Below the pieces are notes generated by a model. That model was not told where the DNA came from. It saw nothing but the letters and a program-made list of their open reading frames with translations, and ran no database searches. Below, piece by piece: positions 1 to 64,000 of a stretch of 64,000 nucleotides of DNA (positions are counted from its first letter, which is position 1; every line of letters starts with the position of its first letter). The stretch comes from a virus. Lineage: Duplodnaviria > Heunggongvirae > Uroviricota > Caudoviricetes. The stretch lies in IMG/VR virus record IMGVR_UViG_2645727636_000004, positions 76,925-140,924 of that record. The stretch is one strand, 5' to 3'. A program made the translations under genes and the position numbers.

Positions 1-2
1 AA

Positions 3-815
3 CAACGTATTACAAACTTAGTTTCGTACTTTAAAGGTGAATATGCTTTACATCCAGATACTCCATCAGTGAACGTTGATGGTACTTATTTTAGTATTGG
101 TAAAATGAAATACGAAGATTTACCTGAACCAGTTAAAATAGAATTTCAAACTAAGACATTAAATATGTATTATCTAAGCGATATAACAGAAGAACAGAAA
201 GTAGAATTATACTATCGTTTAAATAATGGTGTGTACCTAAGTGTTCACCAGAAGAATAAAGCAGTTATGGGTGTAAGCGCATCTATTAAACTAAATAAAT
301 TATCAGAACACCCATTTATGACGAAGAATGCATATTTTACTCCATCACAAAAACGTAAAGGAGAAGATCAAGCAGTATTACTTCAAACTTTAATGTTATT
401 TGATGAAGAATATGAGTTGAAGTCATTTGCTAGTGATGAATTAACAAAGTATGCTGAAAGACTACATGAAGAAGTGAATGAAGTGATTTTTGAAGCTTTA
501 GAAAAAGCTATGTCTGTTTTACATGATGCTTATGGAGATGATTCAGACAAGTTTTTATTAAGAAAGATCAATTTACCTACATTAATATATACAATGAAAC
601 ATTTTGATGATAAAGGCTATAATAAGCAACACCTTATTGAGTGGTTGAAACTTTTCTCCGACACAGTACAAGATAAATCGGATGAGATACCGACTAATTA
701 TAAAGAGTTTGCAGGTTCATGGGGAATTAAGAAGGTAAATGTGTTAGGACGATTAGAATCAATTACAAAGCATTTAGACGAGTTCTATATTCAAAAGGTA
801 AAGATTGAAGTGTAA
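3..815 (+). CDS. hypothetical protein; probably 5'-partial. Frame is open from nt 3, and the GTG at 69 is the first in-frame start but has no RBS.
   Basis: Open frame from the window edge; the ORF track gives 69..815 (248 aa); no Shine-Dalgarno before 69. Confidence 0.5.
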   Translation, partial: QRITNLVSYFKGEYALHPDTPSVNVDGTYFSIGKMKYEDLPEPVKIEFQTKTLNMYYLSDITEEQKVELYYRLNNGVYLSVHQKNKAVMGVSASIKLNKLSEHPFMTKNAYFTPSQKRKGEDQAVLLQTLMLFDEEYELKSFASDELTKYAERLHEEVNEVIFEALEKAMSVLHDAYGDDSDKFLLRKINLPTLIYTMKHFDDKGYNKQHLIEWLKLFSDTVQDKSDEIPTNYKEFAGSWGIKKVNVLGRLESITKHLDEFYIQKVKIEV

Positions 816-843
816 AATTAAATAATAAAATACACAAAATACA

Positions 844-873
844 TTGACTTGTAATTTGTGATTATGGTAATAT
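844..873 (+). promoter_or_regulatory. sigma-A-like promoter: TTGACT, 18-nt spacer, extended -10 TGgTAATAT
   Basis: -35 TTGACT at 844-849; TG at 865-866; -10 TAATAT at 868-873; preceded by AAATACACAAAATACAT at 827-843. Confidence 0.6.
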
Positions 874-1011
874 CAGGTTTAGAATAAATGGTGGCTTCGA
901 CTAATTATAAATACTAATTTAAATTTGTAGTTGGAAGTTGTATACCATTTCAGTATCAATTAAAATTGATCTATAAAAGTATAATATTATTTAAAATGGA
1001 GGAATGAAATA

Positions 1012-1266
1012 ATGGCAAAATTAACAAATGTTCAGTTAGAAAAAATTCAAAAAAATTTTGAAGTAGATGGAGATATACTTGTGATTAATCATGAAGAAAG
1101 TCAATATGTCGGTGATATTTATAAGATTAAACTTAAACCAAACTCATTGATTGATACAGAGCATCATCCAATTAACCTATCTAAGCACTGTATAGAAATG
1201 ATTAAACAAATTGTAGGCGATGGTATTTCATTTAACAACACTAATACTACGTTTTGGATTCAATGA
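1012..1266 (+). CDS. hypothetical protein (84 aa)
   Basis: ORF with RBS aaaatGGAGGaatgaaataATG. Confidence 0.6.
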   Translation: MAKLTNVQLEKIQKNFEVDGDILVINHEESQYVGDIYKIKLKPNSLIDTEHHPINLSKHCIEMIKQIVGDGISFNNTNTTFWIQ

Positions 1267-1302
1267 AATCAGCATTTTATAAAATATAAGGAGGAAGTAA
1301 TT

Positions 1303-1443
1303 ATGAATATCAAATGTGAAAATTGTAATTGGGAAGGTAAAGAAGAGGATTTAATTCACGTTGCTGATGATTACGGATCAGGGAAGTTAGAAACTTGCCC
1401 TAATTGTAAAGATAGTTGGCATTTACATGATGAGGAATACTAG
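1303..1443 (+). CDS. small Cys4 zinc-ribbon protein (46 aa)
   Basis: Translation MNIKCENCNWEGKEEDL...TCPNCKDSWHLHDEEY has CxxC...CxxC; RBS AAGGAGGaagtaattATG; below the 60-aa track cutoff. Confidence 0.45.
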   Translation: MNIKCENCNWEGKEEDLIHVADDYGSGKLETCPNCKDSWHLHDEEY

Positions 1444-1483
1444 ATAATAGAAGTCTTTTATCTAAACGATAGGGAGATACTTT

Positions 1484-1867
1484 ATGGCAGATATCAGATT
1501 TGCAGTGAGTGATGATTACCTAAGTGAATTTCAAAAACATTCGATGGAAGGATATATCACATCGTACACTTTAGAGCTAGACTTTTTCGATGAAGTAGAA
1601 GTAATTGGTGTTATTAATATAATTTTTGACGTAATTGGGTATGGAATAGATGGTTTTGATGGAGGTATTGATATTTCATATCAAGTTATGTATTTTCAAG
1701 ATCCATTGAACAAAGAAGATTATCTAGACGATAACGAGGCTTTCATTTATATTTTTTCAAACTATGGAAACGATATAATGACTGTAGTTAACTTAGCTTA
1801 TGATGCTTTAGATGATTTCTATACAAATGGTACTCCATTGAACAAATTTGCGTATCATTTCAAGTAA
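1484..1867 (+). CDS. hypothetical acidic protein (127 aa)
   Basis: ORF with RBS gatAGGGAGatactttATG. Confidence 0.6.
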   Translation: MADIRFAVSDDYLSEFQKHSMEGYITSYTLELDFFDEVEVIGVINIIFDVIGYGIDGFDGGIDISYQVMYFQDPLNKEDYLDDNEAFIYIFSNYGNDIMTVVNLAYDALDDFYTNGTPLNKFAYHFK

Positions 1868-1899
1868 AATAAAACAGTGATTTTATAGGAGTAGAGAAG

Positions 1900-2604
1900 A
1901 TGGATTTAAACAATATCATGAGTGAAGTAAGAGAAGCTCACTATAGAATTTATGAGCATTCAGTAGAAAATAAACAGGATATAAATGCATTAGATCAATC
2001 TTTAATATTCTTATCTAGCAATGCATTTTTGGAATTGAAATCATTGGTAGTATTGGTTGAAAATAAAGCTTATCATGGCACTTATAGTTTATGTAGGAGC
2101 ATATTAGAAAAATTTATTTATATGAGATACATTTTAGAAAAAGATTCAATGAACCGAGCTGAAGACTTTCAATTATCAAATTTAAAATCTTGGATCGAGA
2201 TATACGAAAAAACTAAAAAGATGTATCCAGAACAAGTGCCACCTATTGATAAAAACGAATTAAATGAATGTAAAAAACCATTCATTTCTTCTAAAGATAA
2301 ATATAAATGGTATTGTGGTAGTGGTACTAATTCAATTTCAAGGTTATTTAAATATTTTAAAAAAGATAAGTATGGATATTATTACATGAAGTATAGTGGT
2401 GAAACACACGGTAATGATTCGATCGCAAAATTTATAGATACTTTTAAATTAAATTATGACAAAGAACAATATGATAATTCAGAGGTTGTGTACATTGCGT
2501 TAGAGGCTTTTTGTGATATTTTAAAATCACTAATTGACCACTACAATCTCAAAGAGATAGTTACTTATTCTAATATTTATGAAGAATATACAGTGAAATT
2601 ATAA
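1900..2604 (+). CDS. hypothetical protein (234 aa)
   Basis: ORF with RBS atAGGAGtagagaagATG. Confidence 0.6.
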   Translation: MDLNNIMSEVREAHYRIYEHSVENKQDINALDQSLIFLSSNAFLELKSLVVLVENKAYHGTYSLCRSILEKFIYMRYILEKDSMNRAEDFQLSNLKSWIEIYEKTKKMYPEQVPPIDKNELNECKKPFISSKDKYKWYCGSGTNSISRLFKYFKKDKYGYYYMKYSGETHGNDSIAKFIDTFKLNYDKEQYDNSEVVYIALEAFCDILKSLIDHYNLKEIVTYSNIYEEYTVKL

Positions 2605-2642
2605 GATAAAATGAAGTTATTATTAAAAGGAAGGTGAAGCGA

Positions 2643-2870
2643 ATGTCAAAACAACCTGTGCCAAATTATATTTTAAAGAAGGCTTTACAACTGAATGAGC
2701 TAGATGCAAAACAGAAGAAATTGATCTCTGAAATTAAAAATTGGATGAATTTAAGTGGCTACTCTTATGATGATATTGTAAATGAAAATGGCATATTAAT
2801 GAAATTGGCGATTGGTGAATTTGAAAATATAGATGATATCAAACAAGCTTTTGATAACTTAAATAAATGA
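2643..2870 (+). CDS. hypothetical protein (75 aa)
   Basis: ATG at 2643 is preceded by AAAGGAAGGTG; the track's GTG at 2634 lies inside that RBS. Confidence 0.55.
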   Translation: MSKQPVPNYILKKALQLNELDAKQKKLISEIKNWMNLSGYSYDDIVNENGILMKLAIGEFENIDDIKQAFDNLNK

Positions 2871-2903
2871 TATAGAACTATTATTAAAATTAGGAGTGAT
2901 TAT

Positions 2904-3134
2904 ATGTATGAACGTGTTAAAGGTGTATTTAATCCAAAAAATTTAGATACTTTAAAAGAAGAATTTAAAAGTGAGATAGGTAAAACTTTAATATTTAGAT
3001 ATGCATGGTTAATGGATGATGACGATCCATTTCCTAATGAATGGGCTTTGATTTGTGAAAGTGAAAAATCAACACTGCATAGAATATGGATTCCTAAATT
3101 TGATTTAGATAATATTGAAATCCTAGAAGACTAA
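2904..3134 (+). CDS. hypothetical protein (76 aa)
   Basis: ORF with RBS attAGGAGtgattatATG. Confidence 0.55.
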   Translation: MYERVKGVFNPKNLDTLKEEFKSEIGKTLIFRYAWLMDDDDPFPNEWALICESEKSTLHRIWIPKFDLDNIEILED

Positions 3135-3170
3135 CATTAATAGAACTATTAGAAAAGGGGAGAAACAGTT

Positions 3171-3341
3171 ATGAAATTCGAAGTCCAATATGAGCAAAAG
3201 TCTACTCGTATAATGATAGTTGAAGCTGATTCATTAGAAGAAGCCGAGAAAAAGGCATTTGATGGTGAATACGAAGATGATTGGGAAGAGGATTCTTCAG
3301 AATTTAGAATCCTTGATATTAAAGAAAGTGAAAATCAGTAG
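3171..3341 (+). CDS. small acidic protein (56 aa)
   Basis: ORF MKFEVQYEQKSTRIMIVEADSLEEAEKKAFDGEYEDDWEEDSSEF... with RBS aaaaGGGGAGaaacagttATG. Confidence 0.45.
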   Translation: MKFEVQYEQKSTRIMIVEADSLEEAEKKAFDGEYEDDWEEDSSEFRILDIKESENQ

Positions 3342-3370
3342 AACTATTATCAAATAAAAAAGGAGAAATT

Positions 3371-3577
3371 ATGTCAAAAATAAAAGAAGTAAAATGCTCA
3401 TCTTGTGGTAAACCATTCAAAGATGATGGGAGTGATATTGTTTGTACTGATGTGCGAGGGGGCAGCTCAAAAGATTACTTACATGAAGGATGTCATTACG
3501 GATTCCTTGCTGAATGGACTACTAACAACTGGATGGATTATGAGGAATTTATAGATGCTACTACAGAAGATGAATAA
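3371..3577 (+). CDS. small Cys-rich, putatively zinc-binding protein (68 aa)
   Basis: CSSCGK...C...HEGCHY motif; RBS aaaaAGGAGaaattATG. Confidence 0.55.
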   Translation: MSKIKEVKCSSCGKPFKDDGSDIVCTDVRGGSSKDYLHEGCHYGFLAEWTTNNWMDYEEFIDATTEDE

Positions 3578-3622
3578 TTATCATAGTTAGATAAAACACA
3601 TCTATTATAGAAAGTGAGGTGA

Positions 3623-3910
3623 ATGATCTTGAGAAATATGCCGTATGAAATAAAACAAAAGCTACGTCAATATAACAAAGCGAATCTTAAGGCGAAGTCT
3701 TTACACGATGAATTGGTGGAAATTTTTGAAGAATACGGAGTCCCTTATGAAAACTTAACTGCAAATCAAGAGTATGGTGACTATCAGGAAGAAAATTCAA
3801 CAGAAGGTCTTGCATTTATTAATAACAACGAAGGGGATATTGAAGAGAATATTGCTGAAATTGAAGAAGTATTTTTGCACTTTGTTAATCGAAACAGCAG
3901 ATCGGTATGA
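3623..3910 (+). CDS. hypothetical protein (95 aa)
   Basis: ORF with RBS aGTGAGGTGaATG. Confidence 0.55.
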   Translation: MILRNMPYEIKQKLRQYNKANLKAKSLHDELVEIFEEYGVPYENLTANQEYGDYQEENSTEGLAFINNNEGDIEENIAEIEEVFLHFVNRNSRSV

Positions 3911-4116
3911 AAAAAATGTCAAGGAGGGTTTATGTGGGAGAAATTGTTTTTAATGATGGTAAATGGGGAATTGTCAAATTCGAAAATGGTGTTAGAGCGT
4001 TTAGTTATAGTGGTAGAACAACAAGAATTCATGACAATAGGTTTGAAATAATGAAACAAAGTTCTATTCCGAAGTACATAAAAGAGAAAATGATTGAAGT
4101 CCTTGATTCATATTGA
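3907..4116 (+). CDS. hypothetical protein (69 aa)
   Basis: ATGA overlap with the upstream gene; RBS-like GGAGGG at 3933. Confidence 0.5.
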   Translation: MKKMSRRVYVGEIVFNDGKWGIVKFENGVRAFSYSGRTTRIHDNRFEIMKQSSIPKYIKEKMIEVLDSY

Positions 4117-4145
4117 ATAAATATAGTATGTAGGAGCGATATACA

Positions 4146-4334
4146 GTGAATGCAAATATGAAAATAGTTAGAGATTGGATAATCACGCAGTCATACGAAA
4201 CTGCAATTATTGAATTAGAAGGAGAGTACGATACTGTTCCGAATGAAGTGTATAAAGCTTATTACTGCTTATCATACATAGAAAAATTAAAAGTTTTTAG
4301 AAATGCAGTAAATCATATTATTAAAAACTACTAA
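4146..4334 (+). CDS. hypothetical protein (62 aa)
   Basis: GTG start preceded by tAGGAGcgatatacaGTG. Confidence 0.5.
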   Translation: MNANMKIVRDWIITQSYETAIIELEGEYDTVPNEVYKAYYCLSYIEKLKVFRNAVNHIIKNY

Positions 4335-4368
4335 ACGAGAAAATTTATTTAAGAAAGGACGATTATAC

Positions 4369-4593
4369 ATGGCGTATCAAACACCCACATGTAGTTGTGG
4401 TGGAAAGCTGTTATTTGTCGAATTAGAATACACAGAAGTTCATTACAGAATAACTAAAAAGGGAGAAAAATCTAAAAAAGTTTACGATAAGGTTGATAAA
4501 ATTGGAGTAAATGAACAGTTGATGAAGTGTGAAGATTGTGGAAATCGTTATTCCTGGAATCATGATGATAAGGGAAGAATTATTATTGGTTAA
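4369..4593 (+). CDS. Cys4 zinc-ribbon protein (74 aa)
   Basis: CSCGG...CEDCGN motif; RBS AAAGGAcgattatacATG. Confidence 0.55.
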   Translation: MAYQTPTCSCGGKLLFVELEYTEVHYRITKKGEKSKKVYDKVDKIGVNEQLMKCEDCGNRYSWNHDDKGRIIIG

Positions 4594-4643
4594 AACAGTA
4601 AAATGTTATTAAAGTATAAAATACATAAAAGGATATTAATTGA

Positions 4644-5273
4644 ATGAGTAAGGAGAGTACAATTCGGCTACAAATACCAACTGAAGTTGTTAGAAATATT
4701 GGATTTAAAATTGATGAGAAGTCATTTGCTATTTATGCATTTTTACTTTATCAGAAATTTCGTTCTCGTGATAAGAATGACCCTATACTTCAAATTGATC
4801 ATGTCGTTATGAAGAATAATTTAGGTATCAATGACAATAGAACATTAAAAAGATGCTTTAAAGTGCTTTATGACCAAAAGTTAATTAAGAATGAGATAAG
4901 TAAATTTCCAACCAATGGACAATTAAAAGTTGAACTGTTGTATCCATACAGAAAAGATTGGTTCACGCAGCTACCTTTAAAATCACTAAATAGAATTGAA
5001 GAAATAGGTCATCATGGATATCGCTTGATGTATTACTATGAATCATACATAAACAGAAATGACATATCACAAGACTACTGTTATCCATCGTACATATCTA
5101 TTAGAGATGATTTAAAAATAAGTGACGATACTTTGACTAAATACAATACCCAATTAAAAAAGTTAAAGTTAATCACTATAACTAAACACGAGGTACAATT
5201 TGATAATCCATTAGATGAAAATAGATTCACAAGATTCAATAACCATTACCGTGTTAATTTATTTAATGTTTAA
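4644..5273 (+). CDS. putative DNA-binding protein; N-terminal domain is paralogous to that of the next gene
   Basis: Its segment GINDNRTLKRCFKVLYDQKLI parallels GVTDNRTVNKNLEIIKKMNII in the 5481 gene; the AAATACATAA motif at 4619-4628 lies 15 nt upstream. Confidence 0.55.
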   Translation: MSKESTIRLQIPTEVVRNIGFKIDEKSFAIYAFLLYQKFRSRDKNDPILQIDHVVMKNNLGINDNRTLKRCFKVLYDQKLIKNEISKFPTNGQLKVELLYPYRKDWFTQLPLKSLNRIEEIGHHGYRLMYYYESYINRNDISQDYCYPSYISIRDDLKISDDTLTKYNTQLKKLKLITITKHEVQFDNPLDENRFTRFNNHYRVNLFNV

Positions 5274-5406
5274 TTGTAGATAGAGGAGGAAGAAGAAAAA
5301 GGTAATTACGATTCTCACTTTTCGATAGAAAATGAAATCGTATATACTGGTTCTTAATGTATATTATGTATCTTGTTCTTTATACACCCCAATTTATGCA
5401 AGGGCG

Positions 5407-5440
5407 ATTAGCATATTTTATCCGTCGAATTAGCATTTTA
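5407..5440 (+). repeat. direct repeat ATTAGCAT(A)TTTTA x2 in a 207-bp leader
   Basis: Copies at 5407-5420 and 5429-5440, in the unusually long non-coding stretch 5274-5480. Confidence 0.45.
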
Positions 5441-5480
5441 ACTCCTTAAGGGTTGCAAGAATCGGGGTAAGGGAATTTCA

Positions 5481-6446
5481 ATGTTAAAAATGAACATAGA
5501 AAAGGAGGATTTAATGAAGTATAAAATGCCGTTAAAATACATCTTAAATGAAGATAGAATGATTACAGATGTCGTATTTACAATTATTTTCGCTATAATA
5601 AATAGCGAAAACTTTACCAATGGTTCTGATTATAAAATAAAAAATAGTGAATTAAAGTATCTATTGGGTGTAACTGATAATCGAACCGTTAATAAAAATT
5701 TAGAGATAATTAAAAAAATGAATATAATAGAAGATTACGTAATTACAAATAGAGGAATCTTAATTGTAAAAAGGATTACAGTACCAGAAGAGATGTGGAA
5801 GGTGGAATTACCTGATTTAATTTTCAATAAACACAGAGTAATATGGATTATTTTTTATTTAAATTATTATCGTACACTTCAATTAGAGAATCAGGATAAA
5901 TATTATTTTAGCTTTGTGTCTACTAAGAATATGTCTTCAGTTTTAAATTGTTCCGAGGAAACTATGACAAGAGCGTTAGAAGAATTAAAAGCAAATAATA
6001 ATTATAAAATTTTAACTGAAAAATTCATATTTCCAATAAAGGACAAACACAGGATAATCCTACCGAAGATCAAAAATAATCCAAGAACTACTGATGACGA
6101 ACGAAAACTAGAGGATTATTTACAAAATAACATAAGTTTAATTGAAGAAGGAATGACTTTTATCGATAGACAAGTACCTGTAGATCATGGATTTATCGAT
6201 ATCGTAGCGAGAGATAAAAACGGTAGTAAGTGTGTTATCGAGTTGAAATCTGTAAATAATGATAAAAGATTACCTTATCAATGCTTATATTATCCAACAC
6301 AAATAAAAGGAAATACTAGGATGTTAGTAGTAGCACCAGATTATCGTGAAGACATGTTGGTGAGCCTAAATAAGCTTGATGTTGAATTATATACATATGA
6401 AATGTCGAATGATGATTACATAATTAACAGATTTGGGGTTAGGTAA
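5481..6446 (+). CDS. DNA-binding domain fused to a C-terminal PD-(D/E)xK nuclease-like domain (alternative start ATG 5514)
   Basis: C-terminus VDHGFIDIVARDKNGSKCVIELKS fits a D...(D/E)xK nuclease core; the N-terminus is paralogous to the 4644..5273 product. Confidence 0.55.
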   Translation: MLKMNIEKEDLMKYKMPLKYILNEDRMITDVVFTIIFAIINSENFTNGSDYKIKNSELKYLLGVTDNRTVNKNLEIIKKMNIIEDYVITNRGILIVKRITVPEEMWKVELPDLIFNKHRVIWIIFYLNYYRTLQLENQDKYYFSFVSTKNMSSVLNCSEETMTRALEELKANNNYKILTEKFIFPIKDKHRIILPKIKNNPRTTDDERKLEDYLQNNISLIEEGMTFIDRQVPVDHGFIDIVARDKNGSKCVIELKSVNNDKRLPYQCLYYPTQIKGNTRMLVVAPDYREDMLVSLNKLDVELYTYEMSNDDYIINRFGVR

Positions 6447-6596
6447 AATAAGCTTTAATTAAACCGTAGAGAACGTATATTAATTGGATATATAAAGTGT
6501 ACCGAAAAGCATTAAGATAGCTAAAATCAATTGCAAATAATATTAAAAGTTAAATAAAAGATAGATATTATAAGAATGATTAGGAGGAGAGAACCT

Positions 6597-6749
6597 ATGA
6601 GCAATGATGTAGTGTATGAAGGAGATATTGTAATCATAAATGACAAAGAAAAAATATCGTCATCTGAAAATAGGAAAGCATTAGAAAATGGAGTGCCTTA
6701 TTTCGTTACAAAATTAGGAGTATCTAAAGGTGCCTTTTTATATTGAGGT
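6597..6749 (+). CDS. small hypothetical protein (50 aa)
   Basis: RBS ttAGGAGGAGagaacctATG; below the track cutoff. Confidence 0.4.
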
Positions 6750-7149
6750 TTATGGAAAAAGTATTCTGCTATTTGATTCAGATATGCCTAATATTGAACA
6801 TATAACAATTGCAGAAAGATGTGAATATAAAGTGGGAGATCACATAGCTATAGTGAACATTAATAGAGTAGATAATGCTGAAGAGAATGGATTTTACGAA
6901 GGAGTTGATTACAAAATAACTAATACTGTTGGAGATAGAGACATTATAATTACCAATAACAAAACAGAATTGTGGATAAAAGAAAATGAATTTCCATATA
7001 TCAAACAAGTAAATTCTCTTGCCCCAATTATAAGTGAAACGACTGTTGATAGCACAAAAGATATTCAAAAATTAATTGATGAAGCTTTAGATTGTAGGGA
7101 TTTTAAAACTCTTGAAAAATTAGTAACTAAGCTAAACGCAATTAAATAA
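6730..7149 (+). CDS. hypothetical protein; start uncertain (GTG 6730 or ATG 6784)
   Basis: Long ORF; no good RBS at either candidate start. Confidence 0.5.
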   Translation: MPFYIEVYGKSILLFDSDMPNIEHITIAERCEYKVGDHIAIVNINRVDNAEENGFYEGVDYKITNTVGDRDIIITNNKTELWIKENEFPYIKQVNSLAPIISETTVDSTKDIQKLIDEALDCRDFKTLEKLVTKLNAIK

Positions 7150-7198
7150 TAACTGAATATTATATAAAAAAATACATAACAAAAGGATTGAATGCACC

Positions 7199-7570
7199 TT
7201 GAATATATTAGAGTTAATCAATAAAAGTCCATACAATTGTGATTTAGTAGAGTGTGAATTTCTATTGAATCATTATAAAAGTTTAGACAATACATATGAT
7301 TTCAAGATGAAAGTTAGAGCAATAGAAAGACAAATAAAGAAGTTAACAAAACCGAAACAAAAACTACAATGGGAATTGGACGCAGAGGAATATATAGAAA
7401 TCACTAAAAGATGGGAATCTTTAGGTTGTTATTGGAAAGATAACTCATATTATTGTAAATGGTATTATAAAGATAAAGAGTTTTATATGTGGTGGAGTGG
7501 ATCTCATATTTCAGACAATATTATAAAAGCTAGAGAAGCTGATAAATTGCTAGACAAGTTTTTTACTTGA
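7199..7570 (+). CDS. hypothetical protein (123 aa), TTG start
   Basis: AAAGGAttgaatgcaccTTG; the AAATACATAA motif is at 7170-7179. Confidence 0.5.
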   Translation: MNILELINKSPYNCDLVECEFLLNHYKSLDNTYDFKMKVRAIERQIKKLTKPKQKLQWELDAEEYIEITKRWESLGCYWKDNSYYCKWYYKDKEFYMWWSGSHISDNIIKAREADKLLDKFFT

Positions 7571-7687
7571 TGGTGAGTTTGACATAGGTGATATTGCACC
7601 TTGTCCAGACGGATTCACATTTGATGATGTAAGTAAGGCAATTAACAATTATGAACAATTTGTAAGTAGAAAATAAGGGGGATTCAG

Positions 7688-7906
7688 GTGATTGAAACAA
7701 GTCCTACTAAAGAAGAATTAGCTAATGAGATAAAAGTTCTTAGAGGATATATTCATGAAATATCGGAAGTGTGGCACAGTTATCACATAGATGGTATTTC
7801 AAAGAAAAAGTATATCAATAAAGTAAATAAAGTTCTAAATAAATATTATTCAAATGAAGAAATCGATTTAGATATATCTGAATTAACGCATGAACTATTT
7901 CCATAA
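7688..7906 (+). CDS. hypothetical protein (72 aa)
   Basis: GTG start with RBS AAGGGGGattcagGTG. Confidence 0.5.
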   Translation: MIETSPTKEELANEIKVLRGYIHEISEVWHSYHIDGISKKKYINKVNKVLNKYYSNEEIDLDISELTHELFP

Positions 7907-7947
7907 AAGTGATTTATTATAAAAATACATAAATAAGGGGAATTAAT

Positions 7948-8400
7948 ATGAAGCCTTCAACACATAAGAAGATTAAAAAATTTAAATCAAAATCTCTCAA
8001 TACATATTACAAAATCATGTATCCGTTAGCATGGCTAATTGATAAATTTGAGAAGTATAAATACGAACGGCTTAAGCGTAAAGTGACTCCAGAATATGCT
8101 GCAAAGTTACTCTCAAAAGAAATTTATAAATATCAATGCAAAAGCATTTATGACAATGAATCATACGTAGTCATTGCTGATTATGTAGATACTGAAGAGT
8201 ATATTGATCCATATCGTGCAATCAAATATTTTACAAATTTCAAGTCTAAAGCAAGAAAGATAAGTAAAATATTGAATCGTAAGGATATCAACGAAAGTTT
8301 CTTTAATAAAGTCATGGAAGAGTTCAATAAGATAAATGAATATACATTCGTAAAGGTAATTGATAACAATGCACAATATAAATGGGGTAGACGAAGCTAA
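7948..8400 (+). CDS. hypothetical basic protein (150 aa)
   Basis: RBS aaGGGGaattaatATG; motif at 7923-7932. Confidence 0.55.
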   Translation: MKPSTHKKIKKFKSKSLNTYYKIMYPLAWLIDKFEKYKYERLKRKVTPEYAAKLLSKEIYKYQCKSIYDNESYVVIADYVDTEEYIDPYRAIKYFTNFKSKARKISKILNRKDINESFFNKVMEEFNKINEYTFVKVIDNNAQYKWGRRS

Positions 8401-8563
8401 ACGCTACATAGAATATCAACGACATAACTTACGTAAACCACGTACATATACATATTCAGCAGGATACTCTAATTACGGTGATTTTGTACCTTTTAGAAAT
8501 TTACTATTACAGATGGGTGAGCAATTAAATAAGGAAGAGGTAGTAGGTCAGTTAAGGTATTAA
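8369..8563 (+). CDS. hypothetical protein (64 aa), overlapping the upstream gene's 3' end
   Basis: ATG at 8369 preceded by AAAGGtaattgataacaATG. Confidence 0.4.
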   Translation: MHNINGVDEAKRYIEYQRHNLRKPRTYTYSAGYSNYGDFVPFRNLLLQMGEQLNKEEVVGQLRY

Positions 8564-8605
8564 ATAATAGGATAGTATTAAATAAAGATAAATATTTTTG
8601 AAGTT

Positions 8606-8650
8606 ACTGAGTACAGAACTTATAAATATCCTCTGTACTCAGTTTTGTTA
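8606..8650 (+). terminator. intrinsic terminator: 11-bp perfect stem (ACTGAGTACAG/CTGTACTCAGT) followed by TTTTGTT
   Basis: Stem arms at 8606-8616 and 8633-8643; a T-run follows; it overlaps the stop of the convergent minus-strand gene. Confidence 0.6.
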
Positions 8651-9177
8651 GCAACTCCTATATAACAGCACTTTTGGAATTTCTTCGCTATACTAAATTG
8701 TGCTAGATCATTAATACAAGTGAGCAAATGAATTCCAAGGATCATTACGAGCAGTGGTATGAAAGAAGTAAAAATAGTCATTAAAATAACTAAGAAGGAA
8801 GAAATAATCATTAATGGTGATATTGAAATAATCATCAAATCTTCTCTTTTTATTGCTCCGTTAACAGTGTTGGATAATATATTTAATTTAGGCTCATACC
8901 CAAACGCTTTAAAAGGAATATAATGACATAACTCATGTATGGGGATAACCAATAAAAAGGATAAAATAACAAGTATAAATGTTTTATTTAGTGATAATGA
9001 ATAATCGAACAATTCAATTTTCATCATATAACCAGAGGATAATACTAATGCATATGCAATTAATCTAACAGTAAAGCTTTCTTTAATTGTGGTTGAATTT
9101 ACACAATTATTTAAATTATATTTCTCTAACATTTGTTTATCTAAAGAATCTTGAGTAAGTATTTCCAAAGTTATCAC
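8620..9177 (-). CDS. polytopic membrane protein with an HExxH zinc-metallopeptidase motif (185 aa)
   Basis: PIHELCHYIP motif flanked by several hydrophobic segments; a lone minus-strand gene with its own upstream region (9178-9385). Confidence 0.6.
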   Translation of the reverse strand: MITLEILTQDSLDKQMLEKYNLNNCVNSTTIKESFTVRLIAYALVLSSGYMMKIELFDYSLSLNKTFILVILSFLLVIPIHELCHYIPFKAFGYEPKLNILSNTVNGAIKREDLMIISISPLMIISSFLVILMTIFTSFIPLLVMILGIHLLTCINDLAQFSIAKKFQKCCYIGVANKTEYRGYL

Positions 9178-9291
9178 ATCCTTTGATTTTAAAATTAAGA
9201 TATATCAACCTTTATTATATGCACTAAACAATTTAATTATGCTGCTTCAAAAAGGACATGTTTATTTTATATAATAAAATACATGAATATA

Positions 9292-9320
9292 TTGAAATGA
9301 GTAAAATGTGGTGTTAATAT
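9292..9320 (+). promoter_or_regulatory. sigma-A-like promoter: TTGAAA, 17-nt spacer, extended -10 TGtTAATAT
   Basis: -35 at 9292-9297; TG at 9312-9313; -10 at 9315-9320; the variant motif AAATACATGA lies 5 nt upstream of the -35. Confidence 0.55.
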
Positions 9321-9385
9321 GATTATAAGAAGTAATTAAATTAGTTAATAGAACCGTTTTATAAAACTAAAGGAGGAAGAGGTAA

Positions 9386-9628
9386 ATGAATGAAAAGCTG
9401 CAAGAGATTATCGATTATTTAAATGATGGTATTAATTATGATAAGCGAAATTTCATCAAGGAACTATCAATGAATTGTGATGATACAATGGGATTTTCTC
9501 CAGATGAATTACGTATTATGTGGGGCAGTAGGTTGACAGGAGATTTAGATTCGTATAATGAGGAATTCTTCAATAAAGTCATCGAATCGGTAGTAAAAGT
9601 AATCGGATCGTTTAAAGATAATTATTAA
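9386..9628 (+). CDS. hypothetical protein (80 aa)
   Basis: RBS AAAGGAGGAAGAGGtaaATG. Confidence 0.55.
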   Translation: MNEKLQEIIDYLNDGINYDKRNFIKELSMNCDDTMGFSPDELRIMWGSRLTGDLDSYNEEFFNKVIESVVKVIGSFKDNY

Positions 9629-9664
9629 GTAAAAGAGGAGTTTTATTAAAAGGAGGAATTATGA

Positions 9665-9865
9665 ATGAAACAAATAATGCATCAAGAGATATTGGAATTT
9701 ACATATAACACACGAGAAGAAAGAGATATGCATGTAGAAGCAATGGAAGCTCAAGGGTGGGAGAATGGTGGGAAAGTAAGAAGATTAAAAAACGGAGTTT
9801 CTATTTGGGATTCCGACAACAAAGATAATTACGAATGGTTTGCTGATTTTTGGAAGTATTATTAA
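9665..9865 (+). CDS. hypothetical protein (66 aa)
   Basis: RBS AAAGGAGGaattatgaATG. Confidence 0.55.
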   Translation: MKQIMHQEILEFTYNTREERDMHVEAMEAQGWENGGKVRRLKNGVSIWDSDNKDNYEWFADFWKYY

Positions 9866-9880
9866 AGGAGGAAATACATA

Positions 9881-10153
9881 ATGAAACGAAAATTAGTATT
9901 AGTAGGAATGTTAGGATTTACAATTTTATTTGGATGTAGTCAAAGTGATGAGGGAAATGTATACGCTAGTGATCAAGGTGAGATGAATGTAATGTCAGTA
10001 GATAGAGTACACAATGGTGACGCAGTTATACTAAAACATAAAGATACAGGTTGCTACTATACATATGTCAGAGGTACTGGTAGCAGCACATCTTCTGCTC
10101 CAACTCAAATGATGGTTGTGAAAGATGGAGTTGTTGTTCCGTATTGTGATTAA
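9881..10153 (+). CDS. putative lipoprotein (90 aa)
   Basis: Signal peptide MKRKLVLVGMLGFTILFGC with a lipobox-like LFGC, then a polar region; RBS AAAGGAGGaaatacataATG. Confidence 0.6.
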   Translation: MKRKLVLVGMLGFTILFGCSQSDEGNVYASDQGEMNVMSVDRVHNGDAVILKHKDTGCYYTYVRGTGSSTSSAPTQMMVVKDGVVVPYCD

Positions 10154-10212
10154 TTAAATAAATTGATTCTTTTATTAAAGTTTAAAAATACATAAAACGG
10201 AGGAATGGAGTA

Positions 10213-11226
10213 ATGGTTAATGATGTTATTGCAAAAGCAATTCAAATGGAAGTAGAAGCTCAAGTAGAGAGCTATGTTGGGAAATATGAGAATTTAAAAA
10301 AGAATTATGTAAAACTAAGTGATGATCATATAAAATTAAAAGCTGAAAGTAGTGAGCTACTTTCTAAATTAAAACAACTAGAAGCGATAAAATCATTCTC
10401 TGATAACATAACTATTGAGACAATTGAAAGTGCGGTTATTTGCAACTTGAATTATAATCCTACTGATATTTCATTTAGTGGTATGCGTAGTGAAGAAATT
10501 CCAATGTGGTTTAAAATCCTCTGTCGCTACTTTGACAATAAAAATGAAATTTTAAATCTATTTAACATTTTCAATATCGAGTACCCTAACTGGGCAAAAG
10601 ATATAATACTTCCTAGTCATTATAATAAACAGCAACTAAAGTTATGTTTGAATAATTCAGGTCAATTATATGTATGTAACGGTCAAATTTACGAAGGTAA
10701 CATGGGTTTTTATTATACGTACCATCGCAGACATAACTTTGATTTGGAGACTGTATTCAAGCGTGAGTCTTATGTAGAAATTCCTTTCCAATTACTTCTG
10801 AAAAATAAACTACTGATTGAAGATGATGAGTTATTCGATTTATTACTAGAAAAATTACATAACGAGGCATCACACATTTCGTATTTTATGAAGTTAGTTT
10901 ACTATCAAGACGTTCCTATAGATAAAGTATTAAAATTGCTGTCTCCAACTAAAAGTGGTGCTATTAATTACAAATCAATTGTCGGAAAGTATCCAGAACT
11001 CCTTAAAAGCGAGCATGTTGGTGAAAGTTTAAAACAAGGTATTTCAGAAAATGGATATTCTGAGTTGTACTTACTGAAGTTTAATAAAGAAGTCCAAAAA
11101 GAATACCTTTTGAATCGTGAGAATAAAGACTTGAAATTTGTAGAATTGATTGATAAATCTATGGAATTTAATACAGAAGAAAAAGCAGAGTTAATTAAAT
11201 TATGCTATATGAATAAAGTTAAATAA
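10213..11226 (+). CDS. hypothetical protein (337 aa)
   Basis: RBS acGGAGGaatggagtaATG; motif at 10187-10196. Confidence 0.6.
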   Translation: MVNDVIAKAIQMEVEAQVESYVGKYENLKKNYVKLSDDHIKLKAESSELLSKLKQLEAIKSFSDNITIETIESAVICNLNYNPTDISFSGMRSEEIPMWFKILCRYFDNKNEILNLFNIFNIEYPNWAKDIILPSHYNKQQLKLCLNNSGQLYVCNGQIYEGNMGFYYTYHRRHNFDLETVFKRESYVEIPFQLLLKNKLLIEDDELFDLLLEKLHNEASHISYFMKLVYYQDVPIDKVLKLLSPTKSGAINYKSIVGKYPELLKSEHVGESLKQGISENGYSELYLLKFNKEVQKEYLLNRENKDLKFVELIDKSMEFNTEEKAELIKLCYMNKVK

Positions 11227-11262
11227 TAGTCACGTTTTATAAAAAACTAAAGGAGTGATTTT

Positions 11263-11841
11263 TTGGCTAAATGGGAAAAAAGGTTTAAAGAAATCTTAAG
11301 TAGTGAAAGAAAAAAGCATTATGCTGTATGGGAACTGGCTGATAATCTTGAAAAGATAATTCATGGATTCAGTCCAATTAGTAGAGAAGAATTAAAGAAA
11401 GAGATTACGCCTATCATTGATAGTACAGAACTCGTAGAGTCAGTTATATCAGAAATTAAATATGAAAACAGATATGAGAAGTCTGATTGTGAAGAAAATA
11501 ATATGATACTAACTATTAATATAACTGGAGATTTTAAAGGTAGTATAGTAATTAAAACTGGTAGAGGTACTAGAGATAATGGGACAGAAAGAACCCCTAT
11601 ATTTTACGTATCTAGTTATGACAAAAATGTTTATTCAAATAAAATAAGTGAAATGAAGCGAATGTACAAGAAATATCATAATTATTCATTAGAGGTAATA
11701 ATTGATTTATTTTTTGATAGACAATCGTATCTAAGCTATGATGATCGTTTTAAGGTTTATGAAATAAGTAATAAAAAGCCATCTTCTTATGATGATTCAA
11801 TAAAAGGATACATAAAATCATACGATGATAAAAAGGATTGA
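11263..11841 (+). CDS. hypothetical protein (192 aa), TTG start
   Basis: RBS AAAGGAGtgattttTTG. Confidence 0.55.
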   Translation: MAKWEKRFKEILSSERKKHYAVWELADNLEKIIHGFSPISREELKKEITPIIDSTELVESVISEIKYENRYEKSDCEENNMILTINITGDFKGSIVIKTGRGTRDNGTERTPIFYVSSYDKNVYSNKISEMKRMYKKYHNYSLEVIIDLFFDRQSYLSYDDRFKVYEISNKKPSSYDDSIKGYIKSYDDKKD

Positions 11842-11983
11842 GAATTACAAAAAAGAGCTTTTGGTAATTTAAATAAATTAAAGCACAGTGAAGATATTAT
11901 GAAATTTGCTGAGGAAAATTTGGATGGGGTAAGTGAAAGTATTACATATGAATGGACTGAATATAGATTATAGGAGTGGGATA

Positions 11984-12244
11984 ATGGATTATAACAAGAT
12001 ATTGAAAAATACAATAACTGCAATAAATTATGAAAATCCAAATATAATTAAACTAAAATCAGATGGTAATGATAAGAAATTTGATTTAGATTGGAATACT
12101 TCCCAAAAGATATCAAAATTAATAAATAGACAGTACTATTTTGGAACAGATATTAAACTTGATACCGAAAAAGAATTTTTACAAACTTTTAAAGAATTGC
12201 TGAAAATTAAAAGAGCCTTAAAGATTATGAAGAGTGAAAACTAA
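11984..12244 (+). CDS. hypothetical protein (86 aa)
   Basis: ATG at 11984 preceded by atAGGAGtgggataATG; the track's upstream start at 11933 lacks an RBS. Confidence 0.5.
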   Translation: MDYNKILKNTITAINYENPNIIKLKSDGNDKKFDLDWNTSQKISKLINRQYYFGTDIKLDTEKEFLQTFKELLKIKRALKIMKSEN

Positions 12245-12288
12245 TACTTAATAATATATTTGTATTGTTTAATATTAATGATGTGAAA

Positions 12289-12317
12289 TTGACTCAAGAA
12301 GTTTAAAATGATATCTT
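12289..12317 (+). promoter_or_regulatory. candidate sigma-A promoter: TTGACT, 17-nt spacer, TGaTATCTT
   Basis: -35 at 12289-12294; extended -10 TG at 12309-12310; hexamer at 12312-12317; upstream of the XRE regulator gene. Confidence 0.4.
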
Positions 12318-12369
12318 CTACATAAACAGCTAGTTTATTTATTAGCTTTTTAAACAGAAGGGTGATTTT

Positions 12370-12837
12370 ATGTCAAATAATAAAAATGTTGATTCAAGAG
12401 AGTTTTATTATTTAAGTCCTATAATTGGGAGAAGTATAAAAGTGTTCCGTAAGTCAAATAAGCTTACTATGGAGGAAGTCTCTAATCGTACAGGATATTC
12501 AGCTCAAGCCATTAGTTTATGTGAACGTGCAAAGAGAATGCCGTCTTCAGACTTACTGCTTAAATTGGCTGCAGTTTATCAAGTTTCAGAAGAAGAATTA
12601 TTTAGACTAAGAGAAGAGACTATTATTGATACCGTTCAAACTTATGGAGAAAAATCACCAGTTAGTATACGTAACGAATTTGATACTATCATGAATACTA
12701 AATATAGCAAAAATACACATCCTAGCAATCGATCACAAAATGATCGTATTTCATTAGGTGATGGAGAGTATGCAACTGATGAAGAATTGATATTAGCTAA
12801 AGCCTTTATAATTACACTTCGTTCAATTAAGAAGTAG
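12370..12837 (+). CDS. XRE-family helix-turn-helix transcriptional regulator (155 aa)
   Basis: LTMEEVSNRTGYSAQAISLCERAKRMPSSDLLLKLAAVYQVSEEELF matches the HTH_XRE pattern. Confidence 0.65.
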   Translation: MSNNKNVDSREFYYLSPIIGRSIKVFRKSNKLTMEEVSNRTGYSAQAISLCERAKRMPSSDLLLKLAAVYQVSEEELFRLREETIIDTVQTYGEKSPVSIRNEFDTIMNTKYSKNTHPSNRSQNDRISLGDGEYATDEELILAKAFIITLRSIKK

Positions 12838-12875
12838 TTATGTTATAATCAACGGAAAAGGAGTGTTGTTATATT

Positions 12876-13079
12876 ATGGGTTTCTTTTCAAACAATTCTA
12901 ATACTAAGTCAGTTAATGTATTTAAATATCATGAAAAGGTAGCTAATAGTTTAAACGCAGGAAGAAAGTATTTGTCAGAAGTAGAAGGGGAAACAATTTG
13001 GGATAAGTACGAAAGCGCAGAATATTCACGTCGTTGTAAAAACGAGATGAAGCGTAATTTTGTGATATGGTCACGTTAA
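12876..13079 (+). CDS. hypothetical protein (67 aa)
   Basis: RBS aAAGGAGtgttgttatattATG. Confidence 0.5.
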   Translation: MGFFSNNSNTKSVNVFKYHEKVANSLNAGRKYLSEVEGETIWDKYESAEYSRRCKNEMKRNFVIWSR

Positions 13080-13102
13080 GTAAATTAAAATAAAGTATTG
13101 GG

Positions 13103-13134
13103 AGTAGGATGAATTTATCTTACTTCTTTTTTAT
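13103..13134 (+). terminator. intrinsic terminator (8-bp stem with one G-U pair, then TCTTTTTTAT)
   Basis: Stem AGTAGGAT at 13103-13110 pairs with ATCTTACT at 13117-13124; a T-run follows. Confidence 0.5.
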
Positions 13135-13156
13135 ATAATAAAATACATAAAATATG

Positions 13157-13185
13157 TTGTAATAAACAAATTTGTGTGGTAATAT
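13157..13185 (+). promoter_or_regulatory. sigma-A-like promoter: TTGTAA, 17-nt spacer, extended -10 TGgTAATAT
   Basis: -35 at 13157-13162; TG at 13177-13178; -10 at 13180-13185 (same extended -10 as at 865-873); AAATACATAA at 13141-13150 lies 6 nt upstream of the -35. Confidence 0.6.
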
Positions 13186-13214
13186 TTAGTTAAATAATAA
13201 AAGGAGTGATTGAA

Positions 13215-13424
13215 ATGATGAACGAACAAGAAAGAATTCAATACATAAAAGGATTATCAGAAAATGGGTTAATGAGTGAGATTAATTACGATGATATTAA
13301 TTTCTTAATTGATATTGCTAGTCGCTTGCAGCAATTTGCAACTGAATTTGATCCAGTACTTACTGAAGGACAGATGTCTAATTATGCTGAAGCATATCAA
13401 GAAGTTTTAGCAAATAGAAATTAA
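13215..13424 (+). CDS. hypothetical protein (69 aa)
   Basis: ATG at 13215 lies 8 nt after AAGGAG. Confidence 0.5.
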   Translation: MMNEQERIQYIKGLSENGLMSEINYDDINFLIDIASRLQQFATEFDPVLTEGQMSNYAEAYQEVLANRN

Positions 13425-13465
13425 ATGAAACCAATATATTATTTAAATTAAGAGGAGGAGTAAAC

Positions 13466-13714
13466 GTGACTGAGTTAAGAAGCTTTAGAGATGCTTCAGG
13501 TAATATTATTTACGAAGGAGATTATACGACAATTGAAGGGTCTGATAAAAAATGGATTATTACATGGGTAGATAACAGTGTAGAAGGTTGTCTTGGGATG
13601 CCTATAGGTTGGTATGAGCAGAGAGATGATTTTGAATCTTGGAGACAATTAGAATGTGGTGAGAGTTATGAAATTAAAGGAAATATCTATTTGGAAAAGG
13701 AAGAATCGAAATGA
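13466..13714 (+). CDS. hypothetical protein (82 aa), GTG start
   Basis: RBS GAGGAGGAGtaaacGTG. Confidence 0.55.
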   Translation: MTELRSFRDASGNIIYEGDYTTIEGSDKKWIITWVDNSVEGCLGMPIGWYEQRDDFESWRQLECGESYEIKGNIYLEKEESK

Positions 13715-14037
13715 GAGAATGGAAATCACAAGTTAACGGAAAGCACTTACGAGTATTGATTGATGAAGGAGAATCATTTAAAATTCTACAAGAATTAGAA
13801 AGTATAGTAAAACGTATTTCAAATAATTCAAATTCATTTAAGTTAGATGAGTATGACAAAGAAGAATTTGAAGAATTGCTTGGAACAATTGAATCTGACA
13901 CATATGCAGGAGAAGCTGCGTTAATGGATTATATAAAAGGTGAAAATTGGATTAGCAATATTGATGAATTAGTGGATGACAGGCTTTCACAGTTTTATGA
14001 CTTGTGCGATAAGCATGATATATGGGTTACTGTTTAA
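13711..14037 (+). CDS. hypothetical protein (108 aa)
   Basis: ATGA overlap with the upstream gene. Confidence 0.55.
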   Translation: MREWKSQVNGKHLRVLIDEGESFKILQELESIVKRISNNSNSFKLDEYDKEEFEELLGTIESDTYAGEAALMDYIKGENWISNIDELVDDRLSQFYDLCDKHDIWVTV

Positions 14038-14071
14038 TTAGATTGCATAAAAAGAAAGTGAGGAATTTAAA

Positions 14072-14311
14072 ATGAATAAAGAATCAACTTTAATGATGAT
14101 GGAAGCTGAAAGAGATCAGGCTGAACTTAGAGTATTAGCACAAATCAATTCCCTAAGAAATACTTTAAATAATTTAGAGAATGTAATTAAAAATGGTGAA
14201 GCAATAAGTGAATCACAAGGGTTACAAGGAAATGGGGATTATTTAGATATATATTTAACTAAATTAATTACTTACAATAAAGTAATTGAGCAAGTGAAGA
14301 ATATTAAGTAA
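14072..14311 (+). CDS. hypothetical protein (79 aa)
   Basis: RBS aGTGAGGaatttaaaATG. Confidence 0.55.
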   Translation: MNKESTLMMMEAERDQAELRVLAQINSLRNTLNNLENVIKNGEAISESQGLQGNGDYLDIYLTKLITYNKVIEQVKNIK

Positions 14312-14356
14312 TATCATGCTTTTATAAAATTAAATACATAATAAGGAGTGGTGTAG

Positions 14357-14749
14357 TTGAACGAAACAAAAGAAATGCGACTAGCAGCTATCAATAATCT
14401 AATAAAATTTATTTCAGAACGTGGTCGTAGGTTTTTCTATCGAGAGAGAAATAGGATGACTGGAGAACCACAAACAGCTTACCTGAAATTGAAAAATAAC
14501 AGAATTTATTTTGTAGACGCATACACGAGTAAAGAAGTTTATGCATACAGTGGATATCCACATGACGGATTCTCACATGGAGGTACTTTATGGGCATTGG
14601 TTTGCGATTTCAGTATATTCGTACGAACTGGTAAATCCAGTAATGGTAAACATGGTTATGGTGGTTTGTACAGTGGTGATTGGGGTCACGGTGATGAAAT
14701 ACAGGAAGAAATAATCAATTATGCTAAAGAGATCGGTTATTTAGAGTAA
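14357..14749 (+). CDS. hypothetical protein (130 aa), TTG start
   Basis: RBS AAGGAGtggtgtagTTG; motif at 14333-14342. Confidence 0.55.
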   Translation: MNETKEMRLAAINNLIKFISERGRRFFYRERNRMTGEPQTAYLKLKNNRIYFVDAYTSKEVYAYSGYPHDGFSHGGTLWALVCDFSIFVRTGKSSNGKHGYGGLYSGDWGHGDEIQEEIINYAKEIGYLE

Positions 14750-14794
14750 TTACGTAATACTAAACTTTCATGAAAGGAGAGTTGTGACGTGGAC

Positions 14795-14887
14795 TTGAAA
14801 GAAAGAGAGCGTTTCGGTTGTATGTTAGGAATGATAATAGCACTTATTCCTATTGTCATCGTTATATTAACCTTAAAAGGTTTCTAA
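14795..14887 (+). CDS. possible 30-aa hydrophobic membrane peptide (TTG start)
   Basis: Translation MKERERFGCMLGMIIALIPIVIVILTLKGF; RBS AAAGGAGAG at 14772-14780. Confidence 0.3.
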   Translation: MKERERFGCMLGMIIALIPIVIVILTLKGF

Positions 14888-14916
14888 TTACATAATTAAG
14901 GAGGAAGATTAATACA

Positions 14917-15216
14917 GTGAATCATATTGTAATTAATAAGTTAGAACATGTGTTAACTGGTAGCTGCGGAGTTATAGGTACGTACAGTGGATACAAGGAT
15001 TATCATGTTGGAGATATAGTAGAAATAAAAAGTTCAATTAGTGGGATATCTCTAAATGTCATTTGCGAAAGAGAGGGTAGTTATTTCCCTTATGGATGGA
15101 GAAGTGCTAGCTTGAAACGATTAGAAGAAAAACAAGAAATGAAGAAAATATACAGTTACACTCATTTGAATAAAAAGTTGATTAATAAGTGCAGGCATAA
15201 ACTATTTATTGTTTAA
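14917..15216 (+). CDS. hypothetical protein (99 aa), GTG start
   Basis: RBS AAGGAGGaagattaatacaGTG. Confidence 0.55.
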   Translation: MNHIVINKLEHVLTGSCGVIGTYSGYKDYHVGDIVEIKSSISGISLNVICEREGSYFPYGWRSASLKRLEEKQEMKKIYSYTHLNKKLINKCRHKLFIV

Positions 15217-15302
15217 CAAATGATGTAGTAGGAATGCTACTTTTTAATAACATTCCAAATGGTGATAATTTTATCAATCAATTCCTCGTCAGAGTGTAAT
15301 AA

Positions 15303-15560
15303 TTATTCATAAAAACTAGATAGTTTGGTGCTATCCAAATTTAAATTGCCGCAATTAGAATGTCTACCAAGAATTGAATCGACATTAATATTAAAATAAT
15401 CAGCTAGTTTAGTGAGAGTTGAAATATCTGGTTCACCTAAGCTGTTCTCATATTTAGCGTAACCTTGTCTTGGAATACTTAAAATATCAGCCATCTCTTG
15501 TTGAGTTAATGATTTAGATTTTCTTAGATATTTTAAATTATTTCCAAATTTATTATCCAA
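15303..15560 (-). CDS. XRE-family (Cro/CI-type) HTH transcriptional regulator (85 aa)
   Basis: LKYLRKSKSLTQQEMADILSIPRQGYAKYENSLGEPDISTLTKLADYFNINVD is a classic HTH_XRE signature; it is divergent from the + strand gene at 15603. Confidence 0.7.
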   Translation of the reverse strand: MDNKFGNNLKYLRKSKSLTQQEMADILSIPRQGYAKYENSLGEPDISTLTKLADYFNINVDSILGRHSNCGNLNLDSTKLSSFYE

Positions 15561-15602
15561 GTGAACACCTCAAATAAATTATAACATGTAAGGAGAGAGT
15601 TT

Positions 15603-15788
15603 ATGAATAAACCATATACAATTATTTTTAATCCAAAAGGAATTGCTGTCATAACAATTGATAATAGGATCGCAGATGACGAGAGTCGAATGATTCAACG
15701 TTTTAAAGATGTCGGATATATAGTAACGAATGTAACAGAAGAAACGTATAAAGAAATCACTAATAATAGAAACTTCTGTCCATTTTAA
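15603..15788 (+). CDS. hypothetical protein (61 aa)
   Basis: RBS AAGGAGAGAGtttATG. Confidence 0.5.
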   Translation: MNKPYTIIFNPKGIAVITIDNRIADDESRMIQRFKDVGYIVTNVTEETYKEITNNRNFCPF

Positions 15789-15811
15789 ATTAAAATAAGG
15801 TGGAAAAAATA

Positions 15812-15982
15812 ATGAAAATTAGATTATCATTAGAAAAAATAAAAAGAATAATACTTATTATATCTACGTTAATTATTGGATATAGTATTGGAGCTACTTG
15901 TGAAAATATCAAATTTCAAAACAAATTGAAAGACTTGGAAGAACAATTCGACAAATTAATTGAGATGTATGAGAATAATTAA
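15812..15982 (+). CDS. small single-pass membrane protein (56 aa)
   Basis: ATG preceded by AAGGTGGaaaaaataATG; hydrophobic segment IILIISTLIIGYSIGA. Confidence 0.5.
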   Translation: MKIRLSLEKIKRIILIISTLIIGYSIGATCENIKFQNKLKDLEEQFDKLIEMYENN

Positions 15983-16004
15983 AATTAATTAAAGAGACTT
16001 ATTA

Positions 16005-16331
16005 TTGAAATGGCAGGAGGTTATTGTAGTGAATACTTACGAATGGTTAGATGTTAATTTTCAAATAGTCCTAAGAAATCTTAATTTAAATGAGCACATT
16101 CCTTATTCTCAATCACTTATATCTTCAGATGCAGATAAATGTTATGGGTACGAGTCAATTTGGAATAAGAAAAATGTACCGTTCGAACATGGTTCTGCAC
16201 TTTACTTAATTTCAAAATTACCGCCATATGATAAAGAGGTTAGGTATACTTCTAATGGATGGGTAGCACCAGATAAATGGGTTATTGATAATTATGAAAG
16301 ATTTAAAGAGCACTTACCAAGAATTGAATAA
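16005..16331 (+). CDS. hypothetical protein; start uncertain (TTG 16005 or GTG 16029)
   Basis: GGAGG at 16014-16018 would serve a GTG start at 16029. Confidence 0.5.
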   Translation: MKWQEVIVVNTYEWLDVNFQIVLRNLNLNEHIPYSQSLISSDADKCYGYESIWNKKNVPFEHGSALYLISKLPPYDKEVRYTSNGWVAPDKWVIDNYERFKEHLPRIE

Positions 16332-16373
16332 ATTAGATTTATTATTAAAAATACATATTAAAGGATTGGCAAA

Positions 16374-17198
16374 ATGAAAGTAGACTACATTTCTGATTTG
16401 CATTTGGATTTTCATATTCGACATAACGGAAATTACGGTAAATGGGAAAACAAAACTCATTTATTTTTAGAGAAGTTGTTGCCGGATAACAAAGGGGAAG
16501 TATTAGTTATTGCAGGAGATTTATCTCATTACAATATTCAATCTAAGTGGTGCTTAGAATACTTTTCAAAGCAGTATGAGCATGTATTCTTTGTAATGGG
16601 TAATCATGATTACTATTTAATTAGTGGAGGTCAGAATAAAAAATATAAGAACAATAGTATAAATAGAGAGTTTGAATTAATGAAGCTGATACCATCTTTA
16701 AATAATGTAACTCATTTATATGATTTTGAAGAGTTCTCATATAATCGCATAAAAATAGCCGGATCAACTTTGTGGTATCCTCTGCAAGAACAAAAAGACA
16801 TTGACTTCTTTAACAATATTTCTAATGATTCTAAATTAATAAAAAAGCTTGATGTCGTTGCAGAACATTCATATGAAACTTTCAAATACGAGTACATGGA
16901 AGAAGTAGATATTCTTGTTACCCATGTTCCACCGGATATTTTGCAGAGTCATATTAAATATGATAGTACATCATGTTATTTAAATGAATTAGAAAATATC
17001 AAAGCTAAACATGTAGTAACAGGACATGTTCATGAACAAAATAAATATTACAATACGGATGGAACAAATATCTATATCAATGCATTAGGCTATCCAAATG
17101 AATGGTTGAATCATATGAACCCACTTGAATATAGTAAAGAAGAACGCCAGAAGTTCGCCTTAGAATGGAATGTAATTAAATCATTTGAAGTTAAATAA
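16374..17198 (+). CDS. calcineurin-like metallophosphoesterase (274 aa)
   Basis: Motifs SDLHLD, IAGDLSHY and MGNHDYY match the D-x-H / GD / GNH(D/E) series of metallophosphoesterases. Confidence 0.7.
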   Translation: MKVDYISDLHLDFHIRHNGNYGKWENKTHLFLEKLLPDNKGEVLVIAGDLSHYNIQSKWCLEYFSKQYEHVFFVMGNHDYYLISGGQNKKYKNNSINREFELMKLIPSLNNVTHLYDFEEFSYNRIKIAGSTLWYPLQEQKDIDFFNNISNDSKLIKKLDVVAEHSYETFKYEYMEEVDILVTHVPPDILQSHIKYDSTSCYLNELENIKAKHVVTGHVHEQNKYYNTDGTNIYINALGYPNEWLNHMNPLEYSKEERQKFALEWNVIKSFEVK

Positions 17199-17232
17199 TA
17201 TTGGATTTTTATAAAAAGAAATGGAGGAGTCA

Positions 17233-17691
17233 ATGAGAGATTGGTATGTACTAGCAAAATACATTGAAAATTACCCTAGTTACGATAAGAAAAATTATTT
17301 CAAATGTAACCGTGGGATAGATTATAAAGGTTCGGAATACTACGTACAATATGTGTATTTCGGCTCAATTAGATATGCTCTTTTTATAAAATATGTTAGA
17401 GAAGAAAAAGAGGAAAAGTGGTTATATACAGGAAATGAAATGAAGATAGGTGACAAATACATAAAAAATGATGTAGAACATAAAGTTGAAAGTATTTTAC
17501 ATAATGATGATGAGAACTACAGTGTTTATGTTATGAAGGATATAGTTAATAAAAATAAAGACCACAGTGAATTATTAAATGCAGAAATAGAAAAAATGAA
17601 TAACTTTATTCCAGAGTTTAGAAAAATGATTAGCGATAAATTATATAAGCGTTCTTTTTGGGAGATAGTTAAAGACACATTTTTTCAATGA
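17233..17691 (+). CDS. hypothetical protein (152 aa)
   Basis: ATG at 17233 lies after GGAGGAG; the track's start at 17221 falls inside that RBS. Confidence 0.55.
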   Translation: MRDWYVLAKYIENYPSYDKKNYFKCNRGIDYKGSEYYVQYVYFGSIRYALFIKYVREEKEEKWLYTGNEMKIGDKYIKNDVEHKVESILHNDDENYSVYVMKDIVNKNKDHSELLNAEIEKMNNFIPEFRKMISDKLYKRSFWEIVKDTFFQ

Positions 17692-17732
17692 TATCGCTCT
17701 ATCATTAAAAATACATAAAAGGAGTGTTTTGA

Positions 17733-18002
17733 GTGAGTACAGAAGAAGCAATTTTAGCTATTAATAAGATAGAGGAATTAAATAATGAACTATATGGAGT
17801 ATATAAATTTTTAGAAGGAACGAGCTTTAATGCTCCTAGTAATCAGGTTGCAATATGGTCGGATTTTTCTAATAAAATTAAATTTACTATTAATAAATAC
17901 GATGATTTTGACAAGGTATTCATTGTGCGTTCTGATTACGATAAGTATTACTTAGAACCAAAACAATTATTATCGTTAGTAAATAAATACGGTTTATTAT
18001 AA
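17733..18002 (+). CDS. hypothetical protein (89 aa), GTG start
   Basis: RBS AAAGGAGtgttttgaGTG; motif at 17709-17718. Confidence 0.55.
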   Translation: MSTEEAILAINKIEELNNELYGVYKFLEGTSFNAPSNQVAIWSDFSNKIKFTINKYDDFDKVFIVRSDYDKYYLEPKQLLSLVNKYGLL

Positions 18003-18037
18003 TACAGTCATTTTATAAAATTTAGGAGGTTAATTTT

Positions 18038-18151
18038 ATGCACGAGGAAATAATTTGTAAGAATTGCGGAGATGATTGTGAAGTACAAATATGGACTGAA
18101 CAGTATCATAGTGGATTATGCAGCTGTTGTTATGACGACTTGGAGGATTGA
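18038..18151 (+). CDS. Cys4 zinc-ribbon mini-protein (37 aa)
   Basis: Translation MHEEIICKNCGDDCEVQIWTEQYHSGLCSCCYDDLED; RBS ttAGGAGGttaattttATG. Confidence 0.45.
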   Translation: MHEEIICKNCGDDCEVQIWTEQYHSGLCSCCYDDLED

Positions 18152-18153
18152 CT

Positions 18154-18540
18154 ATGGAATTTTACGAGTTTAATGTATCAATTTTTAGTGGATTAAAAGG
18201 AGTTGGATATAAGAAGTTATGGAAGGATGTACGTGTAATTCTAAATAAGAACACTTCACCAGAAGACATTATTGATGAGGCATTACGTCAAGTAAAGTCT
18301 CACCCAAAGACACATCATTGTGAAGTATCAATTGTTAGGAAAATAGACGATATAGAATATGAGATAAAAGATAAAGTGAATGAAGTTTTACATAACATTG
18401 AGCAGATTATGATGAGTATTTCAGTTCGAAAAACAGAAAAAAGTAAAATTTGTTTTGAAAATAATTATAGAAAACCTGATTTTTCTGATTTAGATTGGTG
18501 TTTCGAGCAACTATATTATTTGAAGAAAGAGTTTCAATAA
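18154..18540 (+). CDS. hypothetical protein (128 aa)
   Basis: ATG just after, and overlapping, the mini-ORF stop; the track's alternative is TTG 18148. Confidence 0.55.
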   Translation: MEFYEFNVSIFSGLKGVGYKKLWKDVRVILNKNTSPEDIIDEALRQVKSHPKTHHCEVSIVRKIDDIEYEIKDKVNEVLHNIEQIMMSISVRKTEKSKICFENNYRKPDFSDLDWCFEQLYYLKKEFQ

Positions 18541-18577
18541 AAACAAAGTATTATGTAAACGAAAGAAGGTTGATGAT

Positions 18578-18820
18578 TTGAAGTACGCAATTCAATATGA
18601 GCACTTGGAAGATGAATTGGTGAAGGATACTTATTCGAAATGGCATTTCGATGAAGTGAAAAATTATGCTAACAAATACAGTTTAGAATTGTCAGATGAA
18701 GATTTTAATCGTTTTTTAAAACTTCAAAAATCAAATAAGGATATAGCTTGGATGATGCACATAATGAGTGTATATAAACAGTCATTTACAGACACTCTCA
18801 TATCTTATATTACTTATTAA
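18578..18820 (+). CDS. hypothetical protein (80 aa), TTG start
   Basis: RBS GAAAGAAGGttgatgatTTG. Confidence 0.5.
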   Translation: MKYAIQYEHLEDELVKDTYSKWHFDEVKNYANKYSLELSDEDFNRFLKLQKSNKDIAWMMHIMSVYKQSFTDTLISYITY

Positions 18821-18853
18821 TAATTACATAATACGAGCCTATTATGAAGTTGA

Positions 18854-19180
18854 ATGGAGAGAATTTTATTGAAAAAGTTTCCTGTCATTAGTTCCAAAGG
18901 TAATAAATATTTAATTGGAATTGAAAAATGGATAGATGCTATTGATCACAGCTATTCTAGTATAGATGTCACTATCTACAAAAAGAAATCATGGTTCTCG
19001 AACAAGTTAACAACTTTATACTTTAAAAAATATAAATCAAATACACAGGAATACTATGATTTTGTTTTAGCTACTGAAAGTGCTGTATTTGCATACGAAT
19101 CATCTTGTAGTTATCTGTTAAATAAAGAAGATGTTATTAACAAAAAGAAATTTAAAGAGTGGAACGGTATTGTTAGATAA
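18854..19180 (+). CDS. hypothetical protein (alternative start TTG 18869)
   Basis: GGAGAG at 18856-18861 would serve TTG 18869. Confidence 0.55.
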   Translation: MERILLKKFPVISSKGNKYLIGIEKWIDAIDHSYSSIDVTIYKKKSWFSNKLTTLYFKKYKSNTQEYYDFVLATESAVFAYESSCSYLLNKEDVINKKKFKEWNGIVR

Positions 19181-19306
19181 AATGAGAATATTATTAGAAA
19201 TAATGTATTTATAGGTAATACATAATGTAGAAATCAATAAAAAATCCTTTATTTACAATACAGCACTGTATTTATGGGAAGTACAAATTTAGGGGGAATA
19301 TACATA

Positions 19307-19795
19307 TTGAAGATTAAATCAGGTAGGAAGCTACTTTTAGAAAAGAGAGAAAAAAGTAAATATAAATTCCCTTTATTATTTACTAAAGAAGGTCAAGAAT
19401 ATATGGGATCACACATTGCATCTATTAAGTCTAAAACATTTAAAGTTGATTACTATTTTAAAAATGGATATATATCATCAATTACATATACGAATGGTAT
19501 TGGTGGATTCTTACTAGCATCAACTTATGCAATATTAGGATACGTACTTCAATTAATACCTGTTGAAGATGTTAAGAAGTTAGGCATGGAGATTAATGGA
19601 GAAATAATTGAATTAAAAAAGAAGTATGTTTATACAGGATCATCTGTGAATATAAGCAGCAGATTAAATCCTAACGAAACAAGCTTAAAAATTTGGTTAG
19701 ATTCATATTTGGTAAGAAATGACAAAGAGAAATACGTTAAAAAGATTAAATGGAATGATAAAAATATTTGTGATTTAAATGTTAAAAATACATAA
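19307..19795 (+). CDS. hypothetical protein (TTG start; the track's ATG at 19274 lacks an RBS)
   Basis: AGGGGGA at 19291-19297 lies 9 nt before TTG 19307. Confidence 0.5.
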   Translation: MKIKSGRKLLLEKREKSKYKFPLLFTKEGQEYMGSHIASIKSKTFKVDYYFKNGYISSITYTNGIGGFLLASTYAILGYVLQLIPVEDVKKLGMEINGEIIELKKKYVYTGSSVNISSRLNPNETSLKIWLDSYLVRNDKEKYVKKIKWNDKNICDLNVKNT

Positions 19796-19808
19796 AAGGT
19801 AGTGAGAT

Positions 19809-19976
19809 ATGAAGAAAACAAAATTTGAATGGTTAAAGTACCACATTGAATTATCACTAACACATACATATGATAATGCTAGATATGATAAGAAGGCAGA
19901 AATCAAAGCAGAAGTATATGAGGACTTACTGTACTTTATTGAAGGATTAGAAAACATTAAAAGGAGTAATACATAA
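19809..19976 (+). CDS. hypothetical protein (55 aa)
   Basis: RBS AAAAGGtagtgagatATG; motif at 19787-19796. Confidence 0.45.
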   Translation: MKKTKFEWLKYHIELSLTHTYDNARYDKKAEIKAEVYEDLLYFIEGLENIKRSNT

Positions 19977-20132
19977 TGAGCAATTTTGCAAAATCATGGA
20001 TTAGTGTAGGTTTGATTTCGGCTTTTATATTAGTGGCGTTGTTATCATTTATTGTAGGGGTATTCTTTACTGGATATTCAATAACAACAAATCCAGAAGC
20101 ATATGAAGATATAGTTTGTGAAAAACAATAAG
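19977..20132 (+). CDS. small membrane protein (51 aa)
   Basis: Translation MSNFAKSWISVGLISAFILVALLSFIVGVFFTGY...; RBS AAAAGGAGtaatacataATG. Confidence 0.45.
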
Positions 20133-20143
20133 GAGATGAAGTC

Positions 20144-20485
20144 ATGTTTGGAAAATCATTTAATTCAGTAACAATTAATGGTAAAACAGTAAATGTAAAA
20201 GGTAATAATATTTCAGTAATAAATAATAAAATATATGTTGATGGTAATGTCATTGAGACAGATGAATTATCAGGAGACGTACATATTATTGTAGATGGAA
20301 ATATAAATAAATTAGAAACAGGATCTTCTGCAACGATCAAAGGAGATGTACTTGGAGATGTTAAAAGTGGATCATCTATTACATGCCAAAATATAAAAGG
20401 TTCAGTTAAAGCAGGAACTTCAGTTAGCTGCGGTAATGTTGAAGGAGATGTAAAAGCAGGCACAAGCATTACAATGAAACGATAG
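20144..20485 (+). CDS. beta-helical Gly-repeat protein, bactofilin-like (113 aa)
   Basis: Periodic (V/I)xG(D/N)V and KAGTS(V/I) repeats; RBS AAGGAGatgaagtcATG; a 170-aa antisense ORF mirrors it. Confidence 0.5.
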   Translation: MFGKSFNSVTINGKTVNVKGNNISVINNKIYVDGNVIETDELSGDVHIIVDGNINKLETGSSATIKGDVLGDVKSGSSITCQNIKGSVKAGTSVSCGNVEGDVKAGTSITMKR

Positions 20486-20501
20486 AGGAGGAAATTATAA
20501 T

Positions 20502-21071
20502 ATGAATACGTGGCTTACAAGTGATTCGCATTTCCATCATAAGAACATTTTAACATTTGAAAATCGACCATACTCAACTTTAGAAGAAATGAACGTAGGT
20601 ATGATTGAAGCTTGGAATAAAGTTGTAAAGAAAGGTGACTTAGTTTACCATCTAGGCGATTTTGTATTTGGAGGATATTCAAAATGGATTGATATTTTAC
20701 CACGATTAAACGGAGATAAAGTGTTGATTCAAGGCAATCATGATGATGATAAAGTAGTCAAACGAATGTTAGAAGAAGGTTATATTAAGGAATTACATAC
20801 TGTAGGAATGAAAATGAAATATCAGAAGCAAAATATGTGGCTTACACATTACCCAATGGAAATTGGATTACGTCCTAATAAGTGGTCTGTTTCAGGTCAT
20901 ATTCACTCACAACCTAACAAATATGATAATCAGCTAAATTTAGGAGTTGATTCACCATTACTTAGTTATAAACCTTTTGGAGAACCGTTACATATTGATG
21001 AGCTGCTACAAATAATGAATGATCGAACTGAGTCAATTACAAATCAGTTTTTAGAAATGAGAGGTAATTAA
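20502..21071 (+). CDS. calcineurin-like metallophosphoesterase (189 aa)
   Basis: Motifs TSDSHFHH, HLGDFVFGG, QGNHDDD and GHIH; RBS GAGGAGGaaattataatATG. Confidence 0.7.
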   Translation: MNTWLTSDSHFHHKNILTFENRPYSTLEEMNVGMIEAWNKVVKKGDLVYHLGDFVFGGYSKWIDILPRLNGDKVLIQGNHDDDKVVKRMLEEGYIKELHTVGMKMKYQKQNMWLTHYPMEIGLRPNKWSVSGHIHSQPNKYDNQLNLGVDSPLLSYKPFGEPLHIDELLQIMNDRTESITNQFLEMRGN

Positions 21072-21073
21072 GT

Positions 21074-21250
21074 ATGATTGAAGTATTGTTGAATGTTGAA
21101 CATGTAGATGATGTAGAAATTGAAGATGGCAAACTAAGCATTACCAAATATGACGGTACAGATGATGTGTTGTTCTTCGCCTCACATGGTAAAGAAATTA
21201 GCATATCTTTGTCAGAATTAACCAAAGTGATTGAGATGATGAATAAGTGA
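21074..21250 (+). CDS. hypothetical acidic protein (58 aa)
   Basis: RBS GAGGtaattaagtATG; below the track cutoff. Confidence 0.45.
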   Translation: MIEVLLNVEHVDDVEIEDGKLSITKYDGTDDVLFFASHGKEISISLSELTKVIEMMNK

Positions 21251-21336
21251 TTTGATAATAGTTATCTTTTATTTAAATAAATACATATTTGGAGGATGGT
21301 CTTTTTGACTCTCTTTTTTTATTTGTAATATTTCCG

Positions 21337-21366
21337 TTGCATAAATCTGAACAAATACTCTATAAT
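21337..21366 (+). promoter_or_regulatory. sigma-A-like promoter: TTGCAT, 18-nt spacer, TATAAT
   Basis: -35 at 21337-21342; -10 at 21361-21366; lies in a 150-bp non-coding gap; the variant motif AAATACATAT is at 21279-21288. Confidence 0.5.
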
Positions 21367-21404
21367 ATATACAAACAAACGTTCTTTTTCTGGAGGAGAG
21401 AGTT

Positions 21405-21744
21405 TATGTTAAATGACCGTGGAAATATGAAATGGACAGCATTGATGCTGCCTGAGCATTTGGTGAAAATTAAGGAATGGAAGCAAGAGCAATTCCATGA
21501 TAAACAACGTGATTTAACTGAATGGGAACTAGAAGAGATTGAACAAACAGTGCAGAGAGCCTATAAATTACATGAAGAAGTCAAAATAACCTTGTGGAGT
21601 GACAATAAATTACATGATGTTGTAGGAATGATTACTGCTATTAATGCATTTCATAAGGAATTACTCTTGGATATGGATATTTCAATAAAACGTATTACAT
21701 TTGATCAGATACAAAAAGTATCAATGGTAAATATAGATGATTAA
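21405..21744 (+). CDS. hypothetical protein (112 aa)
   Basis: ATG at 21405 preceded by ctGGAGGAGAGAGtttATG; the track's upstream extension runs through the promoter region. Confidence 0.55.
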
Positions 21745-22090
21745 TTCAGAGCAACGACAGCTTGTACACAAATTTTTATTGTTAGATTTAGCTGTCAAAT
21801 CGTTGCAGGTTGATTATCTGAAGACAGAACAATTTAAATTGAAAAATGTATTTCTCCCATTAATGGATTCATTATTAAAGGATTTACGTAATGAATGTTT
21901 TAATCTGAAAAGACAGCTTGCACAGCAAAAAATACGAATTGTGGGATGGACTAAGATAGATGAGTACTTTAGTGATGTGAAAATTGCTACAGCAGGTGAT
22001 GATGTTGATTTACGATATGCTCAACAAGCCTTAAAAACAAAGGTTGAACAACTTATAAATAATTATATTAATGAAAAGTTGAATTTGTAA
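21737..22090 (+). CDS. hypothetical protein (117 aa)
   Basis: ATGA overlap with the upstream gene. Confidence 0.55.
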   Translation: MINSEQRQLVHKFLLLDLAVKSLQVDYLKTEQFKLKNVFLPLMDSLLKDLRNECFNLKRQLAQQKIRIVGWTKIDEYFSDVKIATAGDDVDLRYAQQALKTKVEQLINNYINEKLNL

Positions 22091-22167
22091 TTACCACTAG
22101 TACCTTCATTTACATGTGTTTTTAGTATATATGGCATGAGATAATGGTTTATGAGGGGGAAATAGTA

Positions 22168-23070
22168 ATGTTATTTACTCCAATTAAACCAATGTTACTT
22201 CACATGGGTAACAATAATGAAATAATAGATAATCCAGAGTGGATTTACGATATAAAATGGGATGGTTGGCGCATCCTTTTGCATAAACAAGGTGAGCGAG
22301 TAGAGGCATATACACGACATGGCAACAATGTAACTTCTAAGTTTCCAGAGCTACAAACTGTTGGAAAGTCAATTAAGGAAGACACAGCAATTATTGATTG
22401 TGAAGGCGTAGTACTGAGAAATGGTGTATCAGTATTTGAAGATTTTGCTTACAGAGGTAGACTTTCAAATAAAGATAAGATTGATCAAGCAACTTTAACT
22501 AATGCGGCTACTTTTATAGCATTTGATGTATTAGCTACTGGTAAGTCACATATGAATAAAACACTTATAGAACGTAAGGAAATATTATCATCAATAATCG
22601 AACCTTCAAATAGTTTACTTGTTACTCCATCGGTCACAGGCAATGGCAACGATATATTTCAGTTAACTAAGGATAGAGGTATGGAAGGTATCGTAGGAAA
22701 GCGAAGTAATTCGACTTACAAAACTAACCATCGATCACATGATTGGTTGAAGTATAAACACTTTAAAGTAATGGATACTGTTATCTTAGGATATAAAGAG
22801 AATCCTTTTACAATGATAGTGGGTACTCAATTAAGTAACGGTAAATATAGACCTCTTGCGAATGTAGAGTTTGGCTTTAAACCTGAAGAGAAAACAGCTT
22901 TCAGGGAAATTGCTAAACAGATAATAACAAATGTAGAACGTGATATAATGTGGATAGAACCAAGCTTATTCTGTAAAGTACAGTATCTTGAGAAAACGAG
23001 TACTGGTTCATTGAGAATCGTTTCGTTTAAAGGATTTAATTTTAATAAAGCTCATGAAGAAAGTATCTAA
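22168..23070 (+). CDS. ATP-dependent DNA ligase (300 aa)
   Basis: Adenylation motif I (KxDGxR) appears as DIKWDGWRI; IAFDVL resembles motif III; RBS GAGGGGGaaatagtaATG. Confidence 0.8.
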   Translation: MLFTPIKPMLLHMGNNNEIIDNPEWIYDIKWDGWRILLHKQGERVEAYTRHGNNVTSKFPELQTVGKSIKEDTAIIDCEGVVLRNGVSVFEDFAYRGRLSNKDKIDQATLTNAATFIAFDVLATGKSHMNKTLIERKEILSSIIEPSNSLLVTPSVTGNGNDIFQLTKDRGMEGIVGKRSNSTYKTNHRSHDWLKYKHFKVMDTVILGYKENPFTMIVGTQLSNGKYRPLANVEFGFKPEEKTAFREIAKQIITNVERDIMWIEPSLFCKVQYLEKTSTGSLRIVSFKGFNFNKAHEESI

Positions 23071-23087
23071 AATAGATGATTAACAGT

Positions 23088-23120
23088 CACTCATTATTAA
23101 ATGGGTGGCTTTTCTTTTTA
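23088..23120 (+). terminator. intrinsic terminator (8-bp stem with one G-U pair, then GCTTTTCTTTTTA)
   Basis: CACTCATT at 23088-23095 pairs with AATGGGTG at 23100-23107; a T-run follows. Confidence 0.5.
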
Positions 23121-23151
23121 TAATATTTCCCTTTTATAAAATTAAATAAAG

Positions 23152-23197
23152 AAATACATAATTAATACTTGATTTTATGTATTTTGTTAATTATACT
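23152..23197 (+). promoter_or_regulatory. perfect palindrome of the AAATACATAA motif overlapping a sigma-A-like promoter (TTGATT, 17-nt spacer, TATACT)
   Basis: Arms at 23152-23161 and 23175-23184 (TTATGTATTT) with a 13-nt spacer; -35 at 23169-23174; -10 at 23192-23197. Confidence 0.5.
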
Positions 23198-23241
23198 TAG
23201 GTTAAGAAGTCAAACATTACTAAATATTAGGAGGAGAGCAC

Positions 23242-23595
23242 GTGATTGAAATTAAAGAAGGGTTCGGAGTGGACAATAAAGTATGGGCATTTACTTTCAG
23301 TAAACCTTATCAAATTGTACCAATTGGAGAAAATAAGCTTGGAGAGAATCATCTAAATAGACGATTAAAAAAGCTCAAAGAATATGATACACCAAAATAT
23401 CTTGGGAATGTCGGATCATTATTGCCTCACAGATACAGTAATATCAAAGAAATTAAAAAAGAGATTATTCTAGTAAAAAAGTTCATCAGTAGAAAAGGAA
23501 CTGATGATGAAGAAATTTATTATGATAAGGAATTTGAGGTATTTGTAATTCACTTCGATGATAATGAAAATTTAATGGTGCTAAATAAGAATTAA
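23242..23595 (+). CDS. hypothetical protein (117 aa), GTG start
   Basis: RBS ttAGGAGGAGAGcacGTG. Confidence 0.55.
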   Translation: MIEIKEGFGVDNKVWAFTFSKPYQIVPIGENKLGENHLNRRLKKLKEYDTPKYLGNVGSLLPHRYSNIKEIKKEIILVKKFISRKGTDDEEIYYDKEFEVFVIHFDDNENLMVLNKN

Positions 23596-23650
23596 AGCAT
23601 TAAACGATATTCGTATTTTACAAAATAAAAAATAGAATGGAGAAATTAAA

Positions 23651-23872
23651 ATGAAAAATGGCAAAAACTTTTTTGAGTATTATGTATACGTAGATAAGAG
23701 ATCAGGAAGTAAGGAGAATAACTGCTTCACTATTTTTAGTTCAGACATTTTAAATGAGAATGACATTATCGTAAACAACAATGAGTATTTCAAAATTACA
23801 GAAGTCTATGAAGATAACTTAACTGTTGAAAGTATTACAGTTAATGCAGTTAATGTATATAAGGTAATTTAA
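23651..23872 (+). CDS. hypothetical protein (73 aa)
   Basis: RBS aatGGAGaaattaaaATG. Confidence 0.5.
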   Translation: MKNGKNFFEYYVYVDKRSGSKENNCFTIFSSDILNENDIIVNNNEYFKITEVYEDNLTVESITVNAVNVYKVI

Positions 23873-23899
23873 TAATATTCGAATTTATGAAAGGAGAGT

Positions 23900-24248
23900 T
23901 TGTCAATAGATAATAATGATGTTGGAAATGACTGTAAGAAGGAATTTATAATCGATAAGGATTCCATGGTTAAAGAAGTTACAATGTGGATTTATAAAAA
24001 TACCTTCATGGGTGGTAATTTAGATAAAACATTTAAATTAAATATAGAAATTGAGAAAATAAATGATAATTAGAAAGGTTATATAAACTAGGACTTAGTG
24101 AAAACGATGTAAATACTCTTAATTCAATTAATGATTCAGTAATAAAAATAGATTTCTTTAATCAATTACTTATTCAAGTCCATAACAATGGATTTAGGAA
24201 AGGAGTAGACGAAACAATAGGTTATGTGAAAGAAATCACCAACCAATA
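23900..24248 (+). pseudogene. possible frameshifted or disrupted gene
   Basis: A 400-bp stretch has no intact ORF of 60 aa or more on either strand; two adjacent open frames (23900-24073, then 24070-24248) would join with a -1 shift near 24065-24072; the first has only a TTG start 3 nt after GGAG. Confidence 0.25.
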
Positions 24249-24271
24249 ATACTTTTGGAAAGAGGTAGTCA

Positions 24272-24676
24272 ATGGATAATAAAATTACAAAAGAAGCTGC
24301 ACTTCAATTAAATCAGGCAAAGGATGTAATTTGGAGCGCAATGAACTTAATGATCAAAAAGCAAGGATATAGTGATTTAACTTTACACTTGGAAGGTTCT
24401 TATTATGAAATAAGTGATATTTTAAGTAATTCAGAAGTGGTAAGTAATGATATTAAATTGTTTTATGTCTACAAAAAAGATTGGTACTGTAACACTGAAG
24501 AAAAAGGATTTATTGTAAAATCTACGGATTGGAAAAGCGCAAAAGCTATTGCTATGAAAAATATCAATTTTAAAGAAGAAAGTAGAATAAATGTAATTGT
24601 TGAAGAAGTTGACAGTATTGAAGAAAATATACTGTATTCTACTGTTAATATAAGAAATAATATTACGTGCAATTAA
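24272..24676 (+). CDS. hypothetical protein (134 aa)
   Basis: RBS gAAAGAGGtagtcaATG. Confidence 0.55.
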   Translation: MDNKITKEAALQLNQAKDVIWSAMNLMIKKQGYSDLTLHLEGSYYEISDILSNSEVVSNDIKLFYVYKKDWYCNTEEKGFIVKSTDWKSAKAIAMKNINFKEESRINVIVEEVDSIEENILYSTVNIRNNITCN

Positions 24677-24711
24677 ATAAGAAATACATATTTGAAGAAA
24701 GGGGTTTATAT

Positions 24712-25086
24712 TTGAAGGTAATTAATTCTAAAATTTATTTTCAAGTTGGAATGTTGTACGTAAAGGATCTAGACACCTTTGATATTCAATTCACAAAAGA
24801 AATTAAAGAGGCATACTATGTTGATCTATTGGTAGATTTTCAATATAAGGTTGCTAAAATAGTAAGTTCAATAAAAAGATTAGTGGAAACAGAGCCGAAG
24901 TTGATATTTCATAGAGAATTAATCGATGAATACTGCTTAGATGATTATACAGTTTGGTTAAATGGCGGTTTCATTAATGGAGTAGAAGTCGACAAGATGT
25001 ATTGGACTCAAATTACTGTTTTAGACAAAGAAAAAGATGAACATTTTCATAAGTGGTTAAATAAGGATTACCTACATAATAAATAA
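24712..25086 (+). CDS. hypothetical protein (TTG start; the track's GTG at 24667 would place the AAATACATAT motif inside the coding region)
   Basis: GAAAGGGG lies 8 nt before TTG 24712; motif at 24682-24691. Confidence 0.5.
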   Translation: MKVINSKIYFQVGMLYVKDLDTFDIQFTKEIKEAYYVDLLVDFQYKVAKIVSSIKRLVETEPKLIFHRELIDEYCLDDYTVWLNGGFINGVEVDKMYWTQITVLDKEKDEHFHKWLNKDYLHNK

Positions 25087-25119
25087 TAAATAATTCGATA
25101 TTATAAAGGAGAATAAAGA

Positions 25120-25275
25120 ATGAGTTTGAATTACAATAAAGAACGATCAAGCTGCGGCTCAGGAGGATGTGTTACATGTCCATTTTCTCAAAATGAGGAT
25201 GCGTTTTATGCAGAAAACACAGGATGTCTGCCAACAGTAAATGAAATTTTGGATTTACCTGAAAACAAAATGTAA
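25120..25275 (+). CDS. small Cys-rich protein (51 aa)
   Basis: Translation MSLNYNKERSSCGSGGCVTCPFSQ...; RBS AAAGGAGaataaagaATG. Confidence 0.4.
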   Translation: MSLNYNKERSSCGSGGCVTCPFSQNEDAFYAENTGCLPTVNEILDLPENKM

Positions 25276-25295
25276 ATTGGGGATGTCATGGTGAA

Positions 25296-25523
25296 GTGGG
25301 CGTAGTTTGTAGAGGGTTCGCTAAAGAGTACAAAAGGTTAGTAAATAAAGTAAATAAAGATTTGCCAATCGTAGATTTTGATGAGTTTACACATTTAGGA
25401 ATGGATGTAGCTATTGCATTAGCTAAAGTTAGAAAAGGAATTAATCCATTGAAAGACGAGTTAAGTAAGTATAAAGGATGTTATTCGGAGCTGAACTACT
25501 TTGATTACAGTAAAATTAAATAA
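25296..25523 (+). CDS. hypothetical protein (75 aa), GTG start
   Basis: GGGGATG lies about 10 nt upstream of the GTG. Confidence 0.5.
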   Translation: MGVVCRGFAKEYKRLVNKVNKDLPIVDFDEFTHLGMDVAIALAKVRKGINPLKDELSKYKGCYSELNYFDYSKIK

Positions 25524-25545
25524 ATACATAAATGAGGATAGGTAG

Positions 25546-25770
25546 ATGGTAACGATACTTATATTTTTGTTTGGAGCAAGTTTGTTTTCAACTGTATTTC
25601 ATTTTCTTTATATCATGGGTGCTATGGACGAAGATGGATATCCTCCTAAGAAAAAGAAGCGAAGAAGAGGATTTATCAGAATGGTTATCTCTGCATTCAT
25701 CTGTGCTGTATTTCTTGGTTTATTGAACGATTATCATAATGGGTTAATTGAATTAAACTGGTGGCAATAA
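25546..25770 (+). CDS. two-TM membrane protein with a KKKKRRR loop (74 aa)
   Basis: Two hydrophobic segments flank PPKKKKRRRG; RBS atGAGGAtaggtagATG; motif at 25522-25531. Confidence 0.55.
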   Translation: MVTILIFLFGASLFSTVFHFLYIMGAMDEDGYPPKKKKRRRGFIRMVISAFICAVFLGLLNDYHNGLIELNWWQ

Positions 25771-25817
25771 GATTATTATATAAAAAGTTGATATTATAAA
25801 AATAGGAGGAATGAACA

Positions 25818-26003
25818 ATGTCAATTTGTTATGAATGTCAAATGGATAAGATAGTTAGTGGGTGTGGAGTTTCAGTTAAAGATACTAAGGTCGTAAATGG
25901 AATTGGTGTAGTTGAATGTAAATATTTTATGGAGCTAAGTGGAGACTTATTAAAAGCTCAAAAAAATAAAAACGAAATGATTAATAATGCTAAATTTAAG
26001 TGA
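25818..26003 (+). CDS. small Cys-rich protein (61 aa)
   Basis: CYEC...SGCG...C spacing; RBS atAGGAGGaatgaacaATG. Confidence 0.5.
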   Translation: MSICYECQMDKIVSGCGVSVKDTKVVNGIGVVECKYFMELSGDLLKAQKNKNEMINNAKFK

Positions 26004-26042
26004 AACAATGATGTTTTGAAAATATAAATTGGAGGTAACTAT

Positions 26043-26399
26043 ATGTTTAAATTTGAGTGTGGAGATAGTATTAAATTTGGTGAAGAATACTGTAAAGAGT
26101 TTGAACGAGAAGATTTAATTAGTAAAACCATCATGATGACTCCTCAATACTTTGAAGAAGATAATGGGATATACGTTTATACATCTACGTATGCAGGTAT
26201 TTATGATAAAGAAAATAAGGAAGCTCACAGTATTTATCATTTATTTGGTAACGATTTTGAGTATTTCATGGACTGCGAATTAGTCAAAGGGTCTAATGAA
26301 GATAAGAAAAAATATGAAGAAATTATTAATTTACACAACAAAGTATTAGAAGACGAAGCTGCTAGATGGATTGAATTCACCTCGGAAAAAGGATTTTAG
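26043..26399 (+). CDS. hypothetical protein (118 aa)
   Basis: RBS ttGGAGGtaactatATG. Confidence 0.55.
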   Translation: MFKFECGDSIKFGEEYCKEFEREDLISKTIMMTPQYFEEDNGIYVYTSTYAGIYDKENKEAHSIYHLFGNDFEYFMDCELVKGSNEDKKKYEEIINLHNKVLEDEAARWIEFTSEKGF

Positions 26400-26461
26400 A
26401 AGAAATATTAAATAATAATTTCATTTTATAAAAACAAATACATAATAAAGGAGTGTTCAAA

Positions 26462-26722
26462 TTGCAATTTGCATACAGGTTAGTTGATTCAAAAGGAGCT
26501 TCTATTGATTGGAGTCAGAACACAAAAACGTTGAAGGTAGATATTTCAGTTATTAAAGATAATGACTATTTTGAAGGTGGTAATTTAGATTATTTTAAGA
26601 CTGTTTGTACTTTTCTTAATGAGGTATCTGTAAAAGGATTGGAAGGCAATATTGATGTTGAGATGCCAATTAGGATTGCAAAAATTAAAATCACAAAGAC
26701 TATAGGTGCCTATATAAAGTAA
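26462..26722 (+). CDS. hypothetical protein (TTG start)
   Basis: AAAGGAGTG, then TTG at 26462; motif at 26437-26446. Confidence 0.5.
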   Translation: MQFAYRLVDSKGASIDWSQNTKTLKVDISVIKDNDYFEGGNLDYFKTVCTFLNEVSVKGLEGNIDVEMPIRIAKIKITKTIGAYIK

Positions 26723-26764
26723 ATATCTAAATGATAGTCGCATTTTATAGAGAGGAGATGGATT

Positions 26765-26947
26765 ATGGAAGAAGTATATAGTGAAGTTATTAGAAAACGT
26801 AGAGAATTATTTGCTCAAAAATATAAAGAGCATTTCGGCATAGAGTTAGATTTTAAAATATTAGAGAAGCAAAATCAAGAAAAAATTAAGAATGGCGAAT
26901 ATACATTTGTGTTAAATTATTATGGTATTAAATCCAACTGGATGTAA
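26765..26947 (+). CDS. hypothetical protein (60 aa)
   Basis: RBS agAGAGGAGatggattATG. Confidence 0.5.
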   Translation: MEEVYSEVIRKRRELFAQKYKEHFGIELDFKILEKQNQEKIKNGEYTFVLNYYGIKSNWM

Positions 26948-26985
26948 ATAAAATGTATACAATAAAAGAAGGAGCTGATATTATT

Positions 26986-27738
26986 ATGATGAAAATTGAG
27001 TATTTAAAACCGTTTTATACAAAAGTCACTGGTAATAAATTACGTTTAGTTTTTGCTCATCAATACTTAACCGTTTCAAAAGATAATGAGATTTTCCATT
27101 TCATTCCCATCGAATGTAAAGAGATGATCGTTAACTTGGATACAGAGCAAGTTGAAAATTTATCTGAGGTTTTTGTTTTCCAGAAAGATAAACGTTTTAT
27201 TCGACTACCGTTATATCAATTATTATTAATTACAAATATACATAGTTTTATAAATCCAATAATACATAATGAAAAGAATAAAAATAATCAGAACAATTTA
27301 AAGGCATTTGATAAAATTTTAATTGCTAAAGTCAACTTTGAAGGATTGAGTGATTTGCCAACAAGTGAGAAAACATATTACTTTAGATCGTATGATACTG
27401 ATCTTAAGATAAATGATATTGTATGGGTAGATAGTCAACGCAAACAACAACTAGCAAATTTCCTAGGGTATATTAATGAGTCTGAGATCAATTGCAACCC
27501 AACAAAGTTCATTATTAGAAAGGCGAATGCTGCTGAAGTAACAGGTCGAGAAGATTTTACTATAGATATTCAGGAGTCAAGAAAATGCGAACACACTATG
27601 CCAGACAAGTTCAGTCATGAAATTATCAAGTTACTTTCTGAAATAATGCAATTTAATAAAGAAAATATGATTGATAGATATCTAGATAATAAGGATTTTG
27701 ATGGCTTAAATGAATTCCTAAGTGTTCAAGTATCATAA
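26986..27738 (+). CDS. hypothetical protein (250 aa)
   Basis: ATG at 26986 preceded by GAAGGAGctgatattattATG. Confidence 0.55.
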   Translation: MMKIEYLKPFYTKVTGNKLRLVFAHQYLTVSKDNEIFHFIPIECKEMIVNLDTEQVENLSEVFVFQKDKRFIRLPLYQLLLITNIHSFINPIIHNEKNKNNQNNLKAFDKILIAKVNFEGLSDLPTSEKTYYFRSYDTDLKINDIVWVDSQRKQQLANFLGYINESEINCNPTKFIIRKANAAEVTGREDFTIDIQESRKCEHTMPDKFSHEIIKLLSEIMQFNKENMIDRYLDNKDFDGLNEFLSVQVS

Positions 27739-27777
27739 AAGCCATCTATTACGAAAATAAATAACAGGGAAGGGACG

Positions 27778-27921
27778 ATGACATCGGATAAATCAATGTG
27801 TTTTAGATGTGATGAGTTCACGGAGTCAATTGAGTATAAATGTGTTAAGTGTATGCAATTCAAGTTAATTGATACTATGTATGTATTAGATAAAGAAGAA
27901 ATTGTAGAGGATGATATGTAA
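27778..27921 (+). CDS. Cys4 zinc-ribbon mini-protein (47 aa)
   Basis: Translation MTSDKSMCFRCDEF...YKCVKCMQF; RBS caGGGAAGGGAcgATG. Confidence 0.4.
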   Translation: MTSDKSMCFRCDEFTESIEYKCVKCMQFKLIDTMYVLDKEEIVEDDM

Positions 27922-27923
27922 AA

Positions 27924-28094
27924 ATGAGTTATGAATTATTTAGAGGAGATGACCATATTTACACGTATGACCACAAACATGTAGCTGAAAAACAAGCATC
28001 AACTCTTGGTTCAGAGTTCTATGTAAGGGAAATAACATTTGATGAGTATTACAAACAGATGAAAGAAATATATGTAGAAGGGAGATATAAATAA
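27924..28094 (+). CDS. hypothetical protein (56 aa)
   Basis: Begins 3 nt after the previous stop; frame open to 28094. Confidence 0.4.
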   Translation: MSYELFRGDDHIYTYDHKHVAEKQASTLGSEFYVREITFDEYYKQMKEIYVEGRYK

Positions 28095-28136
28095 TTACAT
28101 AAATTAGATGTATTATGAAAAATGAGGAGGATATTA

Positions 28137-28412
28137 ATGTATAAAATTAAATTAGAGGAATATGAATTTACTAATAATAATGGTGTAATTACAGTAAAGC
28201 GTTATGGAGAGCATTGGAGAAATTATATAGGAGATAATGCAGTATTAGCTTTGCTGCATAAGATTGAAGACTTAGAAGAAGGAAATAAGAAATTAATCAG
28301 TTCATTAGAAGAAATTGCACATCATGTATCTGTACCAATAGATGAACCTGAAAACTATGAAAATACAGTGTATGAATTCATAGATATTGCAAAAAGAGCT
28401 TTAGGATATTAA
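28137..28412 (+). CDS. hypothetical protein (91 aa)
   Basis: ATG at 28137 preceded by aatGAGGAGGatattaATG. Confidence 0.55.
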   Translation: MYKIKLEEYEFTNNNGVITVKRYGEHWRNYIGDNAVLALLHKIEDLEEGNKKLISSLEEIAHHVSVPIDEPENYENTVYEFIDIAKRALGY

Positions 28413-28435
28413 AAGAAATAAAAAGGGGAATACAT

Positions 28436-28603
28436 TTGAAAAAGAAATTAATTGATTATATTAGAGAAGAAAGTCAGTGTAATTATGTAGATTTGATTGA
28501 CTACATTATGGAATTAAATACATTAGGTTCAGATGAATTAAAAGCTAAGTGTTTATTGGATTTAATTTGGTATATACATAATGTAGAGTCAAGTGAAGAT
28601 TAA
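28436..28603 (+). CDS. hypothetical protein (55 aa), TTG start
   Basis: RBS aaAAGGGGaatacatTTG. Confidence 0.4.
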   Translation: MKKKLIDYIREESQCNYVDLIDYIMELNTLGSDELKAKCLLDLIWYIHNVESSED

Positions 28604-28654
28604 ATATCAACATGTTTACATAAAAGAGATATATTAATGAAGGGAGTTATTACA

Positions 28655-28831
28655 ATGAAAAAAGAAATAGATGAACACTATCTAACAATTATTGAAAAAG
28701 AACGAGCTAGGACTTGTGAATTGATTGATCTAATTAAGAGACTACGTGAAAATTGTGAAATACCTTACAATGGTCTAAGAAAAGAAGTGAGAATGGTGAT
28801 AAAAAAATTTGATAATGAACTAAATATTTAA
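28655..28831 (+). CDS. hypothetical protein (58 aa)
   Basis: ATG preceded by GAAGGGAGttattacaATG. Confidence 0.5.
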   Translation: MKKEIDEHYLTIIEKERARTCELIDLIKRLRENCEIPYNGLRKEVRMVIKKFDNELNI

Positions 28832-28872
28832 TAATAGGAATCTTTGATTGAAATGGAGTGTGTAGAAAAGCC

Positions 28873-29034
28873 ATGACAAAAGAAAACAAGCTAAGTGTAC
28901 GCTTAAATGGCTCGCTAACAAATCGATGTTCTAAAAGAAAATTAGATAATTTACTGTTTGCTATAAATGATTATATTGGGTTAAAGGATCAATTGAAGAC
29001 ACAGGAGATGGGAGCTGCTTCTACTTATGAGTAA
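28873..29034 (+). CDS. hypothetical protein (53 aa); weak RBS
   Basis: ORF MTKENKLSVRLNGSLTNRCSKRKLDNLLF...; only agaaaag upstream. Confidence 0.35.
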   Translation: MTKENKLSVRLNGSLTNRCSKRKLDNLLFAINDYIGLKDQLKTQEMGAASTYE

Positions 29035-29221
29035 TGGTGTACGATTTGGATTGCAGTATCTAGAAGAAGGAGAATATACTCTGAATGGAGGTCTAGGGAA
29101 TAAAATACTCAGTGAATTTGAAGTAAAAAACGGTCAATTATTCTTTAATGGCGAGAAAGAACCGACTGTACCGCCTACTATGTATGAGTTTTTAAAAAGT
29201 AAATCCAGTAATGTTAAATAA
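29027..29221 (+). CDS. hypothetical protein (64 aa)
   Basis: Overlaps the previous ORF by 8 nt; from the ORF track. Confidence 0.45.
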   Translation: MSNGVRFGLQYLEEGEYTLNGGLGNKILSEFEVKNGQLFFNGEKEPTVPPTMYEFLKSKSSNVK

Positions 29222-29258
29222 AAACTAAATATTATTAAATACATAAAAGGAGAATAGT

Positions 29259-29582
29259 ATGTCAGAAAAAGTGAAAGTATCGAAAGAGGTTGCAGAGGCT
29301 CTGAAAACAGTTTTGCCAAATGGAAATATTAGCGCTTGTATCGAAAAGCATGTGAAAGGTTGGGATTACGAACCTAAATTGCCTTTGAAAAAACTTTCAA
29401 CAGAAGAGTTTGCAAGATGTTGTTTGATAGGCTACGTGATCGAAGAATCGCCAGAAGAAAAGTTGTTATCGACTTATAAGTTAGGAGATATGGAAGTTGA
29501 ACCTTGTGGTGCTTGTTACCAAAGTGGCATTAGAGACACTCTTAATATATTAGACATGAAGATTAAAGGTATCAACTCTTAA
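29259..29582 (+). CDS. hypothetical protein (107 aa)
   Basis: RBS AAAGGAGaatagtATG; motif at 29238-29247. Confidence 0.55.
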   Translation: MSEKVKVSKEVAEALKTVLPNGNISACIEKHVKGWDYEPKLPLKKLSTEEFARCCLIGYVIEESPEEKLLSTYKLGDMEVEPCGACYQSGIRDTLNILDMKIKGINS

Positions 29583-29658
29583 CTTAATGATATTCATGGT
29601 GTTATCAACAAAACTGCATAAAAGGTAAGTATTATGGAAAGTGAAAAGGAGAGTTAGA

Positions 29659-29973
29659 ATGCAAATAAATTTTGAAAATGGATCAACTTTGACATCGATT
29701 GATACAAATGACGTAATACGTGGTCATTTATTTAGTCATGTGATTGCTCCAAAAGATTTTGAATACATATTATGTGAGCGAAAAAACGGCAAGAAGTTCA
29801 TTAAAGTAATCATGTACTATAATGATGCTAACGGTTATATCGAAGTAGCAAGGATAAATCCAATTAAGAATGACTTCAGTGAAGATGGTTACGGTGACAT
29901 TGACCATTTATTCAGTTACTTAGAAGACAATCAGAAAGTCATCAGTAACATTAAACAACAATTAATTAAATAG
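29659..29973 (+). CDS. hypothetical protein (104 aa)
   Basis: ATG at 29659 preceded by AAAAGGAGAGttagaATG. Confidence 0.55.
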   Translation: MQINFENGSTLTSIDTNDVIRGHLFSHVIAPKDFEYILCERKNGKKFIKVIMYYNDANGYIEVARINPIKNDFSEDGYGDIDHLFSYLEDNQKVISNIKQQLIK

Positions 29974-29993
29974 TAAAGGAACTGATGTAATTT

Positions 29994-30173
29994 ATGAAGA
30001 AACGTGTAATTATTGCAAATATCATCAGAAAATTAGAAAGTGATTCAAGACGTTCTCCGAACCCTTTCGCTTCAACTCTTTCTGAGGACGATTATATACA
30101 ACTAGGGAAGAGTTACTATGCTGATGAGCTATTACGTGAAATTAGAATTATGTTGGATAGTAACTTTTCATAA
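29994..30173 (+). CDS. hypothetical protein (59 aa)
   Basis: RBS AAAGGAactgatgtaatttATG. Confidence 0.45.
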   Translation: MKKRVIIANIIRKLESDSRRSPNPFASTLSEDDYIQLGKSYYADELLREIRIMLDSNFS

Positions 30174-30205
30174 AATTTAACTTTTACTGAAAGGGTGTCA
30201 TTATA

Positions 30206-30475
30206 ATGATCAAAAATTATTTAGATACTATGTATGAAAAACATAAGAAGTATTTAGATTCTTTAAATCAACTAGAAGAATATCTTGAGAATGGTATTTT
30301 TAAATACAAAGGAATTGAAGTAGTAGTAAGTAACTTTGACAAAGAAGGATGGGTTTTGGAAATCACATCTCTGGACAGCAAATCATCATTATGGAATGAT
30401 AGTCCAAATATCTATATGTCAGTATACGAGTTTAATGATGAAATTGAACTTTCTAGACAGAAAGCAATTAATTGA
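30206..30475 (+). CDS. hypothetical protein (89 aa)
   Basis: RBS GAAAGGGtgtcattataATG. Confidence 0.55.
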   Translation: MIKNYLDTMYEKHKKYLDSLNQLEEYLENGIFKYKGIEVVVSNFDKEGWVLEITSLDSKSSLWNDSPNIYMSVYEFNDEIELSRQKAIN

Positions 30476-30506
30476 AGATTAAATAATAGGAACATATTAC
30501 AAAACG

Positions 30507-30538
30507 TTAAGAGTCGATCATCAAAAGTCGGCTCTTAA
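30507..30538 (+). repeat. inverted repeat: 11-bp arms (one G-U/mismatch) around a 10-nt spacer, just upstream of the recombinase gene
   Basis: Arms TTAAGAGTCGA at 30507-30517 and TCGGCTCTTAA at 30528-30538; no T-run follows. Confidence 0.45.
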
Positions 30539-30635
30539 ATAAAATAAATAATAAAATACATAAAAAATGCTTTACAATACACAAAATAATGGATATACTA
30601 TTATTAATAAAGAAATTATAAAGGGGTTGCAAATA

Positions 30636-31709
30636 ATGGTTATGGTTAATCACAATACTTCATATATGGGCAACTACATAGGAGATTATATAGAAGAGTT
30701 TTTAAAAGTAAAAGGTAAAAAGTCTTTTAATACAGAAAAAACTTATAGGTCTAGTTTGAATCAAGTGTTTAAGGACATCTTAGGTAACAATGATTATATT
30801 TATATAACAGATAAAAATATTGAACATGACTTACGTTCAGAAATTTTGTTTGAATATTTCGATTCATTATATGATGCAGAAAAAGAAGATGGTACTAGGA
30901 TGTATGCTAATCAGACGATTAATAGTAGACAATCTGCGATTAAGTCATTGATCACTTATTTAAAGACAAAGAAAATAGATGGAGAAAATTTAATAAAGTA
31001 TGATTTAGATGATTTGAAAGTAATTGAATCGCTTAAGAACATAGGCGAAGAAATAGAAATGATACCATTTGAATTATCAATGGAATACATTGAATATTTT
31101 GGAAAAGAAGAACAGGGCTTAGAGAAATCATTAATTATTGAATTAGCTATAGACTCCGCACTTAGAGCATCTGAATTATTAAAGATAGAATGGTCAAATT
31201 TCACACCAGTAGAAGACGGAGTTATTATGAAGTCTCATGGTTACAATAAAGGAAAAGGCAATGAAGAATGGATAGACAAGATATCCTTTGAACTATATAA
31301 TAAGTTGTTACAACTAAAAGAAATTGGAAATACGAATAAATTATTTACTTTGACTTACAAAAAATTAGTCGGGATGATGGATAGGGCTAATAAGCTATTA
31401 AATAATACAGATTTAGAATACTCTTTCCATTCATTTAAAAAATTATCCGTTACGATGTGTTATTTAAACAATGGAAATTGCATAGATTCAGCAATGAAAA
31501 AGGCTCGACATAAAAATGTAAATACCACTATGAGATATCTAAGATTAACCAATCTGAATGTTACAGGTATTATATCTGCAAAAATGACTACTGCTGAAGA
31601 ATTATATAAAACAGCTTCACATGAATTATTATTAGAATGTTTAGAAGAAATGCGTCCAGAGATGCTTTTATTACTAAATAATAAAATCAAGAATAAAATA
31701 ACAAAATGA
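30636..31709 (+). CDS. tyrosine site-specific recombinase (integrase/Xer-like), catalytic residues intact (357 aa)
   Basis: R in ALRASEL; H in FHSFKK; RHKNVNTTMRYLRL matches the box II R-H...Y signature; ATG at 30636 preceded by AAAGGGGttgcaaataATG (the track's start at 30567 has no RBS). Confidence 0.75.
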   Translation: MVMVNHNTSYMGNYIGDYIEEFLKVKGKKSFNTEKTYRSSLNQVFKDILGNNDYIYITDKNIEHDLRSEILFEYFDSLYDAEKEDGTRMYANQTINSRQSAIKSLITYLKTKKIDGENLIKYDLDDLKVIESLKNIGEEIEMIPFELSMEYIEYFGKEEQGLEKSLIIELAIDSALRASELLKIEWSNFTPVEDGVIMKSHGYNKGKGNEEWIDKISFELYNKLLQLKEIGNTNKLFTLTYKKLVGMMDRANKLLNNTDLEYSFHSFKKLSVTMCYLNNGNCIDSAMKKARHKNVNTTMRYLRLTNLNVTGIISAKMTTAEELYKTASHELLLECLEEMRPEMLLLLNNKIKNKITK

Positions 31710-31776
31710 ATAAATTTATGTGACATTATAGATGATAAATGGTAAAATCAACATAGTATTGAAAGGAGTTTTTTAA

Positions 31777-33123
31777 ATGAAAATCAATAAAGATAGAGAA
31801 TCTTTAGAGACAGAAGTAAAAAGTCTAATTTCTTTATTTGCTACAACTGTAGATAAAAAAGAATTTGACTTAATTGTAGAGCATTTAAATAGTAAACATG
31901 GAATTAAAAAGTCTAATGTTTATATGTTACTTAACAACTCAAATAATGTATCTAAATTAACATTAGAAGAATTAGCATTATTCGGAAAACAATTAACTGT
32001 AAAATTAGGAATTGATAATATTGAATGGATGAATACTTGGTTCACTGAAAGAGAAATTAAAGAATTCGAAAGATTTCAATTTGTTGATATGCAATCAATT
32101 GATGATCTAGATTTCCCTATAACGCTTTCCAATGTAACTTATCTTGGAAATGGATACTATAATTTAACAATTACAAGACAATTGCTTGGTAGGTTATATA
32201 AATACGGTAAATTAAACTACAATCCAAATGTACAACGTGGAATGAGAAAAGTCTATCGTTATGGTAAAGAGATGGAAGAACCAATTGTATTTAAAAGTAA
32301 AGTAACTGAAATGAGTAAATTGACATTAGAAGATAAATTAGAACCATCAACAATAACATTAAATGCAGCACAAATGTCGTCTGATGAAGGTGAAGAACTA
32401 ATTTACGATGAAAAATCGCACAAATTAACAATAAATTCAGGGACAATTTTAGATATCGTAGACGGAATGCATAGAACGTTAGCAACATATAGTGCATATT
32501 CAAAAGATAAAGACATTAACGGATCTTATCCAATTACTATTTCTAACAAATCAGATGAAGAAATTCAGAGATATCAAGTAAATATGGATAAACAAACTCC
32601 ATTAACAAGAAGTAAGATTGTCGAGTATTCAGGTGGGCATGTTAGTAATGTGATTAATATTTTAAAATCTAAAGGTGAATTAAAAGACAGAATTAGTTCA
32701 GTAGGAGACAGTAAGGCAACTTTACGCGGTAGTGATATTATCCCTTATAAAATGCTACATGCTGCTATTAGTAATGTTTATAATATTGATTCTGTACTTC
32801 AATCAAGAAAAGTTGCAGATGAAATAAATGAATATCTAGTATATCTATTTGGGTATTTTGGTAAGCACGAAAGAGATGAATATAAAGTATTGTTTGATGC
32901 AGATTTATTCGAAGCTCATTTAACTTTGGCTAGTAAGATGAAAGAGAATAAAATTCCGTATGACAAACTGTCTGAAATAATTAAAATTGAAGCATTTAAT
33001 ATAGAGAATAAATTCTGGAAAGATACAAATGTAATCAATAATGAAGGTAAAGTAGTAAACAAGAAAATGAGAAGGAAGATAAGTGATTTCTTTGAAGGTA
33101 TGTTAGAGGAGGCAGAATTGTAG
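31777..33123 (+). CDS. DGQHR-domain (DndB-like, ParB/Srx-fold) protein with an extra N-terminal domain (448 aa)
   Basis: NVQRGMRKVYRYGKEM followed about 70 aa later by ILDIVDGMHRTLA, paralleling the QR...DGQHR layout of the DndB family; RBS GAAAGGAGttttttaaATG. Confidence 0.55.
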   Translation: MKINKDRESLETEVKSLISLFATTVDKKEFDLIVEHLNSKHGIKKSNVYMLLNNSNNVSKLTLEELALFGKQLTVKLGIDNIEWMNTWFTEREIKEFERFQFVDMQSIDDLDFPITLSNVTYLGNGYYNLTITRQLLGRLYKYGKLNYNPNVQRGMRKVYRYGKEMEEPIVFKSKVTEMSKLTLEDKLEPSTITLNAAQMSSDEGEELIYDEKSHKLTINSGTILDIVDGMHRTLATYSAYSKDKDINGSYPITISNKSDEEIQRYQVNMDKQTPLTRSKIVEYSGGHVSNVINILKSKGELKDRISSVGDSKATLRGSDIIPYKMLHAAISNVYNIDSVLQSRKVADEINEYLVYLFGYFGKHERDEYKVLFDADLFEAHLTLASKMKENKIPYDKLSEIIKIEAFNIENKFWKDTNVINNEGKVVNKKMRRKISDFFEGMLEEAEL

Positions 33124-34100
33124 TGTATAACAGAGAATATAAAATGAAATTTATTGAAACTTTAGATGTTAAAGAAATAAGTGAGGAGCGTTATGTTTAT
33201 CTTTTTGAAAAAACAGCGGAAGTTGAATTTAAAATTAATAAAGATTTGTTTGATATGAATTTCGAAGAATTGGAAATTACTTTTTATGCAGCTAAGAGAA
33301 GTAAGCATCGATCACTAATTTCATATATTACAACTATAAAAAATTACATTACATGGGCTAAAGATAATGGTTATGGCGTATCACCAGTTCATCCAATCGT
33401 GGAATCTATCAATACTTCTTTTGTTGATAAATACTTATATAAAGAAGGATTAACTTATTATACAAGAGAAGCTTTACTTATGAATATTGAAAAGCTTATA
33501 AATGTTCGTGATAAAGCAATCGTTTTAGCAGTGTTTGAGGGGATCAGAGGTAAGGCTTTATCTGAATTAACTAATTTACGATATGAAGATTTATCTGAAA
33601 AAGAAGGTAAATATTATGCATCATTGCTTTCTGATGAAATTAATTTAGATAATCGTCAAATTGAAATATCTAAAGAGTTATACGACTTATTTGTTCAAAC
33701 TTATAGAAAAACAGAGTACATTGGAAAGAAAGGAAATGTTACTCGTGTTGCTGATGGAGAATATATATTAAGAAAGAATCGAGTAGGTGAAGGTGATATT
33801 AGATTTACAGTCAGTATGATTAATAGTTTATTCTCGGGCATCATTAAAACTGAGTTTGAAGATGCTCAAATAACAGTAACCTCATTAATTGAATCTGGGG
33901 CAATGTGGTATACAAATTCATTACTAAAAGATGACAGAGTTATTACTAAAGAAATAGCTACCAATGTAATGAATAGATACGGTTTATACTCGTTCAAAGG
34001 TGAAAAGAAAAGTTATCCTTCATTTATGAGATATAAAGAAGTTATAAATGATGAATTTTTTGAAGATAACTATGGCAGCTTTAAATATGAATTTAAATAA
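33123..34100 (+). CDS. tyrosine-recombinase-like protein, apparently degenerate (box I Arg retained, box II His/Arg/His not found); GTG start with stop/start overlap (325 aa)
   Basis: DKAIVLAVFEGIRGKALSELTNLRYEDL resembles recombinase box I; no HxxR...Y found downstream; RBS GAGGAGG lies 9 nt before the GTG. Confidence 0.5.
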   Translation: MYNREYKMKFIETLDVKEISEERYVYLFEKTAEVEFKINKDLFDMNFEELEITFYAAKRSKHRSLISYITTIKNYITWAKDNGYGVSPVHPIVESINTSFVDKYLYKEGLTYYTREALLMNIEKLINVRDKAIVLAVFEGIRGKALSELTNLRYEDLSEKEGKYYASLLSDEINLDNRQIEISKELYDLFVQTYRKTEYIGKKGNVTRVADGEYILRKNRVGEGDIRFTVSMINSLFSGIIKTEFEDAQITVTSLIESGAMWYTNSLLKDDRVITKEIATNVMNRYGLYSFKGEKKSYPSFMRYKEVINDEFFEDNYGSFKYEFK

Positions 34101-34110
34101 ATTTAAAAAG

Positions 34111-34142
34111 GACTGAATGTTTACCATTCGGTTTCCTTTATA
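34111..34142 (+). terminator. intrinsic terminator ending the recombinase module
   Basis: Stem GACTGAATG at 34111-34119 pairs with CATTCGGTT at 34125-34133 (G-U pairs), then TCCTTTAT. Confidence 0.5.
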
Positions 34143-34267
34143 CATAAAAATAAATAAATGATTGTACAATGTTTGATTTTTGCTAAATTTATTCAAAGAA
34201 ATAGAAATGGAGAATATTTCTAGGAACAATCAAACGAAAAATAAGAACAAATGTTTGCATTTCTATA

Positions 34268-34296
34268 TTGACAATACTGTATATGGTTGGTAAAAT
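34268..34296 (+). promoter_or_regulatory. strong sigma-A-like promoter: TTGACA, 17-nt spacer, TAAAAT
   Basis: Consensus -35 at 34268-34273; -10 at 34291-34296; lies in a 250-bp non-coding gap. Confidence 0.6.
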
Positions 34297-34367
34297 TGTA
34301 TCAATAGAGATGATAGTAGATGCTACATCTATACTAAAATTAATGGAAAATGGAGGAATATTACAAT

Positions 34368-34817
34368 ATGAGTGCACTTTTAGTATCATTTGAAGCTAAT
34401 CTAGTAATAAAAGATAAAAGTCCAGAAGAGTTGGAGGAGTTGTTTGATGGATTGCTACCGTCAAACGGACTCCATATGAAAAACATAAAGGGTAGAAAAT
34501 TATTAGTTGAATGTATGGATTCGCAATTTACAGAGATTTTAGAAATCGATGAAGATGGACAAGAAGTAACTTTTTTAAATCGTAAACCAGAATTAAAATA
34601 TTATCCTTCAACAAATAATACTTTTAAAACTAATGATATGATTAGGATTAATGGGAAAGGTGACTACAATATCATCTTGACTCCTATGTTTGCATTTTTA
34701 TACAACGGCGAAACACAGACTACTATTGAGATGGACAACGTAAAAAATATCAATGATACGAAGCTATATCTAGAACAAAACTATCCGGAATACATAGTGC
34801 TTCGTAAGATTACCTGA
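34368..34817 (+). CDS. hypothetical protein (149 aa)
   Basis: ATG at 34368 preceded by aaatGGAGGaatattacaatATG. Confidence 0.55.
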   Translation: MSALLVSFEANLVIKDKSPEELEELFDGLLPSNGLHMKNIKGRKLLVECMDSQFTEILEIDEDGQEVTFLNRKPELKYYPSTNNTFKTNDMIRINGKGDYNIILTPMFAFLYNGETQTTIEMDNVKNINDTKLYLEQNYPEYIVLRKIT

Positions 34818-34922
34818 TCAGATTAATTAATGATGATTAATGTTAGGGTGTGGTATTAGGGGTGTTTCTAATGTCGCACCTTGAAATTAATAAACAATAA
34901 AATACATAAAGGTGGTATGTTC

Positions 34923-35132
34923 ATGATTAAAAAGTATAGTAAAAAGCGATATGAAGATTTTGGACTGTTCATTTCTCCTAATAGACGTGGAGATGGGTTT
35001 AAAATAATAAGAGATGAGGATGGTTGGATATTTGACAAAACTTACAAAGATAAAGACTCAGCGCAAAGATGGATAGATGAAATGATTGATCTTATAGATA
35101 ATTCAAAAGCTAAATGGGAAGCAAATACATAA
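34923..35132 (+). CDS. hypothetical protein (69 aa)
   Basis: AAAGGTGG lies 7 nt before ATG 34923; motif at 34900-34909. Confidence 0.5.
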   Translation: MIKKYSKKRYEDFGLFISPNRRGDGFKIIRDEDGWIFDKTYKDKDSAQRWIDEMIDLIDNSKAKWEANT

Positions 35133-35159
35133 AATACATAATGACTGAGGTAAATATAT

Positions 35160-35549
35160 ATGATTAAAATTTATACAGATAGTAGTTACAAGGATGGATC
35201 ATCCACACACCACTACTTTGTCATGAAAGGAAACAGAAGAATTAAAAGAAGAACATTTATTGGATTTGATGAATCTTCTATGAAAGCAGAAGCAACAACG
35301 ATAATTAAGGCTTTACAGATGGTATTAAAGAAAGAATGGAAAGGAGTAACAGTTTATACAGATTCATTAACTACTGTATTTGGAGTTAAGCATGATAAAT
35401 TTAATAATGAGGATTTTCGATACATAGCACATTTACTTAAAGTAACAAATTCAAAAATACAGTGGAAGAATAGACGACATTATAGAATTAAATTAGCTGA
35501 CACTGAATGTCGTAAGATGATGAAGACTAAATTGAGACGAGTAGTTTAA
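35160..35549 (+). CDS. ribonuclease H (RNase HI-like, 129 aa)
   Basis: IKIYTDSSYKDGSS (cf. TDGS), KAEATTIIKAL, VTVYTDSL and KLADTEC align with the RNase H active-site segments; tandem AAATACATAA at 35123-35141 upstream. Confidence 0.65.
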   Translation: MIKIYTDSSYKDGSSTHHYFVMKGNRRIKRRTFIGFDESSMKAEATTIIKALQMVLKKEWKGVTVYTDSLTTVFGVKHDKFNNEDFRYIAHLLKVTNSKIQWKNRRHYRIKLADTECRKMMKTKLRRVV

Positions 35550-35578
35550 AAATACATATACATAAAGGTGAGATAAGA

Positions 35579-35818
35579 ATGAGTAGTGATGTTACAAACT
35601 TAAAGAATACTTTTGATTCAATTATTAATGAATACGATAAAGGTTCGATGTTTAATGATGACGATAGCATAAAGTCTTGGATTGCTAGATGTGATTGGCT
35701 TGTTAAACAGATGGTAGACATTAAAGTAGGAGCAGGATTCAAATATTTTGAGCTGCAAAAAGAGTATAATCCTCTTCAGGAAAATAGCAACATTGGTGAG
35801 GGTGAAGAAACTGAATAA
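35579..35818 (+). CDS. hypothetical acidic protein (79 aa)
   Basis: RBS AAAGGTGAGataagaATG. Confidence 0.5.
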   Translation: MSSDVTNLKNTFDSIINEYDKGSMFNDDDSIKSWIARCDWLVKQMVDIKVGAGFKYFELQKEYNPLQENSNIGEGEETE

Positions 35819-35993
35819 TTGGATTGAACCTAAAGAATATAATGTAATTGGACGTTGTGTAAACAAAGAATGCTTAAATGAAATAACTAGAGAAGATGAG
35901 TATCTGGTAGATGATCACAATTTATATTGTGACTCAATTTGTTATACTAAATATATGTTGGAACAAGGTGCAGTCAAGGAAATTAAATATTAA
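35748..35993 (+). CDS. Cys-rich hypothetical protein; start unclear, with a large overlap and no canonical start near the overlap end
   Basis: From the ORF track; CVNKEC...CDSICY motif. Confidence 0.35.
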   Translation: MSCKKSIILFRKIATLVRVKKLNNWIEPKEYNVIGRCVNKECLNEITREDEYLVDDHNLYCDSICYTKYMLEQGAVKEIKY

Positions 35994-36053
35994 AATACAT
36001 AATTTAAATAAATATATATTTAAAATTAATTATACATAAAAGAGGATGCAGAT

Positions 36054-36227
36054 ATGGACTTTAATAAATTTAACGGAAAGAAGATTCTTAAGGCAAGCAA
36101 TGAAATTGAGTTACATGAAAACATTATAGAATGTAATAGGAATGGATGGCAAGTTGGTAGTAATATGCGATACATATCAAACGATTATCGTCCATTTCAA
36201 ATACTAATGAAATACACAGGATTTTAA
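36054..36227 (+). CDS. hypothetical protein (57 aa)
   Basis: RBS AAAGAGGatgcagatATG. Confidence 0.4.
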   Translation: MDFNKFNGKKILKASNEIELHENIIECNRNGWQVGSNMRYISNDYRPFQILMKYTGF

Positions 36228-36256
36228 AATACATATACATAATGAGGAGAATTAGT

Positions 36257-36844
36257 ATGCGAAAAGATATTATGGTTGATATTGAAACACTAGGTACTGG
36301 AGAAAATGCAACAGTATTTCAAATTTCAGCAATGAGCTTTGATATTCAAACAGGGGACAAGCATGACTCAATTAATTTGATCGGCGATATTGAAAAATAC
36401 AGCAGCTTAAATGTTGATGGTTCAACTCTAAAATGGTGGTTAAATACAGATAAAGAACTACTTACTGAATTGTTGAATAAAGGTACGTGTAATGAATACG
36501 ATTTATTTGAAATTTTACACACATGGTTATTATCTCAATCAGAGACAGGCGATATGAAGGATGTCTACTTATGGGGTAACGGTATCCTATTCGATAATGC
36601 AAAGTTGCAAACTAACTTAAATGGGTGTAATGATCTGAAGTATCCAATTTATTATAAAAATGATCGTGATGTACGGACAATTTTAGAGTTAGCAAGTATG
36701 AAGTCAGGACTAAGTGAAGATGAAATTAAAGCGTCTGTAACAGATGAAAATGAGCGTAAGCATGATGCTTTTGATGATATTGCTTATCAAATTAGATTAA
36801 TAGTTAAGTGTTACGAAATTTTAATGAATAAAGAGGCAGAGTAA
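36257..36844 (+). CDS. DEDDh 3'-5' exonuclease (DnaQ/epsilon-like), candidate proofreading subunit (195 aa)
   Basis: Exo I MVDIETLG, Exo II WGNGILFDNAKL, Exo III HDAFDDIAY; ATG at 36257 preceded by aatGAGGAGaattagtATG. Confidence 0.7.
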   Translation: MRKDIMVDIETLGTGENATVFQISAMSFDIQTGDKHDSINLIGDIEKYSSLNVDGSTLKWWLNTDKELLTELLNKGTCNEYDLFEILHTWLLSQSETGDMKDVYLWGNGILFDNAKLQTNLNGCNDLKYPIYYKNDRDVRTILELASMKSGLSEDEIKASVTDENERKHDAFDDIAYQIRLIVKCYEILMNKEAE

Positions 36845-37227
36845 TGCGAGAGAAAAAATTTCGATATACATTTATGCATGTTCAAACAGGAAATATTGAA
36901 CAGAAGATTTATACATTGAATCAATTAGAAGAACGGAACACAAAGGATTTATCACCATGTTTCAATGCTGAATTTGGATATAAATTGATTGGCAGAGATG
37001 AATTTACTGGCTTAAAAGATAAGAATAGTAAGGATATTTATGAAGGAGATGTAACTAAAGGACACTTGTGGAGAAAAGGAAAAGGGTATAGACACGTTGG
37101 TAGAGTCGCTTATGTACATAGTGCGTTTAAAGTTCGTGGTGTTAAACAGTATTTCGGCATGGATGATGAGCTTAATATGACTTATGAAATTATTGGCAAC
37201 ATCTACGAAAATCCAGAGATGCTGTAA
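36844..37227 (+). CDS. YopX-family protein (127 aa)
   Basis: The C-terminal EIIGNIYENPEML is the characteristic YopX ending; ATGA overlap with the upstream gene. Confidence 0.65.
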   Translation: MREKKFRYTFMHVQTGNIEQKIYTLNQLEERNTKDLSPCFNAEFGYKLIGRDEFTGLKDKNSKDIYEGDVTKGHLWRKGKGYRHVGRVAYVHSAFKVRGVKQYFGMDDELNMTYEIIGNIYENPEML

Positions 37228-37280
37228 GTTTTATAATACCACTCTATTACAAAATATTAAAAATCAGGAGGAATGTATTT

Positions 37281-37463
37281 ATGGATAAGAAATTAATTAA
37301 GGAAGCAGTAATTGAAATGTTTAAGAGCGGTGAGTTACAGTTGGATGTTGGCTGCGGATGTATTGGAGACGAAACATTTATAGAAGTTGAACTATACAAC
37401 GTGACACAAGACGGTGTAAAGATTAGTTTAGCTAAAGATTATGACTATATTCCAGTAAAATAA
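37281..37463 (+). CDS. hypothetical protein (60 aa)
   Basis: RBS caGGAGGaatgtatttATG. Confidence 0.5.
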   Translation: MDKKLIKEAVIEMFKSGELQLDVGCGCIGDETFIEVELYNVTQDGVKISLAKDYDYIPVK

Positions 37464-37505
37464 TTAATTAAAAGTGGAATATTATAGAAAGAAGGAGAGA
37501 GTTAT

Positions 37506-37919
37506 ATGAAAAAATTTAAAAAACATAAATTTATATCAATGGAAAAGTTGTGTAGAATTTTTGATAAAAAAGAATTAAACATTCATTTGTATCGTGACGA
37601 ACTGAGCTATTGGGATTATGTAATATGGAAAAAAGATATTGTCAAAGTAGGATATGGACAATATACATTTTTAAATGTTGATCAGACATATTTTGATATA
37701 AAATTTAAAAATAATGATTGTGAAAAAGTTGAGTTCATGAATATACGTAGAAAATTAAAAGAAATAATTACTTTAGAAGAATTAAAAGAGTTTTCTCAAT
37801 ATAGTAAAATAAAACCCATTTATAAATTTACTGATTTTGATGATATTCCTCTTAATTGTGAATCTGGTGAATTAGGTGGTAAATATTCGGTGACCTTAGT
37901 AGGATTGCTAATGAAATAA
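37506..37919 (+). CDS. hypothetical protein (137 aa)
   Basis: RBS GAAGGAGAGAGttatATG. Confidence 0.55.
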   Translation: MKKFKKHKFISMEKLCRIFDKKELNIHLYRDELSYWDYVIWKKDIVKVGYGQYTFLNVDQTYFDIKFKNNDCEKVEFMNIRRKLKEIITLEELKEFSQYSKIKPIYKFTDFDDIPLNCESGELGGKYSVTLVGLLMK

Positions 37920-38116
37920 AAGCGAATATCGTAAATTAAATAATAAAATACATAAAATGCACTTGAAATTAATAAGTTGTTAGATTAAGATATATTTAAC
38001 AAATGAAACGAAGAAATGATAATTATAACATTCTCATTATAAATAAATAGTTGTTATGTAGCAAAAGTCGGTGATTAATTAATAAAATACATAATAATGA
38101 AATGGAGATGTTGACG

Positions 38117-38308
38117 ATGTATGAAGAGATAAAGCAGGTTAGTAGTGACCCCATAATAGATGATAAACTAAGACAAGCTATGATTAAGCAAATGGAAATA
38201 GGTTATCAACAAATGTATGAAATCAATCTTCAAATGGCAAACGACATGTTTCATCTGGAAAGTGAAGCTGAAACAATTAATGATAATATTGTAAAAGGTG
38301 AATGGTAA
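38117..38308 (+). CDS. hypothetical protein (63 aa)
   Basis: ATG at 38117 preceded by aatGGAGatgttgacgATG; motif at 38085-38094. Confidence 0.5.
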   Translation: MYEEIKQVSSDPIIDDKLRQAMIKQMEIGYQQMYEINLQMANDMFHLESEAETINDNIVKGEW

Positions 38309-38435
38309 GTTAACTAAAGAAGACTATGTTGCTTTAATAGTAAATACTATAAATTAATATTAACTGTTAAAGCAATGTGGATTTTAATAAACGGATGTTT
38401 TTAATTTAAAAATACATAAGAATAGAGGTGTAAAA

Positions 38436-38687
38436 ATGGTTATACATTTATTAGATGAAATGCGATTCAATAGAAAGACATCTCAGCAATACATTATTAC
38501 ATACGAAACTAAAGAAACTATTAAAGAAATATCTAAGTTAGGTTCAATTACATACAAATCACCAGTATTAAATGTTTTATTTATTGATACATATAAAAGT
38601 AAAAATGAGTTACTTAAGATCGAAGGAGTGATGAGTGTAACCGTACCAACGAAAGGTAAGTTATTAAATAATAAGGAAAGATATTGA
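38436..38687 (+). CDS. hypothetical protein (83 aa)
   Basis: RBS atAGAGGtgtaaaaATG; motif at 38410-38419. Confidence 0.55.
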   Translation: MVIHLLDEMRFNRKTSQQYIITYETKETIKEISKLGSITYKSPVLNVLFIDTYKSKNELLKIEGVMSVTVPTKGKLLNNKERY

Positions 38688-38708
38688 TATGGAAAGGTGG
38701 GATCTGTA

Positions 38709-39017
38709 GTGAGTAAAATTACACTAAATCAGTTTATATATGATAAAATTAATGAATTACTAAATACATATAAAGAAGTAGAATTTCATAGTGCGAACGA
38801 TGTAATGTTAACAAAAGGCGGATGTTCAGAACAATTTACATCCAAAGCAACAGATTTAAATAAGATAGGACAAGGTATTAGTATTCATGACGTTGATAAT
38901 ACAGAACGTTTCCCATTTAAAGAAAATGGAACTAAGGTATTGTTTAATATAAAGCGTCCACGTAAACGAAAGTTTGAATTACATACTGAATACTTTATCT
39001 GGGATCGAGAAGGGTAA
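38709..39017 (+). CDS. hypothetical protein (GTG start; the track's start at 38697 abuts the RBS)
   Basis: AGGTGGG at 38693-38699, then GTG 38709. Confidence 0.5.
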   Translation: MSKITLNQFIYDKINELLNTYKEVEFHSANDVMLTKGGCSEQFTSKATDLNKIGQGISIHDVDNTERFPFKENGTKVLFNIKRPRKRKFELHTEYFIWDREG

Positions 39018-39021
39018 ATAG

Positions 39022-39648
39022 ATGGATAAATTAACAAATGAAGAATTAGTGGAGTTATATAAGAAAGGCAAAGAAGAGGCAGGAAATGAATTATTTAATA
39101 GGAATAAAGGTTTAATCTATGAAATCGTAAGAAAGTTTAATAATAAGTCTAGGTTGAGCGAAGAAGATATAATAAGTGCATCTTACTATGGATTTGCAAA
39201 AGCTATTAAAACTTTTAATGAATCAAAAGGAATAAAATTCTCTACATACTGTTACACTGTTATGAAAAATGAAGTATGTAAAAGTTTAGAATACTACAAA
39301 TATAAGAAGAATGATGACTCAGATTTTATTATTTCATCATTAGACCTTAAGATATCTTTAGAAAATAAAAAATCTTCTTTGATAGAAATATTGGACGCTT
39401 CAGATAACGATGTATTACATAAAAATGACTATACATACTTACATAATGCAATAGAATACGCAAGGACACTGATAATTGAAAAGTATCATCCGTACTTATT
39501 ACCATTGCTATTTAGAGAAACAACTACGTATGAAGTAGCTCCAATTATTGGGGTAAGTCCAAGAACAGTGCATTATACAACTACAATGTTTAGAGAGCAT
39601 GTGCGTGAATATATTTATCATTATTCAAATGGTGAAATAGTTTCCTAG
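39022..39648 (+). CDS. phage-encoded sigma-70-family RNA polymerase sigma factor (208 aa)
   Basis: Region 2-like LVELYKKGKEEAGNELFNRNKGLIYEIVRKF...DIISASYYGFAKAIKTFNESKGIKFSTYCYTVMKNEV; C-terminal HTH-like TYEVAPIIGVSPRTVHYTTTMFREHV (region 4). Confidence 0.7.
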   Translation: MDKLTNEELVELYKKGKEEAGNELFNRNKGLIYEIVRKFNNKSRLSEEDIISASYYGFAKAIKTFNESKGIKFSTYCYTVMKNEVCKSLEYYKYKKNDDSDFIISSLDLKISLENKKSSLIEILDASDNDVLHKNDYTYLHNAIEYARTLIIEKYHPYLLPLLFRETTTYEVAPIIGVSPRTVHYTTTMFREHVREYIYHYSNGEIVS

Positions 39649-39690
39649 TTTTAAATGAAAGAATGATATTAATGAAAGGATTTGATAAAC

Positions 39691-39948
39691 GTGAAATTTA
39701 ATAGAGGTACATATAACAGAATTAGTGAGGAAGCAAGTCTACTTAGTATGACAGCGTCTCAATTATCACTAGCTTTTGAATTAGATGATAAAGAACATTT
39801 GAAGGATAAAGAACTACTTAGTGGATATGAAGAACGTCAATTAGTCTTAATCAAAGATAGTATTGCTCGTATATATGCGACTCTAGAGTTATGGGAGGTA
39901 GAAGGGCATATTGACCATGCATTTGAGCATAAAGGAGAAGAAAAATAA
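39691..39948 (+). CDS. hypothetical protein (GTG start)
   Basis: AAAGGA lies 9 nt before GTG 39691. Confidence 0.5.
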   Translation: MKFNRGTYNRISEEASLLSMTASQLSLAFELDDKEHLKDKELLSGYEERQLVLIKDSIARIYATLELWEVEGHIDHAFEHKGEEK

Positions 39949-39951
39949 AAA

Positions 39952-39969
39952 AAGGATGATTTCATCCTT
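39952..39969. terminator. bidirectional hairpin AAGGATGA-TT-TCATCCTT flanked by an A-run (5' side) and T-rich sequence (3' side)
   Basis: Perfect 8-bp stem; AAAAAAA precedes it, so the minus-strand reading gives stem plus T-run; it lies at the convergent junction of the + gene ending at 39948 and the minus gene ending at 39962. Confidence 0.55.
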
Positions 39970-40123
39970 TAGGTTTATTCTCAGACTTCTTATTAAGATG
40001 TTCTAGTGCTTCAATATACTTCTTGGCGATTTCTAATTCATCTTTAGAAATATCATTGAACAAATTTTTCAATGCAAGATGCTCATCACAATTAACTTTA
40101 TTAGTATTAAGTTTTTCAGACAT
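39962..40123 (-). CDS. small minus-strand protein (53 aa) with its own promoter-like sequence and terminator
   Basis: Translation MSEKLNTNKVNCDEHLALKNLFNDISKDELEIAKKYIEALEHLNKKSENKPKG; RBS AAAGGA lies 12 nt upstream on the minus strand; an extended -10 TGaTATAAG on the minus strand sits near + coordinates 40144-40152. Confidence 0.5.
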   Translation of the reverse strand: MSEKLNTNKVNCDEHLALKNLFNDISKDELEIAKKYIEALEHLNKKSENKPKG

Positions 40124-40214
40124 ACATAATCAATCCTTTACAACTTATATCACAGTTAATGTTAGCATTTCACATTGATTATTTTCAAATAAAACGATTA
40201 TATGGGAGGGATTT

Positions 40215-40403
40215 ATGATGAGTAGCACTGTAACATTTATGGATGCTATGGAGGCAAGTAAGAATGGTAAAGTTGTAAGATTTTATGACAAAGAAGGTTT
40301 TTATAATTCAGTATTTAAATACAATTATCCAATCAATGAAAACGGAATTGAACTATACTCATTTGAAGATTTAATTGAAGGAACTTGGGTTATTTTAGAT
40401 TGA
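40215..40403 (+). CDS. hypothetical protein (62 aa)
   Basis: RBS tGGGAGGGatttATG. Confidence 0.5.
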   Translation: MMSSTVTFMDAMEASKNGKVVRFYDKEGFYNSVFKYNYPINENGIELYSFEDLIEGTWVILD

Positions 40404-40438
40404 TAAAACTAAAATAAAAAATAAGTATTATTGAAGGG

Positions 40439-40699
40439 ATGAGAGTCATATTGGAAGTAAATAATACAGTTCAATTAATTATTGATTTAATCAATGAATA
40501 TGATAACAACGGAGGCATTTTAACTCAAAAATTAACATTAAAATATGCTAAAAAGATTAATGAATTAGATGAGTATAAGAAGTTAGAAAGCAAATTAGAT
40601 AAAATACATAAAGATTTGCTTCAGATGAAAAAGGTCAATGACTGTAAATATGTAGATATTGATTATATGTTAAATGCTATTGAAAATGAAAAATATTAA
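40439..40699 (+). CDS. hypothetical protein (86 aa)
   Basis: From the ORF track; GAAGGG is adjacent to the start. Confidence 0.5.
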   Translation: MRVILEVNNTVQLIIDLINEYDNNGGILTQKLTLKYAKKINELDEYKKLESKLDKIHKDLLQMKKVNDCKYVDIDYMLNAIENEKY

Positions 40700-40711
40700 G
40701 GAGAGATTTTA

Positions 40712-40885
40712 ATGAATGATAAAGAAATAGAAATGACATTACCAAATGGATTCACTGTTGCAATTTTTGAATATGAAGGAAATATTGTTTTGGATTTGAT
40801 AAACGATAGAGGGTACTCAGTTTCAGATACAAAATTACATAAATCAGAAATAGCGAAAATACATGAGATAACTGCTATTAAATAA
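40712..40885 (+). CDS. hypothetical protein (57 aa)
   Basis: RBS AAGGAGAGattttaATG; preferred over the antisense 40696..40917 track ORF. Confidence 0.45.
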   Translation: MNDKEIEMTLPNGFTVAIFEYEGNIVLDLINDRGYSVSDTKLHKSEIAKIHEITAIK

Positions 40886-40916
40886 TAATTCACTTTTATA
40901 AAAGGAGAATAAAACA

Positions 40917-41219
40917 ATGAATGTAAATCACATCATTGCCGAAAAGATAATGAAATGGGAGACTGATGAGGAGTCTGGCCGTTGGAAAGTTAAGCATATG
41001 CTTCTAGGTAAGTCGTATTGGAATCCTACCCACACTATTAGTGATGCTTGGGAAGTGCTAGAAACTTTCGAAGAAGGTTTAGTCAGAAAGAGAATGAATG
41101 GTTTAAATTATCGTGCGTGGGTTATACATGAAAATAAAGAATGCTCAGCATTTGGTAATACACCTAGCGAAGCTATTGTTAATGTTGCATTAAAAGCACA
41201 TAATATTGAAATTAAGTAA
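40917..41219 (+). CDS. hypothetical protein (100 aa)
   Basis: RBS AAAGGAGaataaaacaATG. Confidence 0.55.
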   Translation: MNVNHIIAEKIMKWETDEESGRWKVKHMLLGKSYWNPTHTISDAWEVLETFEEGLVRKRMNGLNYRAWVIHENKECSAFGNTPSEAIVNVALKAHNIEIK

Positions 41220-41255
41220 TAGTACGATATCATCTAAAAAAAAGGAGATGTTACA

Positions 41256-41681
41256 ATGTTTAAAAATATTTTTAAGAAATTCAAAAAGAAAAATAATACT
41301 CAACAAATAAATAAGGCTGTTGTTCCTGAAGAGAAATACATTTTCAATAATGATGTAATTGCATACAAAACTAAGAATGTTATTGATGAAATTAAGTCAA
41401 AGTATAAAAATATTGTTATGACATCAGTAGTAGATGTTAAATTTGAAATTTATAATAAAGATATTGAGTTCATCACACTTATGCCAACCATTTCTAACTC
41501 AACTGGTGAAGTGAATGTGAGAATTGAAGACATACTAATTGAAGGCGATTTACTTGTATCAATTAGTGCGTTTGATGGAAATGGGAATAAGATTGAGGAT
41601 GATATTAAACTAAAGTTTAAAAATGCCAAAATTGATACACATTCAAATAAAATTACTGTAGATCCAAATAACATTATTTAA
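41256..41681 (+). CDS. hypothetical protein (141 aa)
   Basis: RBS AAAAGGAGatgttacaATG. Confidence 0.55.
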   Translation: MFKNIFKKFKKKNNTQQINKAVVPEEKYIFNNDVIAYKTKNVIDEIKSKYKNIVMTSVVDVKFEIYNKDIEFITLMPTISNSTGEVNVRIEDILIEGDLLVSISAFDGNGNKIEDDIKLKFKNAKIDTHSNKITVDPNNII

Positions 41682-41730
41682 TATAGAAAATACATAAAAT
41701 ACACGTATTATCGAAAAGAGGAGGTTTAAA

Positions 41731-42312
41731 TTGAATACTGAATACCTAAAAGAACAACTTGATAATATTATGTCTTTCCGTGATACATATAAAACTTCTA
41801 CAACAGAAGATAAATATTTACATAATGAACTATCTAAGATGATTAGAGTGATTAAAAGTAAAATTTGGGATGAAGAACATGATGAATACAATAGGAATAG
41901 ACTGAAAACAAAAACTATTGATGGTGTAGAGATTGTTATTCCAGAATTTATAAGTGGTCTTGATGACGATTATGAGTTTAAACATGTCGACAATACTTTA
42001 TATGCTCTACCAAGTAAGTGCTCAAAAGACGAAGATGGTTCATTTCATGAGTACGTATATGCGTATATTAAAGAGAATGATAATAAACATGTTCGATTTC
42101 TTGTTAGATTACTAGGAGGAGATAGGTTTGGAGATCGAATTTTTACAGAGGCAAATTATTATAAAAAGATAGAAAGTAATTATAAGTATCTAAATAAAAA
42201 CTACGGAAAAGATGATCGTTTTCCAGAGAAGTTTAGAAAGCAAGTTGAAACAATTATTAATGAATTTAATAAGTTAGATGGAGTTAATGATTTCAATCCA
42301 ATTACAAAATAA
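41731..42312 (+). CDS. hypothetical protein (193 aa), TTG start
   Basis: RBS AAGAGGAGGtttaaaTTG; motif at 41688-41697. Confidence 0.55.
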   Translation: MNTEYLKEQLDNIMSFRDTYKTSTTEDKYLHNELSKMIRVIKSKIWDEEHDEYNRNRLKTKTIDGVEIVIPEFISGLDDDYEFKHVDNTLYALPSKCSKDEDGSFHEYVYAYIKENDNKHVRFLVRLLGGDRFGDRIFTEANYYKKIESNYKYLNKNYGKDDRFPEKFRKQVETIINEFNKLDGVNDFNPITK

Positions 42313-42341
42313 AATACATAGCGAAAAGGAGAATAAACATA

Positions 42342-43589
42342 TTGAATACACAATTTGAAGAAAAGAAGTTGCTGAAATTACTAGGAAGTGAATTAGTAGA
42401 TTTATTTAAAAAGTACAATGTATTTGTAGCAGGTGGAGCTATTACAAGTATTTTTACTAATAGTGAAATTAATGATATTGATGTTTACACTCGTAATGAA
42501 GATGATTTATTGGGACTTATCGAAGAACTATTTGATCACTGTGGAAATAAAGTTTTAAGTAGTACGAAAAAATCTACATTATTTGCAGATGGAGAGTTAT
42601 TAGTTCAAGCAATACATTTCAAATGCTTTGATACAGCAGAAGATATTTTTGATTCATTTGACTTCACATCAGTTATGGGAGCATATGATTTCAAAGATAA
42701 TAAGTATTATTTCCATGATGATTTCATGAAACATAACTCTCAAAAAATTATCAAGTTTAATTCAAATACTGCATACCCATTAATTTCAGCATTACGTGTT
42801 CAAAAGTATGAAGATAAAGGGTATAAGATTTCCAAAGCTGAATATCTACGAATTGTCATGACATGTATGAAATTAGAAATTAACTCATATGAGGAATTAC
42901 AGGAACATTTAGGTGGAATGTATGGTGTTAATCTAGACAAACTGTTTGAAGATATTAAAGATGATGAGTTTAGTTTACAAGCAGCTATTGAAAAGTTGGC
43001 AGAAATTACATTGTCAGATGAGTACTTTGAGAAACCTGAGCTTGAGTTCATTTTAGAATTAGACGAAGTAATTAGTAAAATTTCACCTAAAGCAATTAAA
43101 TATGTTGAGTTTAAAGGTAAGATTTATCGTGTACATAATAGTGGAGAAATTGATGAAGAAAGTGTCAAATACGACAATCACACAATGTTAGATATTAAAG
43201 ACATATTCAAAGATAATAAGTTATATAAATTTGTTAAAAAGAATGAAGATGGTACATACAGTAGTTACTACGATGATAAATTTACATATAAGATTGGCGA
43301 AATAGCAGAAGCAAATGGAGCAGTTGGTACATATTCTTGTGATAAAGGTAAATTGCACTTTAACACAAAAGAGAAAATTAAAAAGTCTACATATTTTGAT
43401 AAGAAAGATAAAGTTTTATTAGAAGTAATGTTCAATACAGATGATTTGCTTGATATTGATCATTCTACAAAAGTGACAGCTCGTAAAGTATATGTTGTTC
43501 GTGAAGTGCCAGAATTGGAATGGAAAATGTGGATCGGGAATAAACATGTCTCAAAAGAAGGAGCATATTGTGATTCACCTCTGTTTTAA
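42342..43589 (+). CDS. Pol-beta-superfamily nucleotidyltransferase-like protein (head domain resembling CCA-adding/poly(A) polymerase), 415 aa
   Basis: The N-terminal VFVAGGAITSIFTNSEINDIDVYT parallels the GGxVRD...DxD motif of class II nucleotidyltransferases; TTG start after AAAAGGAGaataaacataTTG. Confidence 0.45.
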   Translation: MNTQFEEKKLLKLLGSELVDLFKKYNVFVAGGAITSIFTNSEINDIDVYTRNEDDLLGLIEELFDHCGNKVLSSTKKSTLFADGELLVQAIHFKCFDTAEDIFDSFDFTSVMGAYDFKDNKYYFHDDFMKHNSQKIIKFNSNTAYPLISALRVQKYEDKGYKISKAEYLRIVMTCMKLEINSYEELQEHLGGMYGVNLDKLFEDIKDDEFSLQAAIEKLAEITLSDEYFEKPELEFILELDEVISKISPKAIKYVEFKGKIYRVHNSGEIDEESVKYDNHTMLDIKDIFKDNKLYKFVKKNEDGTYSSYYDDKFTYKIGEIAEANGAVGTYSCDKGKLHFNTKEKIKKSTYFDKKDKVLLEVMFNTDDLLDIDHSTKVTARKVYVVREVPELEWKMWIGNKHVSKEGAYCDSPLF

Positions 43590-43647
43590 TTAAGTAATAT
43601 TCTGCTTTTATGAAAGTATCTTCAATGGGAATAGGAGGGCTTACAGT

Positions 43648-43932
43648 TTGATTAAACTTATAAAGAAATTGATTAAAGGTGACGGAGAATTAAGTTTTTG
43701 GTTCAATAAAGGGAATAAAAACACTTCAATTCATGATTATCGTTATATTCGTAAGCAGAATTATTTAGAGTATGGGAATGATCCAGATATCAATATTAAG
43801 CGTAAATGGGGAATTCATACCAACGGAGCTATCAAAGGCAACAAAGAACATAAATGTTTAGATTGGCAGCTTAATTTAGGTCATATTCATTTTAACTATA
43901 CTAATTTCAACTACAATAAAAGGGTTATATAA
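43648..43932 (+). CDS. hypothetical protein (94 aa), TTG start
   Basis: RBS atAGGAGGGcttacagTTTG. Confidence 0.5.
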   Translation: MIKLIKKLIKGDGELSFWFNKGNKNTSIHDYRYIRKQNYLEYGNDPDINIKRKWGIHTNGAIKGNKEHKCLDWQLNLGHIHFNYTNFNYNKRVI

Positions 43933-43934
43933 TC

Positions 43935-44159
43935 ATGATTAAACTAACTAAAACACAACAAAGAATTCTATTCACAATGTATAAAGACTCTATCCTGAGG
44001 AATATAAGTATCGATGATTTGATATCATCAGGTTATTATAATAATCCATCAAACAAGAGGTTATATGAAAATGTACAGAAAGAATTACGCAAATTTATAA
44101 GAGTTTTTGAAACTAGCATTATAAAAGAACTCACAATTGAAATAGAAAACATTAAATAA
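43935..44159 (+). CDS. hypothetical protein (74 aa)
   Basis: From the ORF track; immediately follows the previous stop. Confidence 0.5.
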   Translation: MIKLTKTQQRILFTMYKDSILRNISIDDLISSGYYNNPSNKRLYENVQKELRKFIRVFETSIIKELTIEIENIK

Positions 44160-44204
44160 TATTTCAGTTTTATTTAAGAAAATATATAAAAGGAGATTGA
44201 TTAA

Positions 44205-44363
44205 TTGAGGGCAATATTATCGTTATTGATTATAACAGTAATAATTACATATGTAATAACATTTATATTTCCATCATTAAAGAATTATATTAAATCAGAA
44301 GTAAATAGAATTAACAAAGTATACAATACAAAATCAAACGATGAAGAGGAGAATGTAAAATGA
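44205..44363 (+). CDS. small single-TM membrane protein (52 aa), translationally coupled to the SPFH gene
   Basis: Translation MRAILSLLIITVIITYVITFIFPSL... with an acidic tail; RBS AAAGGAGattgattaaTTG; its stop overlaps the ATG of the next gene. Confidence 0.45.
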   Translation: MRAILSLLIITVIITYVITFIFPSLKNYIKSEVNRINKVYNTKSNDEEENVK

Positions 44364-45181
44364 GCTTAAAAGGTATTTTAGGTTTAGTAGGCACAGGAAT
44401 TGGAGTATTAGGTTTATCAATTGGACTTATGGTATTTGTCGAAAAAGTACCTGAAGGTAAGGTTGCTGTAGTCTATAGTCCATCTAATGGAGCTAAAGAA
44501 GTGTTAAATCCAGGATGGCACTTAGTAGGATTATTAGAGAAGACTCAAGAATATCCAACACGTGTTACTATCGTGAAAGATAATATTAGTGTAACTACAG
44601 AAGATGGAAAGAAAATCACTATGCCTGTTCGTTATGAAATGAAAGTTGATAAATCTAAAGTATTAGATATTTTTAAAGAGTTAGGATCACAAAAAATCGA
44701 ACAAATTCAAGAAGGTTATCTAGCACAAAAACTTTTTAAATCAGCACGAGAAGTTGTTTCAGGTTACTCTGTATTAGATATTTATGGAACTAAAACTTCT
44801 GAAGCATCTGCAAAAGTAACTGAATTAATGGCTAAAGAATCTGATAAACTAGGATTCATCATTGCAGATGTAACACTTGGTACTCCTGAACTGGATGAAA
44901 ACACACAAAAAGCAATTGATGCACGAGTACAAGCTTCACAAGAATTAGAAAAGTTAAAATTAGAGAAACAAATTGCAGCTGAACAAGCAGAGAAGAAACG
45001 TATTGAAGCCAAAGGTACTGCCGATGCTAAAATTGAAAAAGCTAAAGGTGAATCAGAGGCAAATAAATTATTAAGCAACTCTATTACTCCTGAATTACTT
45101 AAACTTAAAGAAATGGAAGCACGAATGGAGCATGGTTGGGTTTCTGTACAAGGAGCTAATACTACAGTAGTGAAGGAATAG
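44360..45181 (+). CDS. SPFH/band-7 (stomatin/prohibitin/HflC-like) membrane protein (273 aa)
   Basis: An N-terminal TM segment, then VAVVYSPSNGAKEVLNPGWHLVGLLEKTQEYPTRV... and a long coiled-coil Ala/Glu/Lys-rich C-terminus, typical of band-7 proteins. Confidence 0.7.
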   Translation: MSLKGILGLVGTGIGVLGLSIGLMVFVEKVPEGKVAVVYSPSNGAKEVLNPGWHLVGLLEKTQEYPTRVTIVKDNISVTTEDGKKITMPVRYEMKVDKSKVLDIFKELGSQKIEQIQEGYLAQKLFKSAREVVSGYSVLDIYGTKTSEASAKVTELMAKESDKLGFIIADVTLGTPELDENTQKAIDARVQASQELEKLKLEKQIAAEQAEKKRIEAKGTADAKIEKAKGESEANKLLSNSITPELLKLKEMEARMEHGWVSVQGANTTVVKE

Positions 45182-45193
45182 AGATATACATAT

Positions 45194-45225
45194 ATTGTGG
45201 TCGATTAGAAATAGTTGACCACAAT
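45194..45225 (+). repeat. perfect 9-bp inverted repeat (ATTGTGGTC/GACCACAAT) with a 14-nt loop; no T-run
   Basis: Arms at 45194-45202 and 45217-45225; lies between the SPFH gene and the next gene. Confidence 0.45.
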
Positions 45226-45265
45226 TAATTAAAAATCACATTTTATAAAAATTGGAGGAAGATAG

Positions 45266-45817
45266 ATGCATAAATTTTACGAGGATCTAAAAGTATTCAT
45301 TCTAAATCAAGATCAAGAGACGAAGAAGACACTAATTCCGTATTATGAAACATTATTGCAGCTAGAGTCATACTCAGAAATGAAGGAGTTGCTAAATGAC
45401 TATACTTGCTTAGACGACATTGAGTTTGTAGAAAGTGATAATGGTTGGTTAATTGGAACGTTTGAAATACATAATAATTCATTAGGAGTAGTTTACAAAA
45501 TCCATTTAGAGTTGGGTAACATGTCAGGTAGTTATTGTGAATGCAGTACAACTGATGAACTCTACAATATAGAACATGATTGTTGCGGAAATGGATGTGA
45601 CTTCTACGCTCCTAGAATTTCGATCACTAAAGAAATAAGTATTGTTAGCCATGATTTTCAGGGATATGCACGTGATTTATGGGCTTTAGAGGAAAAATGG
45701 ACGACTGATTATGAAAAAGAAGCATTACATAAAAAGAACTTAGAAAAAGCTTTAGAAATAGAAGCACAAATCGAAAGGTTACAAAATGATTTACGCATGG
45801 TACAAACACAGTTATAA
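45266..45817 (+). CDS. hypothetical Cys-rich protein (183 aa)
   Basis: CECSTTDELYNIEHDCCGNGCDF cluster; RBS attGGAGGaagatagATG. Confidence 0.55.
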   Translation: MHKFYEDLKVFILNQDQETKKTLIPYYETLLQLESYSEMKELLNDYTCLDDIEFVESDNGWLIGTFEIHNNSLGVVYKIHLELGNMSGSYCECSTTDELYNIEHDCCGNGCDFYAPRISITKEISIVSHDFQGYARDLWALEEKWTTDYEKEALHKKNLEKALEIEAQIERLQNDLRMVQTQL

Positions 45818-45846
45818 AAATTAAATAATAAAATACATAAAAATAC

Positions 45847-45874
45847 TTGTAATATTAAAATAAGATGTTATAAT
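45847..45874 (+). promoter_or_regulatory. sigma-A-like promoter: TTGTAA, 16-nt spacer, extended -10 TGtTATAAT
   Basis: -35 at 45847-45852; TG at 45866-45867; -10 at 45869-45874; AAATACATAA at 45831-45840 lies 6 nt upstream. Confidence 0.6.
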
Positions 45875-45900
45875 AAATATATAAGTTAAGAAAGGGAGTG

Positions 45901-46074
45901 ATGACGATGGTCAGTAGATTGACTTATGAACATGAGATGGAGATTTTGAACGAGCTAGACTTATTGAATGAACAACAAGAATTTACTCGTGATAATGTTG
46001 TTTGGTGTAATAAGACGATCAAGAAACTGCTACTAGAATTACATTTTATAAGAAATGATATTATTAATCAATAA
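45901..46074 (+). CDS. hypothetical protein (57 aa)
   Basis: AAAGGGAG at 45891-45898; ATG at 45901 or 45907. Confidence 0.4.
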   Translation: MTMVSRLTYEHEMEILNELDLLNEQQEFTRDNVVWCNKTIKKLLLELHFIRNDIINQ

Positions 46075-46096
46075 AATACATAAAAAGTTAGGTGAT

Positions 46097-46471
46097 TTGA
46101 TATTGGTAGAAACTCCAGTGGAAGAAAAGAATGCAGTACAGTTAACTGAAGACTACAGAATTACAAGTGATCAACGTAACATCATTTTGCAGAAACGTTA
46201 TCAGAAGCGTGAAGGTCGTGGGAAGAATTCTCCTCTAATTGATAGTTACGACTACAAGGATGTAGGATACTTTGGTAATTTAAAATCATTACTAAATGGA
46301 TTAGTGAATTATGAAGTTCCTTTATCAGCTACAATGACAGGAAAAATTGAAGATGCACATCTACAAATTGAAAAGTTACGAGATGAGATTGTGCAGCATG
46401 TTTTGGATAAGGTGACTATTCTTCAATACAATCCTAAGTTAAAAGAAAATGTAGACGGTGATGCTGATTGA
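46097..46471 (+). CDS. hypothetical protein (TTG start; the track's start at 46055 would place the AAATACATAA motif in the coding region)
   Basis: AGGTGA at 46086-46091, then TTG 46097; motif at 46074-46083. Confidence 0.5.
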   Translation: MILVETPVEEKNAVQLTEDYRITSDQRNIILQKRYQKREGRGKNSPLIDSYDYKDVGYFGNLKSLLNGLVNYEVPLSATMTGKIEDAHLQIEKLRDEIVQHVLDKVTILQYNPKLKENVDGDAD

Positions 46472-46884
46472 CCAAGTACGGAGCTAAAAAAGTAGTAGAA
46501 GATGATATTCGGTTTGACTCGAAAATGGAACGTGACTACTATTTATACTTAAAGCAACAACGATCACAAGGTGAGATCAAAGGTTTTACTTTACAACCGT
46601 CTTTCGAATTACAATCCAAGTTTGAAAAGGATGGTAAAAAGTACAGAGCAATTACATATAAGGCTGATTTCAAAGTAATACATAATGATGAAAGTATAGA
46701 GATAATTGATGTAAAAGGAATGACTACACCTTTATTCAATATGAAGGAGAAAATGTATCATTATCATCATGGTCATCCATTAACTCTTATTACATACAGT
46801 AAAATTGATGGCGGATGGATAACATTAGAAGCATTGAAACAAGCTAGAGCATTACGGAAAAAGAATAAAAGCAAGAAAAAGTAA
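46468..46884 (+). CDS. DUF1064-family protein (putative PD-(D/E)xK-type nuclease/resolvase-like), 138 aa
   Basis: The N-terminal MTKYGAKKV...IRFDSKMERDYYLYL...GEIKGFTLQPSFEL...YKADFKV...IEIIDVKG matches the DUF1064 pattern recalled from phage genomes. Confidence 0.55.
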   Translation: MTKYGAKKVVEDDIRFDSKMERDYYLYLKQQRSQGEIKGFTLQPSFELQSKFEKDGKKYRAITYKADFKVIHNDESIEIIDVKGMTTPLFNMKEKMYHYHHGHPLTLITYSKIDGGWITLEALKQARALRKKNKSKKK

Positions 46885-46963
46885 TTAAAATTAACTATCG
46901 AACCTTGAGCGATGTAAATAATTGAAGCTTAAATTAATGAAGGTAAAAATAACTAACATTCGC

Positions 46964-47011
46964 ATGTTCTCAAACAATAAGTTTCGCCAAAGCTTATTAC
47001 ATATGTTCTCA
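46964..47011 (+). repeat. direct repeat ATGTTCTCA x2 flanking the imperfect palindrome AATAAGTTTCGCCAAAGCTTATT
   Basis: Copies at 46964-46972 and 47003-47011; palindrome at 46976-46998; lies in the 225-bp gap upstream of the SSB-like gene. Confidence 0.4.
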
Positions 47012-47110
47012 GTAAAATCCTAATATTATTTAAACTTTTAGTTAGGTACATTGTGATTGGTTCGATAATTAATAATTAAAATACATAATTGAAATGGAGA
47101 GATTTATTTA

Positions 47111-48130
47111 ATGGCTAAAACAACTCATGGATTACCGGAAACAAAAGGATTCTTCCGATTACGAGGAATTGCAACAGGATTAAAAAAGGAAGATGCCCTT
47201 AAACCACAAACATTCCCATCAGGTGCAGAAAAGAATACAGCAAAATTCGGTGTAAAGGTAGACCAAGAATCAACTGTCTTTATTAATGTAGAAGGTTTTA
47301 AAAGTAAGAATGCATATCTTTTCAAACAGTCTGAAGTTAAAGGAGAAAAACCGCAACAAAAAATTGTACCTTGGGATGATCGATACAACTACGAAGAAGA
47401 AGGATTTAAAGTTATCGGTACTCGCTTAGGATTAGAAAAAGATGAGAAAGGTAAGAACGTCATTTCTACATTTGCACAATACGATGCAGCAGAAGAAGTA
47501 GTTAGCGGTTTAAGTGATGATACTTCTATTTATATACAAGGTCAAATTGAATACTCTTCATTTAGAAATCGTGAAGGCGATGCCATTCGTAATAAAAAGC
47601 TGCTTGCTGATGCAGTATTCTTAAATACTAAAGATATTGATTTTGAAGAAGAAGGATTTGAATCATTATCAGATTTTAAACAAAAAATTGTGTTTATCGG
47701 AATTGAAAAAGCTGAAAATGGAGATAAATTCTTAATCGAAGCAAAAATCATTACTCAAAATTCAATCGAAAATGTAGAGTTTGTAGTTTATGAAAAGTCT
47801 CTAGCAAATATGATCAAGAAGAATTTAAAACCATACACATCTATTGATGTTAGTGGGAAAATCGTCAATAAGGCTGATGTAGAAGAAGTAAAAGAAACTG
47901 ACTCTTGGGGCAAAACAAATTCATTTGACAGAGCAAATACATCATATACTCGTGAATATGTAATCGAAGGTGCTAATCCAGAAACAATTGATACTGAAAC
48001 GTATACCCAATCAATTGTAGATGAAGCGTTAGAGAAATTAAATGCAGAAGGTCAACAGAAGTCATCTGAAACTTGGGGCAAAGGCAAAAAAGAAGAAGTT
48101 GAGATTGAGGAAGACTCATTACCTTGGTAA
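47111..48130 (+). CDS. putative single-stranded DNA-binding protein (function tentative), 339 aa
   Basis: Position ahead of the replication genes; acidic C-terminal tip EEVEIEEDSLPW resembles SSB tails (D/E-rich with an aromatic end); motif at 47078-47087 upstream. Confidence 0.4.
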   Translation: MAKTTHGLPETKGFFRLRGIATGLKKEDALKPQTFPSGAEKNTAKFGVKVDQESTVFINVEGFKSKNAYLFKQSEVKGEKPQQKIVPWDDRYNYEEEGFKVIGTRLGLEKDEKGKNVISTFAQYDAAEEVVSGLSDDTSIYIQGQIEYSSFRNREGDAIRNKKLLADAVFLNTKDIDFEEEGFESLSDFKQKIVFIGIEKAENGDKFLIEAKIITQNSIENVEFVVYEKSLANMIKKNLKPYTSIDVSGKIVNKADVEEVKETDSWGKTNSFDRANTSYTREYVIEGANPETIDTETYTQSIVDEALEKLNAEGQQKSSETWGKGKKEEVEIEEDSLPW

Positions 48131-48171
48131 CAGACATTATAGAAGATATAAAAAATATTACCTTATACATA

Positions 48172-48879
48172 ATGGATGAATTAAATATTGATAGAATGCC
48201 AACAATTGAAGAAATAAGGCGTTCAAATTATCGTGAATTGGAAAGAATGATATATTCTAATGGTGGTATGACTTTGTGGGCGAAAAAATTAAATTTGCCC
48301 ACAAAGAAAAAGATATATAGAGATTCCAGTTTGACAAAAGAAGAAGAGATAATCAGAGGCATCAAACAGGTTCAGGAAATATTAAAGATAAACTGTATGC
48401 CAACATATAGTCAAATTAGAACAACTTTAGAGAATGGTTACAGCATAACAGGATTAATCTCTAAAGGTAATGGATATAGATATTACGCTAACTTATTAAA
48501 CTTAGATTTACAAACTTCTGAAACCAATTTTGGAATAGATTATGAATTTAAAACACTAGACATGCTATTAAACAAAGGTTTTGAAGTTGAAAAAATGAGT
48601 GTTAAGCATCCATACGATATATTAGTAAATAAAGAAACTAAAATCGATGTTAAGACATCTAATTTACATAATACTAAAACTGGTTCGTTCTTCAAGTTTA
48701 ATATCTGGAGTAAAAAGCATAATTGCGATTATTATATAGCACATTGCGTTCTTGATGAGAAAATATTTAAAACTTTAATTATTCCTTCTAAGGAACTTCG
48801 ATCTTATAATTTTAGCGTAGGAATGAGAAGTAAATATGACGTGTATAAAGATAAGTGGGACTTAATAAAACAGGCATAA
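48172..48879 (+). CDS. PD-(D/E)xK nuclease-like protein with duplicated N-terminal approximately 35-aa repeats; possible free-standing or homing endonuclease
   Basis: Repeats MPTIEEIRRSNYRELERMIYSNGGMTLWAKKLNL and MPTYSQIRTTLENGYSITGLISKGNGYRYYANLLNL; C-terminal YDILVNKETKIDVKTS (D...D-x-K); weak RBS; the track's start at 48124 overlaps the upstream stop. Confidence 0.45.
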   Translation: MDELNIDRMPTIEEIRRSNYRELERMIYSNGGMTLWAKKLNLPTKKKIYRDSSLTKEEEIIRGIKQVQEILKINCMPTYSQIRTTLENGYSITGLISKGNGYRYYANLLNLDLQTSETNFGIDYEFKTLDMLLNKGFEVEKMSVKHPYDILVNKETKIDVKTSNLHNTKTGSFFKFNIWSKKHNCDYYIAHCVLDEKIFKTLIIPSKELRSYNFSVGMRSKYDVYKDKWDLIKQA

Positions 48880-48930
48880 CATTTGTAATTAAAATAAAAA
48901 ATACATAATTAATAGGAGTGTAATTTATTC

Positions 48931-50073
48931 ATGGCAAAAGCTAAACGTGGTAGTACAGTAAAAAAAGGTTTAAAGTTCTTTAATTTTGGTGAAGCAGGAA
49001 CTTGGAAATCTACATTTGCATTAGACTTCATGAAGATGAAAGGCGAAAACGGAAAGCCGTTACGTGTATTATATATCGATTGTGAAGCAGGTAGTGTAGA
49101 TAACTACCTTGAATCGCTTGAAGAGCAAGGTATTAACTTAGACAACCTTTTACTTGTTTATACAACATCTTATTCAGAGGTTGAAGAGTGGGCGCAAAAA
49201 GCCATGCAAGAGGAGACATTGTATATCGAAGATGATGAAGGAAATCTTGAAGAAGTATTCGATGCAGATGGAAATCCTTTCATTGCAGATGTAATTGTAG
49301 TAGATGGCATTACGGTAATTAGTGATAATGTAAAATTTGCTGCAATCAATGTATCAGAAAAACGTGCTAAGTTAAAAGCGAAATCTCAAGATAAAACAGC
49401 TACAGAGCAGTTTGTGGCTGAGTCCACTGCAGGATTAGAATTTAAAGACCACGACAAAATCAAAATGAAGGGTAAGAATTTGTTACGTAGCCTTATTACA
49501 GGAACAGATAAATATGTAGTAGTGACTTCTCGTGAGAAAACTAAAAAGCAAATGGTTGATGTTGATGGAAAAATGCAATTAGTTGAAGTTGGCAAAGTCC
49601 CTGATACATGGGATGGAGTAGAGTACGAGTTCTTTACAGTACTACGTCATTTCGAAGATGATATGGGACAAATTAAAGCACAAGTAATGCGTAAAGATAG
49701 AACACAAGTTTATGCTCAAAATGTTGTAATTGACGATCCTTCGCCTTTATTATGGCAAGATGTAATTGATAAAAACAAAGGTAAAAAATCGAATGTTGTA
49801 GGAAATAGTATGTCAGATTCTATCAAAAAAGATGAAGACTTATTATCTGAATCAATGACAAATAAAAAAGAAAAAGCGCAAGAAGAAGAAGCTCTTCCAG
49901 AAGTGGCTGTAGATAGTTTGCGTGACGAGATCGGAAAGTTAATTTCAGCATTAACTCCACTGAAAAAGAAATCGTTAGGTGCAAAAGTTAAGGCTTCTGG
50001 TTTGGATATTGACTTTAACCAAATTGAAGCTATTTCAGATTTAGAGAAATTCTTAAAATTAATTAAAGAATAA
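48931..50073 (+). CDS. RecA-superfamily ATPase (Sak4-like/AAA-like), function tentative; 380 aa
   Basis: P-loop-like FGEAGTWKST, Walker-B-like ADVIVVDGIT, acidic C-terminus; motif at 48898-48907 upstream. Confidence 0.5.
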   Translation: MAKAKRGSTVKKGLKFFNFGEAGTWKSTFALDFMKMKGENGKPLRVLYIDCEAGSVDNYLESLEEQGINLDNLLLVYTTSYSEVEEWAQKAMQEETLYIEDDEGNLEEVFDADGNPFIADVIVVDGITVISDNVKFAAINVSEKRAKLKAKSQDKTATEQFVAESTAGLEFKDHDKIKMKGKNLLRSLITGTDKYVVVTSREKTKKQMVDVDGKMQLVEVGKVPDTWDGVEYEFFTVLRHFEDDMGQIKAQVMRKDRTQVYAQNVVIDDPSPLLWQDVIDKNKGKKSNVVGNSMSDSIKKDEDLLSESMTNKKEKAQEEEALPEVAVDSLRDEIGKLISALTPLKKKSLGAKVKASGLDIDFNQIEAISDLEKFLKLIKE

Positions 50074-50086
50074 TACATACAACATT

Positions 50087-50120
50087 AGGGGATTGAATTT
50101 TTTCTTTCCCCTTATTTTTT
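50087..50120 (+). terminator. intrinsic terminator (AGGGGA/TCCCCT stem, then TTATTTTTT)
   Basis: Arms at 50087-50092 and 50107-50112; T-run at 50113-50120. Confidence 0.55.
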
Positions 50121-50139
50121 AAAATGAGGTGTAGCTATT

Positions 50140-50820
50140 ATGAAGTACAAATGTCATTCATGTGATACAAAAAAGCTAAAAGAATTAAAATTGCAAGGAT
50201 TAGATAAAGATAAACATGGAAAGTCAATTAGATTACAGTCAATCGACACTGAAAGAGATTCTTACTTAAAAATAAACGGAAGGTATTACCATGAGGAGTG
50301 TTTTAAAAATGAATTAACTAAGAAAGGCAAGATGAGTAAGGAGGAAATAGACGGCATGATTGTCGGTTATCAATTAGAACAACATAAAGACAAACAATTA
50401 GCTGAATCTAAAAATAGATTTTATGAATGGATCAAAGAACATTATCAAGTTACATTGCCTAATTATTATTGTATGAGGGTTGATAAGATCACACAAGGGA
50501 GAGACGACAAGGTTTACGGTTCGATTTCCTATGATGAGTTTTTAGAAATGTACTCTATGTTGATTAATTACCTAGCAAAGCAAACATTAAATAAGAAATT
50601 CAAAAACACTTCTCAGAGAATGAATTATGAATTAGCTATTGTTATTAGTAAATATGAAGATTATAAGAATTACAAAGAAAGATTAGAAGAAAAGAATCAT
50701 CAAACAGTTGATATCAAGTCAAAAATCGACTCCTCTAATAAGTTCAATCAAGTAGTTGAAAAAGCCAGAAAGGATACTGACGATTTTAGAGTAGCAGATA
50801 TTCACGATGAGTTGATCTAG
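50140..50820 (+). CDS. hypothetical protein with an N-terminal Cys/His zinc-finger-like motif (226 aa)
   Basis: CHSCD...HEEC motif; RBS aatGAGGtgtagctattATG; sits just upstream of the helicase (possible loader, speculative). Confidence 0.55.
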   Translation: MKYKCHSCDTKKLKELKLQGLDKDKHGKSIRLQSIDTERDSYLKINGRYYHEECFKNELTKKGKMSKEEIDGMIVGYQLEQHKDKQLAESKNRFYEWIKEHYQVTLPNYYCMRVDKITQGRDDKVYGSISYDEFLEMYSMLINYLAKQTLNKKFKNTSQRMNYELAIVISKYEDYKNYKERLEEKNHQTVDIKSKIDSSNKFNQVVEKARKDTDDFRVADIHDELI

Positions 50821-50830
50821 GAGGAAGCAA

Positions 50831-52285
50831 ATGGTTGAAAAAAGAAAAGATAATGACTACGCATCTGAAGCATTATTAGTTGGTTCATTATATAAAAACG
50901 TAGATTTATACATAGAATATGCGGATTTAATTAAATCAAAATACGATTTTCACGATGAAGAACTTCGTTATTTATACGATATGTTTGAGCTGTTTTATAT
51001 GACGTTCTCACAAGAAATGAACGAGTCAAAATTCACTATCTTTATGAGTCAGGATAGCGAACGTGCAAAGAGATATAAAGATATAGGTGGTTGGCGAACA
51101 ATCGAATATCAAATGAGCCTAGCAGACGATAAAGATATTGATAGGTATTTTGATACAGTGAAGAAGTATTCATTAATACGTGAATTCGCAAGAAAGAACT
51201 TCCCAACAGATAAAATGTTACAACATCCTAAGTTTCCCCAGATGAAAGCTGAAGATATTATCAGTACAATGCGTTATGCAGTAGATAATATTAATACTGT
51301 TATTGGTGGAGGAAAACAAGCAACACTATTAGGTAGTAAATTTAAAGATAAATTAGAGTCATGGAAACAGACTCCAGACATCGGGCATCCATTACCTTTC
51401 CCTAAGTGGGATGAGTACTTTAGAGGGTTACGTAAAAAGAAAGTATTGGTCGATGGTATGTTATCGAATGAAGGTAAAAGTAGACGTATGGCTAAGGTAG
51501 TAAACTTCATTGGGGTATTAAAGCGAGTTCCTATCTTAGTATTGGTTAATGAGCAAGATGAAGATGAGTGGTACGCAATGCAAGCATCTACAATTTGCAA
51601 TAACTATGAGTTTAATTTTTTAAATACGAATCATGACAATAAAGAATCACTTACGAATATCACAGAGTCAGACATACTGAACGGTGTTTACGAGTCAGAG
51701 GAACAGTATCATTTGATTACAGAAATTGTAGGAGAATGGATTAAAGAAAACACAAGGGTTTATTTCTTAGAGCTTAATCAGTATTCAGATGAAGACTTAC
51801 AACGTGAAATTAAAAAGCACGTATTAGGATTAGGTGTAGAAGTAATTTATTACGATACTTTAAAAGGCTTTAAGGGCGATCAATGGGAGACAGTTAAGCA
51901 GACAACAACAATGATTAAAAATGTTTGTGGAGAAATGAATGTCGCAGGATACTGTACAATTCAATTAACTGATGAGACTCATAATATCGATATCTTTGAT
52001 TTGAATTCAAATAATATTGCCAATGCTAAACAGCTATATCACGTAGTCGATCATATGATTTTGGAGAAACGGTTGAATCCTAATGATTATCATAAGTACA
52101 GAATTACTAACGAATGGGGTACATACGAATTGGATAAAAATAAAACGTACTATGGTCAAAAAATAGCAAAGAATCGTGGTACAGGTAAGGGAACTGTCTT
52201 AGTTACAGAGGTGAATTTAGATAGGAATACATGGTATGAAGTAGGATTTCTAACTAAGGTATTTAAACCGAAGAACGATAAATAA
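50831..52285 (+). CDS. replicative DNA helicase, DnaB-like (484 aa)
   Basis: DnaB-N-like ASEALLVGSLYKNVDLY; Walker A VDGMLSNEGKSRR; length and adjacency to the primase. Confidence 0.7.
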   Translation: MVEKRKDNDYASEALLVGSLYKNVDLYIEYADLIKSKYDFHDEELRYLYDMFELFYMTFSQEMNESKFTIFMSQDSERAKRYKDIGGWRTIEYQMSLADDKDIDRYFDTVKKYSLIREFARKNFPTDKMLQHPKFPQMKAEDIISTMRYAVDNINTVIGGGKQATLLGSKFKDKLESWKQTPDIGHPLPFPKWDEYFRGLRKKKVLVDGMLSNEGKSRRMAKVVNFIGVLKRVPILVLVNEQDEDEWYAMQASTICNNYEFNFLNTNHDNKESLTNITESDILNGVYESEEQYHLITEIVGEWIKENTRVYFLELNQYSDEDLQREIKKHVLGLGVEVIYYDTLKGFKGDQWETVKQTTTMIKNVCGEMNVAGYCTIQLTDETHNIDIFDLNSNNIANAKQLYHVVDHMILEKRLNPNDYHKYRITNEWGTYELDKNKTYYGQKIAKNRGTGKGTVLVTEVNLDRNTWYEVGFLTKVFKPKNDK

Positions 52286-52311
52286 CTTTATATGTAATTG
52301 AGGTGAATACT

Positions 52312-53349
52312 TTGGATGCTTTAGATTTAAAAGAAAGGATTATTGATGATGATAAAGTTAGATTAATCCTAGAAGAATTAGGTATGCATTCAATAGAATC
52401 AAACAGTAGGTACTATTCTTGTGGTATGCCTGACGGAGACAATCAAAACTCGACTATTATATATAGGGATAATTTAAATGTTGATGCATATACAAGAAAC
52501 ATAAAAGACGCTTACGGTAATAGCGATATCATTTCATTAGTATCATATGTAAATGAAGCTTATTTCTCCGATAGCTTAAAGTGGATATGTGATGTTTGTG
52601 GTTATGATTATTATGAAAAACAAAAGCCAAAATCAAAATTAGCAACATGGGCTAGAGATATGATGCGGATAAAAAATAGAGAAAAAGAATCTGTTGACGA
52701 ACACCTTGAACCTATAGATGAAGAAATCCTTAATTATTACGGTCTTTATGTGACTGATTTATTTAAAAATGATGGAATAGGTTATCATACACAAGAGGAA
52801 TTTGAGTTGGGTTACGATATAGAGTCAAACATGATCGCCATGCCAATTCGAGATGAATTAGGGAATTTAGTGGGAATTAAAGGAAGATTGAATAGTGAAG
52901 TTGTTAAACCGCACGAAAATAAGTACATATATCTGCATCCTTGCGCTAAGACAAAAATCTTGTATGGTCTAGACAAGGCAAAACATAACATATTAAAACA
53001 AAAAGAAGTGATAGTACTAGAGGCTGAAAAGAGCGTTCAACAACTTTGGGATAAAGGAGTAAAGAATGCGGTTGCTATTGGTGGTCATAAATTATCAAAA
53101 ACACAAGTGAAAAAGTTGACTTTGTTAGGTGTGAGAATTGTAATTGCATACGACAAAGGTGTAGAGATAGGTAGGGATGGACTCGTAGATAAAAACTTCT
53201 ATACTAATGAATTTGATAAATTTATGAAGAATCAAGAGTTGTATTGCATCTATGATACAAAAGGTTTACTTAAAGATAAGGAAAGCCCTAGTGATAATTT
53301 TGATAACTGGAACAAGCTTTATGAAACGAAAAGAAAGGTGAGAGGTTGA
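52312..53349 (+). CDS. DNA primase (Toprim domain)
   Basis: VIVLEAEKSV (Toprim E) and VIAYDKGVE (DxD-like); TTG at 52312 lies 7 nt after GAGGTG; adjacent to the helicase. Confidence 0.5.
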   Translation: MDALDLKERIIDDDKVRLILEELGMHSIESNSRYYSCGMPDGDNQNSTIIYRDNLNVDAYTRNIKDAYGNSDIISLVSYVNEAYFSDSLKWICDVCGYDYYEKQKPKSKLATWARDMMRIKNREKESVDEHLEPIDEEILNYYGLYVTDLFKNDGIGYHTQEEFELGYDIESNMIAMPIRDELGNLVGIKGRLNSEVVKPHENKYIYLHPCAKTKILYGLDKAKHNILKQKEVIVLEAEKSVQQLWDKGVKNAVAIGGHKLSKTQVKKLTLLGVRIVIAYDKGVEIGRDGLVDKNFYTNEFDKFMKNQELYCIYDTKGLLKDKESPSDNFDNWNKLYETKRKVRG

Positions 53350-55023
53350 TTGTTTAAATACGAACTAATCGGAGACAATGACTATATATTTGATATTATT
53401 GGTACTCTTTCACAAAACAGAGATGTTTCAAACCTTAATGATTATCTTGATTTAGATAAATCAGTTACTCAGGATTGGAAAATATTAAAGAATATACATA
53501 ATGTTAAAAATGCAATTGCTAAACATATTGATAATGGTTCAAAAATACATATAGTTGTAGACTCAGATGCTGATGGTTATACAAGTGCATCAATATTGTA
53601 TCAATATTTAAAATTACAAAACGAAGAATTAGACATTGCTTATCACATTCACGACAAAAAAACACATGGCATTGCAAATGTAAGTGATGGCTTAGAAATA
53701 GATTTATTATTAATTCCAGATGCTTCATCAAATGAAGAAAAAGAACATAAACGGTTTTATGATAAAGGCATAGATGTTGTAGTAATTGATCACCATGAAA
53801 TAGATTGTGAAGAAAGTAAGTACGCAGCAATCGTTAATCCATATTTAAATAATGAAGGCAATATGTCATTAAGTGGTGCAGGGATGGTATACAAAGTATG
53901 CCAAGCATTAGATGAACACTACGATACCGATTTTGCCGATTATTTCTTAGACTTAGTGGCAGTAGGAAATGTTGCAGATATGATGTCATTGAAAGAATTA
54001 GAGACACGTTACTTAATTAATGAAGGTTTACTAAATATAAATAATTCATTTCTACAAGCATTAATAACCAAACAAGAATACTCAATGAAGAGTAAATTAA
54101 ATCCAACTACTATTGGTTTCTATATTGCGCCTCTCATTAATGCTGTTACTAGGATAGGAACTATTGAAGAAAGAGAAGACATGTTTAAGGCGTTTATCGA
54201 GTATAAAGAGCTAGTTGAATATACTCCTAGAGGAAAAGATAAGTCAGAGTTAGTTCCTTTTGTAAGTGACTTTGCCAGACAATGTGTAAACATAAAGTCA
54301 CGACAAGACAGAATGAAAAATAAGATGGTAGAAGCTATTATTGAAAAAGCATCAGTGAATGACGAAGATAAGGTTTTATTCCTAAAGGACATGAATATTG
54401 ATAATGGATCAAAAGGTTTGATAGCTAACCAACTAGCAAGTAAATTTATGAAGCCGATTATTATTGTTGACTACAATAGCAAAGAGGGTTTGTATACTGG
54501 TAGTGGGAGAAGTTATGGTGGATTTGATGAGTTAAGGGATATCTTAAACGATAGCGAACACATTGAATACGCTAAGGGTCATGGATCAGCATTTGGATTA
54601 GGAATCAGTAAGGAAAATATTGAAGGTATTACAACGCATCTAAATGACCTGATGTCTAAAGTTGATTTTAGTAAGAAGTATAAAGTTGATTTTTTAATAC
54701 CTTTAAAATCAATGAACTCATCTGTTATCGAAGAAATTAGTGAGCTTTCTCCTGTATGGGGAAAAGATTTATCTGAGCCAAAGATAGTAATTAATGATTT
54801 TAAATTAAATGATGTAAACTTAGAAATCATTGGTTCTAAATTAGATACGATTCAAATGCAACGTGGAAATATTACGTACATAATGTTTAAACAGAATGAA
54901 GAAGCTATTTTAAATATAAAAAATGCAAAAGAAATTGAAATAGTTGGAACTTGTAGTATTAATAAATATAAGGGAATCAAGCAATATCAATTTATTATTG
55001 ATGATATAAATATTATTAAGTAA
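53350..55023 (+). CDS. DHH-family phosphoesterase, RecJ-like ssDNA exonuclease (557 aa)
   Basis: IHIVVDSDADGYTSASILYQYL (DHH motif I/II), VVVIDHHEID (DHH), AKGHGSAFGLGI (GGH-like motif). Confidence 0.75.
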   Translation: MFKYELIGDNDYIFDIIGTLSQNRDVSNLNDYLDLDKSVTQDWKILKNIHNVKNAIAKHIDNGSKIHIVVDSDADGYTSASILYQYLKLQNEELDIAYHIHDKKTHGIANVSDGLEIDLLLIPDASSNEEKEHKRFYDKGIDVVVIDHHEIDCEESKYAAIVNPYLNNEGNMSLSGAGMVYKVCQALDEHYDTDFADYFLDLVAVGNVADMMSLKELETRYLINEGLLNINNSFLQALITKQEYSMKSKLNPTTIGFYIAPLINAVTRIGTIEEREDMFKAFIEYKELVEYTPRGKDKSELVPFVSDFARQCVNIKSRQDRMKNKMVEAIIEKASVNDEDKVLFLKDMNIDNGSKGLIANQLASKFMKPIIIVDYNSKEGLYTGSGRSYGGFDELRDILNDSEHIEYAKGHGSAFGLGISKENIEGITTHLNDLMSKVDFSKKYKVDFLIPLKSMNSSVIEEISELSPVWGKDLSEPKIVINDFKLNDVNLEIIGSKLDTIQMQRGNITYIMFKQNEEAILNIKNAKEIEIVGTCSINKYKGIKQYQFIIDDINIIK

Positions 55024-55036
55024 TGGAGGTTATAAC

Positions 55037-58000
55037 TTGGACAACTATACTGTTTACCACCTTCATAGTGATGTATCTAATTTAACCGCAGGTACAGGAG
55101 CAGACAGTATAACTAAATTTACTGATTACCTTGATAAAGCTCAAGAGTTAGGAATGCATTCAATTGCCTTTTCTGAGCATGGAAGTGTAATGAATTGGGT
55201 AAAGAAGAAGCAAGAGGTAGAAAAGCGTGGATTAAAATATATTCATGCCAATGAAATTTATTTAACTAAGGGGATAGGAGTAGAAGAAGTAAAAGGAAAA
55301 GACAAATTAATCCTTCAACGTGATAATTATCATTTTATGACTATTGCTAAGAACTATGAAGGAGTAAAAGAATTAAATGAATTAACTTCAAGGTCTTTTA
55401 ACCGAGAAGATGGTCACTTTTATTACAATCCACGTTTAACATTTGATGACTTAAAGAACACATCAGACAATATCATTATGACATCTGCATGTTTGGCTTC
55501 TCCAATTTGGCGGTTATATAACAATGCATATGAAGTTATAGGTGGTAACAAGGTAATTAAAGACGATAGTTTACATATTGAATACGAAGAGTTGATGCAA
55601 TGGTTTATCCAAAATAAACATAGAATGTTTTTTGAGGTTCAATATCATACACATCCAGAGCAAGTTAAGTTTAATCAAATGTTATCATACCTATCAAAAG
55701 AGACAGGGATTCCATTGATTGCAGGAACAGATACACATTGTTTGAATAATATTCATGCAAAAGGTCGTGAAACACTTCTTAAAGCTAAAGGTGCTAGTTA
55801 TGGTGATGAAGATCAATTTGATTTAACAATGAAATCATTTGATGAATTAGTAGAAATGTTTGAAGTTCAGGGTGCTTTATCACGTAATGAGTATTTAGAG
55901 GCTATTGAAAATACAAATGTAATGTCAAATATGATAGATGGTTTTGAATTAGATAGAAAACCCAAGTACCCTAAGTTGTATGAAAATCCAATTGAGGTAT
56001 TTAAAAGTAAGATAAACGAAGGTTTCATAAAACGTGGATTTAATAAGCTGCCAAAAGAAGAAAGAAAAGTTTACTTAGACCGTGTGCATGAAGAATTTGA
56101 TACATATGAAAAGCTAGATGCAGTTGACTACATGTTGCTGCAAACTAACATTATTGAGTGGTGTCACGAAAATGACATTTATCAAGGATACGGACGTGGT
56201 TCTGTAAATGGCTCACTTATTGCTTATCTGTTAGGTGTTACTGAGATGGATAGCGTCAAGCATAACTTAAACTTTTTCCGTTTCTTAAATCCAGATCGAG
56301 TTTCAATGCCAGATATAGATGTTGATTTTGAGCCATCTCGTAGACAAGACGTAATTGATTACTTGGCATCAATTAAAGGAATTGATTTTGCAGAAATTAT
56401 CACATTTAATACAATTGCAACTAAAGGAGCTATTCGAGATGTATCTCGTGCCTTAAATATTCCTTTAAATGAAGTAGATGAAATATCAAAAGCTGTAGAT
56501 AACAACACATTGGACAGATATAGAAGTAAATACAAAGAACTATTTGAATTTGTCGATCTATTAGAAGGTACTATAGTTTCTATGGGTAGTCATCCTTCAG
56601 GATTTGTAGTTTCTCCTATTGACCTTAATAGTCATATATCAACAATCTACACTAAGGAAAGTAATTATAAAGTAACTTCAATCAACATGAAGGAATTAGA
56701 TGGTCAATCATATGTAAAACTAGATATATTGGGTCTAGATAATATCGAGATAATAAACGAGACTTGTAAATTAGCTAATATTGAACGGCTTACACCAGAT
56801 AATATAGATGTAAACGATATGAATGTTTGGAGATCGCTTCGTGACTCTACGCTTGGTGTGTTCCAATTTGAATCTGATACTGCGTTTGATTATGTACAAC
56901 AGTTGTTTAGTGATAAGACACTCTCAAATATAAAGAGTGATATTGGAGAGATTGACTATATCAGCTTGTTAAGTTTAGCTAATGGTGCGATCAGACCTGC
57001 AGGCGATTCTTACAGAAGTAAATTGTCTAATGGTATTACGAATGATAACGGGCATGTATCTTTAAACGAATTTCTTAAATCAAACTTAGGCTATTTAGTT
57101 TTCCAAGAAGATATTATGCGGTTCTTAACTGACTTCTGCAATCACTCTGGTTCTGAATCTGACAGTGTAAGACGAGGGTTAAGTAAGAAAGAGGGGACAG
57201 AACAGTTCTTACCCAAAATTAGAGAAGGATTTATAGAAATAATGACAACTCAGTATGGGGAAACAGTTGAAAAGTCAGAAGAAATACTTCAGAGCTTCTT
57301 AAAGGTAATTGAGGATGCTTCAGATTATGGATTTTCTCTAAACCATTCGCAACCATATTCATTTATTGGTTATGTGTGCGCATACTTAAGATATCATTAT
57401 CCACATGAATTCATTACAACAATATTAAATGTACGAGAAGATAAGATGGATAAGAGTGCAAAAGTAATTGCTTATGCTAAACAAAAAGGAATAAAAATTA
57501 AGCCAATCAAGTTTGGCAAATCTAAGTCTAAATATGAGTATAGTAGCAGTGATAAATCTATATATAAAGGGTTAAAATCAATTAAATTCATTAATGATAA
57601 TATATCTGAAGAGCTATTTGAATTAGCACAATCTAAGAAGCATACGGATTTTCTAGAATTACTTATTGATATAACAGAAAATACATCAGTTAACACTAGG
57701 CAGCTCAATATTCTTATTCGATTAGGATTCTTTAGTGATTTTGGCAATAGTCGATATTTAGAGCTAATTGCAGAAAAATTTAATGATCGATATAAAAAAA
57801 ATCATAAAGATAATACGAAAGCCAAACGAATTCAAGAGGTTCAGGAGTTTATCTCAACTCTAATTGATATCAATGACTACTCAATTAATGAAAAAATAAT
57901 GTTTGAAGTAGAGGTATTGGGATACCCACAGAGTACAGATGATTCTTATGATAAATCGTTTGCTGTAATTACTGATGTAGAAACTAGGTATTCTCCTACC

Positions 58001-58222
58001 ATAAAGTTATATATTGTAAACAATGGCAGTGAAGTAGAAGTTAAAATTAATAAAAAATTGTTTACAGACAACAAGGGTAAAGCGCTATTAATTAAAGGTG
58101 ACTTAATCAAGGTGTTAAAAGTTGATCGTAGACCTAAACAACAGTTAATAGGAGGTAAATGGATACCGACTGATATAATGCAGAATTGGTTGTCGGCATG
58201 GGAGTTAACTAAGAAGGCTTAA
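55037..58222 (+). CDS. DNA polymerase III alpha-type (DnaE-like) replicative polymerase with an N-terminal PHP domain (1061 aa)
   Basis: YHLHSDVSNL...HSIAFSEHGSV PHP signature at the N-terminus; size over 1000 aa; polymerase-core-like middle region; TTG start after taatGGAGGttataacTTG. Confidence 0.8.
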   Translation: MDNYTVYHLHSDVSNLTAGTGADSITKFTDYLDKAQELGMHSIAFSEHGSVMNWVKKKQEVEKRGLKYIHANEIYLTKGIGVEEVKGKDKLILQRDNYHFMTIAKNYEGVKELNELTSRSFNREDGHFYYNPRLTFDDLKNTSDNIIMTSACLASPIWRLYNNAYEVIGGNKVIKDDSLHIEYEELMQWFIQNKHRMFFEVQYHTHPEQVKFNQMLSYLSKETGIPLIAGTDTHCLNNIHAKGRETLLKAKGASYGDEDQFDLTMKSFDELVEMFEVQGALSRNEYLEAIENTNVMSNMIDGFELDRKPKYPKLYENPIEVFKSKINEGFIKRGFNKLPKEERKVYLDRVHEEFDTYEKLDAVDYMLLQTNIIEWCHENDIYQGYGRGSVNGSLIAYLLGVTEMDSVKHNLNFFRFLNPDRVSMPDIDVDFEPSRRQDVIDYLASIKGIDFAEIITFNTIATKGAIRDVSRALNIPLNEVDEISKAVDNNTLDRYRSKYKELFEFVDLLEGTIVSMGSHPSGFVVSPIDLNSHISTIYTKESNYKVTSINMKELDGQSYVKLDILGLDNIEIINETCKLANIERLTPDNIDVNDMNVWRSLRDSTLGVFQFESDTAFDYVQQLFSDKTLSNIKSDIGEIDYISLLSLANGAIRPAGDSYRSKLSNGITNDNGHVSLNEFLKSNLGYLVFQEDIMRFLTDFCNHSGSESDSVRRGLSKKEGTEQFLPKIREGFIEIMTTQYGETVEKSEEILQSFLKVIEDASDYGFSLNHSQPYSFIGYVCAYLRYHYPHEFITTILNVREDKMDKSAKVIAYAKQKGIKIKPIKFGKSKSKYEYSSSDKSIYKGLKSIKFINDNISEELFELAQSKKHTDFLELLIDITENTSVNTRQLNILIRLGFFSDFGNSRYLELIAEKFNDRYKKNHKDNTKAKRIQEVQEFISTLIDINDYSINEKIMFEVEVLGYPQSTDDSYDKSFAVITDVETRYSPTIKLYIVNNGSEVEVKINKKLFTDNKGKALLIKGDLIKVLKVDRRPKQQLIGGKWIPTDIMQNWLSAWELTKKA

Positions 58223-58314
58223 ACATTTATATTACAAAATACATAATTTTGATAAAAATTAAATATTATTAAATGTAAAAAAGGAAGTGGGTTATTCTGC
58301 AAACAAAACACGTT

Positions 58315-59337
58315 GTGATGTTCTCAACAGGAGCAGGAAGTGCATGGTTAACTAAGTATGTAGTAGACAAGTATGGTAAGGAAAATACGATCATCTTAAT
58401 TACAGACACTAAATGGGAAGATGAAGACAATTACCGTTTCATGAAAGAAGTTGCTGATTACATTGGAATAGAAATTACTGAGAAATCAGATGGACGTACT
58501 CCAGAGGATATATTTAGAAAGGATTTGTATTTTGGAAACTTCGGAACAGCTCCATGTAGTAAAGAGTTGAAGATGAAGCAAACATTTTTATACATACAAG
58601 AATTAATTGAACAGGGTATTTTACCAATCTTATATTTTGGCATTGATTATAAAGAAGCTAGACGTGCTCCTAGGTTGGCTTATAACTATAAACATAATGT
58701 AGACGTGTTTGAGGATGGAGTAGAGTTACGTTTCCCTCTGATAGCTGAAATTGATGGTGAACCAGTAAATGGCAAACAATTAATACATAATAGAGATTTT
58801 CTAAATTCTGATAAAATGCCTAAAGTATACAATAAGGAAATTTATGAATCATTAGAATCCCAAGGAGCTACTATTTGTACTGCTAATCCGAAGCACGAAA
58901 TCGAGAATAATTGGGGAATTAAATTACCAAGAATGTATAGTGCTGTTGAAGAAGCTGCTAAAGATAAGAGTAATATGAAAGCAAATGAACTTTTAGAAAA
59001 AGGAGTCAAAGGTTTTTCTCATGCAAATTGTGGAGGAATTTGTGTTAAGGGAGGTATGGGGCATTACTCTGTATTATATGCTGTTTGGGAAGATCGGTAT
59101 TTAAAAATGGAAAAGTTAGAGCGAGAAATCAATGATGCCCAAATTGCAAAGAATGGTAGACGTTATACAATTTTAAGTAAGTTGATTCCTACTGGTGAGC
59201 TTGATGAGAAAGGTAAAGAGAAGAAAAAGAAAGTACCTTATTCATTAGAAGAATATCGATTAGAAGTTTTAGAAGGAGATATTAACTCAAACGTAGAGGT
59301 AGAAGAAAATACGATAGCATGTGAGTGCGTATTCTAA
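58315..59337 (+). CDS. PAPS-reductase/DndC-like PP-loop ATP pyrophosphatase-family protein; start uncertain (frame is open from 58279 with no canonical start before GTG 58315)
   Basis: HVVMFSTGAGSAW resembles the vvvSFSGGKDS PP-loop; C-terminal Cys cluster HANCGGICVKGG; RBS AAGGAAGTGG at 58282-58290 is too far from 58315. Confidence 0.5.
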   Translation: MMFSTGAGSAWLTKYVVDKYGKENTIILITDTKWEDEDNYRFMKEVADYIGIEITEKSDGRTPEDIFRKDLYFGNFGTAPCSKELKMKQTFLYIQELIEQGILPILYFGIDYKEARRAPRLAYNYKHNVDVFEDGVELRFPLIAEIDGEPVNGKQLIHNRDFLNSDKMPKVYNKEIYESLESQGATICTANPKHEIENNWGIKLPRMYSAVEEAAKDKSNMKANELLEKGVKGFSHANCGGICVKGGMGHYSVLYAVWEDRYLKMEKLEREINDAQIAKNGRRYTILSKLIPTGELDEKGKEKKKKVPYSLEEYRLEVLEGDINSNVEVEENTIACECVF

Positions 59338-59400
59338 TCAAGAAAATACATAATTTGATTTAAATAAAAGAAACCTATTATGAAAAGGAGAAGGTGTAAT

Positions 59401-59640
59401 ATGAATAATGAAGTTGAATTAATTAAAGTAAATACAGATGACTATGAAGTTTTATATGCAAATGGAAAGTTAGTATTTGAAGAAGATTCTTTAAATTTAT
59501 CAGAAGTGATTAATTACTTGGTTAATAAACATATCGTTAAGTATGTTACATATTACATAAAACAAAATAAATTAGCTGAAGTTTATAATTGGAGCTTTCC
59601 AAACGATTTTAATGAGTTTGATGTTAGTCATTTGAAATAA
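59401..59640 (+). CDS. hypothetical protein (79 aa)
   Basis: ATG at 59401 preceded by AAAAGGAGAAGGtgtaatATG; motif at 59344-59353. Confidence 0.5.
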   Translation: MNNEVELIKVNTDDYEVLYANGKLVFEEDSLNLSEVINYLVNKHIVKYVTYYIKQNKLAEVYNWSFPNDFNEFDVSHLK

Positions 59641-59670
59641 AAGGAGTATATCGTTGAAGGGATTGATGTT

Positions 59671-59880
59671 GTGGAAACTAAAGAATCTATGATTCAAAGT
59701 ATTTTAGATAATAATTTCAACAATGACGGATTTACGGTAGAAGGAATCATAAGAGTGCTACCTAGACGTTATGATAGATATGGACGAATGTATGGTTGGG
59801 ATGACGAGGAATTTTATATCAGAGCATTCATTTACATAAGGCATATTAAAGGATTTAAAGAGTATTTGAAGGATAAGTAG
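59671..59880 (+). CDS. hypothetical protein (69 aa), GTG start
   Basis: GAAGGGA lies 9 nt before the GTG. Confidence 0.5.
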   Translation: METKESMIQSILDNNFNNDGFTVEGIIRVLPRRYDRYGRMYGWDDEEFYIRAFIYIRHIKGFKEYLKDK

Positions 59881-59928
59881 TATCAAATAGAAGGAACATA
59901 AAATAAATATAATAGGAGACATGATAGT

Positions 59929-60204
59929 ATGATTAAAATTGATACAAGTGGAATGGATGACCTTATAAAAAAGTTAGATAATGCTCAAAAGCACATTAGT
60001 TTTACTATGGGAGAAATGTTAATTGACACATTAGGACATCATGTATTCAATGAATTTGAACTCAAATGTAATACGAATAATATTGAATTTGAAAGCGACG
60101 AGTTTATTTCAGAATTAGATAACGTAGTTAAAGTTAATACTAATTACGCTAACTGGGAGGAACTTCGTAGTGACTATATGTTTAAACGTCTTGGTTTGAA
60201 ATAA
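59929..60204 (+). CDS. hypothetical protein (91 aa)
   Basis: RBS atAGGAGacatgatagtATG. Confidence 0.55.
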   Translation: MIKIDTSGMDDLIKKLDNAQKHISFTMGEMLIDTLGHHVFNEFELKCNTNNIEFESDEFISELDNVVKVNTNYANWEELRSDYMFKRLGLK

Positions 60205-60210
60205 ATAGAT

Positions 60211-60282
60211 GAAAGTTTGTGAAATCTGACACCTTGTAAACCTTGTTATATCAACATTCTTGATTCGATTTCACAAACTTTC
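60211..60282 (+). repeat. perfect 16-bp inverted repeat (GAAAGTTTGTGAAATC/GATTTCACAAACTTTC) with a 40-nt loop
   Basis: Arms at 60211-60226 and 60267-60282; intergenic; the downstream sequence is not a clean T-run. Confidence 0.55.
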
Positions 60283-60339
60283 TTTAAATAATATTCATCT
60301 TTTATTTAAATAAATATATAAAATTAGGAGGATCAATTT

Positions 60340-60828
60340 ATGAAAGAAGTATATGTTGTTACTTATGGAACTTATTCGGATTATGGGATTGACTGTATAT
60401 TTACAGATTTAGAAAAGGCAAATAAATATGTGAAGTTGCAAAATAATGGAGGAAGTGATGATTATAGAATCGAAACATATCCGTTAGATCAAGTTGTGAT
60501 TGACTCAGTTAAAATAATTAAAGTTTACGCAGAAAAAGAATTAAATAATGATGATTATAAATTTAAATATGAAATTGTTGATGTTATAAATGAAGACTTT
60601 AACATCAATCGTACTCGGGTTAGTGTCAAGGATTACAGTCATAAGAAAAGTTCTAATATTACATTACGTAGGAAATTTAAAGGTGACGAAATAGGAATTG
60701 TAAATAAATATAAAAAAGTAGTAGAAGATTACTTCTTTAAGATTGAATCTAATTGGGACATATATAAAAGTTATGAAGGTGAAGAATCAATATCTGCAGA
60801 CTTAGAAAAAGATATTAATATTATTTAA
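60340..60828 (+). CDS. hypothetical protein (162 aa)
   Basis: RBS ttAGGAGGatcaatttATG. Confidence 0.55.
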   Translation: MKEVYVVTYGTYSDYGIDCIFTDLEKANKYVKLQNNGGSDDYRIETYPLDQVVIDSVKIIKVYAEKELNNDDYKFKYEIVDVINEDFNINRTRVSVKDYSHKKSSNITLRRKFKGDEIGIVNKYKKVVEDYFFKIESNWDIYKSYEGEESISADLEKDINII

Positions 60829-60878
60829 ATAATAAATACACGCATATTATTTAAAGTTAAAGAAAAAGGAGTCATTTT

Positions 60879-61058
60879 ATGAAATTTAAAGAATTACTAA
60901 ATCTAGTGAGTGCTTCTGAAACGATTGTAGTTGAGGGCACTAATAACCTTTACAATACTACATATAATGATCTTGATTATGATGAAATATTAAGGAATGC
61001 TGATGTTAAAGGTATTTATGTGAACAAAGAAGGAATTTTAACAATTAGCTTTCAATAA
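60879..61058 (+). CDS. hypothetical protein (59 aa)
   Basis: RBS AAAAGGAGtcattttATG. Confidence 0.45.
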   Translation: MKFKELLNLVSASETIVVEGTNNLYNTTYNDLDYDEILRNADVKGIYVNKEGILTISFQ

Positions 61059-61095
61059 AATCACACTATTATTATAAGAATGGAGAGATCAACCA

Positions 61096-61383
61096 ATGAA
61101 TAAAGAGTATGAATATAATATCGAACTAGAAAATGGGAAGTATAATATGGTTTTAACTAATGATTACAAGGTTCAATACTTACGAGGAGGAGATATTTGG
61201 GTAGAAGACCCTCCTGCGCCTAAAATGTTGATATCCTTTATGGACAAATTTGAACAATTAGAGAATCAGTTAATAGAAGCTAAAAATTTATTGGACTATG
61301 CGCAAGATGTCCTTAGCAATGTACATATGGATGACAGCGAAGTATATCAAGAAATTAGTGACTTTCTAAATAAAGGAGAATGA
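61096..61383 (+). CDS. hypothetical protein (95 aa)
   Basis: RBS aatGGAGAGatcaaccaATG. Confidence 0.55.
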   Translation: MNKEYEYNIELENGKYNMVLTNDYKVQYLRGGDIWVEDPPAPKMLISFMDKFEQLENQLIEAKNLLDYAQDVLSNVHMDDSEVYQEISDFLNKGE

Positions 61384-61386
61384 TTC

Positions 61387-61533
61387 ATGACAAAAGAAAT
61401 GATTACAATTGCTAAAGAAGAGTATGATTCCTTATTGGAGTCATCTGAATTTCTATCTTGCTTAGAAGCCTGTGGAGTGGATAATTGGGGTGGATACAGT
61501 GATGCTTATGAAATGATGAATAACGAGGATTAA
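61387..61533 (+). CDS. hypothetical protein (48 aa)
   Basis: Begins 3 nt after the previous stop; translation MTKEMITIAKEEYDSLLESSEFLSCLEACGVDNWGGYSDAYEMMNNED. Confidence 0.4.
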   Translation: MTKEMITIAKEEYDSLLESSEFLSCLEACGVDNWGGYSDAYEMMNNED

Positions 61534-61594
61534 TAAGTATTCTATAAAAGATTAGTATTATAAAAACAAATACATAAAAGGAGATTTATTAATC

Positions 61595-61831
61595 ATGGAG
61601 CAATTCATCATTGTATCTGGAGAAGTAGGAGACTGGGAAGGACTATATTTTAAAGGTAAATTGTTTAAAGAAAGTCATCGTATCACTACTTATGACATCA
61701 TGAATCTATTGAAAGACCATTACAAAGAGTTAGATGGTACTTTTGGTAAGTATACAATTAATCAGGACTACTTAGAGACTAATGGATTATTACCTAGCAA
61801 TTTTAAAGATATCAATAAGAATATGCTTTAA
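61595..61831 (+). CDS. hypothetical protein (78 aa)
   Basis: RBS AAAGGAGatttattaatcATG; motif at 61568-61577. Confidence 0.55.
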   Translation: MEQFIIVSGEVGDWEGLYFKGKLFKESHRITTYDIMNLLKDHYKELDGTFGKYTINQDYLETNGLLPSNFKDINKNML

Positions 61832-61857
61832 TAAATATATAAATGGAGTTGAGTCTT

Positions 61858-62067
61858 ATGCAGGATGGGAAAACAGTAACCGAACAAAATGTGTGGGAAC
61901 ATTACAAAAGGGTGGAAGCAGAAAACTTTCACCTAAAGAAACAACTTGTCAATAAGAATAGACAAATTAACCAGCTTAAGCGTGTGATTAGTCAATGGAA
62001 AAGTAAGTATGAAAAACTTATGGAGAATCGTAAGCCTAAGTACAAAAATACAATCAGAAGAAAGTAA
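61858..62067 (+). CDS. hypothetical basic protein (69 aa)
   Basis: ATG at 61858 preceded by aatGGAGttgagtcttATG. Confidence 0.5.
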   Translation: MQDGKTVTEQNVWEHYKRVEAENFHLKKQLVNKNRQINQLKRVISQWKSKYEKLMENRKPKYKNTIRRK

Positions 62068-62081
62068 GGAGATGGATATTA

Positions 62082-62237
62082 ATGGATAGTGTAAAAGTTA
62101 GTATTAGATGTGAGACAGGGATTTTCAATCGTAATGAAGTGGATATGAATCAATATCTAGAATTAGTAAATGAAGATGTAAGTGTTTTACTACCAGAGAA
62201 TCAATTCATTGGTGTTAAGGTTACGGTTGAAAAATAA
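62082..62237 (+). CDS. hypothetical protein (51 aa)
   Basis: RBS gtAAGGAGatggatattaATG. Confidence 0.4.
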   Translation: MDSVKVSIRCETGIFNRNEVDMNQYLELVNEDVSVLLPENQFIGVKVTVEK

Positions 62238-62274
62238 GATAGGTGGCAACTTACGCCAGAGGAGAATAATTAAT

Positions 62275-62754
62275 ATGAAAAATTTCTTAATGAATGTAAT
62301 GGACTTAAAAGTTTTTGATGAGAAAGGTAAATTTATCACAAAGTTAGATACTGCTACAAAAGGTGAATTAGTACATAGTGATCAAGCATCATATTTCGCA
62401 ATTAACATTTCGGATTTTAATATTGATATGATAAAAGCCATTGGAGAAGTTGAAAATACTGAATCATTATCTGATTTCGAAAAAGAATTAGCTCCTAAGT
62501 CAACTAAGATTAAATTTAAACCATTGTATCGCAATGAAAATGAGAAGAAGTTTAAGTTGGTTGCTGAAGGTGAGTTATATAATAGCTCTGGAGACGTTTC
62601 TCATGACTTTAAAGTGATTATTAATGAGTCAGTATTGATGTCTGGATTAGAATTTGAATTTAGTAATGTCGATATCAGTGAATATACACATGTATTTGCT
62701 ATTCGTGTAGATGATAATGGAAATAGCTTTGAATTAGAATTGATTGAAAAATAA
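62275..62754 (+). CDS. hypothetical protein (159 aa)
   Basis: ATG at 62275 preceded by caGAGGAGaataattaatATG. Confidence 0.55.
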   Translation: MKNFLMNVMDLKVFDEKGKFITKLDTATKGELVHSDQASYFAINISDFNIDMIKAIGEVENTESLSDFEKELAPKSTKIKFKPLYRNENEKKFKLVAEGELYNSSGDVSHDFKVIINESVLMSGLEFEFSNVDISEYTHVFAIRVDDNGNSFELELIEK

Positions 62755-62763
62755 GTAGTAAAT

Positions 62764-62812
62764 ATAGTAGGAATATGGTGGAAATATCACTTTATTATCA
62801 TATTCCTACTAT
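62764..62812 (+). repeat. perfect 14-bp inverted repeat (ATAGTAGGAATATG/CATATTCCTACTAT) with a 21-nt loop
   Basis: Arms at 62764-62777 and 62799-62812; intergenic; not followed by a T-run. Confidence 0.55.
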
Positions 62813-62881
62813 AGAATTTAGATAAAATGACAATATTATTTAAATAATAAAAATACATAAACAGAATGGAGAAATTAATGT

Positions 62882-63706
62882 ATGACGATTTTACAAAACG
62901 CTTATAATGCCTATTTATCTAAGAAGTACGAGAAAGAGATTAATGAGTTTAAAGACTACGCTTTGAATAAATTAGACAAATCGATCACAAATACAGAAAA
63001 TAATTTATTACGTTACGTCACTAATGATCATTACGGTTACGATAAAATTCAAAGCGAGAAAGAAACTTTAAAAACATTACAGAAATTAAAAAGCTGCGTA
63101 TCAGGAAATATATTGTCATTAAATATTAATTACGGAGAGTATCCAGTATATATCACATATGAGTTAGAAGAAAAGTACAATAAATTGAACGGCTTGATTG
63201 TAAAAGGTGAAACAGTGCAATTTGATGAAAATAAGTATAAATGGGATTTGACTAATACCAACGCAGCAACAGACATTATCAATAAACACTTTGAAGAAGT
63301 GAAAAATATTATTGATGAACAAACAAACGATCTTGCTGAAATTAAAGATGATAACAAGAATAACTTAAATGGTGACATTGATTTAAAAGCTTATATTCAA
63401 GAACGTAAAGATGAGCATATGAAGATGATTGAGGAAGAAAAGAATAAGCAACAAGAAATACATGATAAGCTTATGAAAAATATTAAATTTACAATGGATT
63501 ATTGGGAGAAATACTATAAAGATAAGCTGAGTGAAATTGATAGTAATTTCAATATCTCAGTATCAATAAATGAACTGTCGCAAGGAACGAAATTGGCTCT
63601 CAAAATCATCAAACCCGAAGCCTTAGGTTTAAGTAATGAAGAAGCAAAAATGTTTGCAGATATTATTGTGGATAAAATTAAGAAGAATAAGGGTGGATTG
63701 TATTAA
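62882..63706 (+). CDS. hypothetical protein (274 aa)
   Basis: RBS aatGGAGaaattaatgtATG; motif at 62851-62860. Confidence 0.55.
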   Translation: MTILQNAYNAYLSKKYEKEINEFKDYALNKLDKSITNTENNLLRYVTNDHYGYDKIQSEKETLKTLQKLKSCVSGNILSLNINYGEYPVYITYELEEKYNKLNGLIVKGETVQFDENKYKWDLTNTNAATDIINKHFEEVKNIIDEQTNDLAEIKDDNKNNLNGDIDLKAYIQERKDEHMKMIEEEKNKQQEIHDKLMKNIKFTMDYWEKYYKDKLSEIDSNFNISVSINELSQGTKLALKIIKPEALGLSNEEAKMFADIIVDKIKKNKGGLY

Positions 63707-63754
63707 ATAATATTTTGATTTTATAAAACACATAAATCGAAGGGAAATAAAATA

Positions 63755-64000
63755 ATGGTAAATGAAAAGTCATGGAAAGAGTTTAGAGAGTCTGGACTAT
63801 TTTGGTGGATTAACATGCTACTACACACCTTCGGATGGGCTATAGTTATGGAATTTGAAGACGAAGAAATTAAACGAGTTTATCCTGCTAGAGTAAAGTT
63901 TAGAGGCTTTGACGAGGATTCAAATACAGACGGCTACATTAAAGTTAGTGAGTATATGAAGGAAAATGTAGAACAGTTAGCTAAAGAGGCTAAAGAGTAA
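63755..64000 (+). CDS. hypothetical protein, 3'-partial (runs off the window)
   Basis: RBS GAAGGGAaataaaataATG; frame open to the window end. Confidence 0.5.
   Translation: MVNEKSWKEFRESGLFWWINMLLHTFGWAIVMEFEDEEIKRVYPARVKFRGFDEDSNTDGYIKVSEYMKENVEQLAKEAKE

Follow-up and report, generated by a model that had tools for sequence, protein, structure and literature searches.

What is the function of a short word, AAATACATAA, that recurs along the window (the whole 64,000-nt stretch of phage DNA analysed here), and what reads it? A sequence-only reading had described it as an over-represented, strand-specific and gene-proximal regulatory word occurring in two architectures, and this was indeed what we saw. 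Exact copies numbered 35, of which 33 were on the + strand and 2 on the − strand (1686 and 23175), against a chance expectation of 1.36 ± 1.19, with a maximum of 4, in dinucleotide-preserving shuffles. Allowing up to one mismatch, 88 matches were found for 34 expected. Using a 26-nt position weight matrix (PWM), 46 sites on the + strand and 1 on the − strand scored at least 14 bits, the threshold that defines a strong site, and 33 and 0 respectively scored at least 16 bits. We conclude that AAATACATAA is strongly non-random and a real repeat (35 exact copies for 1.4 expected), and that it is far from equally common on the two strands (33:2 for exact copies, 46:1 by PWM). Positions given earlier were correct to 1–2 nt (for instance 10186 rather than 10187, and 47079 rather than 47078), except that the word placed at 35548 actually lies at 35550/35556, and that four exact copies in or overlapping coding sequence had been missed (9872, 17455, 40602 and 45465).

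The word exceeds 10 nt. PWM information was highest over T-A-C-A-T, TTAA at −10 to −7 is also part of the word, as is an A-rich stretch, and the constrained block spans ~24 nt, with an identity of ~0.90 from −13 to +10, versus ~0.79 in the flanks. Most likely, AAATACATAA forms the core, and the best-conserved part, of an asymmetric ~24-bp A-tract-rich box, about AATTAAATAATAAAATACATAAAA. Four relatives were compared, two IMG/VR contigs and two Lysinibacillus genomes. All keep the core, in the same orientation and at a density of 0.6-0.7 per kb, and box orientation tracks gene direction even where a gene cluster of the same contig runs the other way. In the late operon of one relative, the word was found 0–12 nt before intrinsic terminator hairpins.

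Box cores lying just 5′ of a Shine-Dalgarno sequence (SD) and start codon were grouped as class I, and those lying before a −35 as class II. About 65% of the strong sites lie 12–22 nt before the start codon, measured from the core end (median ~15–16), close to the 15–25 nt announced earlier, and the SD starts 2–8 nt 3′ of the word at 65% of sites. The SD-proximal copies, and those of less clear context, are as follows.

4619–4628, +, class I box core, start codon 4644, 15 nt past the core
7170–7179, +, class I box core, start codon 7199
7923–7932, +, class I box core, start codon 7948
9872–9881, +, exact copy between SD and start codon, its final A being the A of the ATG at 9881
10186–10195, +, class I box core, start codon 10213
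14332–14341, +, class I box core, start codon 14357
16349–16358, +, class I box core AAATACATAT, start codon 16374
17709–17718, +, class I box core, start codon 17733
19786–19795, +, class I box core, start codon 19809
24682–24691, +, class I box core AAATACATAT, start codon 24712
25522–25531, +, class I box core, start codon 25546
26436–26445, +, class I box core, start codon 26462
29237–29246, +, class I box core, start codon 29259
34900–34909, +, class I box core, start codon 34917
35123–35141, +, two overlapping tandem copies (35123 and 35132, 9-nt period), start codon 35160
35556–35565, +, class I box core ATATACATAA, overlapping AAATACATAT at 35550, start codon 35579
35993–36002, +, box core, context uncertain
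36030–36039, +, second copy after the 35993 box, class I, start codon 36054
36233–36242, +, class I box core ATATACATAA, overlapping AAATACATAT at 36227, start codon 36257
38085–38094, +, class I box core in the leader of the 37946-box transcription unit, start codon 38117
38410–38419, +, class I box core, start codon 38436
41688–41697, +, box core, then a partial repeat AATACAC, start codon 41731
42312–42321, +, class I box core AAATACATAG, start codon 42342
44180–44189, +, class I box core AAATATATAA, MazF hexamer broken, start codon 44205
46074–46083, +, class I box core, start codon 46103
47079–47088, +, class I box core, start codon 47111 of a yorF-like gene
48899–48908, +, class I box core, start codon 48931 of a Sak4/yorG-like gene
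58237–58246, +, box core directly past the DNA polymerase gene, preceding ORF 58315-59337
59344–59353, +, box core, next start codon 47 nt downstream
60312–60321, +, class I box core AAATATATAA, start codon 60340
61568–61577, +, class I box core, start codon 61595
62851–62860, +, class I box core, start codon 62882
63726–63735, +, class I box core AAACACATAA, start codon 63755

About 8 of the 46 strong sites adjoin a promoter, 5–7 nt before a σA-type −35, which places the box at about −51 to −42. A promoter-like pair followed 6 of the 46 sites, versus 1.3% of all positions (p = 3e-5). The spacing of 5–7 nt reported before a TTGnnn −35 at 828, 9277, 13141, 23152, 37946 and 45831 was recovered by measurement, as was the 16-nt gap between the 21279 box and TTGACT, and 30554 was found to be a further such case. 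Some of these boxes sit between a terminator and a promoter which, together with the conserved inverted copy in a promoter spacer (23175), points to a role at the level of DNA.

828–837, +, class II box core AAATACACAA, 6 nt to TTGACT, spacer 18, TAATAT
9277–9286, +, class II box core AAATACATGA, 5 nt to TTGAAA, spacer 17, TAATAT
13141–13150, +, class II box core after terminator 13100-13127, 6 nt to TTGTAA, spacer 17, TAATAT
21279–21288, +, box core AAATACATAT, TTGACT 16 nt downstream
23152–23161, +, class II box core after terminator 23085-23110, 7 nt to TTGATT, spacer 17, TATACT
23175–23184, −, inverted copy (TTATGTATTT on +) inside the spacer of the 23152-box promoter
30554–30563, +, class II box core of the repressor operon promoter: terminator hairpin, box, 7 nt, TTTACA, spacer 17, TATACT
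37946–37955, +, class II box core, 7 nt to TTGAAA, spacer 17, TAAGAT
45831–45840, +, class II box core, 6 nt to TTGTAA, spacer 16, TATAAT with TG

At two of these promoters (30554 and 37946), the box is a discrete conserved block beside the −35, the −10 and the SD: the 30554 arrangement is kept in 5 of 5 genomes, and at 37946, 5 genomes share a block of 25 nt beside unalignable upstream DNA. The 23152 box is kept in L024, L079 and L127, and the inverted copy at 23175, the sole strong site on the minus strand, is also conserved. A LexA-like box, AAACAAACGTTC, was noticed at 21373, downstream of the 21279 box.

The window, an SPβ-like prophage (GCA_001278875.1), has Lysinibacillus prophages as relatives, and the box belongs to a lineage of SPβ-like Lysinibacillus prophages. 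It is syntenic with SPβ cluster III and carries the yopP-yopQ-yopR (sroD-F) operon. The genes and sites that bear on the reader of the box are listed here.

30636–31709, +, yopP/sroD-like tyrosine recombinase gene
31777–33123, +, yopQ/sroE-like gene (phrog_5732)
33123–34100, +, gene of an integrase-fold repressor of the SroF/MrpR/YopR family, proposed reader of the box (Pfam MrpR_N_CB, 1.4e-15)
34245–34256, +, LexA-type SOS box GAACAAATGTTT, conserved in 5 genomes, −35 of the next promoter 11 nt on
34268–34296, +, strongest σA-type promoter of the window (TTGACA, spacer 17, TGgTAAAAT)
34350–34817, +, 155-aa ORF at the position of the antirepressor gene sar
38117–38308, +, AimX-like/MazE-antitoxin-like ORF, candidate MazF inhibitor (PF27083 match)
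39022–39648, +, phage sigma factor, region 2 most like SigK/SigE/SigF

The 33123-34100 product has MrpR_N_CB and MrpR_C_cat domains, and its closest solved structures are those of SroF/YopR/MrpR (PDB 9rd5, E 2e-15; 8a0a/8bjv, E ~1e-9). It is 23% identical to YopR of SPβ and 51-53% identical to the repressors of the four relatives. The phi3T word has been established by experiment as a repressor box: SroF clamps, as a monomer, an asymmetric 26-bp box centred on two A-tracts, of which it reads 24 bp (bioRxiv 10.1101/2025.11.27.690993). With up to 2 mismatches, we found this box 23 times on the + strand of phi3T and never on the − strand, 5-6 nt before −35 hexamers (5-7 nt in the window) and, as in the window, directly 5′ of SDs; one pair flanks a promoter, 89 bp apart. 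The Mammaliicoccus phage phi36 has a word of its own, TAAAATATA, with 30 occurrences on + and none on −, placed in the three kinds of context seen in the window. SPBRE, the element of SPβ, coincides with MrpR ChAP-seq peaks (PMC10516654). It repeats wAwATACAwAw in inverted orientation, and its right half agrees with the window core at 8 of the 10 positions; it is built differently, as an inverted repeat within the promoter spacer, in only ~13 copies, and the place of its TATGTAT is occupied in the window by the inverted copy at 23175. A comparable word is not common to all phage lineages bearing MrpR homologs, as none was found in the region examined of PBC2.

On the basis of homology and of the identical layout, the box is probably the recognition element of the master repressor encoded at 33123-34100. 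It would likely correspond to SPBRE of SPβ and to Phi3TRE of phi3T, but with a sequence specificity that is new. The base-reading residues of phi3T SroF are not conserved in the window's repressor, in a region where the alignment is uncertain, and with the same uncertainty, 5 of the 9 contact positions aligned distinguish the latter from its four clade-mates, the 10-mer being common to all five.

If the repressor reads the box, one monomer would clamp each copy, as was shown in phi3T. Boxes 5-7 nt upstream of σA-type early −35s would be operators blocking initiation, and as they include the promoter of the repressor operon itself, the repressor would be autoregulated. Occlusion is not self-evident, because the box is centred near −46 and does not overlap the core promoter. 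The majority of boxes, located in short intergenic spaces just 5′ of SDs and always oriented with transcription, may serve as elongation roadblocks and/or local repressor reservoirs, so that the long array of co-oriented genes stays silent in the lysogen; their layout would resemble that of the stoperators of cluster A mycobacteriophages. The purpose of the copies preceding terminators is not obvious under the roadblock model. Judging from position, induction might proceed through an SOS-controlled antirepressor expressed from the LexA-box promoter (34245-34296). No box in class II (operator) register was found at this promoter (34268–34296) in 5 of 5 genomes. The 34350–34817 ORF has no sequence similarity to phi3T Sar.

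Other readers of the word were considered. A different DNA-binding factor (HTH regulator, HU-like protein, activator, or αCTD at an UP-like site) could enhance the σA promoters, the SD-proximal copies having some other role. The fixed position at promoters is one used by UP elements and class I activators, the extended sequence is A/T-rich, and the repressor itself is a candidate reader only. However, few of the sites adjoin a promoter, and the word has a central, invariant C, which is atypical for αCTD and UP contacts; moreover the homologous phi3T layout is a demonstrated repressor box, and the window holds no other repeated word fit to be the repressor operator. We consider this quite improbable. 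Of the activator or UP-like site proposed by the sequence-only reading, a protein-binding DNA site is retained, whereas the activating sign is probably wrong, the homologous elements being operators for repressors. It is very unlikely, again, that the word is a −35-less promoter element, giving very short leaders, for host RNA polymerase and the phage sigma factor (39022-39648). In favour of this, the word keeps to one strand and lies between genes and close to them, region 2 of the sigma resembles those of sporulation sigmas, which use CATA-type −10 elements, and the relative L006 has a sigma-sized 208-aa ORF at the same relative position. Against this, no second conserved element exists at −35/promoter spacing, and since the SD lies 2-8 nt past the word, transcription starting 5-8 nt after a −10 would begin within the SD or beyond it. 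Nor does a promoter account for the copies before terminators in the relative's late operon, for the fixed offset to σA-type −35s, or for an even spread over early, replication and late genes, with no single temporal class. In a tblastn search (E ≤ 1e-5), the window's sigma matched nothing in the records of phi3T, SPβ or Mammaliicoccus/Staphylococcus phages, and phi3T and phi36 have the same layout. The sigma factor was rejected as reader. The T4-late-style promoter suggested initially was abandoned for these reasons, and because the phi3T word is a repressor box (bioRxiv 10.1101/2025.11.27.690993).

Two further explanations place the function on RNA. A translational operator or enhancer just ahead of the SD, which a phage RNA-binding protein or the ribosome would bind, as with T4 RegA operators or the start-associated sequences of cluster K mycobacteriophages, would suit the distance to the SD, the tight distance to the start codon and an unstructured, A/U-rich sequence. 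It leaves unexplained the pre-promoter, pre-terminator and inverted spacer copies, the word matched no Rfam family, a candidate RNA-binding protein was not found, and the phi3T counterpart is a DNA operator; we regard it as extremely improbable. The 5′-UTR RNA element envisaged at the outset survives only as the hexamer UACAUA. Given the sense orientation of the box, any transcript that runs across it carries this strict cleavage site of Bacillota MazF, a specificity known for the enzymes of B. subtilis, Listeria and S. aureus (bioRxiv 10.64898/2026.08.06.743204). The word might then be selected mainly as a MazF cassette (AAA-UACAUA-A), cut by host MazF (NdoA/EndoA) at U^ACAUA just 5′ of SDs or ahead of the terminator hairpins at 3′ ends. 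Lytic mRNAs would then be hypersensitive when MazF is active, and during lytic growth would be shielded by the phage's AimX-like MazE homolog. That ORF is encoded in the window and is 47% identical to phi3T AimX over 30 aa. The hexamer is present in 40 of the 46 strong sites. Within genes, sense TACATA occurs 80 times, versus 28.8 ± 5.4 after codon shuffling, with antisense at expectation; phi3T and SPβ have the same excess in the sense direction according to published work (bioRxiv 10.1101/2023.04.27.537455), and in the lytic Lysinibacillus phage LC76P1 the sense hexamer is scarcer than expected (5 for ~15). The pre-terminator copies would also make sense, since cutting there would strip the mRNA of its protective 3′ hairpin. 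Yet the constraint is ~24 nt wide, not 6, and the 10-mer context is absent around in-gene MazF sites. The boxes between terminator and promoter, at their fixed distance from the −35, are equally conserved although poorly or not transcribed. In two class II boxes and one ortholog the hexamer is broken, with 9 of 10 core positions kept. An inverted copy is conserved within a promoter spacer, and the words of phi3T and phi36, in an identical layout, lack UACAUA. Selection mainly for cleavage is therefore unlikely. The information peak falls exactly on the MazF hexamer, so that part of the constraint could act on RNA, and the core could have a dual use, as repressor box and MazF site.

The 10-mer that the sequence-only reading had picked out as over-represented on one strand is a real, strongly selected regulatory word. 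In the 64-kb window, AAATACATAA occurs in 35 exact copies, 33 of them on the + strand, the bearer of essentially all genes, against 1.36 expected (maximum 4) in dinucleotide-preserving shuffles. With up to one mismatch to the core, 88 matches were found for 34 expected, and a k-mer analysis returned the box word as the only strongly over-represented word in the window. The start positions first listed were right to within 1–2 nt. Strong sites were defined with a position weight matrix (PWM) 26 nt wide, iteratively refined and applied at a threshold of ≥14 bits. This matrix retained 46 sites on the + strand and 1 on the − strand, so the motif and its reverse complement are not equally frequent, and the box density in the window is 0.72 per kb.

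The word exceeds 10 nt, as it also takes in TTAA at −10 to −7 and an A-rich stretch 5′ of the core; the box is asymmetric, with an A-rich 5′ half. Over 14 orthologous sites, the constrained block runs from −13 to +10 (24 nt), with an identity of ~0.90 vs ~0.79 in the alignable flanks, and at window position 37946 the conserved block measures 25 nt. The box, and two single-base variants of its core, are written:

AATTAAATAATAAAATACATAAAAAT, window box as a 26-bp sequence
AAATATATAA, core form with C6→T
AAATACACAA, core form with T8→C

Two architectures had been described from the sequence alone, one close to the Shine-Dalgarno (SD) sequence and one close to a −35, and both held up; to these a third context, ahead of terminators, has to be added, seen in the late-operon locus of a relative (L128). 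The expected enrichment at start codons was found: an SD and a start codon follow the core by 12–22 nt at 30 of the 46 strong sites (65%) vs 10% of random positions, with the SD starting 2-8 nt 3′ of the word (class I). The pattern TTGnnn-N16-18-TAnnnT comes 5–7 nt after the core at 6 of the 46 sites (8 with slightly relaxed criteria) vs 0.7% at random, and these class II boxes occupy −51 to −42 of early promoters. The promoter at 23152/23175 has a second, inverted box copy in its spacer. The repressor-operon promoter, ahead of yopP, also has a box, which is kept in five genomes, the window and four relatives. In the third context, a stop codon lies 0–7 nt before the box and an intrinsic terminator hairpin 0–12 nt after it, at these positions of L128:

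1640, pre-terminator copy
5793, pre-terminator copy
7426, pre-terminator copy
8439, pre-terminator copy
10524, pre-terminator copy

One promoter of L128 has three copies, and the order along the DNA is gene end/terminator, box, promoter, box, SD. Scans of the window (29% GC) with σ70-type promoter and terminator consensus sequences gave matches no commoner than in shuffles, and are uninformative alone. A terminator hairpin at 30510-30545, 5′ of the repressor-operon promoter, has a stem (GAGAGTCGAT…GTCGGCTCTC) kept in the five genomes and a loop that varies freely (alignment A2).

Overlapping or tandem core copies with a period of 6-10 nt were seen at 35123-35141, 35550-35565, 36227-36242 and 41688-41707, and at several class II sites a partial second copy (AATAC) abuts the −35. 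Such copies may point to two binding registers, adjacent or alternative. The ORF at 35160-35549 (129 aa), 3′ of tandem boxes, weakly resembles RNase H/RVT_3, at an E value of 3e-5 that falls just short of Pfam's cut-off.

Gene order in the window matches SPβ cluster III, with the following genes:

30.6–34.1 kb, yopP-like recombinase, yopQ-like and yopR-like (MrpR_N_CB/MrpR_C_cat) genes, syntenic with SPβ
47–58 kb, yorF, yorG (Sak4), yorH, yorI (DnaB), yorJ, yorK (RecJ) and yorL (Pol III α)

Contig LIYL01000044.1 of assembly GCA_001278875.1 encodes a protein identical to the window's repressor, and homologs at 51–53% identity are found on two IMG/VR contigs of 132 and 154 kb and on the chromosomes of Lysinibacillus sp. 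BPa_S21 and L. zambalensis. Based on the synteny with SPβ cluster III and on the repressor homologs in Lysinibacillus chromosomes, the window is a temperate SPβ-like lineage with relatives resident in Lysinibacillus. All four relatives have the same core, at 0.6–0.7 per kb and just as strictly on one strand (12 to 0 in 21 kb, for instance). The 132-kb contig has a copy 55 kb away that is on the other strand, in front of a reversed gene adjoining the tape-measure gene, and in the late operon of L128 the copies are oriented with the genes in 11 cases out of 11. In alignments of two orthologous promoter regions, the box stood out as a separate conserved block, next to the terminator stem, −35, −10 and SD, with the sequence in between diverged. 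A 16-mer probe made of the motif and SD hit mostly chance matches in IMG/VR, with only L024, L035, L079 and L116 as true relatives, and a megablast of 10 kb of the window against the phage collection gave no match.

PBC2 and LC76P1, the nearest relatives by DNA polymerase, have no comparable word (PBC2 being judged on the region examined), which means that polymerase similarity does not track the motif. The genome is mosaic: its Pol III α (55037-58222) is closest, at 57-59% amino acid identity, to those of PBC2, FADO and LC76P1, large lytic-looking Bacillus and Lysinibacillus siphophages, whereas the lysogeny module (30567-34100) and the gene order are SPβ-like. Precomputed Pfam marks label the ORFs at 42342-43589 and 40917-41219 as Gad2 (anti-Gabija) and Phage_ABA_S; they would form an anti-defence cluster separating the repressor module from the replication genes, a stretch of 13 kb that is absent from the equivalent place in the Mammaliicoccus phage phi36. 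In L128, recombinase-like, antirepressor-like and HTH genes are inserted among the tail genes (6407-9341), and the tape-measure gene is apparently split (10607-11716 and 13712-20194, within 10607-20194), the insert comprising an ORF at 12052-13515 with its own class II box and promoter at 11879.

No phage master repressor other than SroF/MrpR is known to have a tyrosine-recombinase fold. The window's repressor (33123-34100), the candidate reader of the box, matches Pfam MrpR_N_CB at 1.4e-15 and, below Pfam's cut-off, MrpR_C_cat at 3.3e-5. Against PDB chains of SroF, YopR and MrpR it gives E values of 2e-15 to 6e-9, the closest solved homolog being 9RD5/9RGL (structures of the 2025 preprint, bioRxiv 10.1101/2025.11.27.690993), and Pfam marks in the source assembly also place an integrase-fold repressor in the yopP-yopQ-yopR (sroD-F) operon. 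In phi3T, SroF (= YopR/MrpR) is a monomer whose CB and CAT domains close round an asymmetric 26-bp box, of which 24 bp are read, centred on two A-tracts (bioRxiv 10.1101/2025.11.27.690993). This box of the phi3T master repressor is called Phi3TRE (bioRxiv 10.1101/2025.11.27.690993; Brady et al. 2023 cited there).

We found the phi3T box core AGAATAAAAATAAAAT 23 times on the gene-sense strand and 0 times on the other (≤2 mismatches). The distance from its end to −35 hexamers is 5–6 nt, compared to 5-7 nt in the window; it occurs also directly 5′ of SDs, and in one case a pair of boxes 89 bp apart flanks a promoter. Both boxes are asymmetric, A-tract-rich and present on the gene-sense strand only, in dozens of copies across the early region, and both lineages encode a homologous integrase-fold repressor in a syntenic operon. 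When the boxes are left-justified, 15 of the 26 positions are common, with AATTAA…AAAATA in register. The differences lie in the core (AGAATAAAAATAAAAT in phi3T against TAATAAAATACATAA in the window), the density (0.46 vs 0.72 per kb), the SD-proximal share (30% vs 65%), the host genus, and a MazF hexamer that is in the window's core and absent from that of phi3T. Repressor binding is demonstrated for phi3T and predicted for the window.

SPβ offers a second comparison, as its MrpR binds the yopM promoter (PMC10516654) and its repeated element SPBRE is bound by MrpR/YopR (Lazarevic 1999, cited in PMC10516654). From ten MrpR ChAP-seq targets in SPβ (targets: PMC10516654), SPBRE was derived as tAGACAAATACAAAtAATATGTATATAAT, an inverted repeat of wAwATACAwAw within the promoter spacer. 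On the opposite strand, the right half of SPBRE reads ATATACATAT and agrees with the window core at 8 of 10 positions, the ATACA core being common to both, and the inverted copy at 23175 of the window holds the spacer position of TATGTAT in SPBRE. Both are repeated elements at early promoters, go with a homologous repressor, and follow gene direction in their orientation. Unlike the window box, SPBRE is nearly palindromic and lies inside a promoter spacer (TAGACA-N17-TATAAT), in only ~13 copies in SPβ, and a search of SPβ itself for abundant SD-proximal half-sites found none.

Phage phi36 (L129), whose repressor is 31% identical, has the word aaagaTAAAATATAa 30 times on the + strand and 0 times on the − strand in 41 kb, in the same three contexts as the window box. 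The same word is found more weakly, 13 to 5, in the Staphylococcus phage SPbeta-like (L130). Promoter cassettes of these two phages hold two aaagaTAAAATATAa copies 82-86 bp apart, i.e. ~8 helical turns; in phi36, the annotation divides the MrpR homolog into two ORFs (19992-20513 and 20516-21004), perhaps because of a frameshift. In the simplest account, the SroF-family repressor of each lineage would have that lineage's abundant oriented word as its cognate box. Judging from these sequence comparisons, the window word probably belongs, with a new specificity, to the repressor boxes of the known SPBRE/Phi3TRE class.

The window's repressor does not conserve the residues with which phi3T SroF contacts bases, and it differs from its clade-mates at 5 of the 9 aligned contact positions despite the common core. 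Covariation of these residues with the box, within the Lysinibacillus clade, was uninformative or mildly negative. MrpR homologs are present in large Bacillus phages related to PBC2, though the PBC2 region examined has no comparable word. DNA recognition by SroF/MrpR was solved only in 2025, for one box. A third, clearly different cognate box, and a fourth in the Mammaliicoccus/Staphylococcus phages, would be natural specificity variants that could help to decipher the recognition code and to sort non-Bacillus SPβ-like prophages into immunity groups. The box is also a good annotation marker for this prophage lineage and for operon boundaries.

Other readings of the word have to be weighed against a repressor box. 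The SD-proximal copies had first been likened to −35-less promoters of the T4 late style, with a possible link to the phage sigma factor encoded at 39022-39648. T4 late promoters (TATAAATA) and other −35-less phage promoters are indeed short, AT-rich, strand-specific words found near gene starts in many copies. However, the window word has no partner at −35 spacing, and the SD begins 2–8 nt after it, which leaves no room for a start site and no start-site geometry that would fit the adjacent SD. Other copies lie at a fixed offset upstream of σA promoters, or 0-12 nt before terminators, where a promoter firing into the terminator would be senseless. A promoter for YonO, the family's own RNA polymerase, is ruled out by the single start site of this enzyme, upstream of yonK (PMC5467207). 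The promoter reading is therefore rejected, on account of the terminator copies, the absent −35 partner, the lack of room for a start site and the single start of YonO. Neither did the sigma link stand: the layout recurs in phi3T and phi36, where searches turned up no homolog of the window's sigma. A tblastn against the phi3T, SPβ and Mammaliicoccus/Staphylococcus phage records gave no match at E ≤ 1e-5, and a sigma factor search in IMG/VR by peptide patterns found nothing. The sigma itself has 208 aa, with a region 2 closest to SigK/SigE/SigF models. As the k-mer analysis of the window gave no word that could be its promoter, its targets probably lie beyond the window, in the late genes. DnaA and LexA boxes, IHF/HU sites, the UP consensus, integron attC-like recombination sites, nicking sites, ops/RfaH elements and 16S rRNA pairing were all rejected on sequence.

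Another reading is at the RNA level. As RNA, the core is AAA-UACAUA-A, and U^ACAUA is a strict, conserved MazF cleavage site in B. subtilis, Listeria and S. aureus (bioRxiv 10.64898/2026.08.06.743204). The exact UACAUA is on the sense strand at 40 of the 46 strong sites. TACATA occurs 130 times in sense vs 36 in antisense in the window; inside genes, 80 sense copies were counted vs 28.8 ± 5.4 expected from codon shuffling, a ~3-fold excess, with antisense copies at expectation. This is the opposite of MazF-site avoidance. A sense excess was likewise found in phi3T (L131) and SPβ cluster III (65-134 kb), for both of which an ORF-level excess of MazF sites is already published (bioRxiv 10.1101/2023.04.27.537455), and is here extended to a Lysinibacillus prophage. 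The three share a sense hexamer excess in lytic genes and an AimX-like phage homolog of MazE, which in the window is:

38117–38308, AimX/MazE-like ORF, MazE homolog by sequence

They differ in that the sites of phi3T and SPβ are scattered within ORFs, whereas 57 of the 130 sense sites of the window are inside the intergenic box, 5′ of SDs. The SPβ family both activates and inhibits MazF (PMC10769878; bioRxiv 10.64898/2026.08.06.743204), and the hexamer in the box is a simple handle on the MazF bias toward lysogeny in these phages. As an explanation of the box, MazF alone fails on four features: the constraint covers 24 nt, not the hexamer only; conserved boxes lie between terminators and promoters, some with broken hexamers; one copy is inverted in a promoter spacer; and hexamer-free boxes have an identical layout in phi3T and phi36. 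Because these four features are left unexplained, we take the DNA operator as primary, and dual coding as a possibility. A separate observation concerns the lytic Lysinibacillus phage LC76P1 (L005, 44.5 kb), where TACATA was found 5 times in sense vs ~15 expected, and 20 times in antisense. This depletion fits an avoidance of MazF cleavage, and is a hint that the Lysinibacillus MazF may share the UACAUA specificity.

With the box as a DNA operator, one repressor monomer would close on each copy, as shown for phi3T. Boxes at −51 to −42 of early promoters would block initiation, the box at the repressor operon's own promoter would provide autoregulation, and the SD-proximal boxes, in a single orientation, would serve as roadblocks or reservoirs, silencing read-through across ~100 co-oriented genes. 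A clamp burying ~1700 Å² of interface is a plausible roadblock; the pre-terminator copies have no clear role under such a model. We found no description of this layout in accessible texts. Its closest parallel is with the stoperators of cluster A mycobacteriophages (L5, TipsytheTRex), where a monomeric repressor binds more than 20 asymmetric sites whose orientation is tied to transcription (PMC9283540). In both systems the sites lie in promoters and also in short gaps between genes, strictly oriented with transcription, and the stoperator density (~0.5-0.7 per kb) is like that of the window box. In contrast, stoperators are 13-mers, against a box of ~24 bp, their host is an actinobacterium, and their repressor combines an HTH with a Stoperator domain (L5 gp71-type). 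Since the candidate reader of the window has the MrpR/SroF integrase fold, the likeness concerns the way of working, not membership. The elongation block is demonstrated for stoperators and would have to be postulated for the window box. The sense-only layout, mostly 5′ of SDs and found also in phi3T, suggests that long co-oriented operons are silenced by a block of elongation. If true, this would be a convergence with mycobacteriophage stoperators on an unrelated protein fold, and a general, undescribed property of the SroF repressor family, given that the phi3T box has the same sense-only, SD-proximal layout.

More tentatively, the two levels could be joined in a dual-coded stoperator box, with a DNA-level clamp and an RNA-level MazF site in one 10-mer, a joint reading that we regard as rather unlikely. 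On the DNA, ~100 or more sense boxes per prophage would be clamped, blocking elongation in every intergenic space and initiation at early promoters. On the RNA, UACAUA would stand directly 5′ of nearly every SD and before some terminators, and host MazF, whenever free, would cut the transcripts that escape repression one cistron at a time. If true, one 10-mer would couple the SroF repressor and the MazEF/AimX axis, two known lysis-lysogeny layers of the SPβ family.

Control elements next to the repressor operon were also compared among the five genomes. Directly downstream of the repressor gene and its terminator lies:

34245, LexA-type box GAACAAATGTTT

It stands 11 nt before the best σA-type promoter of the window (TTGACA-17-TGgTAAAAT), which drives a 155-aa ORF; in phi3T, the SOS-controlled antirepressor sar holds this position. 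This arrangement is kept in all five genomes, and the repressor box is in operator register there in 0 of 5. The 155-aa ORF has no similarity to phi3T Sar (E 0.16) and no Pfam match, and its assignment as a Sar-type antirepressor is positional only. The dissimilarity is not unexpected, because multiple specific SroF–Sar pairs have been described (bioRxiv 10.1101/2025.11.27.690993). Pfam searches on the small ORFs round the repressor operon returned nothing useful. A second LexA-like box, AAACAAACGTTC at 21373-21384, just downstream of a TATAAT at ~21355 and ahead of an ORF starting from ~21406, suggests a second SOS-controlled transcription unit.

An Rfam search of the window found nothing, including for the leader at 37990-38116, which matched no Rfam family. 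This leader, ~110 nt long between the promoter at 37946 and the AimX/MazE-like ORF, is almost invariant in the five genomes (L006, L007, L126 and L127 aligned), though the proteins are ~50% diverged and, upstream of the promoter, the DNA can no longer be aligned. The leader may act as a regulatory RNA or as a target of antitermination.

Follow-up and report, generated by a model that had tools for sequence, protein, structure and literature searches.

The closest described counterpart of the locus analysed here is the last part of the repressor operon of SPbeta-like phages, known as yopMNOPQR in SPbeta and as phi3T_92-97 or sroA-F in phi3T (PMC10769878). YopP of this operon carries a XerC domain and YopQ a ParB_N_Srx domain (PMC8612738), and YopR, also named MrpR, is a repressor with a dead recombinase fold that binds the SPBRE (PMC10516654). 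More recent work describes binding of SroF as a monomer to a 26-bp box, with SroE as the second repressor and Sar as an antirepressor under LexA control (bioRxiv 10.1101/2025.11.27.690993). In the SPbeta lysogen, yopQ and yopR are the transcribed genes. Here we compare with these systems a three-gene block in a 64-kb stretch of phage DNA (the window), which a preliminary description had placed in a lytic-looking gene array and for which it recognised no described system of the same composition.

A yopP-yopQ-yopR module in a Lysinibacillus prophage

The block and its predicted signals, all on the + strand, are as follows.

30507..30538, + strand: inverted repeat, read as an RNA hairpin (12-bp stem including one G.U pair, 8-nt loop)
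30544..30563, + strand: AT-rich box ATAAATAATAAAATACATAA, 7 nt upstream of the -35
30571..30599, + strand: probable module promoter TTTACA-17-TATACT (consensus scan)
30636..31709, + strand: gene 1, 357 aa, YopP/SroD-like tyrosine recombinase homologue (Pfam, phi3T_95, XerA alignment)
31720..31748, + strand: candidate internal promoter for genes 2 and 3, GTGACA-17-(TG)gTAAAAT (scan)
31777..33123, + strand: gene 2, 448 aa, homologue of YopQ/SroE (helical N-terminal region plus ParB/Srx-DndB-type domain with QR...DGMHR)
33123..34100, + strand: gene 3, 325 aa, SroF/MrpR(YopR)-family repressor with a catalytically dead tyrosine recombinase fold
34107..34139, + strand: hairpin ending the module, terminator-like with a weak U-run (-12.1 kcal/mol, z = -3.5)

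Window genes 1, 2 and 3 match phi3T_95, phi3T_96 and phi3T_97 one to one in order, strand and length (357, 448 and 325 aa vs. 356, 448 and 323 aa), with pairwise E-values of 3e-12, 9e-38 and 8e-19, and gene 2 also matches SPBc2 yopQ. Of the relatives fetched, nine cover the region upstream of gene 2 (two are phage records, seven are contigs from genomes or metagenomes), and every one of them has the trio. The PHROG families of the module are common to SPbeta-like phages, and in tblastn searches gene 3 finds matches only in SPbeta-like phages of 120–165 kb. FJQ98_16130 of L. agricola, encoded on a contig of 5.29 Mb, matches gene 2 with 100% identity, and the genes that the window has in common with SPbeta-like phages include those for YopX, DNA polymerase III alpha, RecJ, ligase, a DnaB-like helicase and a Sak4-like protein. 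The window belongs to a temperate, SPbeta-like prophage of the Lysinibacillus agricola chromosome, and what had looked like a lytic array is its early/replication region.

Judged from sequence, the architecture of the module is orthologous to SPbeta yopP-yopQ-yopR(mrpR) and phi3T sroD-sroE-sroF. The three genes are the Lysinibacillus version of this module, which keeps SPbeta-like prophages dormant, and the block is very probably the lysogeny-maintenance (repression) module of the L. agricola prophage. A described system with this composition does exist, and the block is syntenic in 9/9 relatives and belongs to a family of established function. The finding is therefore largely ordinary, since it concerns an already described module and not a new recombination or DNA-modification cassette. 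Points against this reading are that no operator for gene 3 was identified and that a purely regulatory role leaves the five kept catalytic residues of gene 1 unexplained.

Gene 3 scores 58.1 bits against Pfam MrpR_N_CB and 24.1 bits against MrpR_C_cat (below the cut-off of 27), its PDB matches are the solved SroF/YopR/MrpR structures (9rd5, 2e-15; 8bjv; 8a0a), and it is 26% identical to phi3T_97. The conserved R/K/H/R/H/Y set is gone and the C-terminal half lacks any His, bearing out the earlier view of a degenerate recombinase-like protein, and the box I-like segment GIRGKALSELTNLRYEDL is present as reported. The reported overlap with gene 2 is likewise confirmed: the GTG start shares one base with the TAG stop of gene 2 and lies 10 nt downstream of a GAGGAGG ribosome-binding site; the N-terminus at this GTG aligns with YopR residue 1. 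Among close relatives, gene 3 shows 47–52% identity vs. 63–85% for gene 1, a faster divergence that is as expected for an immunity determinant.

Gene 1 and the question of recombination

That gene 1 is a tyrosine recombinase homologue is clear from its match to Pfam Phage_integrase PF00589 (38.4 bits, cut-off 27.1; E = 1.4e-9) and its 25% identity to phi3T_95. The full R...H-x-x-R...Y signature ascribed to it, however, is not there: with the family profile aligned to the XerA structure 4a8e, box II reads H265-S-F-K268, so that the active-site residues are R177, K207, H265, K268, H292 and Y301, with K268 replacing the second Arg. Family alignments show five of the six catalytic residues to be kept, and in most members the second Arg has become Lys. 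The reading frame can begin at 30567 or at 30636; since the predicted promoter comes only after the ATG at 30567, a start at 30636 is favoured.

Gene 1 might keep catalysis and recombine elsewhere, for example in resolving multimers of the replicating phage genome, besides being a member of the repression module. A near-complete active site (R, K, two His and Tyr) has been kept over deep divergence (21–39% identity), close relatives conserve gene 1 more strongly than the other two genes, and gene 3, with no catalytic position left, indicates that loss is tolerated where catalysis is not needed. We nevertheless consider catalysis elsewhere unlikely, given that the Arg-II to Lys change seen in most of the family is normally strongly deleterious in tyrosine recombinases, that no candidate recombination site was identified, and that SroD is reportedly an auxiliary repressor.

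The more specific proposal, that gene 1 is catalytically active as a site-specific recombinase in dimer resolution, inversion or integration and uses the inverted repeat at 30507-30538 as its core site, is very improbable. The repeat itself, TTAAGAGTCGA-N10-TCGGCTCTTAA, is present directly upstream of gene 1 (at a distance of 32 nt from the upstream gene's stop and of 33 nt from the module's -35), its 12-bp arms around 8 bp are superficially lox-like, and gene 1 is not only above the Pfam threshold but also keeps R177, K207, H265, H292 and Y301, most of them invariant across distant relatives. The details of the repeat, however, are those of an RNA stem and not of a duplex read by a protein. 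Its arms are complementary at 10/11 positions, the mismatch being a G.U pair in + strand RNA, and the + strand folds with -14.9 kcal/mol (z = -6.3) vs. -8.7 kcal/mol (z = -1.4) for the - strand. The homologous hairpins in relatives L003, L011 and L012 show one compensatory change from A-U to G-C, and their mismatches are wobbles only, on the + strand only. Nor does the repeat follow the recombinase: in L004, with a gene 1 that is 85% identical, a hairpin of completely different sequence is found at this position, no hairpin is present in L005 and L010, and gene 1 of L009 overlaps the upstream gene. The upstream hairpin is absent or replaced in three of six close relatives. A conserved recombination site was rejected on these grounds, namely the lack of co-variation with the recombinase and the tolerance of mismatches only in + strand RNA. 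In addition, the search for a partner site gave no other copy of the arm in the 64-kb window (3 matches at ≤1 mismatch, both arms themselves included, vs. 1.8 expected), the second catalytic Arg is Lys in the clade of gene 1, and gene 1 lies not at an end of the prophage but in the middle of phage genes that span at least 60 kb. Because the repeat behaves as an RNA hairpin, is replaced or absent in relatives and has no second copy, we do not regard it as a lox/dif-like site; it is probably a 3'-end or insulator structure of the upstream transcription unit. It has no U-tract and does not appear in the terminator scan listing.

Gene 2 and the question of DNA modification or defence

Gene 2 carries the NVQRG...VDGMHR motif noted before, and residues N149, Q153, R154, D226, D229, G230, H232 and R233, which include QR and DGxHR, are invariant in its family. 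Placement in the DndB/ParB-fold family is supported at the domain level, with matches to Pfam DndB for 10 of the 15 family members (best E = 7.6e-19), but the window protein itself matches neither DndB nor TIGR03187 (DGQHR). Its structural neighbours are PadC, KorB, Pnob8 ParB-N and DUF262 proteins including BrxU and SspE. DndB is a transcriptional regulator of the dnd operon, and the fold of gene 2 thus fits a repressor role.

The DndB matches, the presence of BrxU and SspE among the neighbours and the label of DNA sulfur modification protein that several phage records give to the gene 2 homologue could all suggest a DNA-modification or anti-phage defence cassette around a DndB/DpdB-like protein. 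Such a cassette is extremely improbable: there are no DndA/C/D/E or Dpd partner genes in the window, where the ORFs of at least 400 aa are only an unknown-function protein (with matches to unknown-function PHROG families and a marginal nucleotidyltransferase match), DnaB, RecJ and Pol III alpha. None of the four proteins matches a PADLOC model, TIGR03187 is not matched, and all relatives keep gene 2 in its place between an integrase-like gene and an MrpR-like one.

Promoters and limits of the module

The AT-rich box before the module promoter belongs to a motif family, AAATACATAA, that recurs all over the prophage with a strand bias, with 33 exact copies on the + strand vs. 2 on the - strand, and 88 matches at ≤1 mismatch vs. 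34 expected. Its AA-TACA core is invariant upstream of gene 1 in 7/7 aligned relatives, and the box-then-promoter geometry is repeated at 9279, 13143, 23154, 37948 and 45833. Within the module promoter, 7/7 relatives keep TATACT unchanged and 5/7 have TTTACA or TTTACT as the -35. At the candidate internal promoter the pattern TGAC.-17-TG.TAA.AT is kept in L003, L004 and L005; such a promoter agrees with the transcription of yopQ and yopR in the SPbeta lysogen. The hairpin that ends the module is kept in 7/7 relatives, with compensatory changes in L005. The hairpin part of the terminator claimed here is present; it has no clear U-tract and was not listed by the terminator scan.

The block, being self-contained, equipped with a promoter and a terminator of its own and including an integrase-like gene, could also be seen as an integrative element hitchhiking in the genome of a lytic phage. 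This idea has practically no chance of being right: GC content is 0.27–0.29 in block and flanks alike with no compositional anomaly, all relatives have the block in the same position with respect to the YopX, RNase H and sigma-factor genes, the one direct repeat that flanks it (30521-30564 / 34867-34910, 77% identical) is itself a copy of the AAATACATAA box that recurs across the genome, and the host phage is temperate.

A LexA-type box and promoter downstream of gene 3

Beyond the module-end hairpin, a further transcription unit begins.

34244..34257, + strand: LexA (Cheo/SOS)-type box AGAACAAATGTTTG, 11 nt upstream of the -35
34268..34296, + strand: strong sigma-A-type promoter TTGACA-17-(TG)gTAAAAT for the downstream gene(s) (11/12 consensus + TG)
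34368..34817, + strand: FJQ98_16120, 149-aa acidic protein, after GGAGG at 34352-34356

The consensus promoter TTGACA-17-TAAAAT reported previously is present, with an upstream TG, and its hexamers are invariant in 7/7 relatives except for one A/G position in the -10. GAAC and GTTT of the LexA-type box are invariant in 7/7 relatives, whereas all four spacer positions vary. The box is the only intergenic GAAC-N4-GTTY in the window, where this pattern as such is not enriched (3 matches vs. 2.9 expected). An invariant GAAC-N4-GTTT box at a promoter suggests SOS control of the next gene. FJQ98_16120, the first gene of the unit and found at the same position in all Lysinibacillus relatives, is a positional candidate for an antirepressor.

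The following steps of a lysogeny-maintenance mechanism are inferred from the characterised Bacillus systems, while the present analysis provides the homology, gene order, synteny and conserved signals. The operon would be transcribed from the promoter at 30571-30599 up to the hairpin at 34107-34139, with the internal promoter at 31720-31748 keeping genes 2 and 3 on in the lysogen and the upstream inverted repeat, as an RNA hairpin, closing or insulating the preceding transcription unit. The gene 3 protein would act as a monomeric clamp on long AT-rich boxes at several early promoters and so silence lytic genes, gene 2 would be a second, non-redundant repressor, and gene 1 would have an auxiliary role. 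Upon induction, LexA cleavage would open the promoter at 34268-34296, leading to production of an antirepressor encoded in that unit.

Comparison with known systems

The window shares with SPbeta and phi3T the three protein families, their order, strand and near-identical lengths, the close placement of gene 3 behind gene 2, the location of the module in the early region of a ~130 kb temperate phage upstream of yopX-type genes, and a LexA-type box before the next transcription unit. In contrast to those phages, the host here is Lysinibacillus and not Bacillus subtilis, a divergent yopS-like HTH gene after gene 3 is missing from the window, and phi3T has Arg at the second catalytic Arg position where gene 1 has Lys. 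No sroA-C (sroABC) and no aimR-aimP-aimX are detectable upstream in the window; with no homologues found of the arbitrium genes aimR/aimP or of sroA-C, the upstream signalling differs from that in the model phages. The window proteins are only 25–28% identical to the characterised ones, and function is for this reason transferred by homology and synteny alone.

Compared with DndB (PF14072)/DGQHR proteins and KorB/ParB repressors, gene 2 has the same ParB/Srx-type core with QR and DGxHR motifs. It differs from the former in reading DGMHR (the Q position being M, Y or F across the family), in missing the DndB and TIGR03187 models, in a helical N-terminal extension of ~110 aa and in the absence of dnd or dpd genes nearby. 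Gene 3 aligns over its full length, CB and CAT domains included, with MrpR/SroF (PDB 8A0A, 8BJV and 9RD5; PF22822 and PF22823), has likewise lost the recombinase catalytic set and shares the FEG-x-G-xx-SE motif, which holds the G136 position of the SPbeta c2 ts allele; K169 and Y304 of MrpR, on the other hand, are not conserved, and the C-terminal domain falls just under the Pfam cut-off. Finally, FJQ98_16120 has neither sequence nor fold similarity to Sar (phi3T_99)/YopT, the LexA-controlled DNA-mimic antirepressors of SroF, but like them it is encoded shortly after the repressor gene, with a conserved LexA-type box and a strong promoter in front of it, and it is about as acidic as Sar (pI 4.6 vs. 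4.7).

A module resembling the SPbeta repressor operon

The features at the centre of this analysis are:
30507-30538: inverted repeat 5' of gene 1
30636-31709, + strand: gene 1, SroD/YopP-like (integrase-like)
31777-33123, + strand: gene 2, SroE/YopQ-like (ParB/DndB-like)
33123-34100, + strand: gene 3, SroF/MrpR-like
34107-34139: hairpin at the end of the module
34268-34296: promoter, TTGACA-17-TAAAAT
34368-34817: FJQ98_16120, encoding a 149-aa protein

The three + strand open reading frames are present as the preliminary description had placed them, and so are the inverted repeat, the hairpin and the promoter that it listed; the genes are adjacent and co-directional, in the order integrase-like, ParB/DndB-like and MrpR-like. 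A megablast search with 30400-34400 against phage records gave no match, so that protein-level searches were needed. By BLASTP, genes 1, 2 and 3 match phi3T_95, phi3T_96 and phi3T_97 of phage phi3T (E = 3e-12, 9e-38 and 8e-19, respectively), which are likewise adjacent and in the same order and have lengths of 356/448/323 aa (357/448/325 aa in the window); phi3T_95, the match of gene 1, carries the annotation integrase/yopP. Gene 2 also matches SPBc2 yopQ (tblastn, E = 3e-21) and, over its full length, PHROG 5732. In SPbeta, yopMNOPQR corresponds to phi3T_92-97 and to sroABCDEF, the "SPbeta phages repressor operon" (PMC10769878), with a XerC-type integrase domain in YopP and a ParB_N_Srx domain in YopQ (PMC8612738). 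The master repressor, MrpR/YopR, is a catalytically inactive protein of tyrosine recombinase fold whose target is the repeated SPBRE element (PMC10516654). SroF forms a monomeric clamp on a 26-bp AT-rich box, and SroE is a second repressor that is needed for lysogeny (bioRxiv 10.1101/2025.11.27.690993). Judged from sequence comparison, the window trio is a divergent new copy of this known sroDEF/yopPQR repression module. The preliminary description knew of no described system of this composition, but the yopPQR/sroDEF literature describes the unit.

The same trio order is found in 9/9 of the relatives fetched whose upstream region is visible. The trio occurs in Mammaliicoccus phage phi36, in six Lysinibacillus-type contigs (gene 2 identity 54-64%) and in two distant contigs (23-35%). 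Phages of Staphylococcus, Geobacillus and Psychrobacillus and an unassigned metagenome contig have the trio, and an Anoxybacillus contig has at least the gene 2-gene 3 pair. The block is conserved and syntenic in relatives and the function of its family is established, a combination that the preliminary description had itself named as speaking against its reading. Its observations are largely real and its domain calls good, but the novelty and the recombination site that it proposed are unsupported.

The window belongs to a temperate prophage

Gene 2 is 100% identical to Lysinibacillus agricola FJQ98_16130, which is sited on a 5.29 Mb contig. The tblastn matches of gene 3 are confined to 120-165 kb SPbeta-like phages, with Bacillus, Mammaliicoccus, Staphylococcus, Brevibacillus, Geobacillus, Psychrobacillus and Alicyclobacillus as host genera. 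Other products encoded in the window are YopX, RNase H, RecJ, an Rv2179c-like exonuclease, a sigma factor, a Pol III alpha subunit, a DnaB-like helicase, an ATP-dependent ligase and a Sak4-like protein. On the basis of the chromosomal match, the SPbeta-like tblastn matches and this gene content, the window is from a temperate SPbeta-like prophage, of which it covers the early/replication region, and not, as the "lytic-looking" array had suggested, from a lytic phage. Another product of the prophage early region, 321 aa long and encoded at 5481-6446 (+), has a NucS C-terminal endonuclease domain (E = 1.1e-9).

Gene 3 is a degenerate recombinase of the MrpR/SroF family

Gene 3 begins with a GTG that shares a single base with the gene 2 stop codon, TAG; GAGGAGG lies 10 nt upstream, and the resulting N-terminus of gene 3 (MYNREYKMKF) aligns with YopR from residue 1 onward (MFNSEIKEKY). 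With the MrpR/SroF family models (Pfam PF22822 and PF22823), the N-terminal CB domain, MrpR_N_CB, scores 58.1 bits vs. a cut-off of 27, and the C-terminal MrpR_C_cat scores 24.1 bits, just under its cut-off of 27, in an alignment spanning 11-204 of 213; precomputed tables list both domains in close relatives. Among solved structures, gene 3 matches phi3T SroF (9rd5, E = 2e-15) and SPbeta YopR/MrpR (8bjv and 8a0a). The GIRGKALSEL segment, previously picked out as resembling recombinase box I, is present. The Arg-I position within the family is R in the window and N, F, V, K, A, L or D among relatives; Lys, HxxR, His/Trp and Tyr are likewise not conserved, and gene 3 has zero His in its C-terminal half. 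With Arg-I variable and no C-terminal His, the earlier view of gene 3 as a tyrosine recombinase fold that has lost its catalytic residues holds. By analogy with the characterised repressors, the gene 3 protein would silence lytic promoters via a long repeated box, and its inactivation would lead to prophage induction. In comparisons of close relatives, gene 3 has diverged most (47-52% identity), then gene 2 (54-62%) and then gene 1 (63-85%), a ranking that fits gene 3 as the immunity determinant.

The record of phi36 (PV389078.1), an induced prophage, splits its SroF/MrpR-like gene (5992-7004) into two CDSs labelled "integrase", 5992-6513 and 6516-7004; the gene has no single-frame translation and tblastn matches it in two pieces, which may reflect a frameshift, a sequencing error or a truly split repressor.

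A repeated box and a phage-encoded sigma factor

The box AAATACATAA has 33 exact copies on the + strand of the window vs. 2 on the - strand, and at ≤1 mismatch there are 88 matches vs. 34 expected. In Lysinibacillus relatives it occurs 7-10 times per 13 kb and exclusively on the + strand; the phi3T and Mammaliicoccus loci lack it. Two classes can be distinguished by their surroundings.

Locations of AAATACATAA in the window
Class A, extended box ATAATAAAATACATAAAA: 9267-9310; 13131-13190; 23143-23200; 30544-30599; 37925-37990; 45821-45880
Class B, examples: 26397-26445; 14300-14341; 7141-7179; 61540-61577

Class A boxes lie 5-7 nt 5' of sigma-A-like -35/-10 pairs, and class B copies lie 0-9 nt 5' of a Shine-Dalgarno sequence, often preceded by TTAAATAATA-N10-TTTTATAAAA. 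The box could be a promoter for a phage sigma factor, a 5'-UTR element or an operator. As the operator of gene 3 it is unlikely, given about 33 exact copies that mostly adjoin ribosome-binding sites. Its conservation in relatives with gene 3 identity of just 47-52% also makes it a weak candidate for an operator specific to immunity. The class B elements, which are promoter-like and repeated, have a candidate reader in a phage-encoded sigma factor at 39022-39648 (+; Sigma70_r2, E = 2.7e-10), for which three relatives (L003, L005 and L006) have a counterpart at the equivalent position.

Gene 2 has a ParB/DndB fold in a repressor context

The NVQRG...VDGMHR motif reported for gene 2 is present, and N149, Q153, R154, D226, D229, G230, H232 and R233 are invariant in the family. 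Gene 2 has a ParB/Srx-type fold with QR and DGQHR-like motifs; its neighbours in BFVD are DUF262, DndB-like, GmrSD-N and ParB proteins, and 10/15 homologues match Pfam DndB (PF14072; best E = 7.6e-19). The window protein itself has no Pfam match at E ≤ 1 and no TIGR03187 (DGQHR) match in NCBIfam. The invariant motif residues, the DndB matches within the family and the BFVD neighbours make the recognition of a DGQHR-like motif sound, but the context is a phage repressor module and not a dnd/dpd cluster. No dndCDE or dpd modification genes are found in the window or in any related locus, and PADLOC gives zero matches across all four proteins tested. A DNA-modification or defence cassette is very unlikely given the missing partner genes and the lack of PADLOC and TIGR03187 matches.

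Four entries label YopQ/SroE homologues "DNA sulfur modification protein DndB" and the MrpR-like genes next to them "integrase":
KP144388: Geobacillus virus E3
MT325768: Psychrobacillus phage Perkons
MT955612: Staphylococcus phage SPbeta-like 2
GCA_000346275: Anoxybacillus gonensis
Both labels are probably wrong in view of the module around the genes.

A conserved internal promoter, GTGACA-17-TGgTAAAAT, precedes gene 2 at 31720-31748. This fits the transcription reported for SPbeta lysogens, in which yopQ and yopR are the transcribed genes.

Gene 1 retains a nearly intact active site

Brady and colleagues reportedly described SroD as an auxiliary repressor in 2023. The reading frame of gene 1 is open from 30567; the AAAGGGG ribosome-binding site and the conserved promoter at 30571-30599 (TTTACA-17-TATACT) put its start at 30636. 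An AA-TACA box and the TATACT -10 hexamer are invariant 5' of gene 1 in all seven aligned loci. The protein scores 38.4 bits with Phage_integrase (PF00589), above the cut-off of 27.1. It was credited at first with the full R...H-x-x-R...Y signature, but it contains no H-x-x-R: H265-S-F-K268 aligns with H-Q-L-R of XerA 4a8e. Aligning the family profile to XerA 4a8e gives R177, K207, H265, K268, H292 and Y301 as the active-site set, which is incomplete because K268 occupies the position of the second Arg. In the gene 1 family (n = 8) the second Arg is Lys in 6/8 and Arg in phi3T and the metagenome contig; R177, K207, H265 and H292 are invariant and the Tyr nearly so. Gene 1 may therefore be more than a regulator: a near-intact active site would suit a protein that is still catalytic. 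We keep this reading as a rival, the Lys at the second-Arg position notwithstanding, because a purely regulatory role leaves the conservation of the active site unexplained.

The inverted repeat ahead of gene 1 is probably a transcript hairpin

The inverted repeat was previously read as a recombinase core site. Such a site has inverted binding arms flanking a 6-8 bp crossover region, plus a partner site, and 30507-30538 is the sole candidate. As + strand RNA the repeat forms a 12-bp stem (-14.9 kcal/mol, z = -6.3). A hairpin on the - strand was dropped for its poor folding (-8.7 kcal/mol, z = -1.4), which is weaker because the sole arm mismatch, a G.U pair on one strand, becomes A.C on the other. 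Homologous hairpins occur in three relatives (L003, L011 and L012), with an A-U to G-C double change, and the second mismatch in L011 is a wobble pair in the + sense only. Another relative (L004) has a gene 1 of 85% identity and, in this place, a 13-bp hairpin of unrelated sequence, two (L005 and L010) have no hairpin, and in the metagenome contig gene 1 overlaps the preceding gene. A window-wide search for a second copy of the repeat arm found only the two arms themselves and one chance-level match with one mismatch. The folding, the variation in relatives and the lack of other copies speak strongly against a recombinase acting on a core site here: there is no partner in the window and no co-variation with gene 1, and the repeat is missing in several relatives. 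The pattern instead indicates selection for a transcript hairpin at the upstream unit's end, rather than for a recombination site read by a protein.

Both this hairpin and that at 34107-34139 are stable stems conserved with compensatory changes. No U-tract (≥5 U in 8 nt) follows either, and a terminator scan reports neither; since the U-tract is missing, that 30507-30538 is a terminator is something we only infer. Just 5' of the hairpin at 30507-30538 lies the 12-mer AGGAACATATTA (30488-30499), which includes a GAAC half-site and has no second copy in the window. Four relatives (L003, L005, L011 and L012) share it unchanged and L004 differs at one position; the upstream genes differ among the loci that share it.

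A hitchhiking element is very unlikely: GC is 0.27-0.29 throughout, relatives have the block at one fixed position, and the sole flanking repeat is a copy of the genome-wide box.

A LexA-type box and a candidate antirepressor downstream

The hairpin at 34107-34139 is kept in 7/7 relatives, with compensatory changes in L005. Beyond it, the element GAACAAATGTTT lies 11 nt 5' of the invariant TTGACA. Its halves, GAAC and GTTT, are invariant in 7/7 loci and its four spacer positions all vary, as expected for a Bacillales LexA (Cheo) box. LexA-type matches in the window (3 vs. 2.9 expected) are not significant in number, and the argument for the box is one of position and conservation, not of count. 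SOS control of the downstream unit is reasonably supported. The first gene behind the box, FJQ98_16120, is conserved in position and encodes an acidic protein (149 aa, pI 4.6) that has no similarity in sequence or fold to Sar/YopT. Sar is a LexA-controlled antirepressor that frees SroF (bioRxiv 10.1101/2025.11.27.690993), and we hypothesise that the 149-aa protein is an antirepressor as well. The 17-mer ATGTTTGCATTT(C/T)TATA at 34251-34267 overlaps the right half of the LexA-type box and recurs with one mismatch at 34686-34702, inside the gene for the 149-aa protein; this recurrence may be due to chance.

Comparison with SPbeta and the arbitrium model phages

Searching the window by tblastn with phi3T_92-94, the sroA-C (yopM-N-O) genes, gave nothing at E ≤ 1, and AimR, AimP, SroA-C, YopS and Sar of phi3T have no tblastn match in the 64 kb window. 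The four ORFs 5' of gene 1 have no Pfam or PHROG match and no HTH_XRE domain; a hairpin and promoter lie between them and gene 1, with the module promoter directly behind the hairpin. Directly 5' of gene 1 (23071-30566), the largest ORF has 261 aa, far fewer than the 378 aa of phi3T AimR; a very divergent AimR may still exist, or one beyond the window. The segment 38189-38278 (+) weakly resembles the C-terminal end of AimX from phi3T (47% over 30 aa, E = 0.001), and relatives have small PF27083 MazE_antitoxin_C genes at the equivalent position; it may encode a YosL/AimX-like MazF-binding protein despite the lack of recognisable arbitrium genes.

What makes the module modestly interesting is the apparent lack of the arbitrium and SroABC layers, a conserved, apparently SOS-controlled unit without a Sar-like fold, and the near-intact active site of an SroD-like protein. 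One tentative and on balance unlikely scenario is that the Lysinibacillus module is a stripped-down SroD-E-F switch without arbitrium/SroABC, wired directly to SOS via the LexA box and an antirepressor of a fold unrelated to Sar/YopT, with gene 1 (Arg-II to Lys) still catalysing a DNA transaction. If true, the pair of recombinase-fold and ParB-fold repressors would be a switch able to work by itself, and one that is both older and more widespread than the arbitrium phages from which it is known. For annotation the copy is useful because the labels "integrase" and "DNA sulfur modification protein DndB" are routinely put on these genes in error, and comparative studies can use it to ask which components the switch needs. 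No new kind of system is revealed. The window trio is a divergent copy, at 25-28% identity and in a Lysinibacillus prophage, of the unusual SPbeta repression system, which joins a dead tyrosine recombinase repressor to a co-repressor of ParB/DndB fold and an integrase-like partner.
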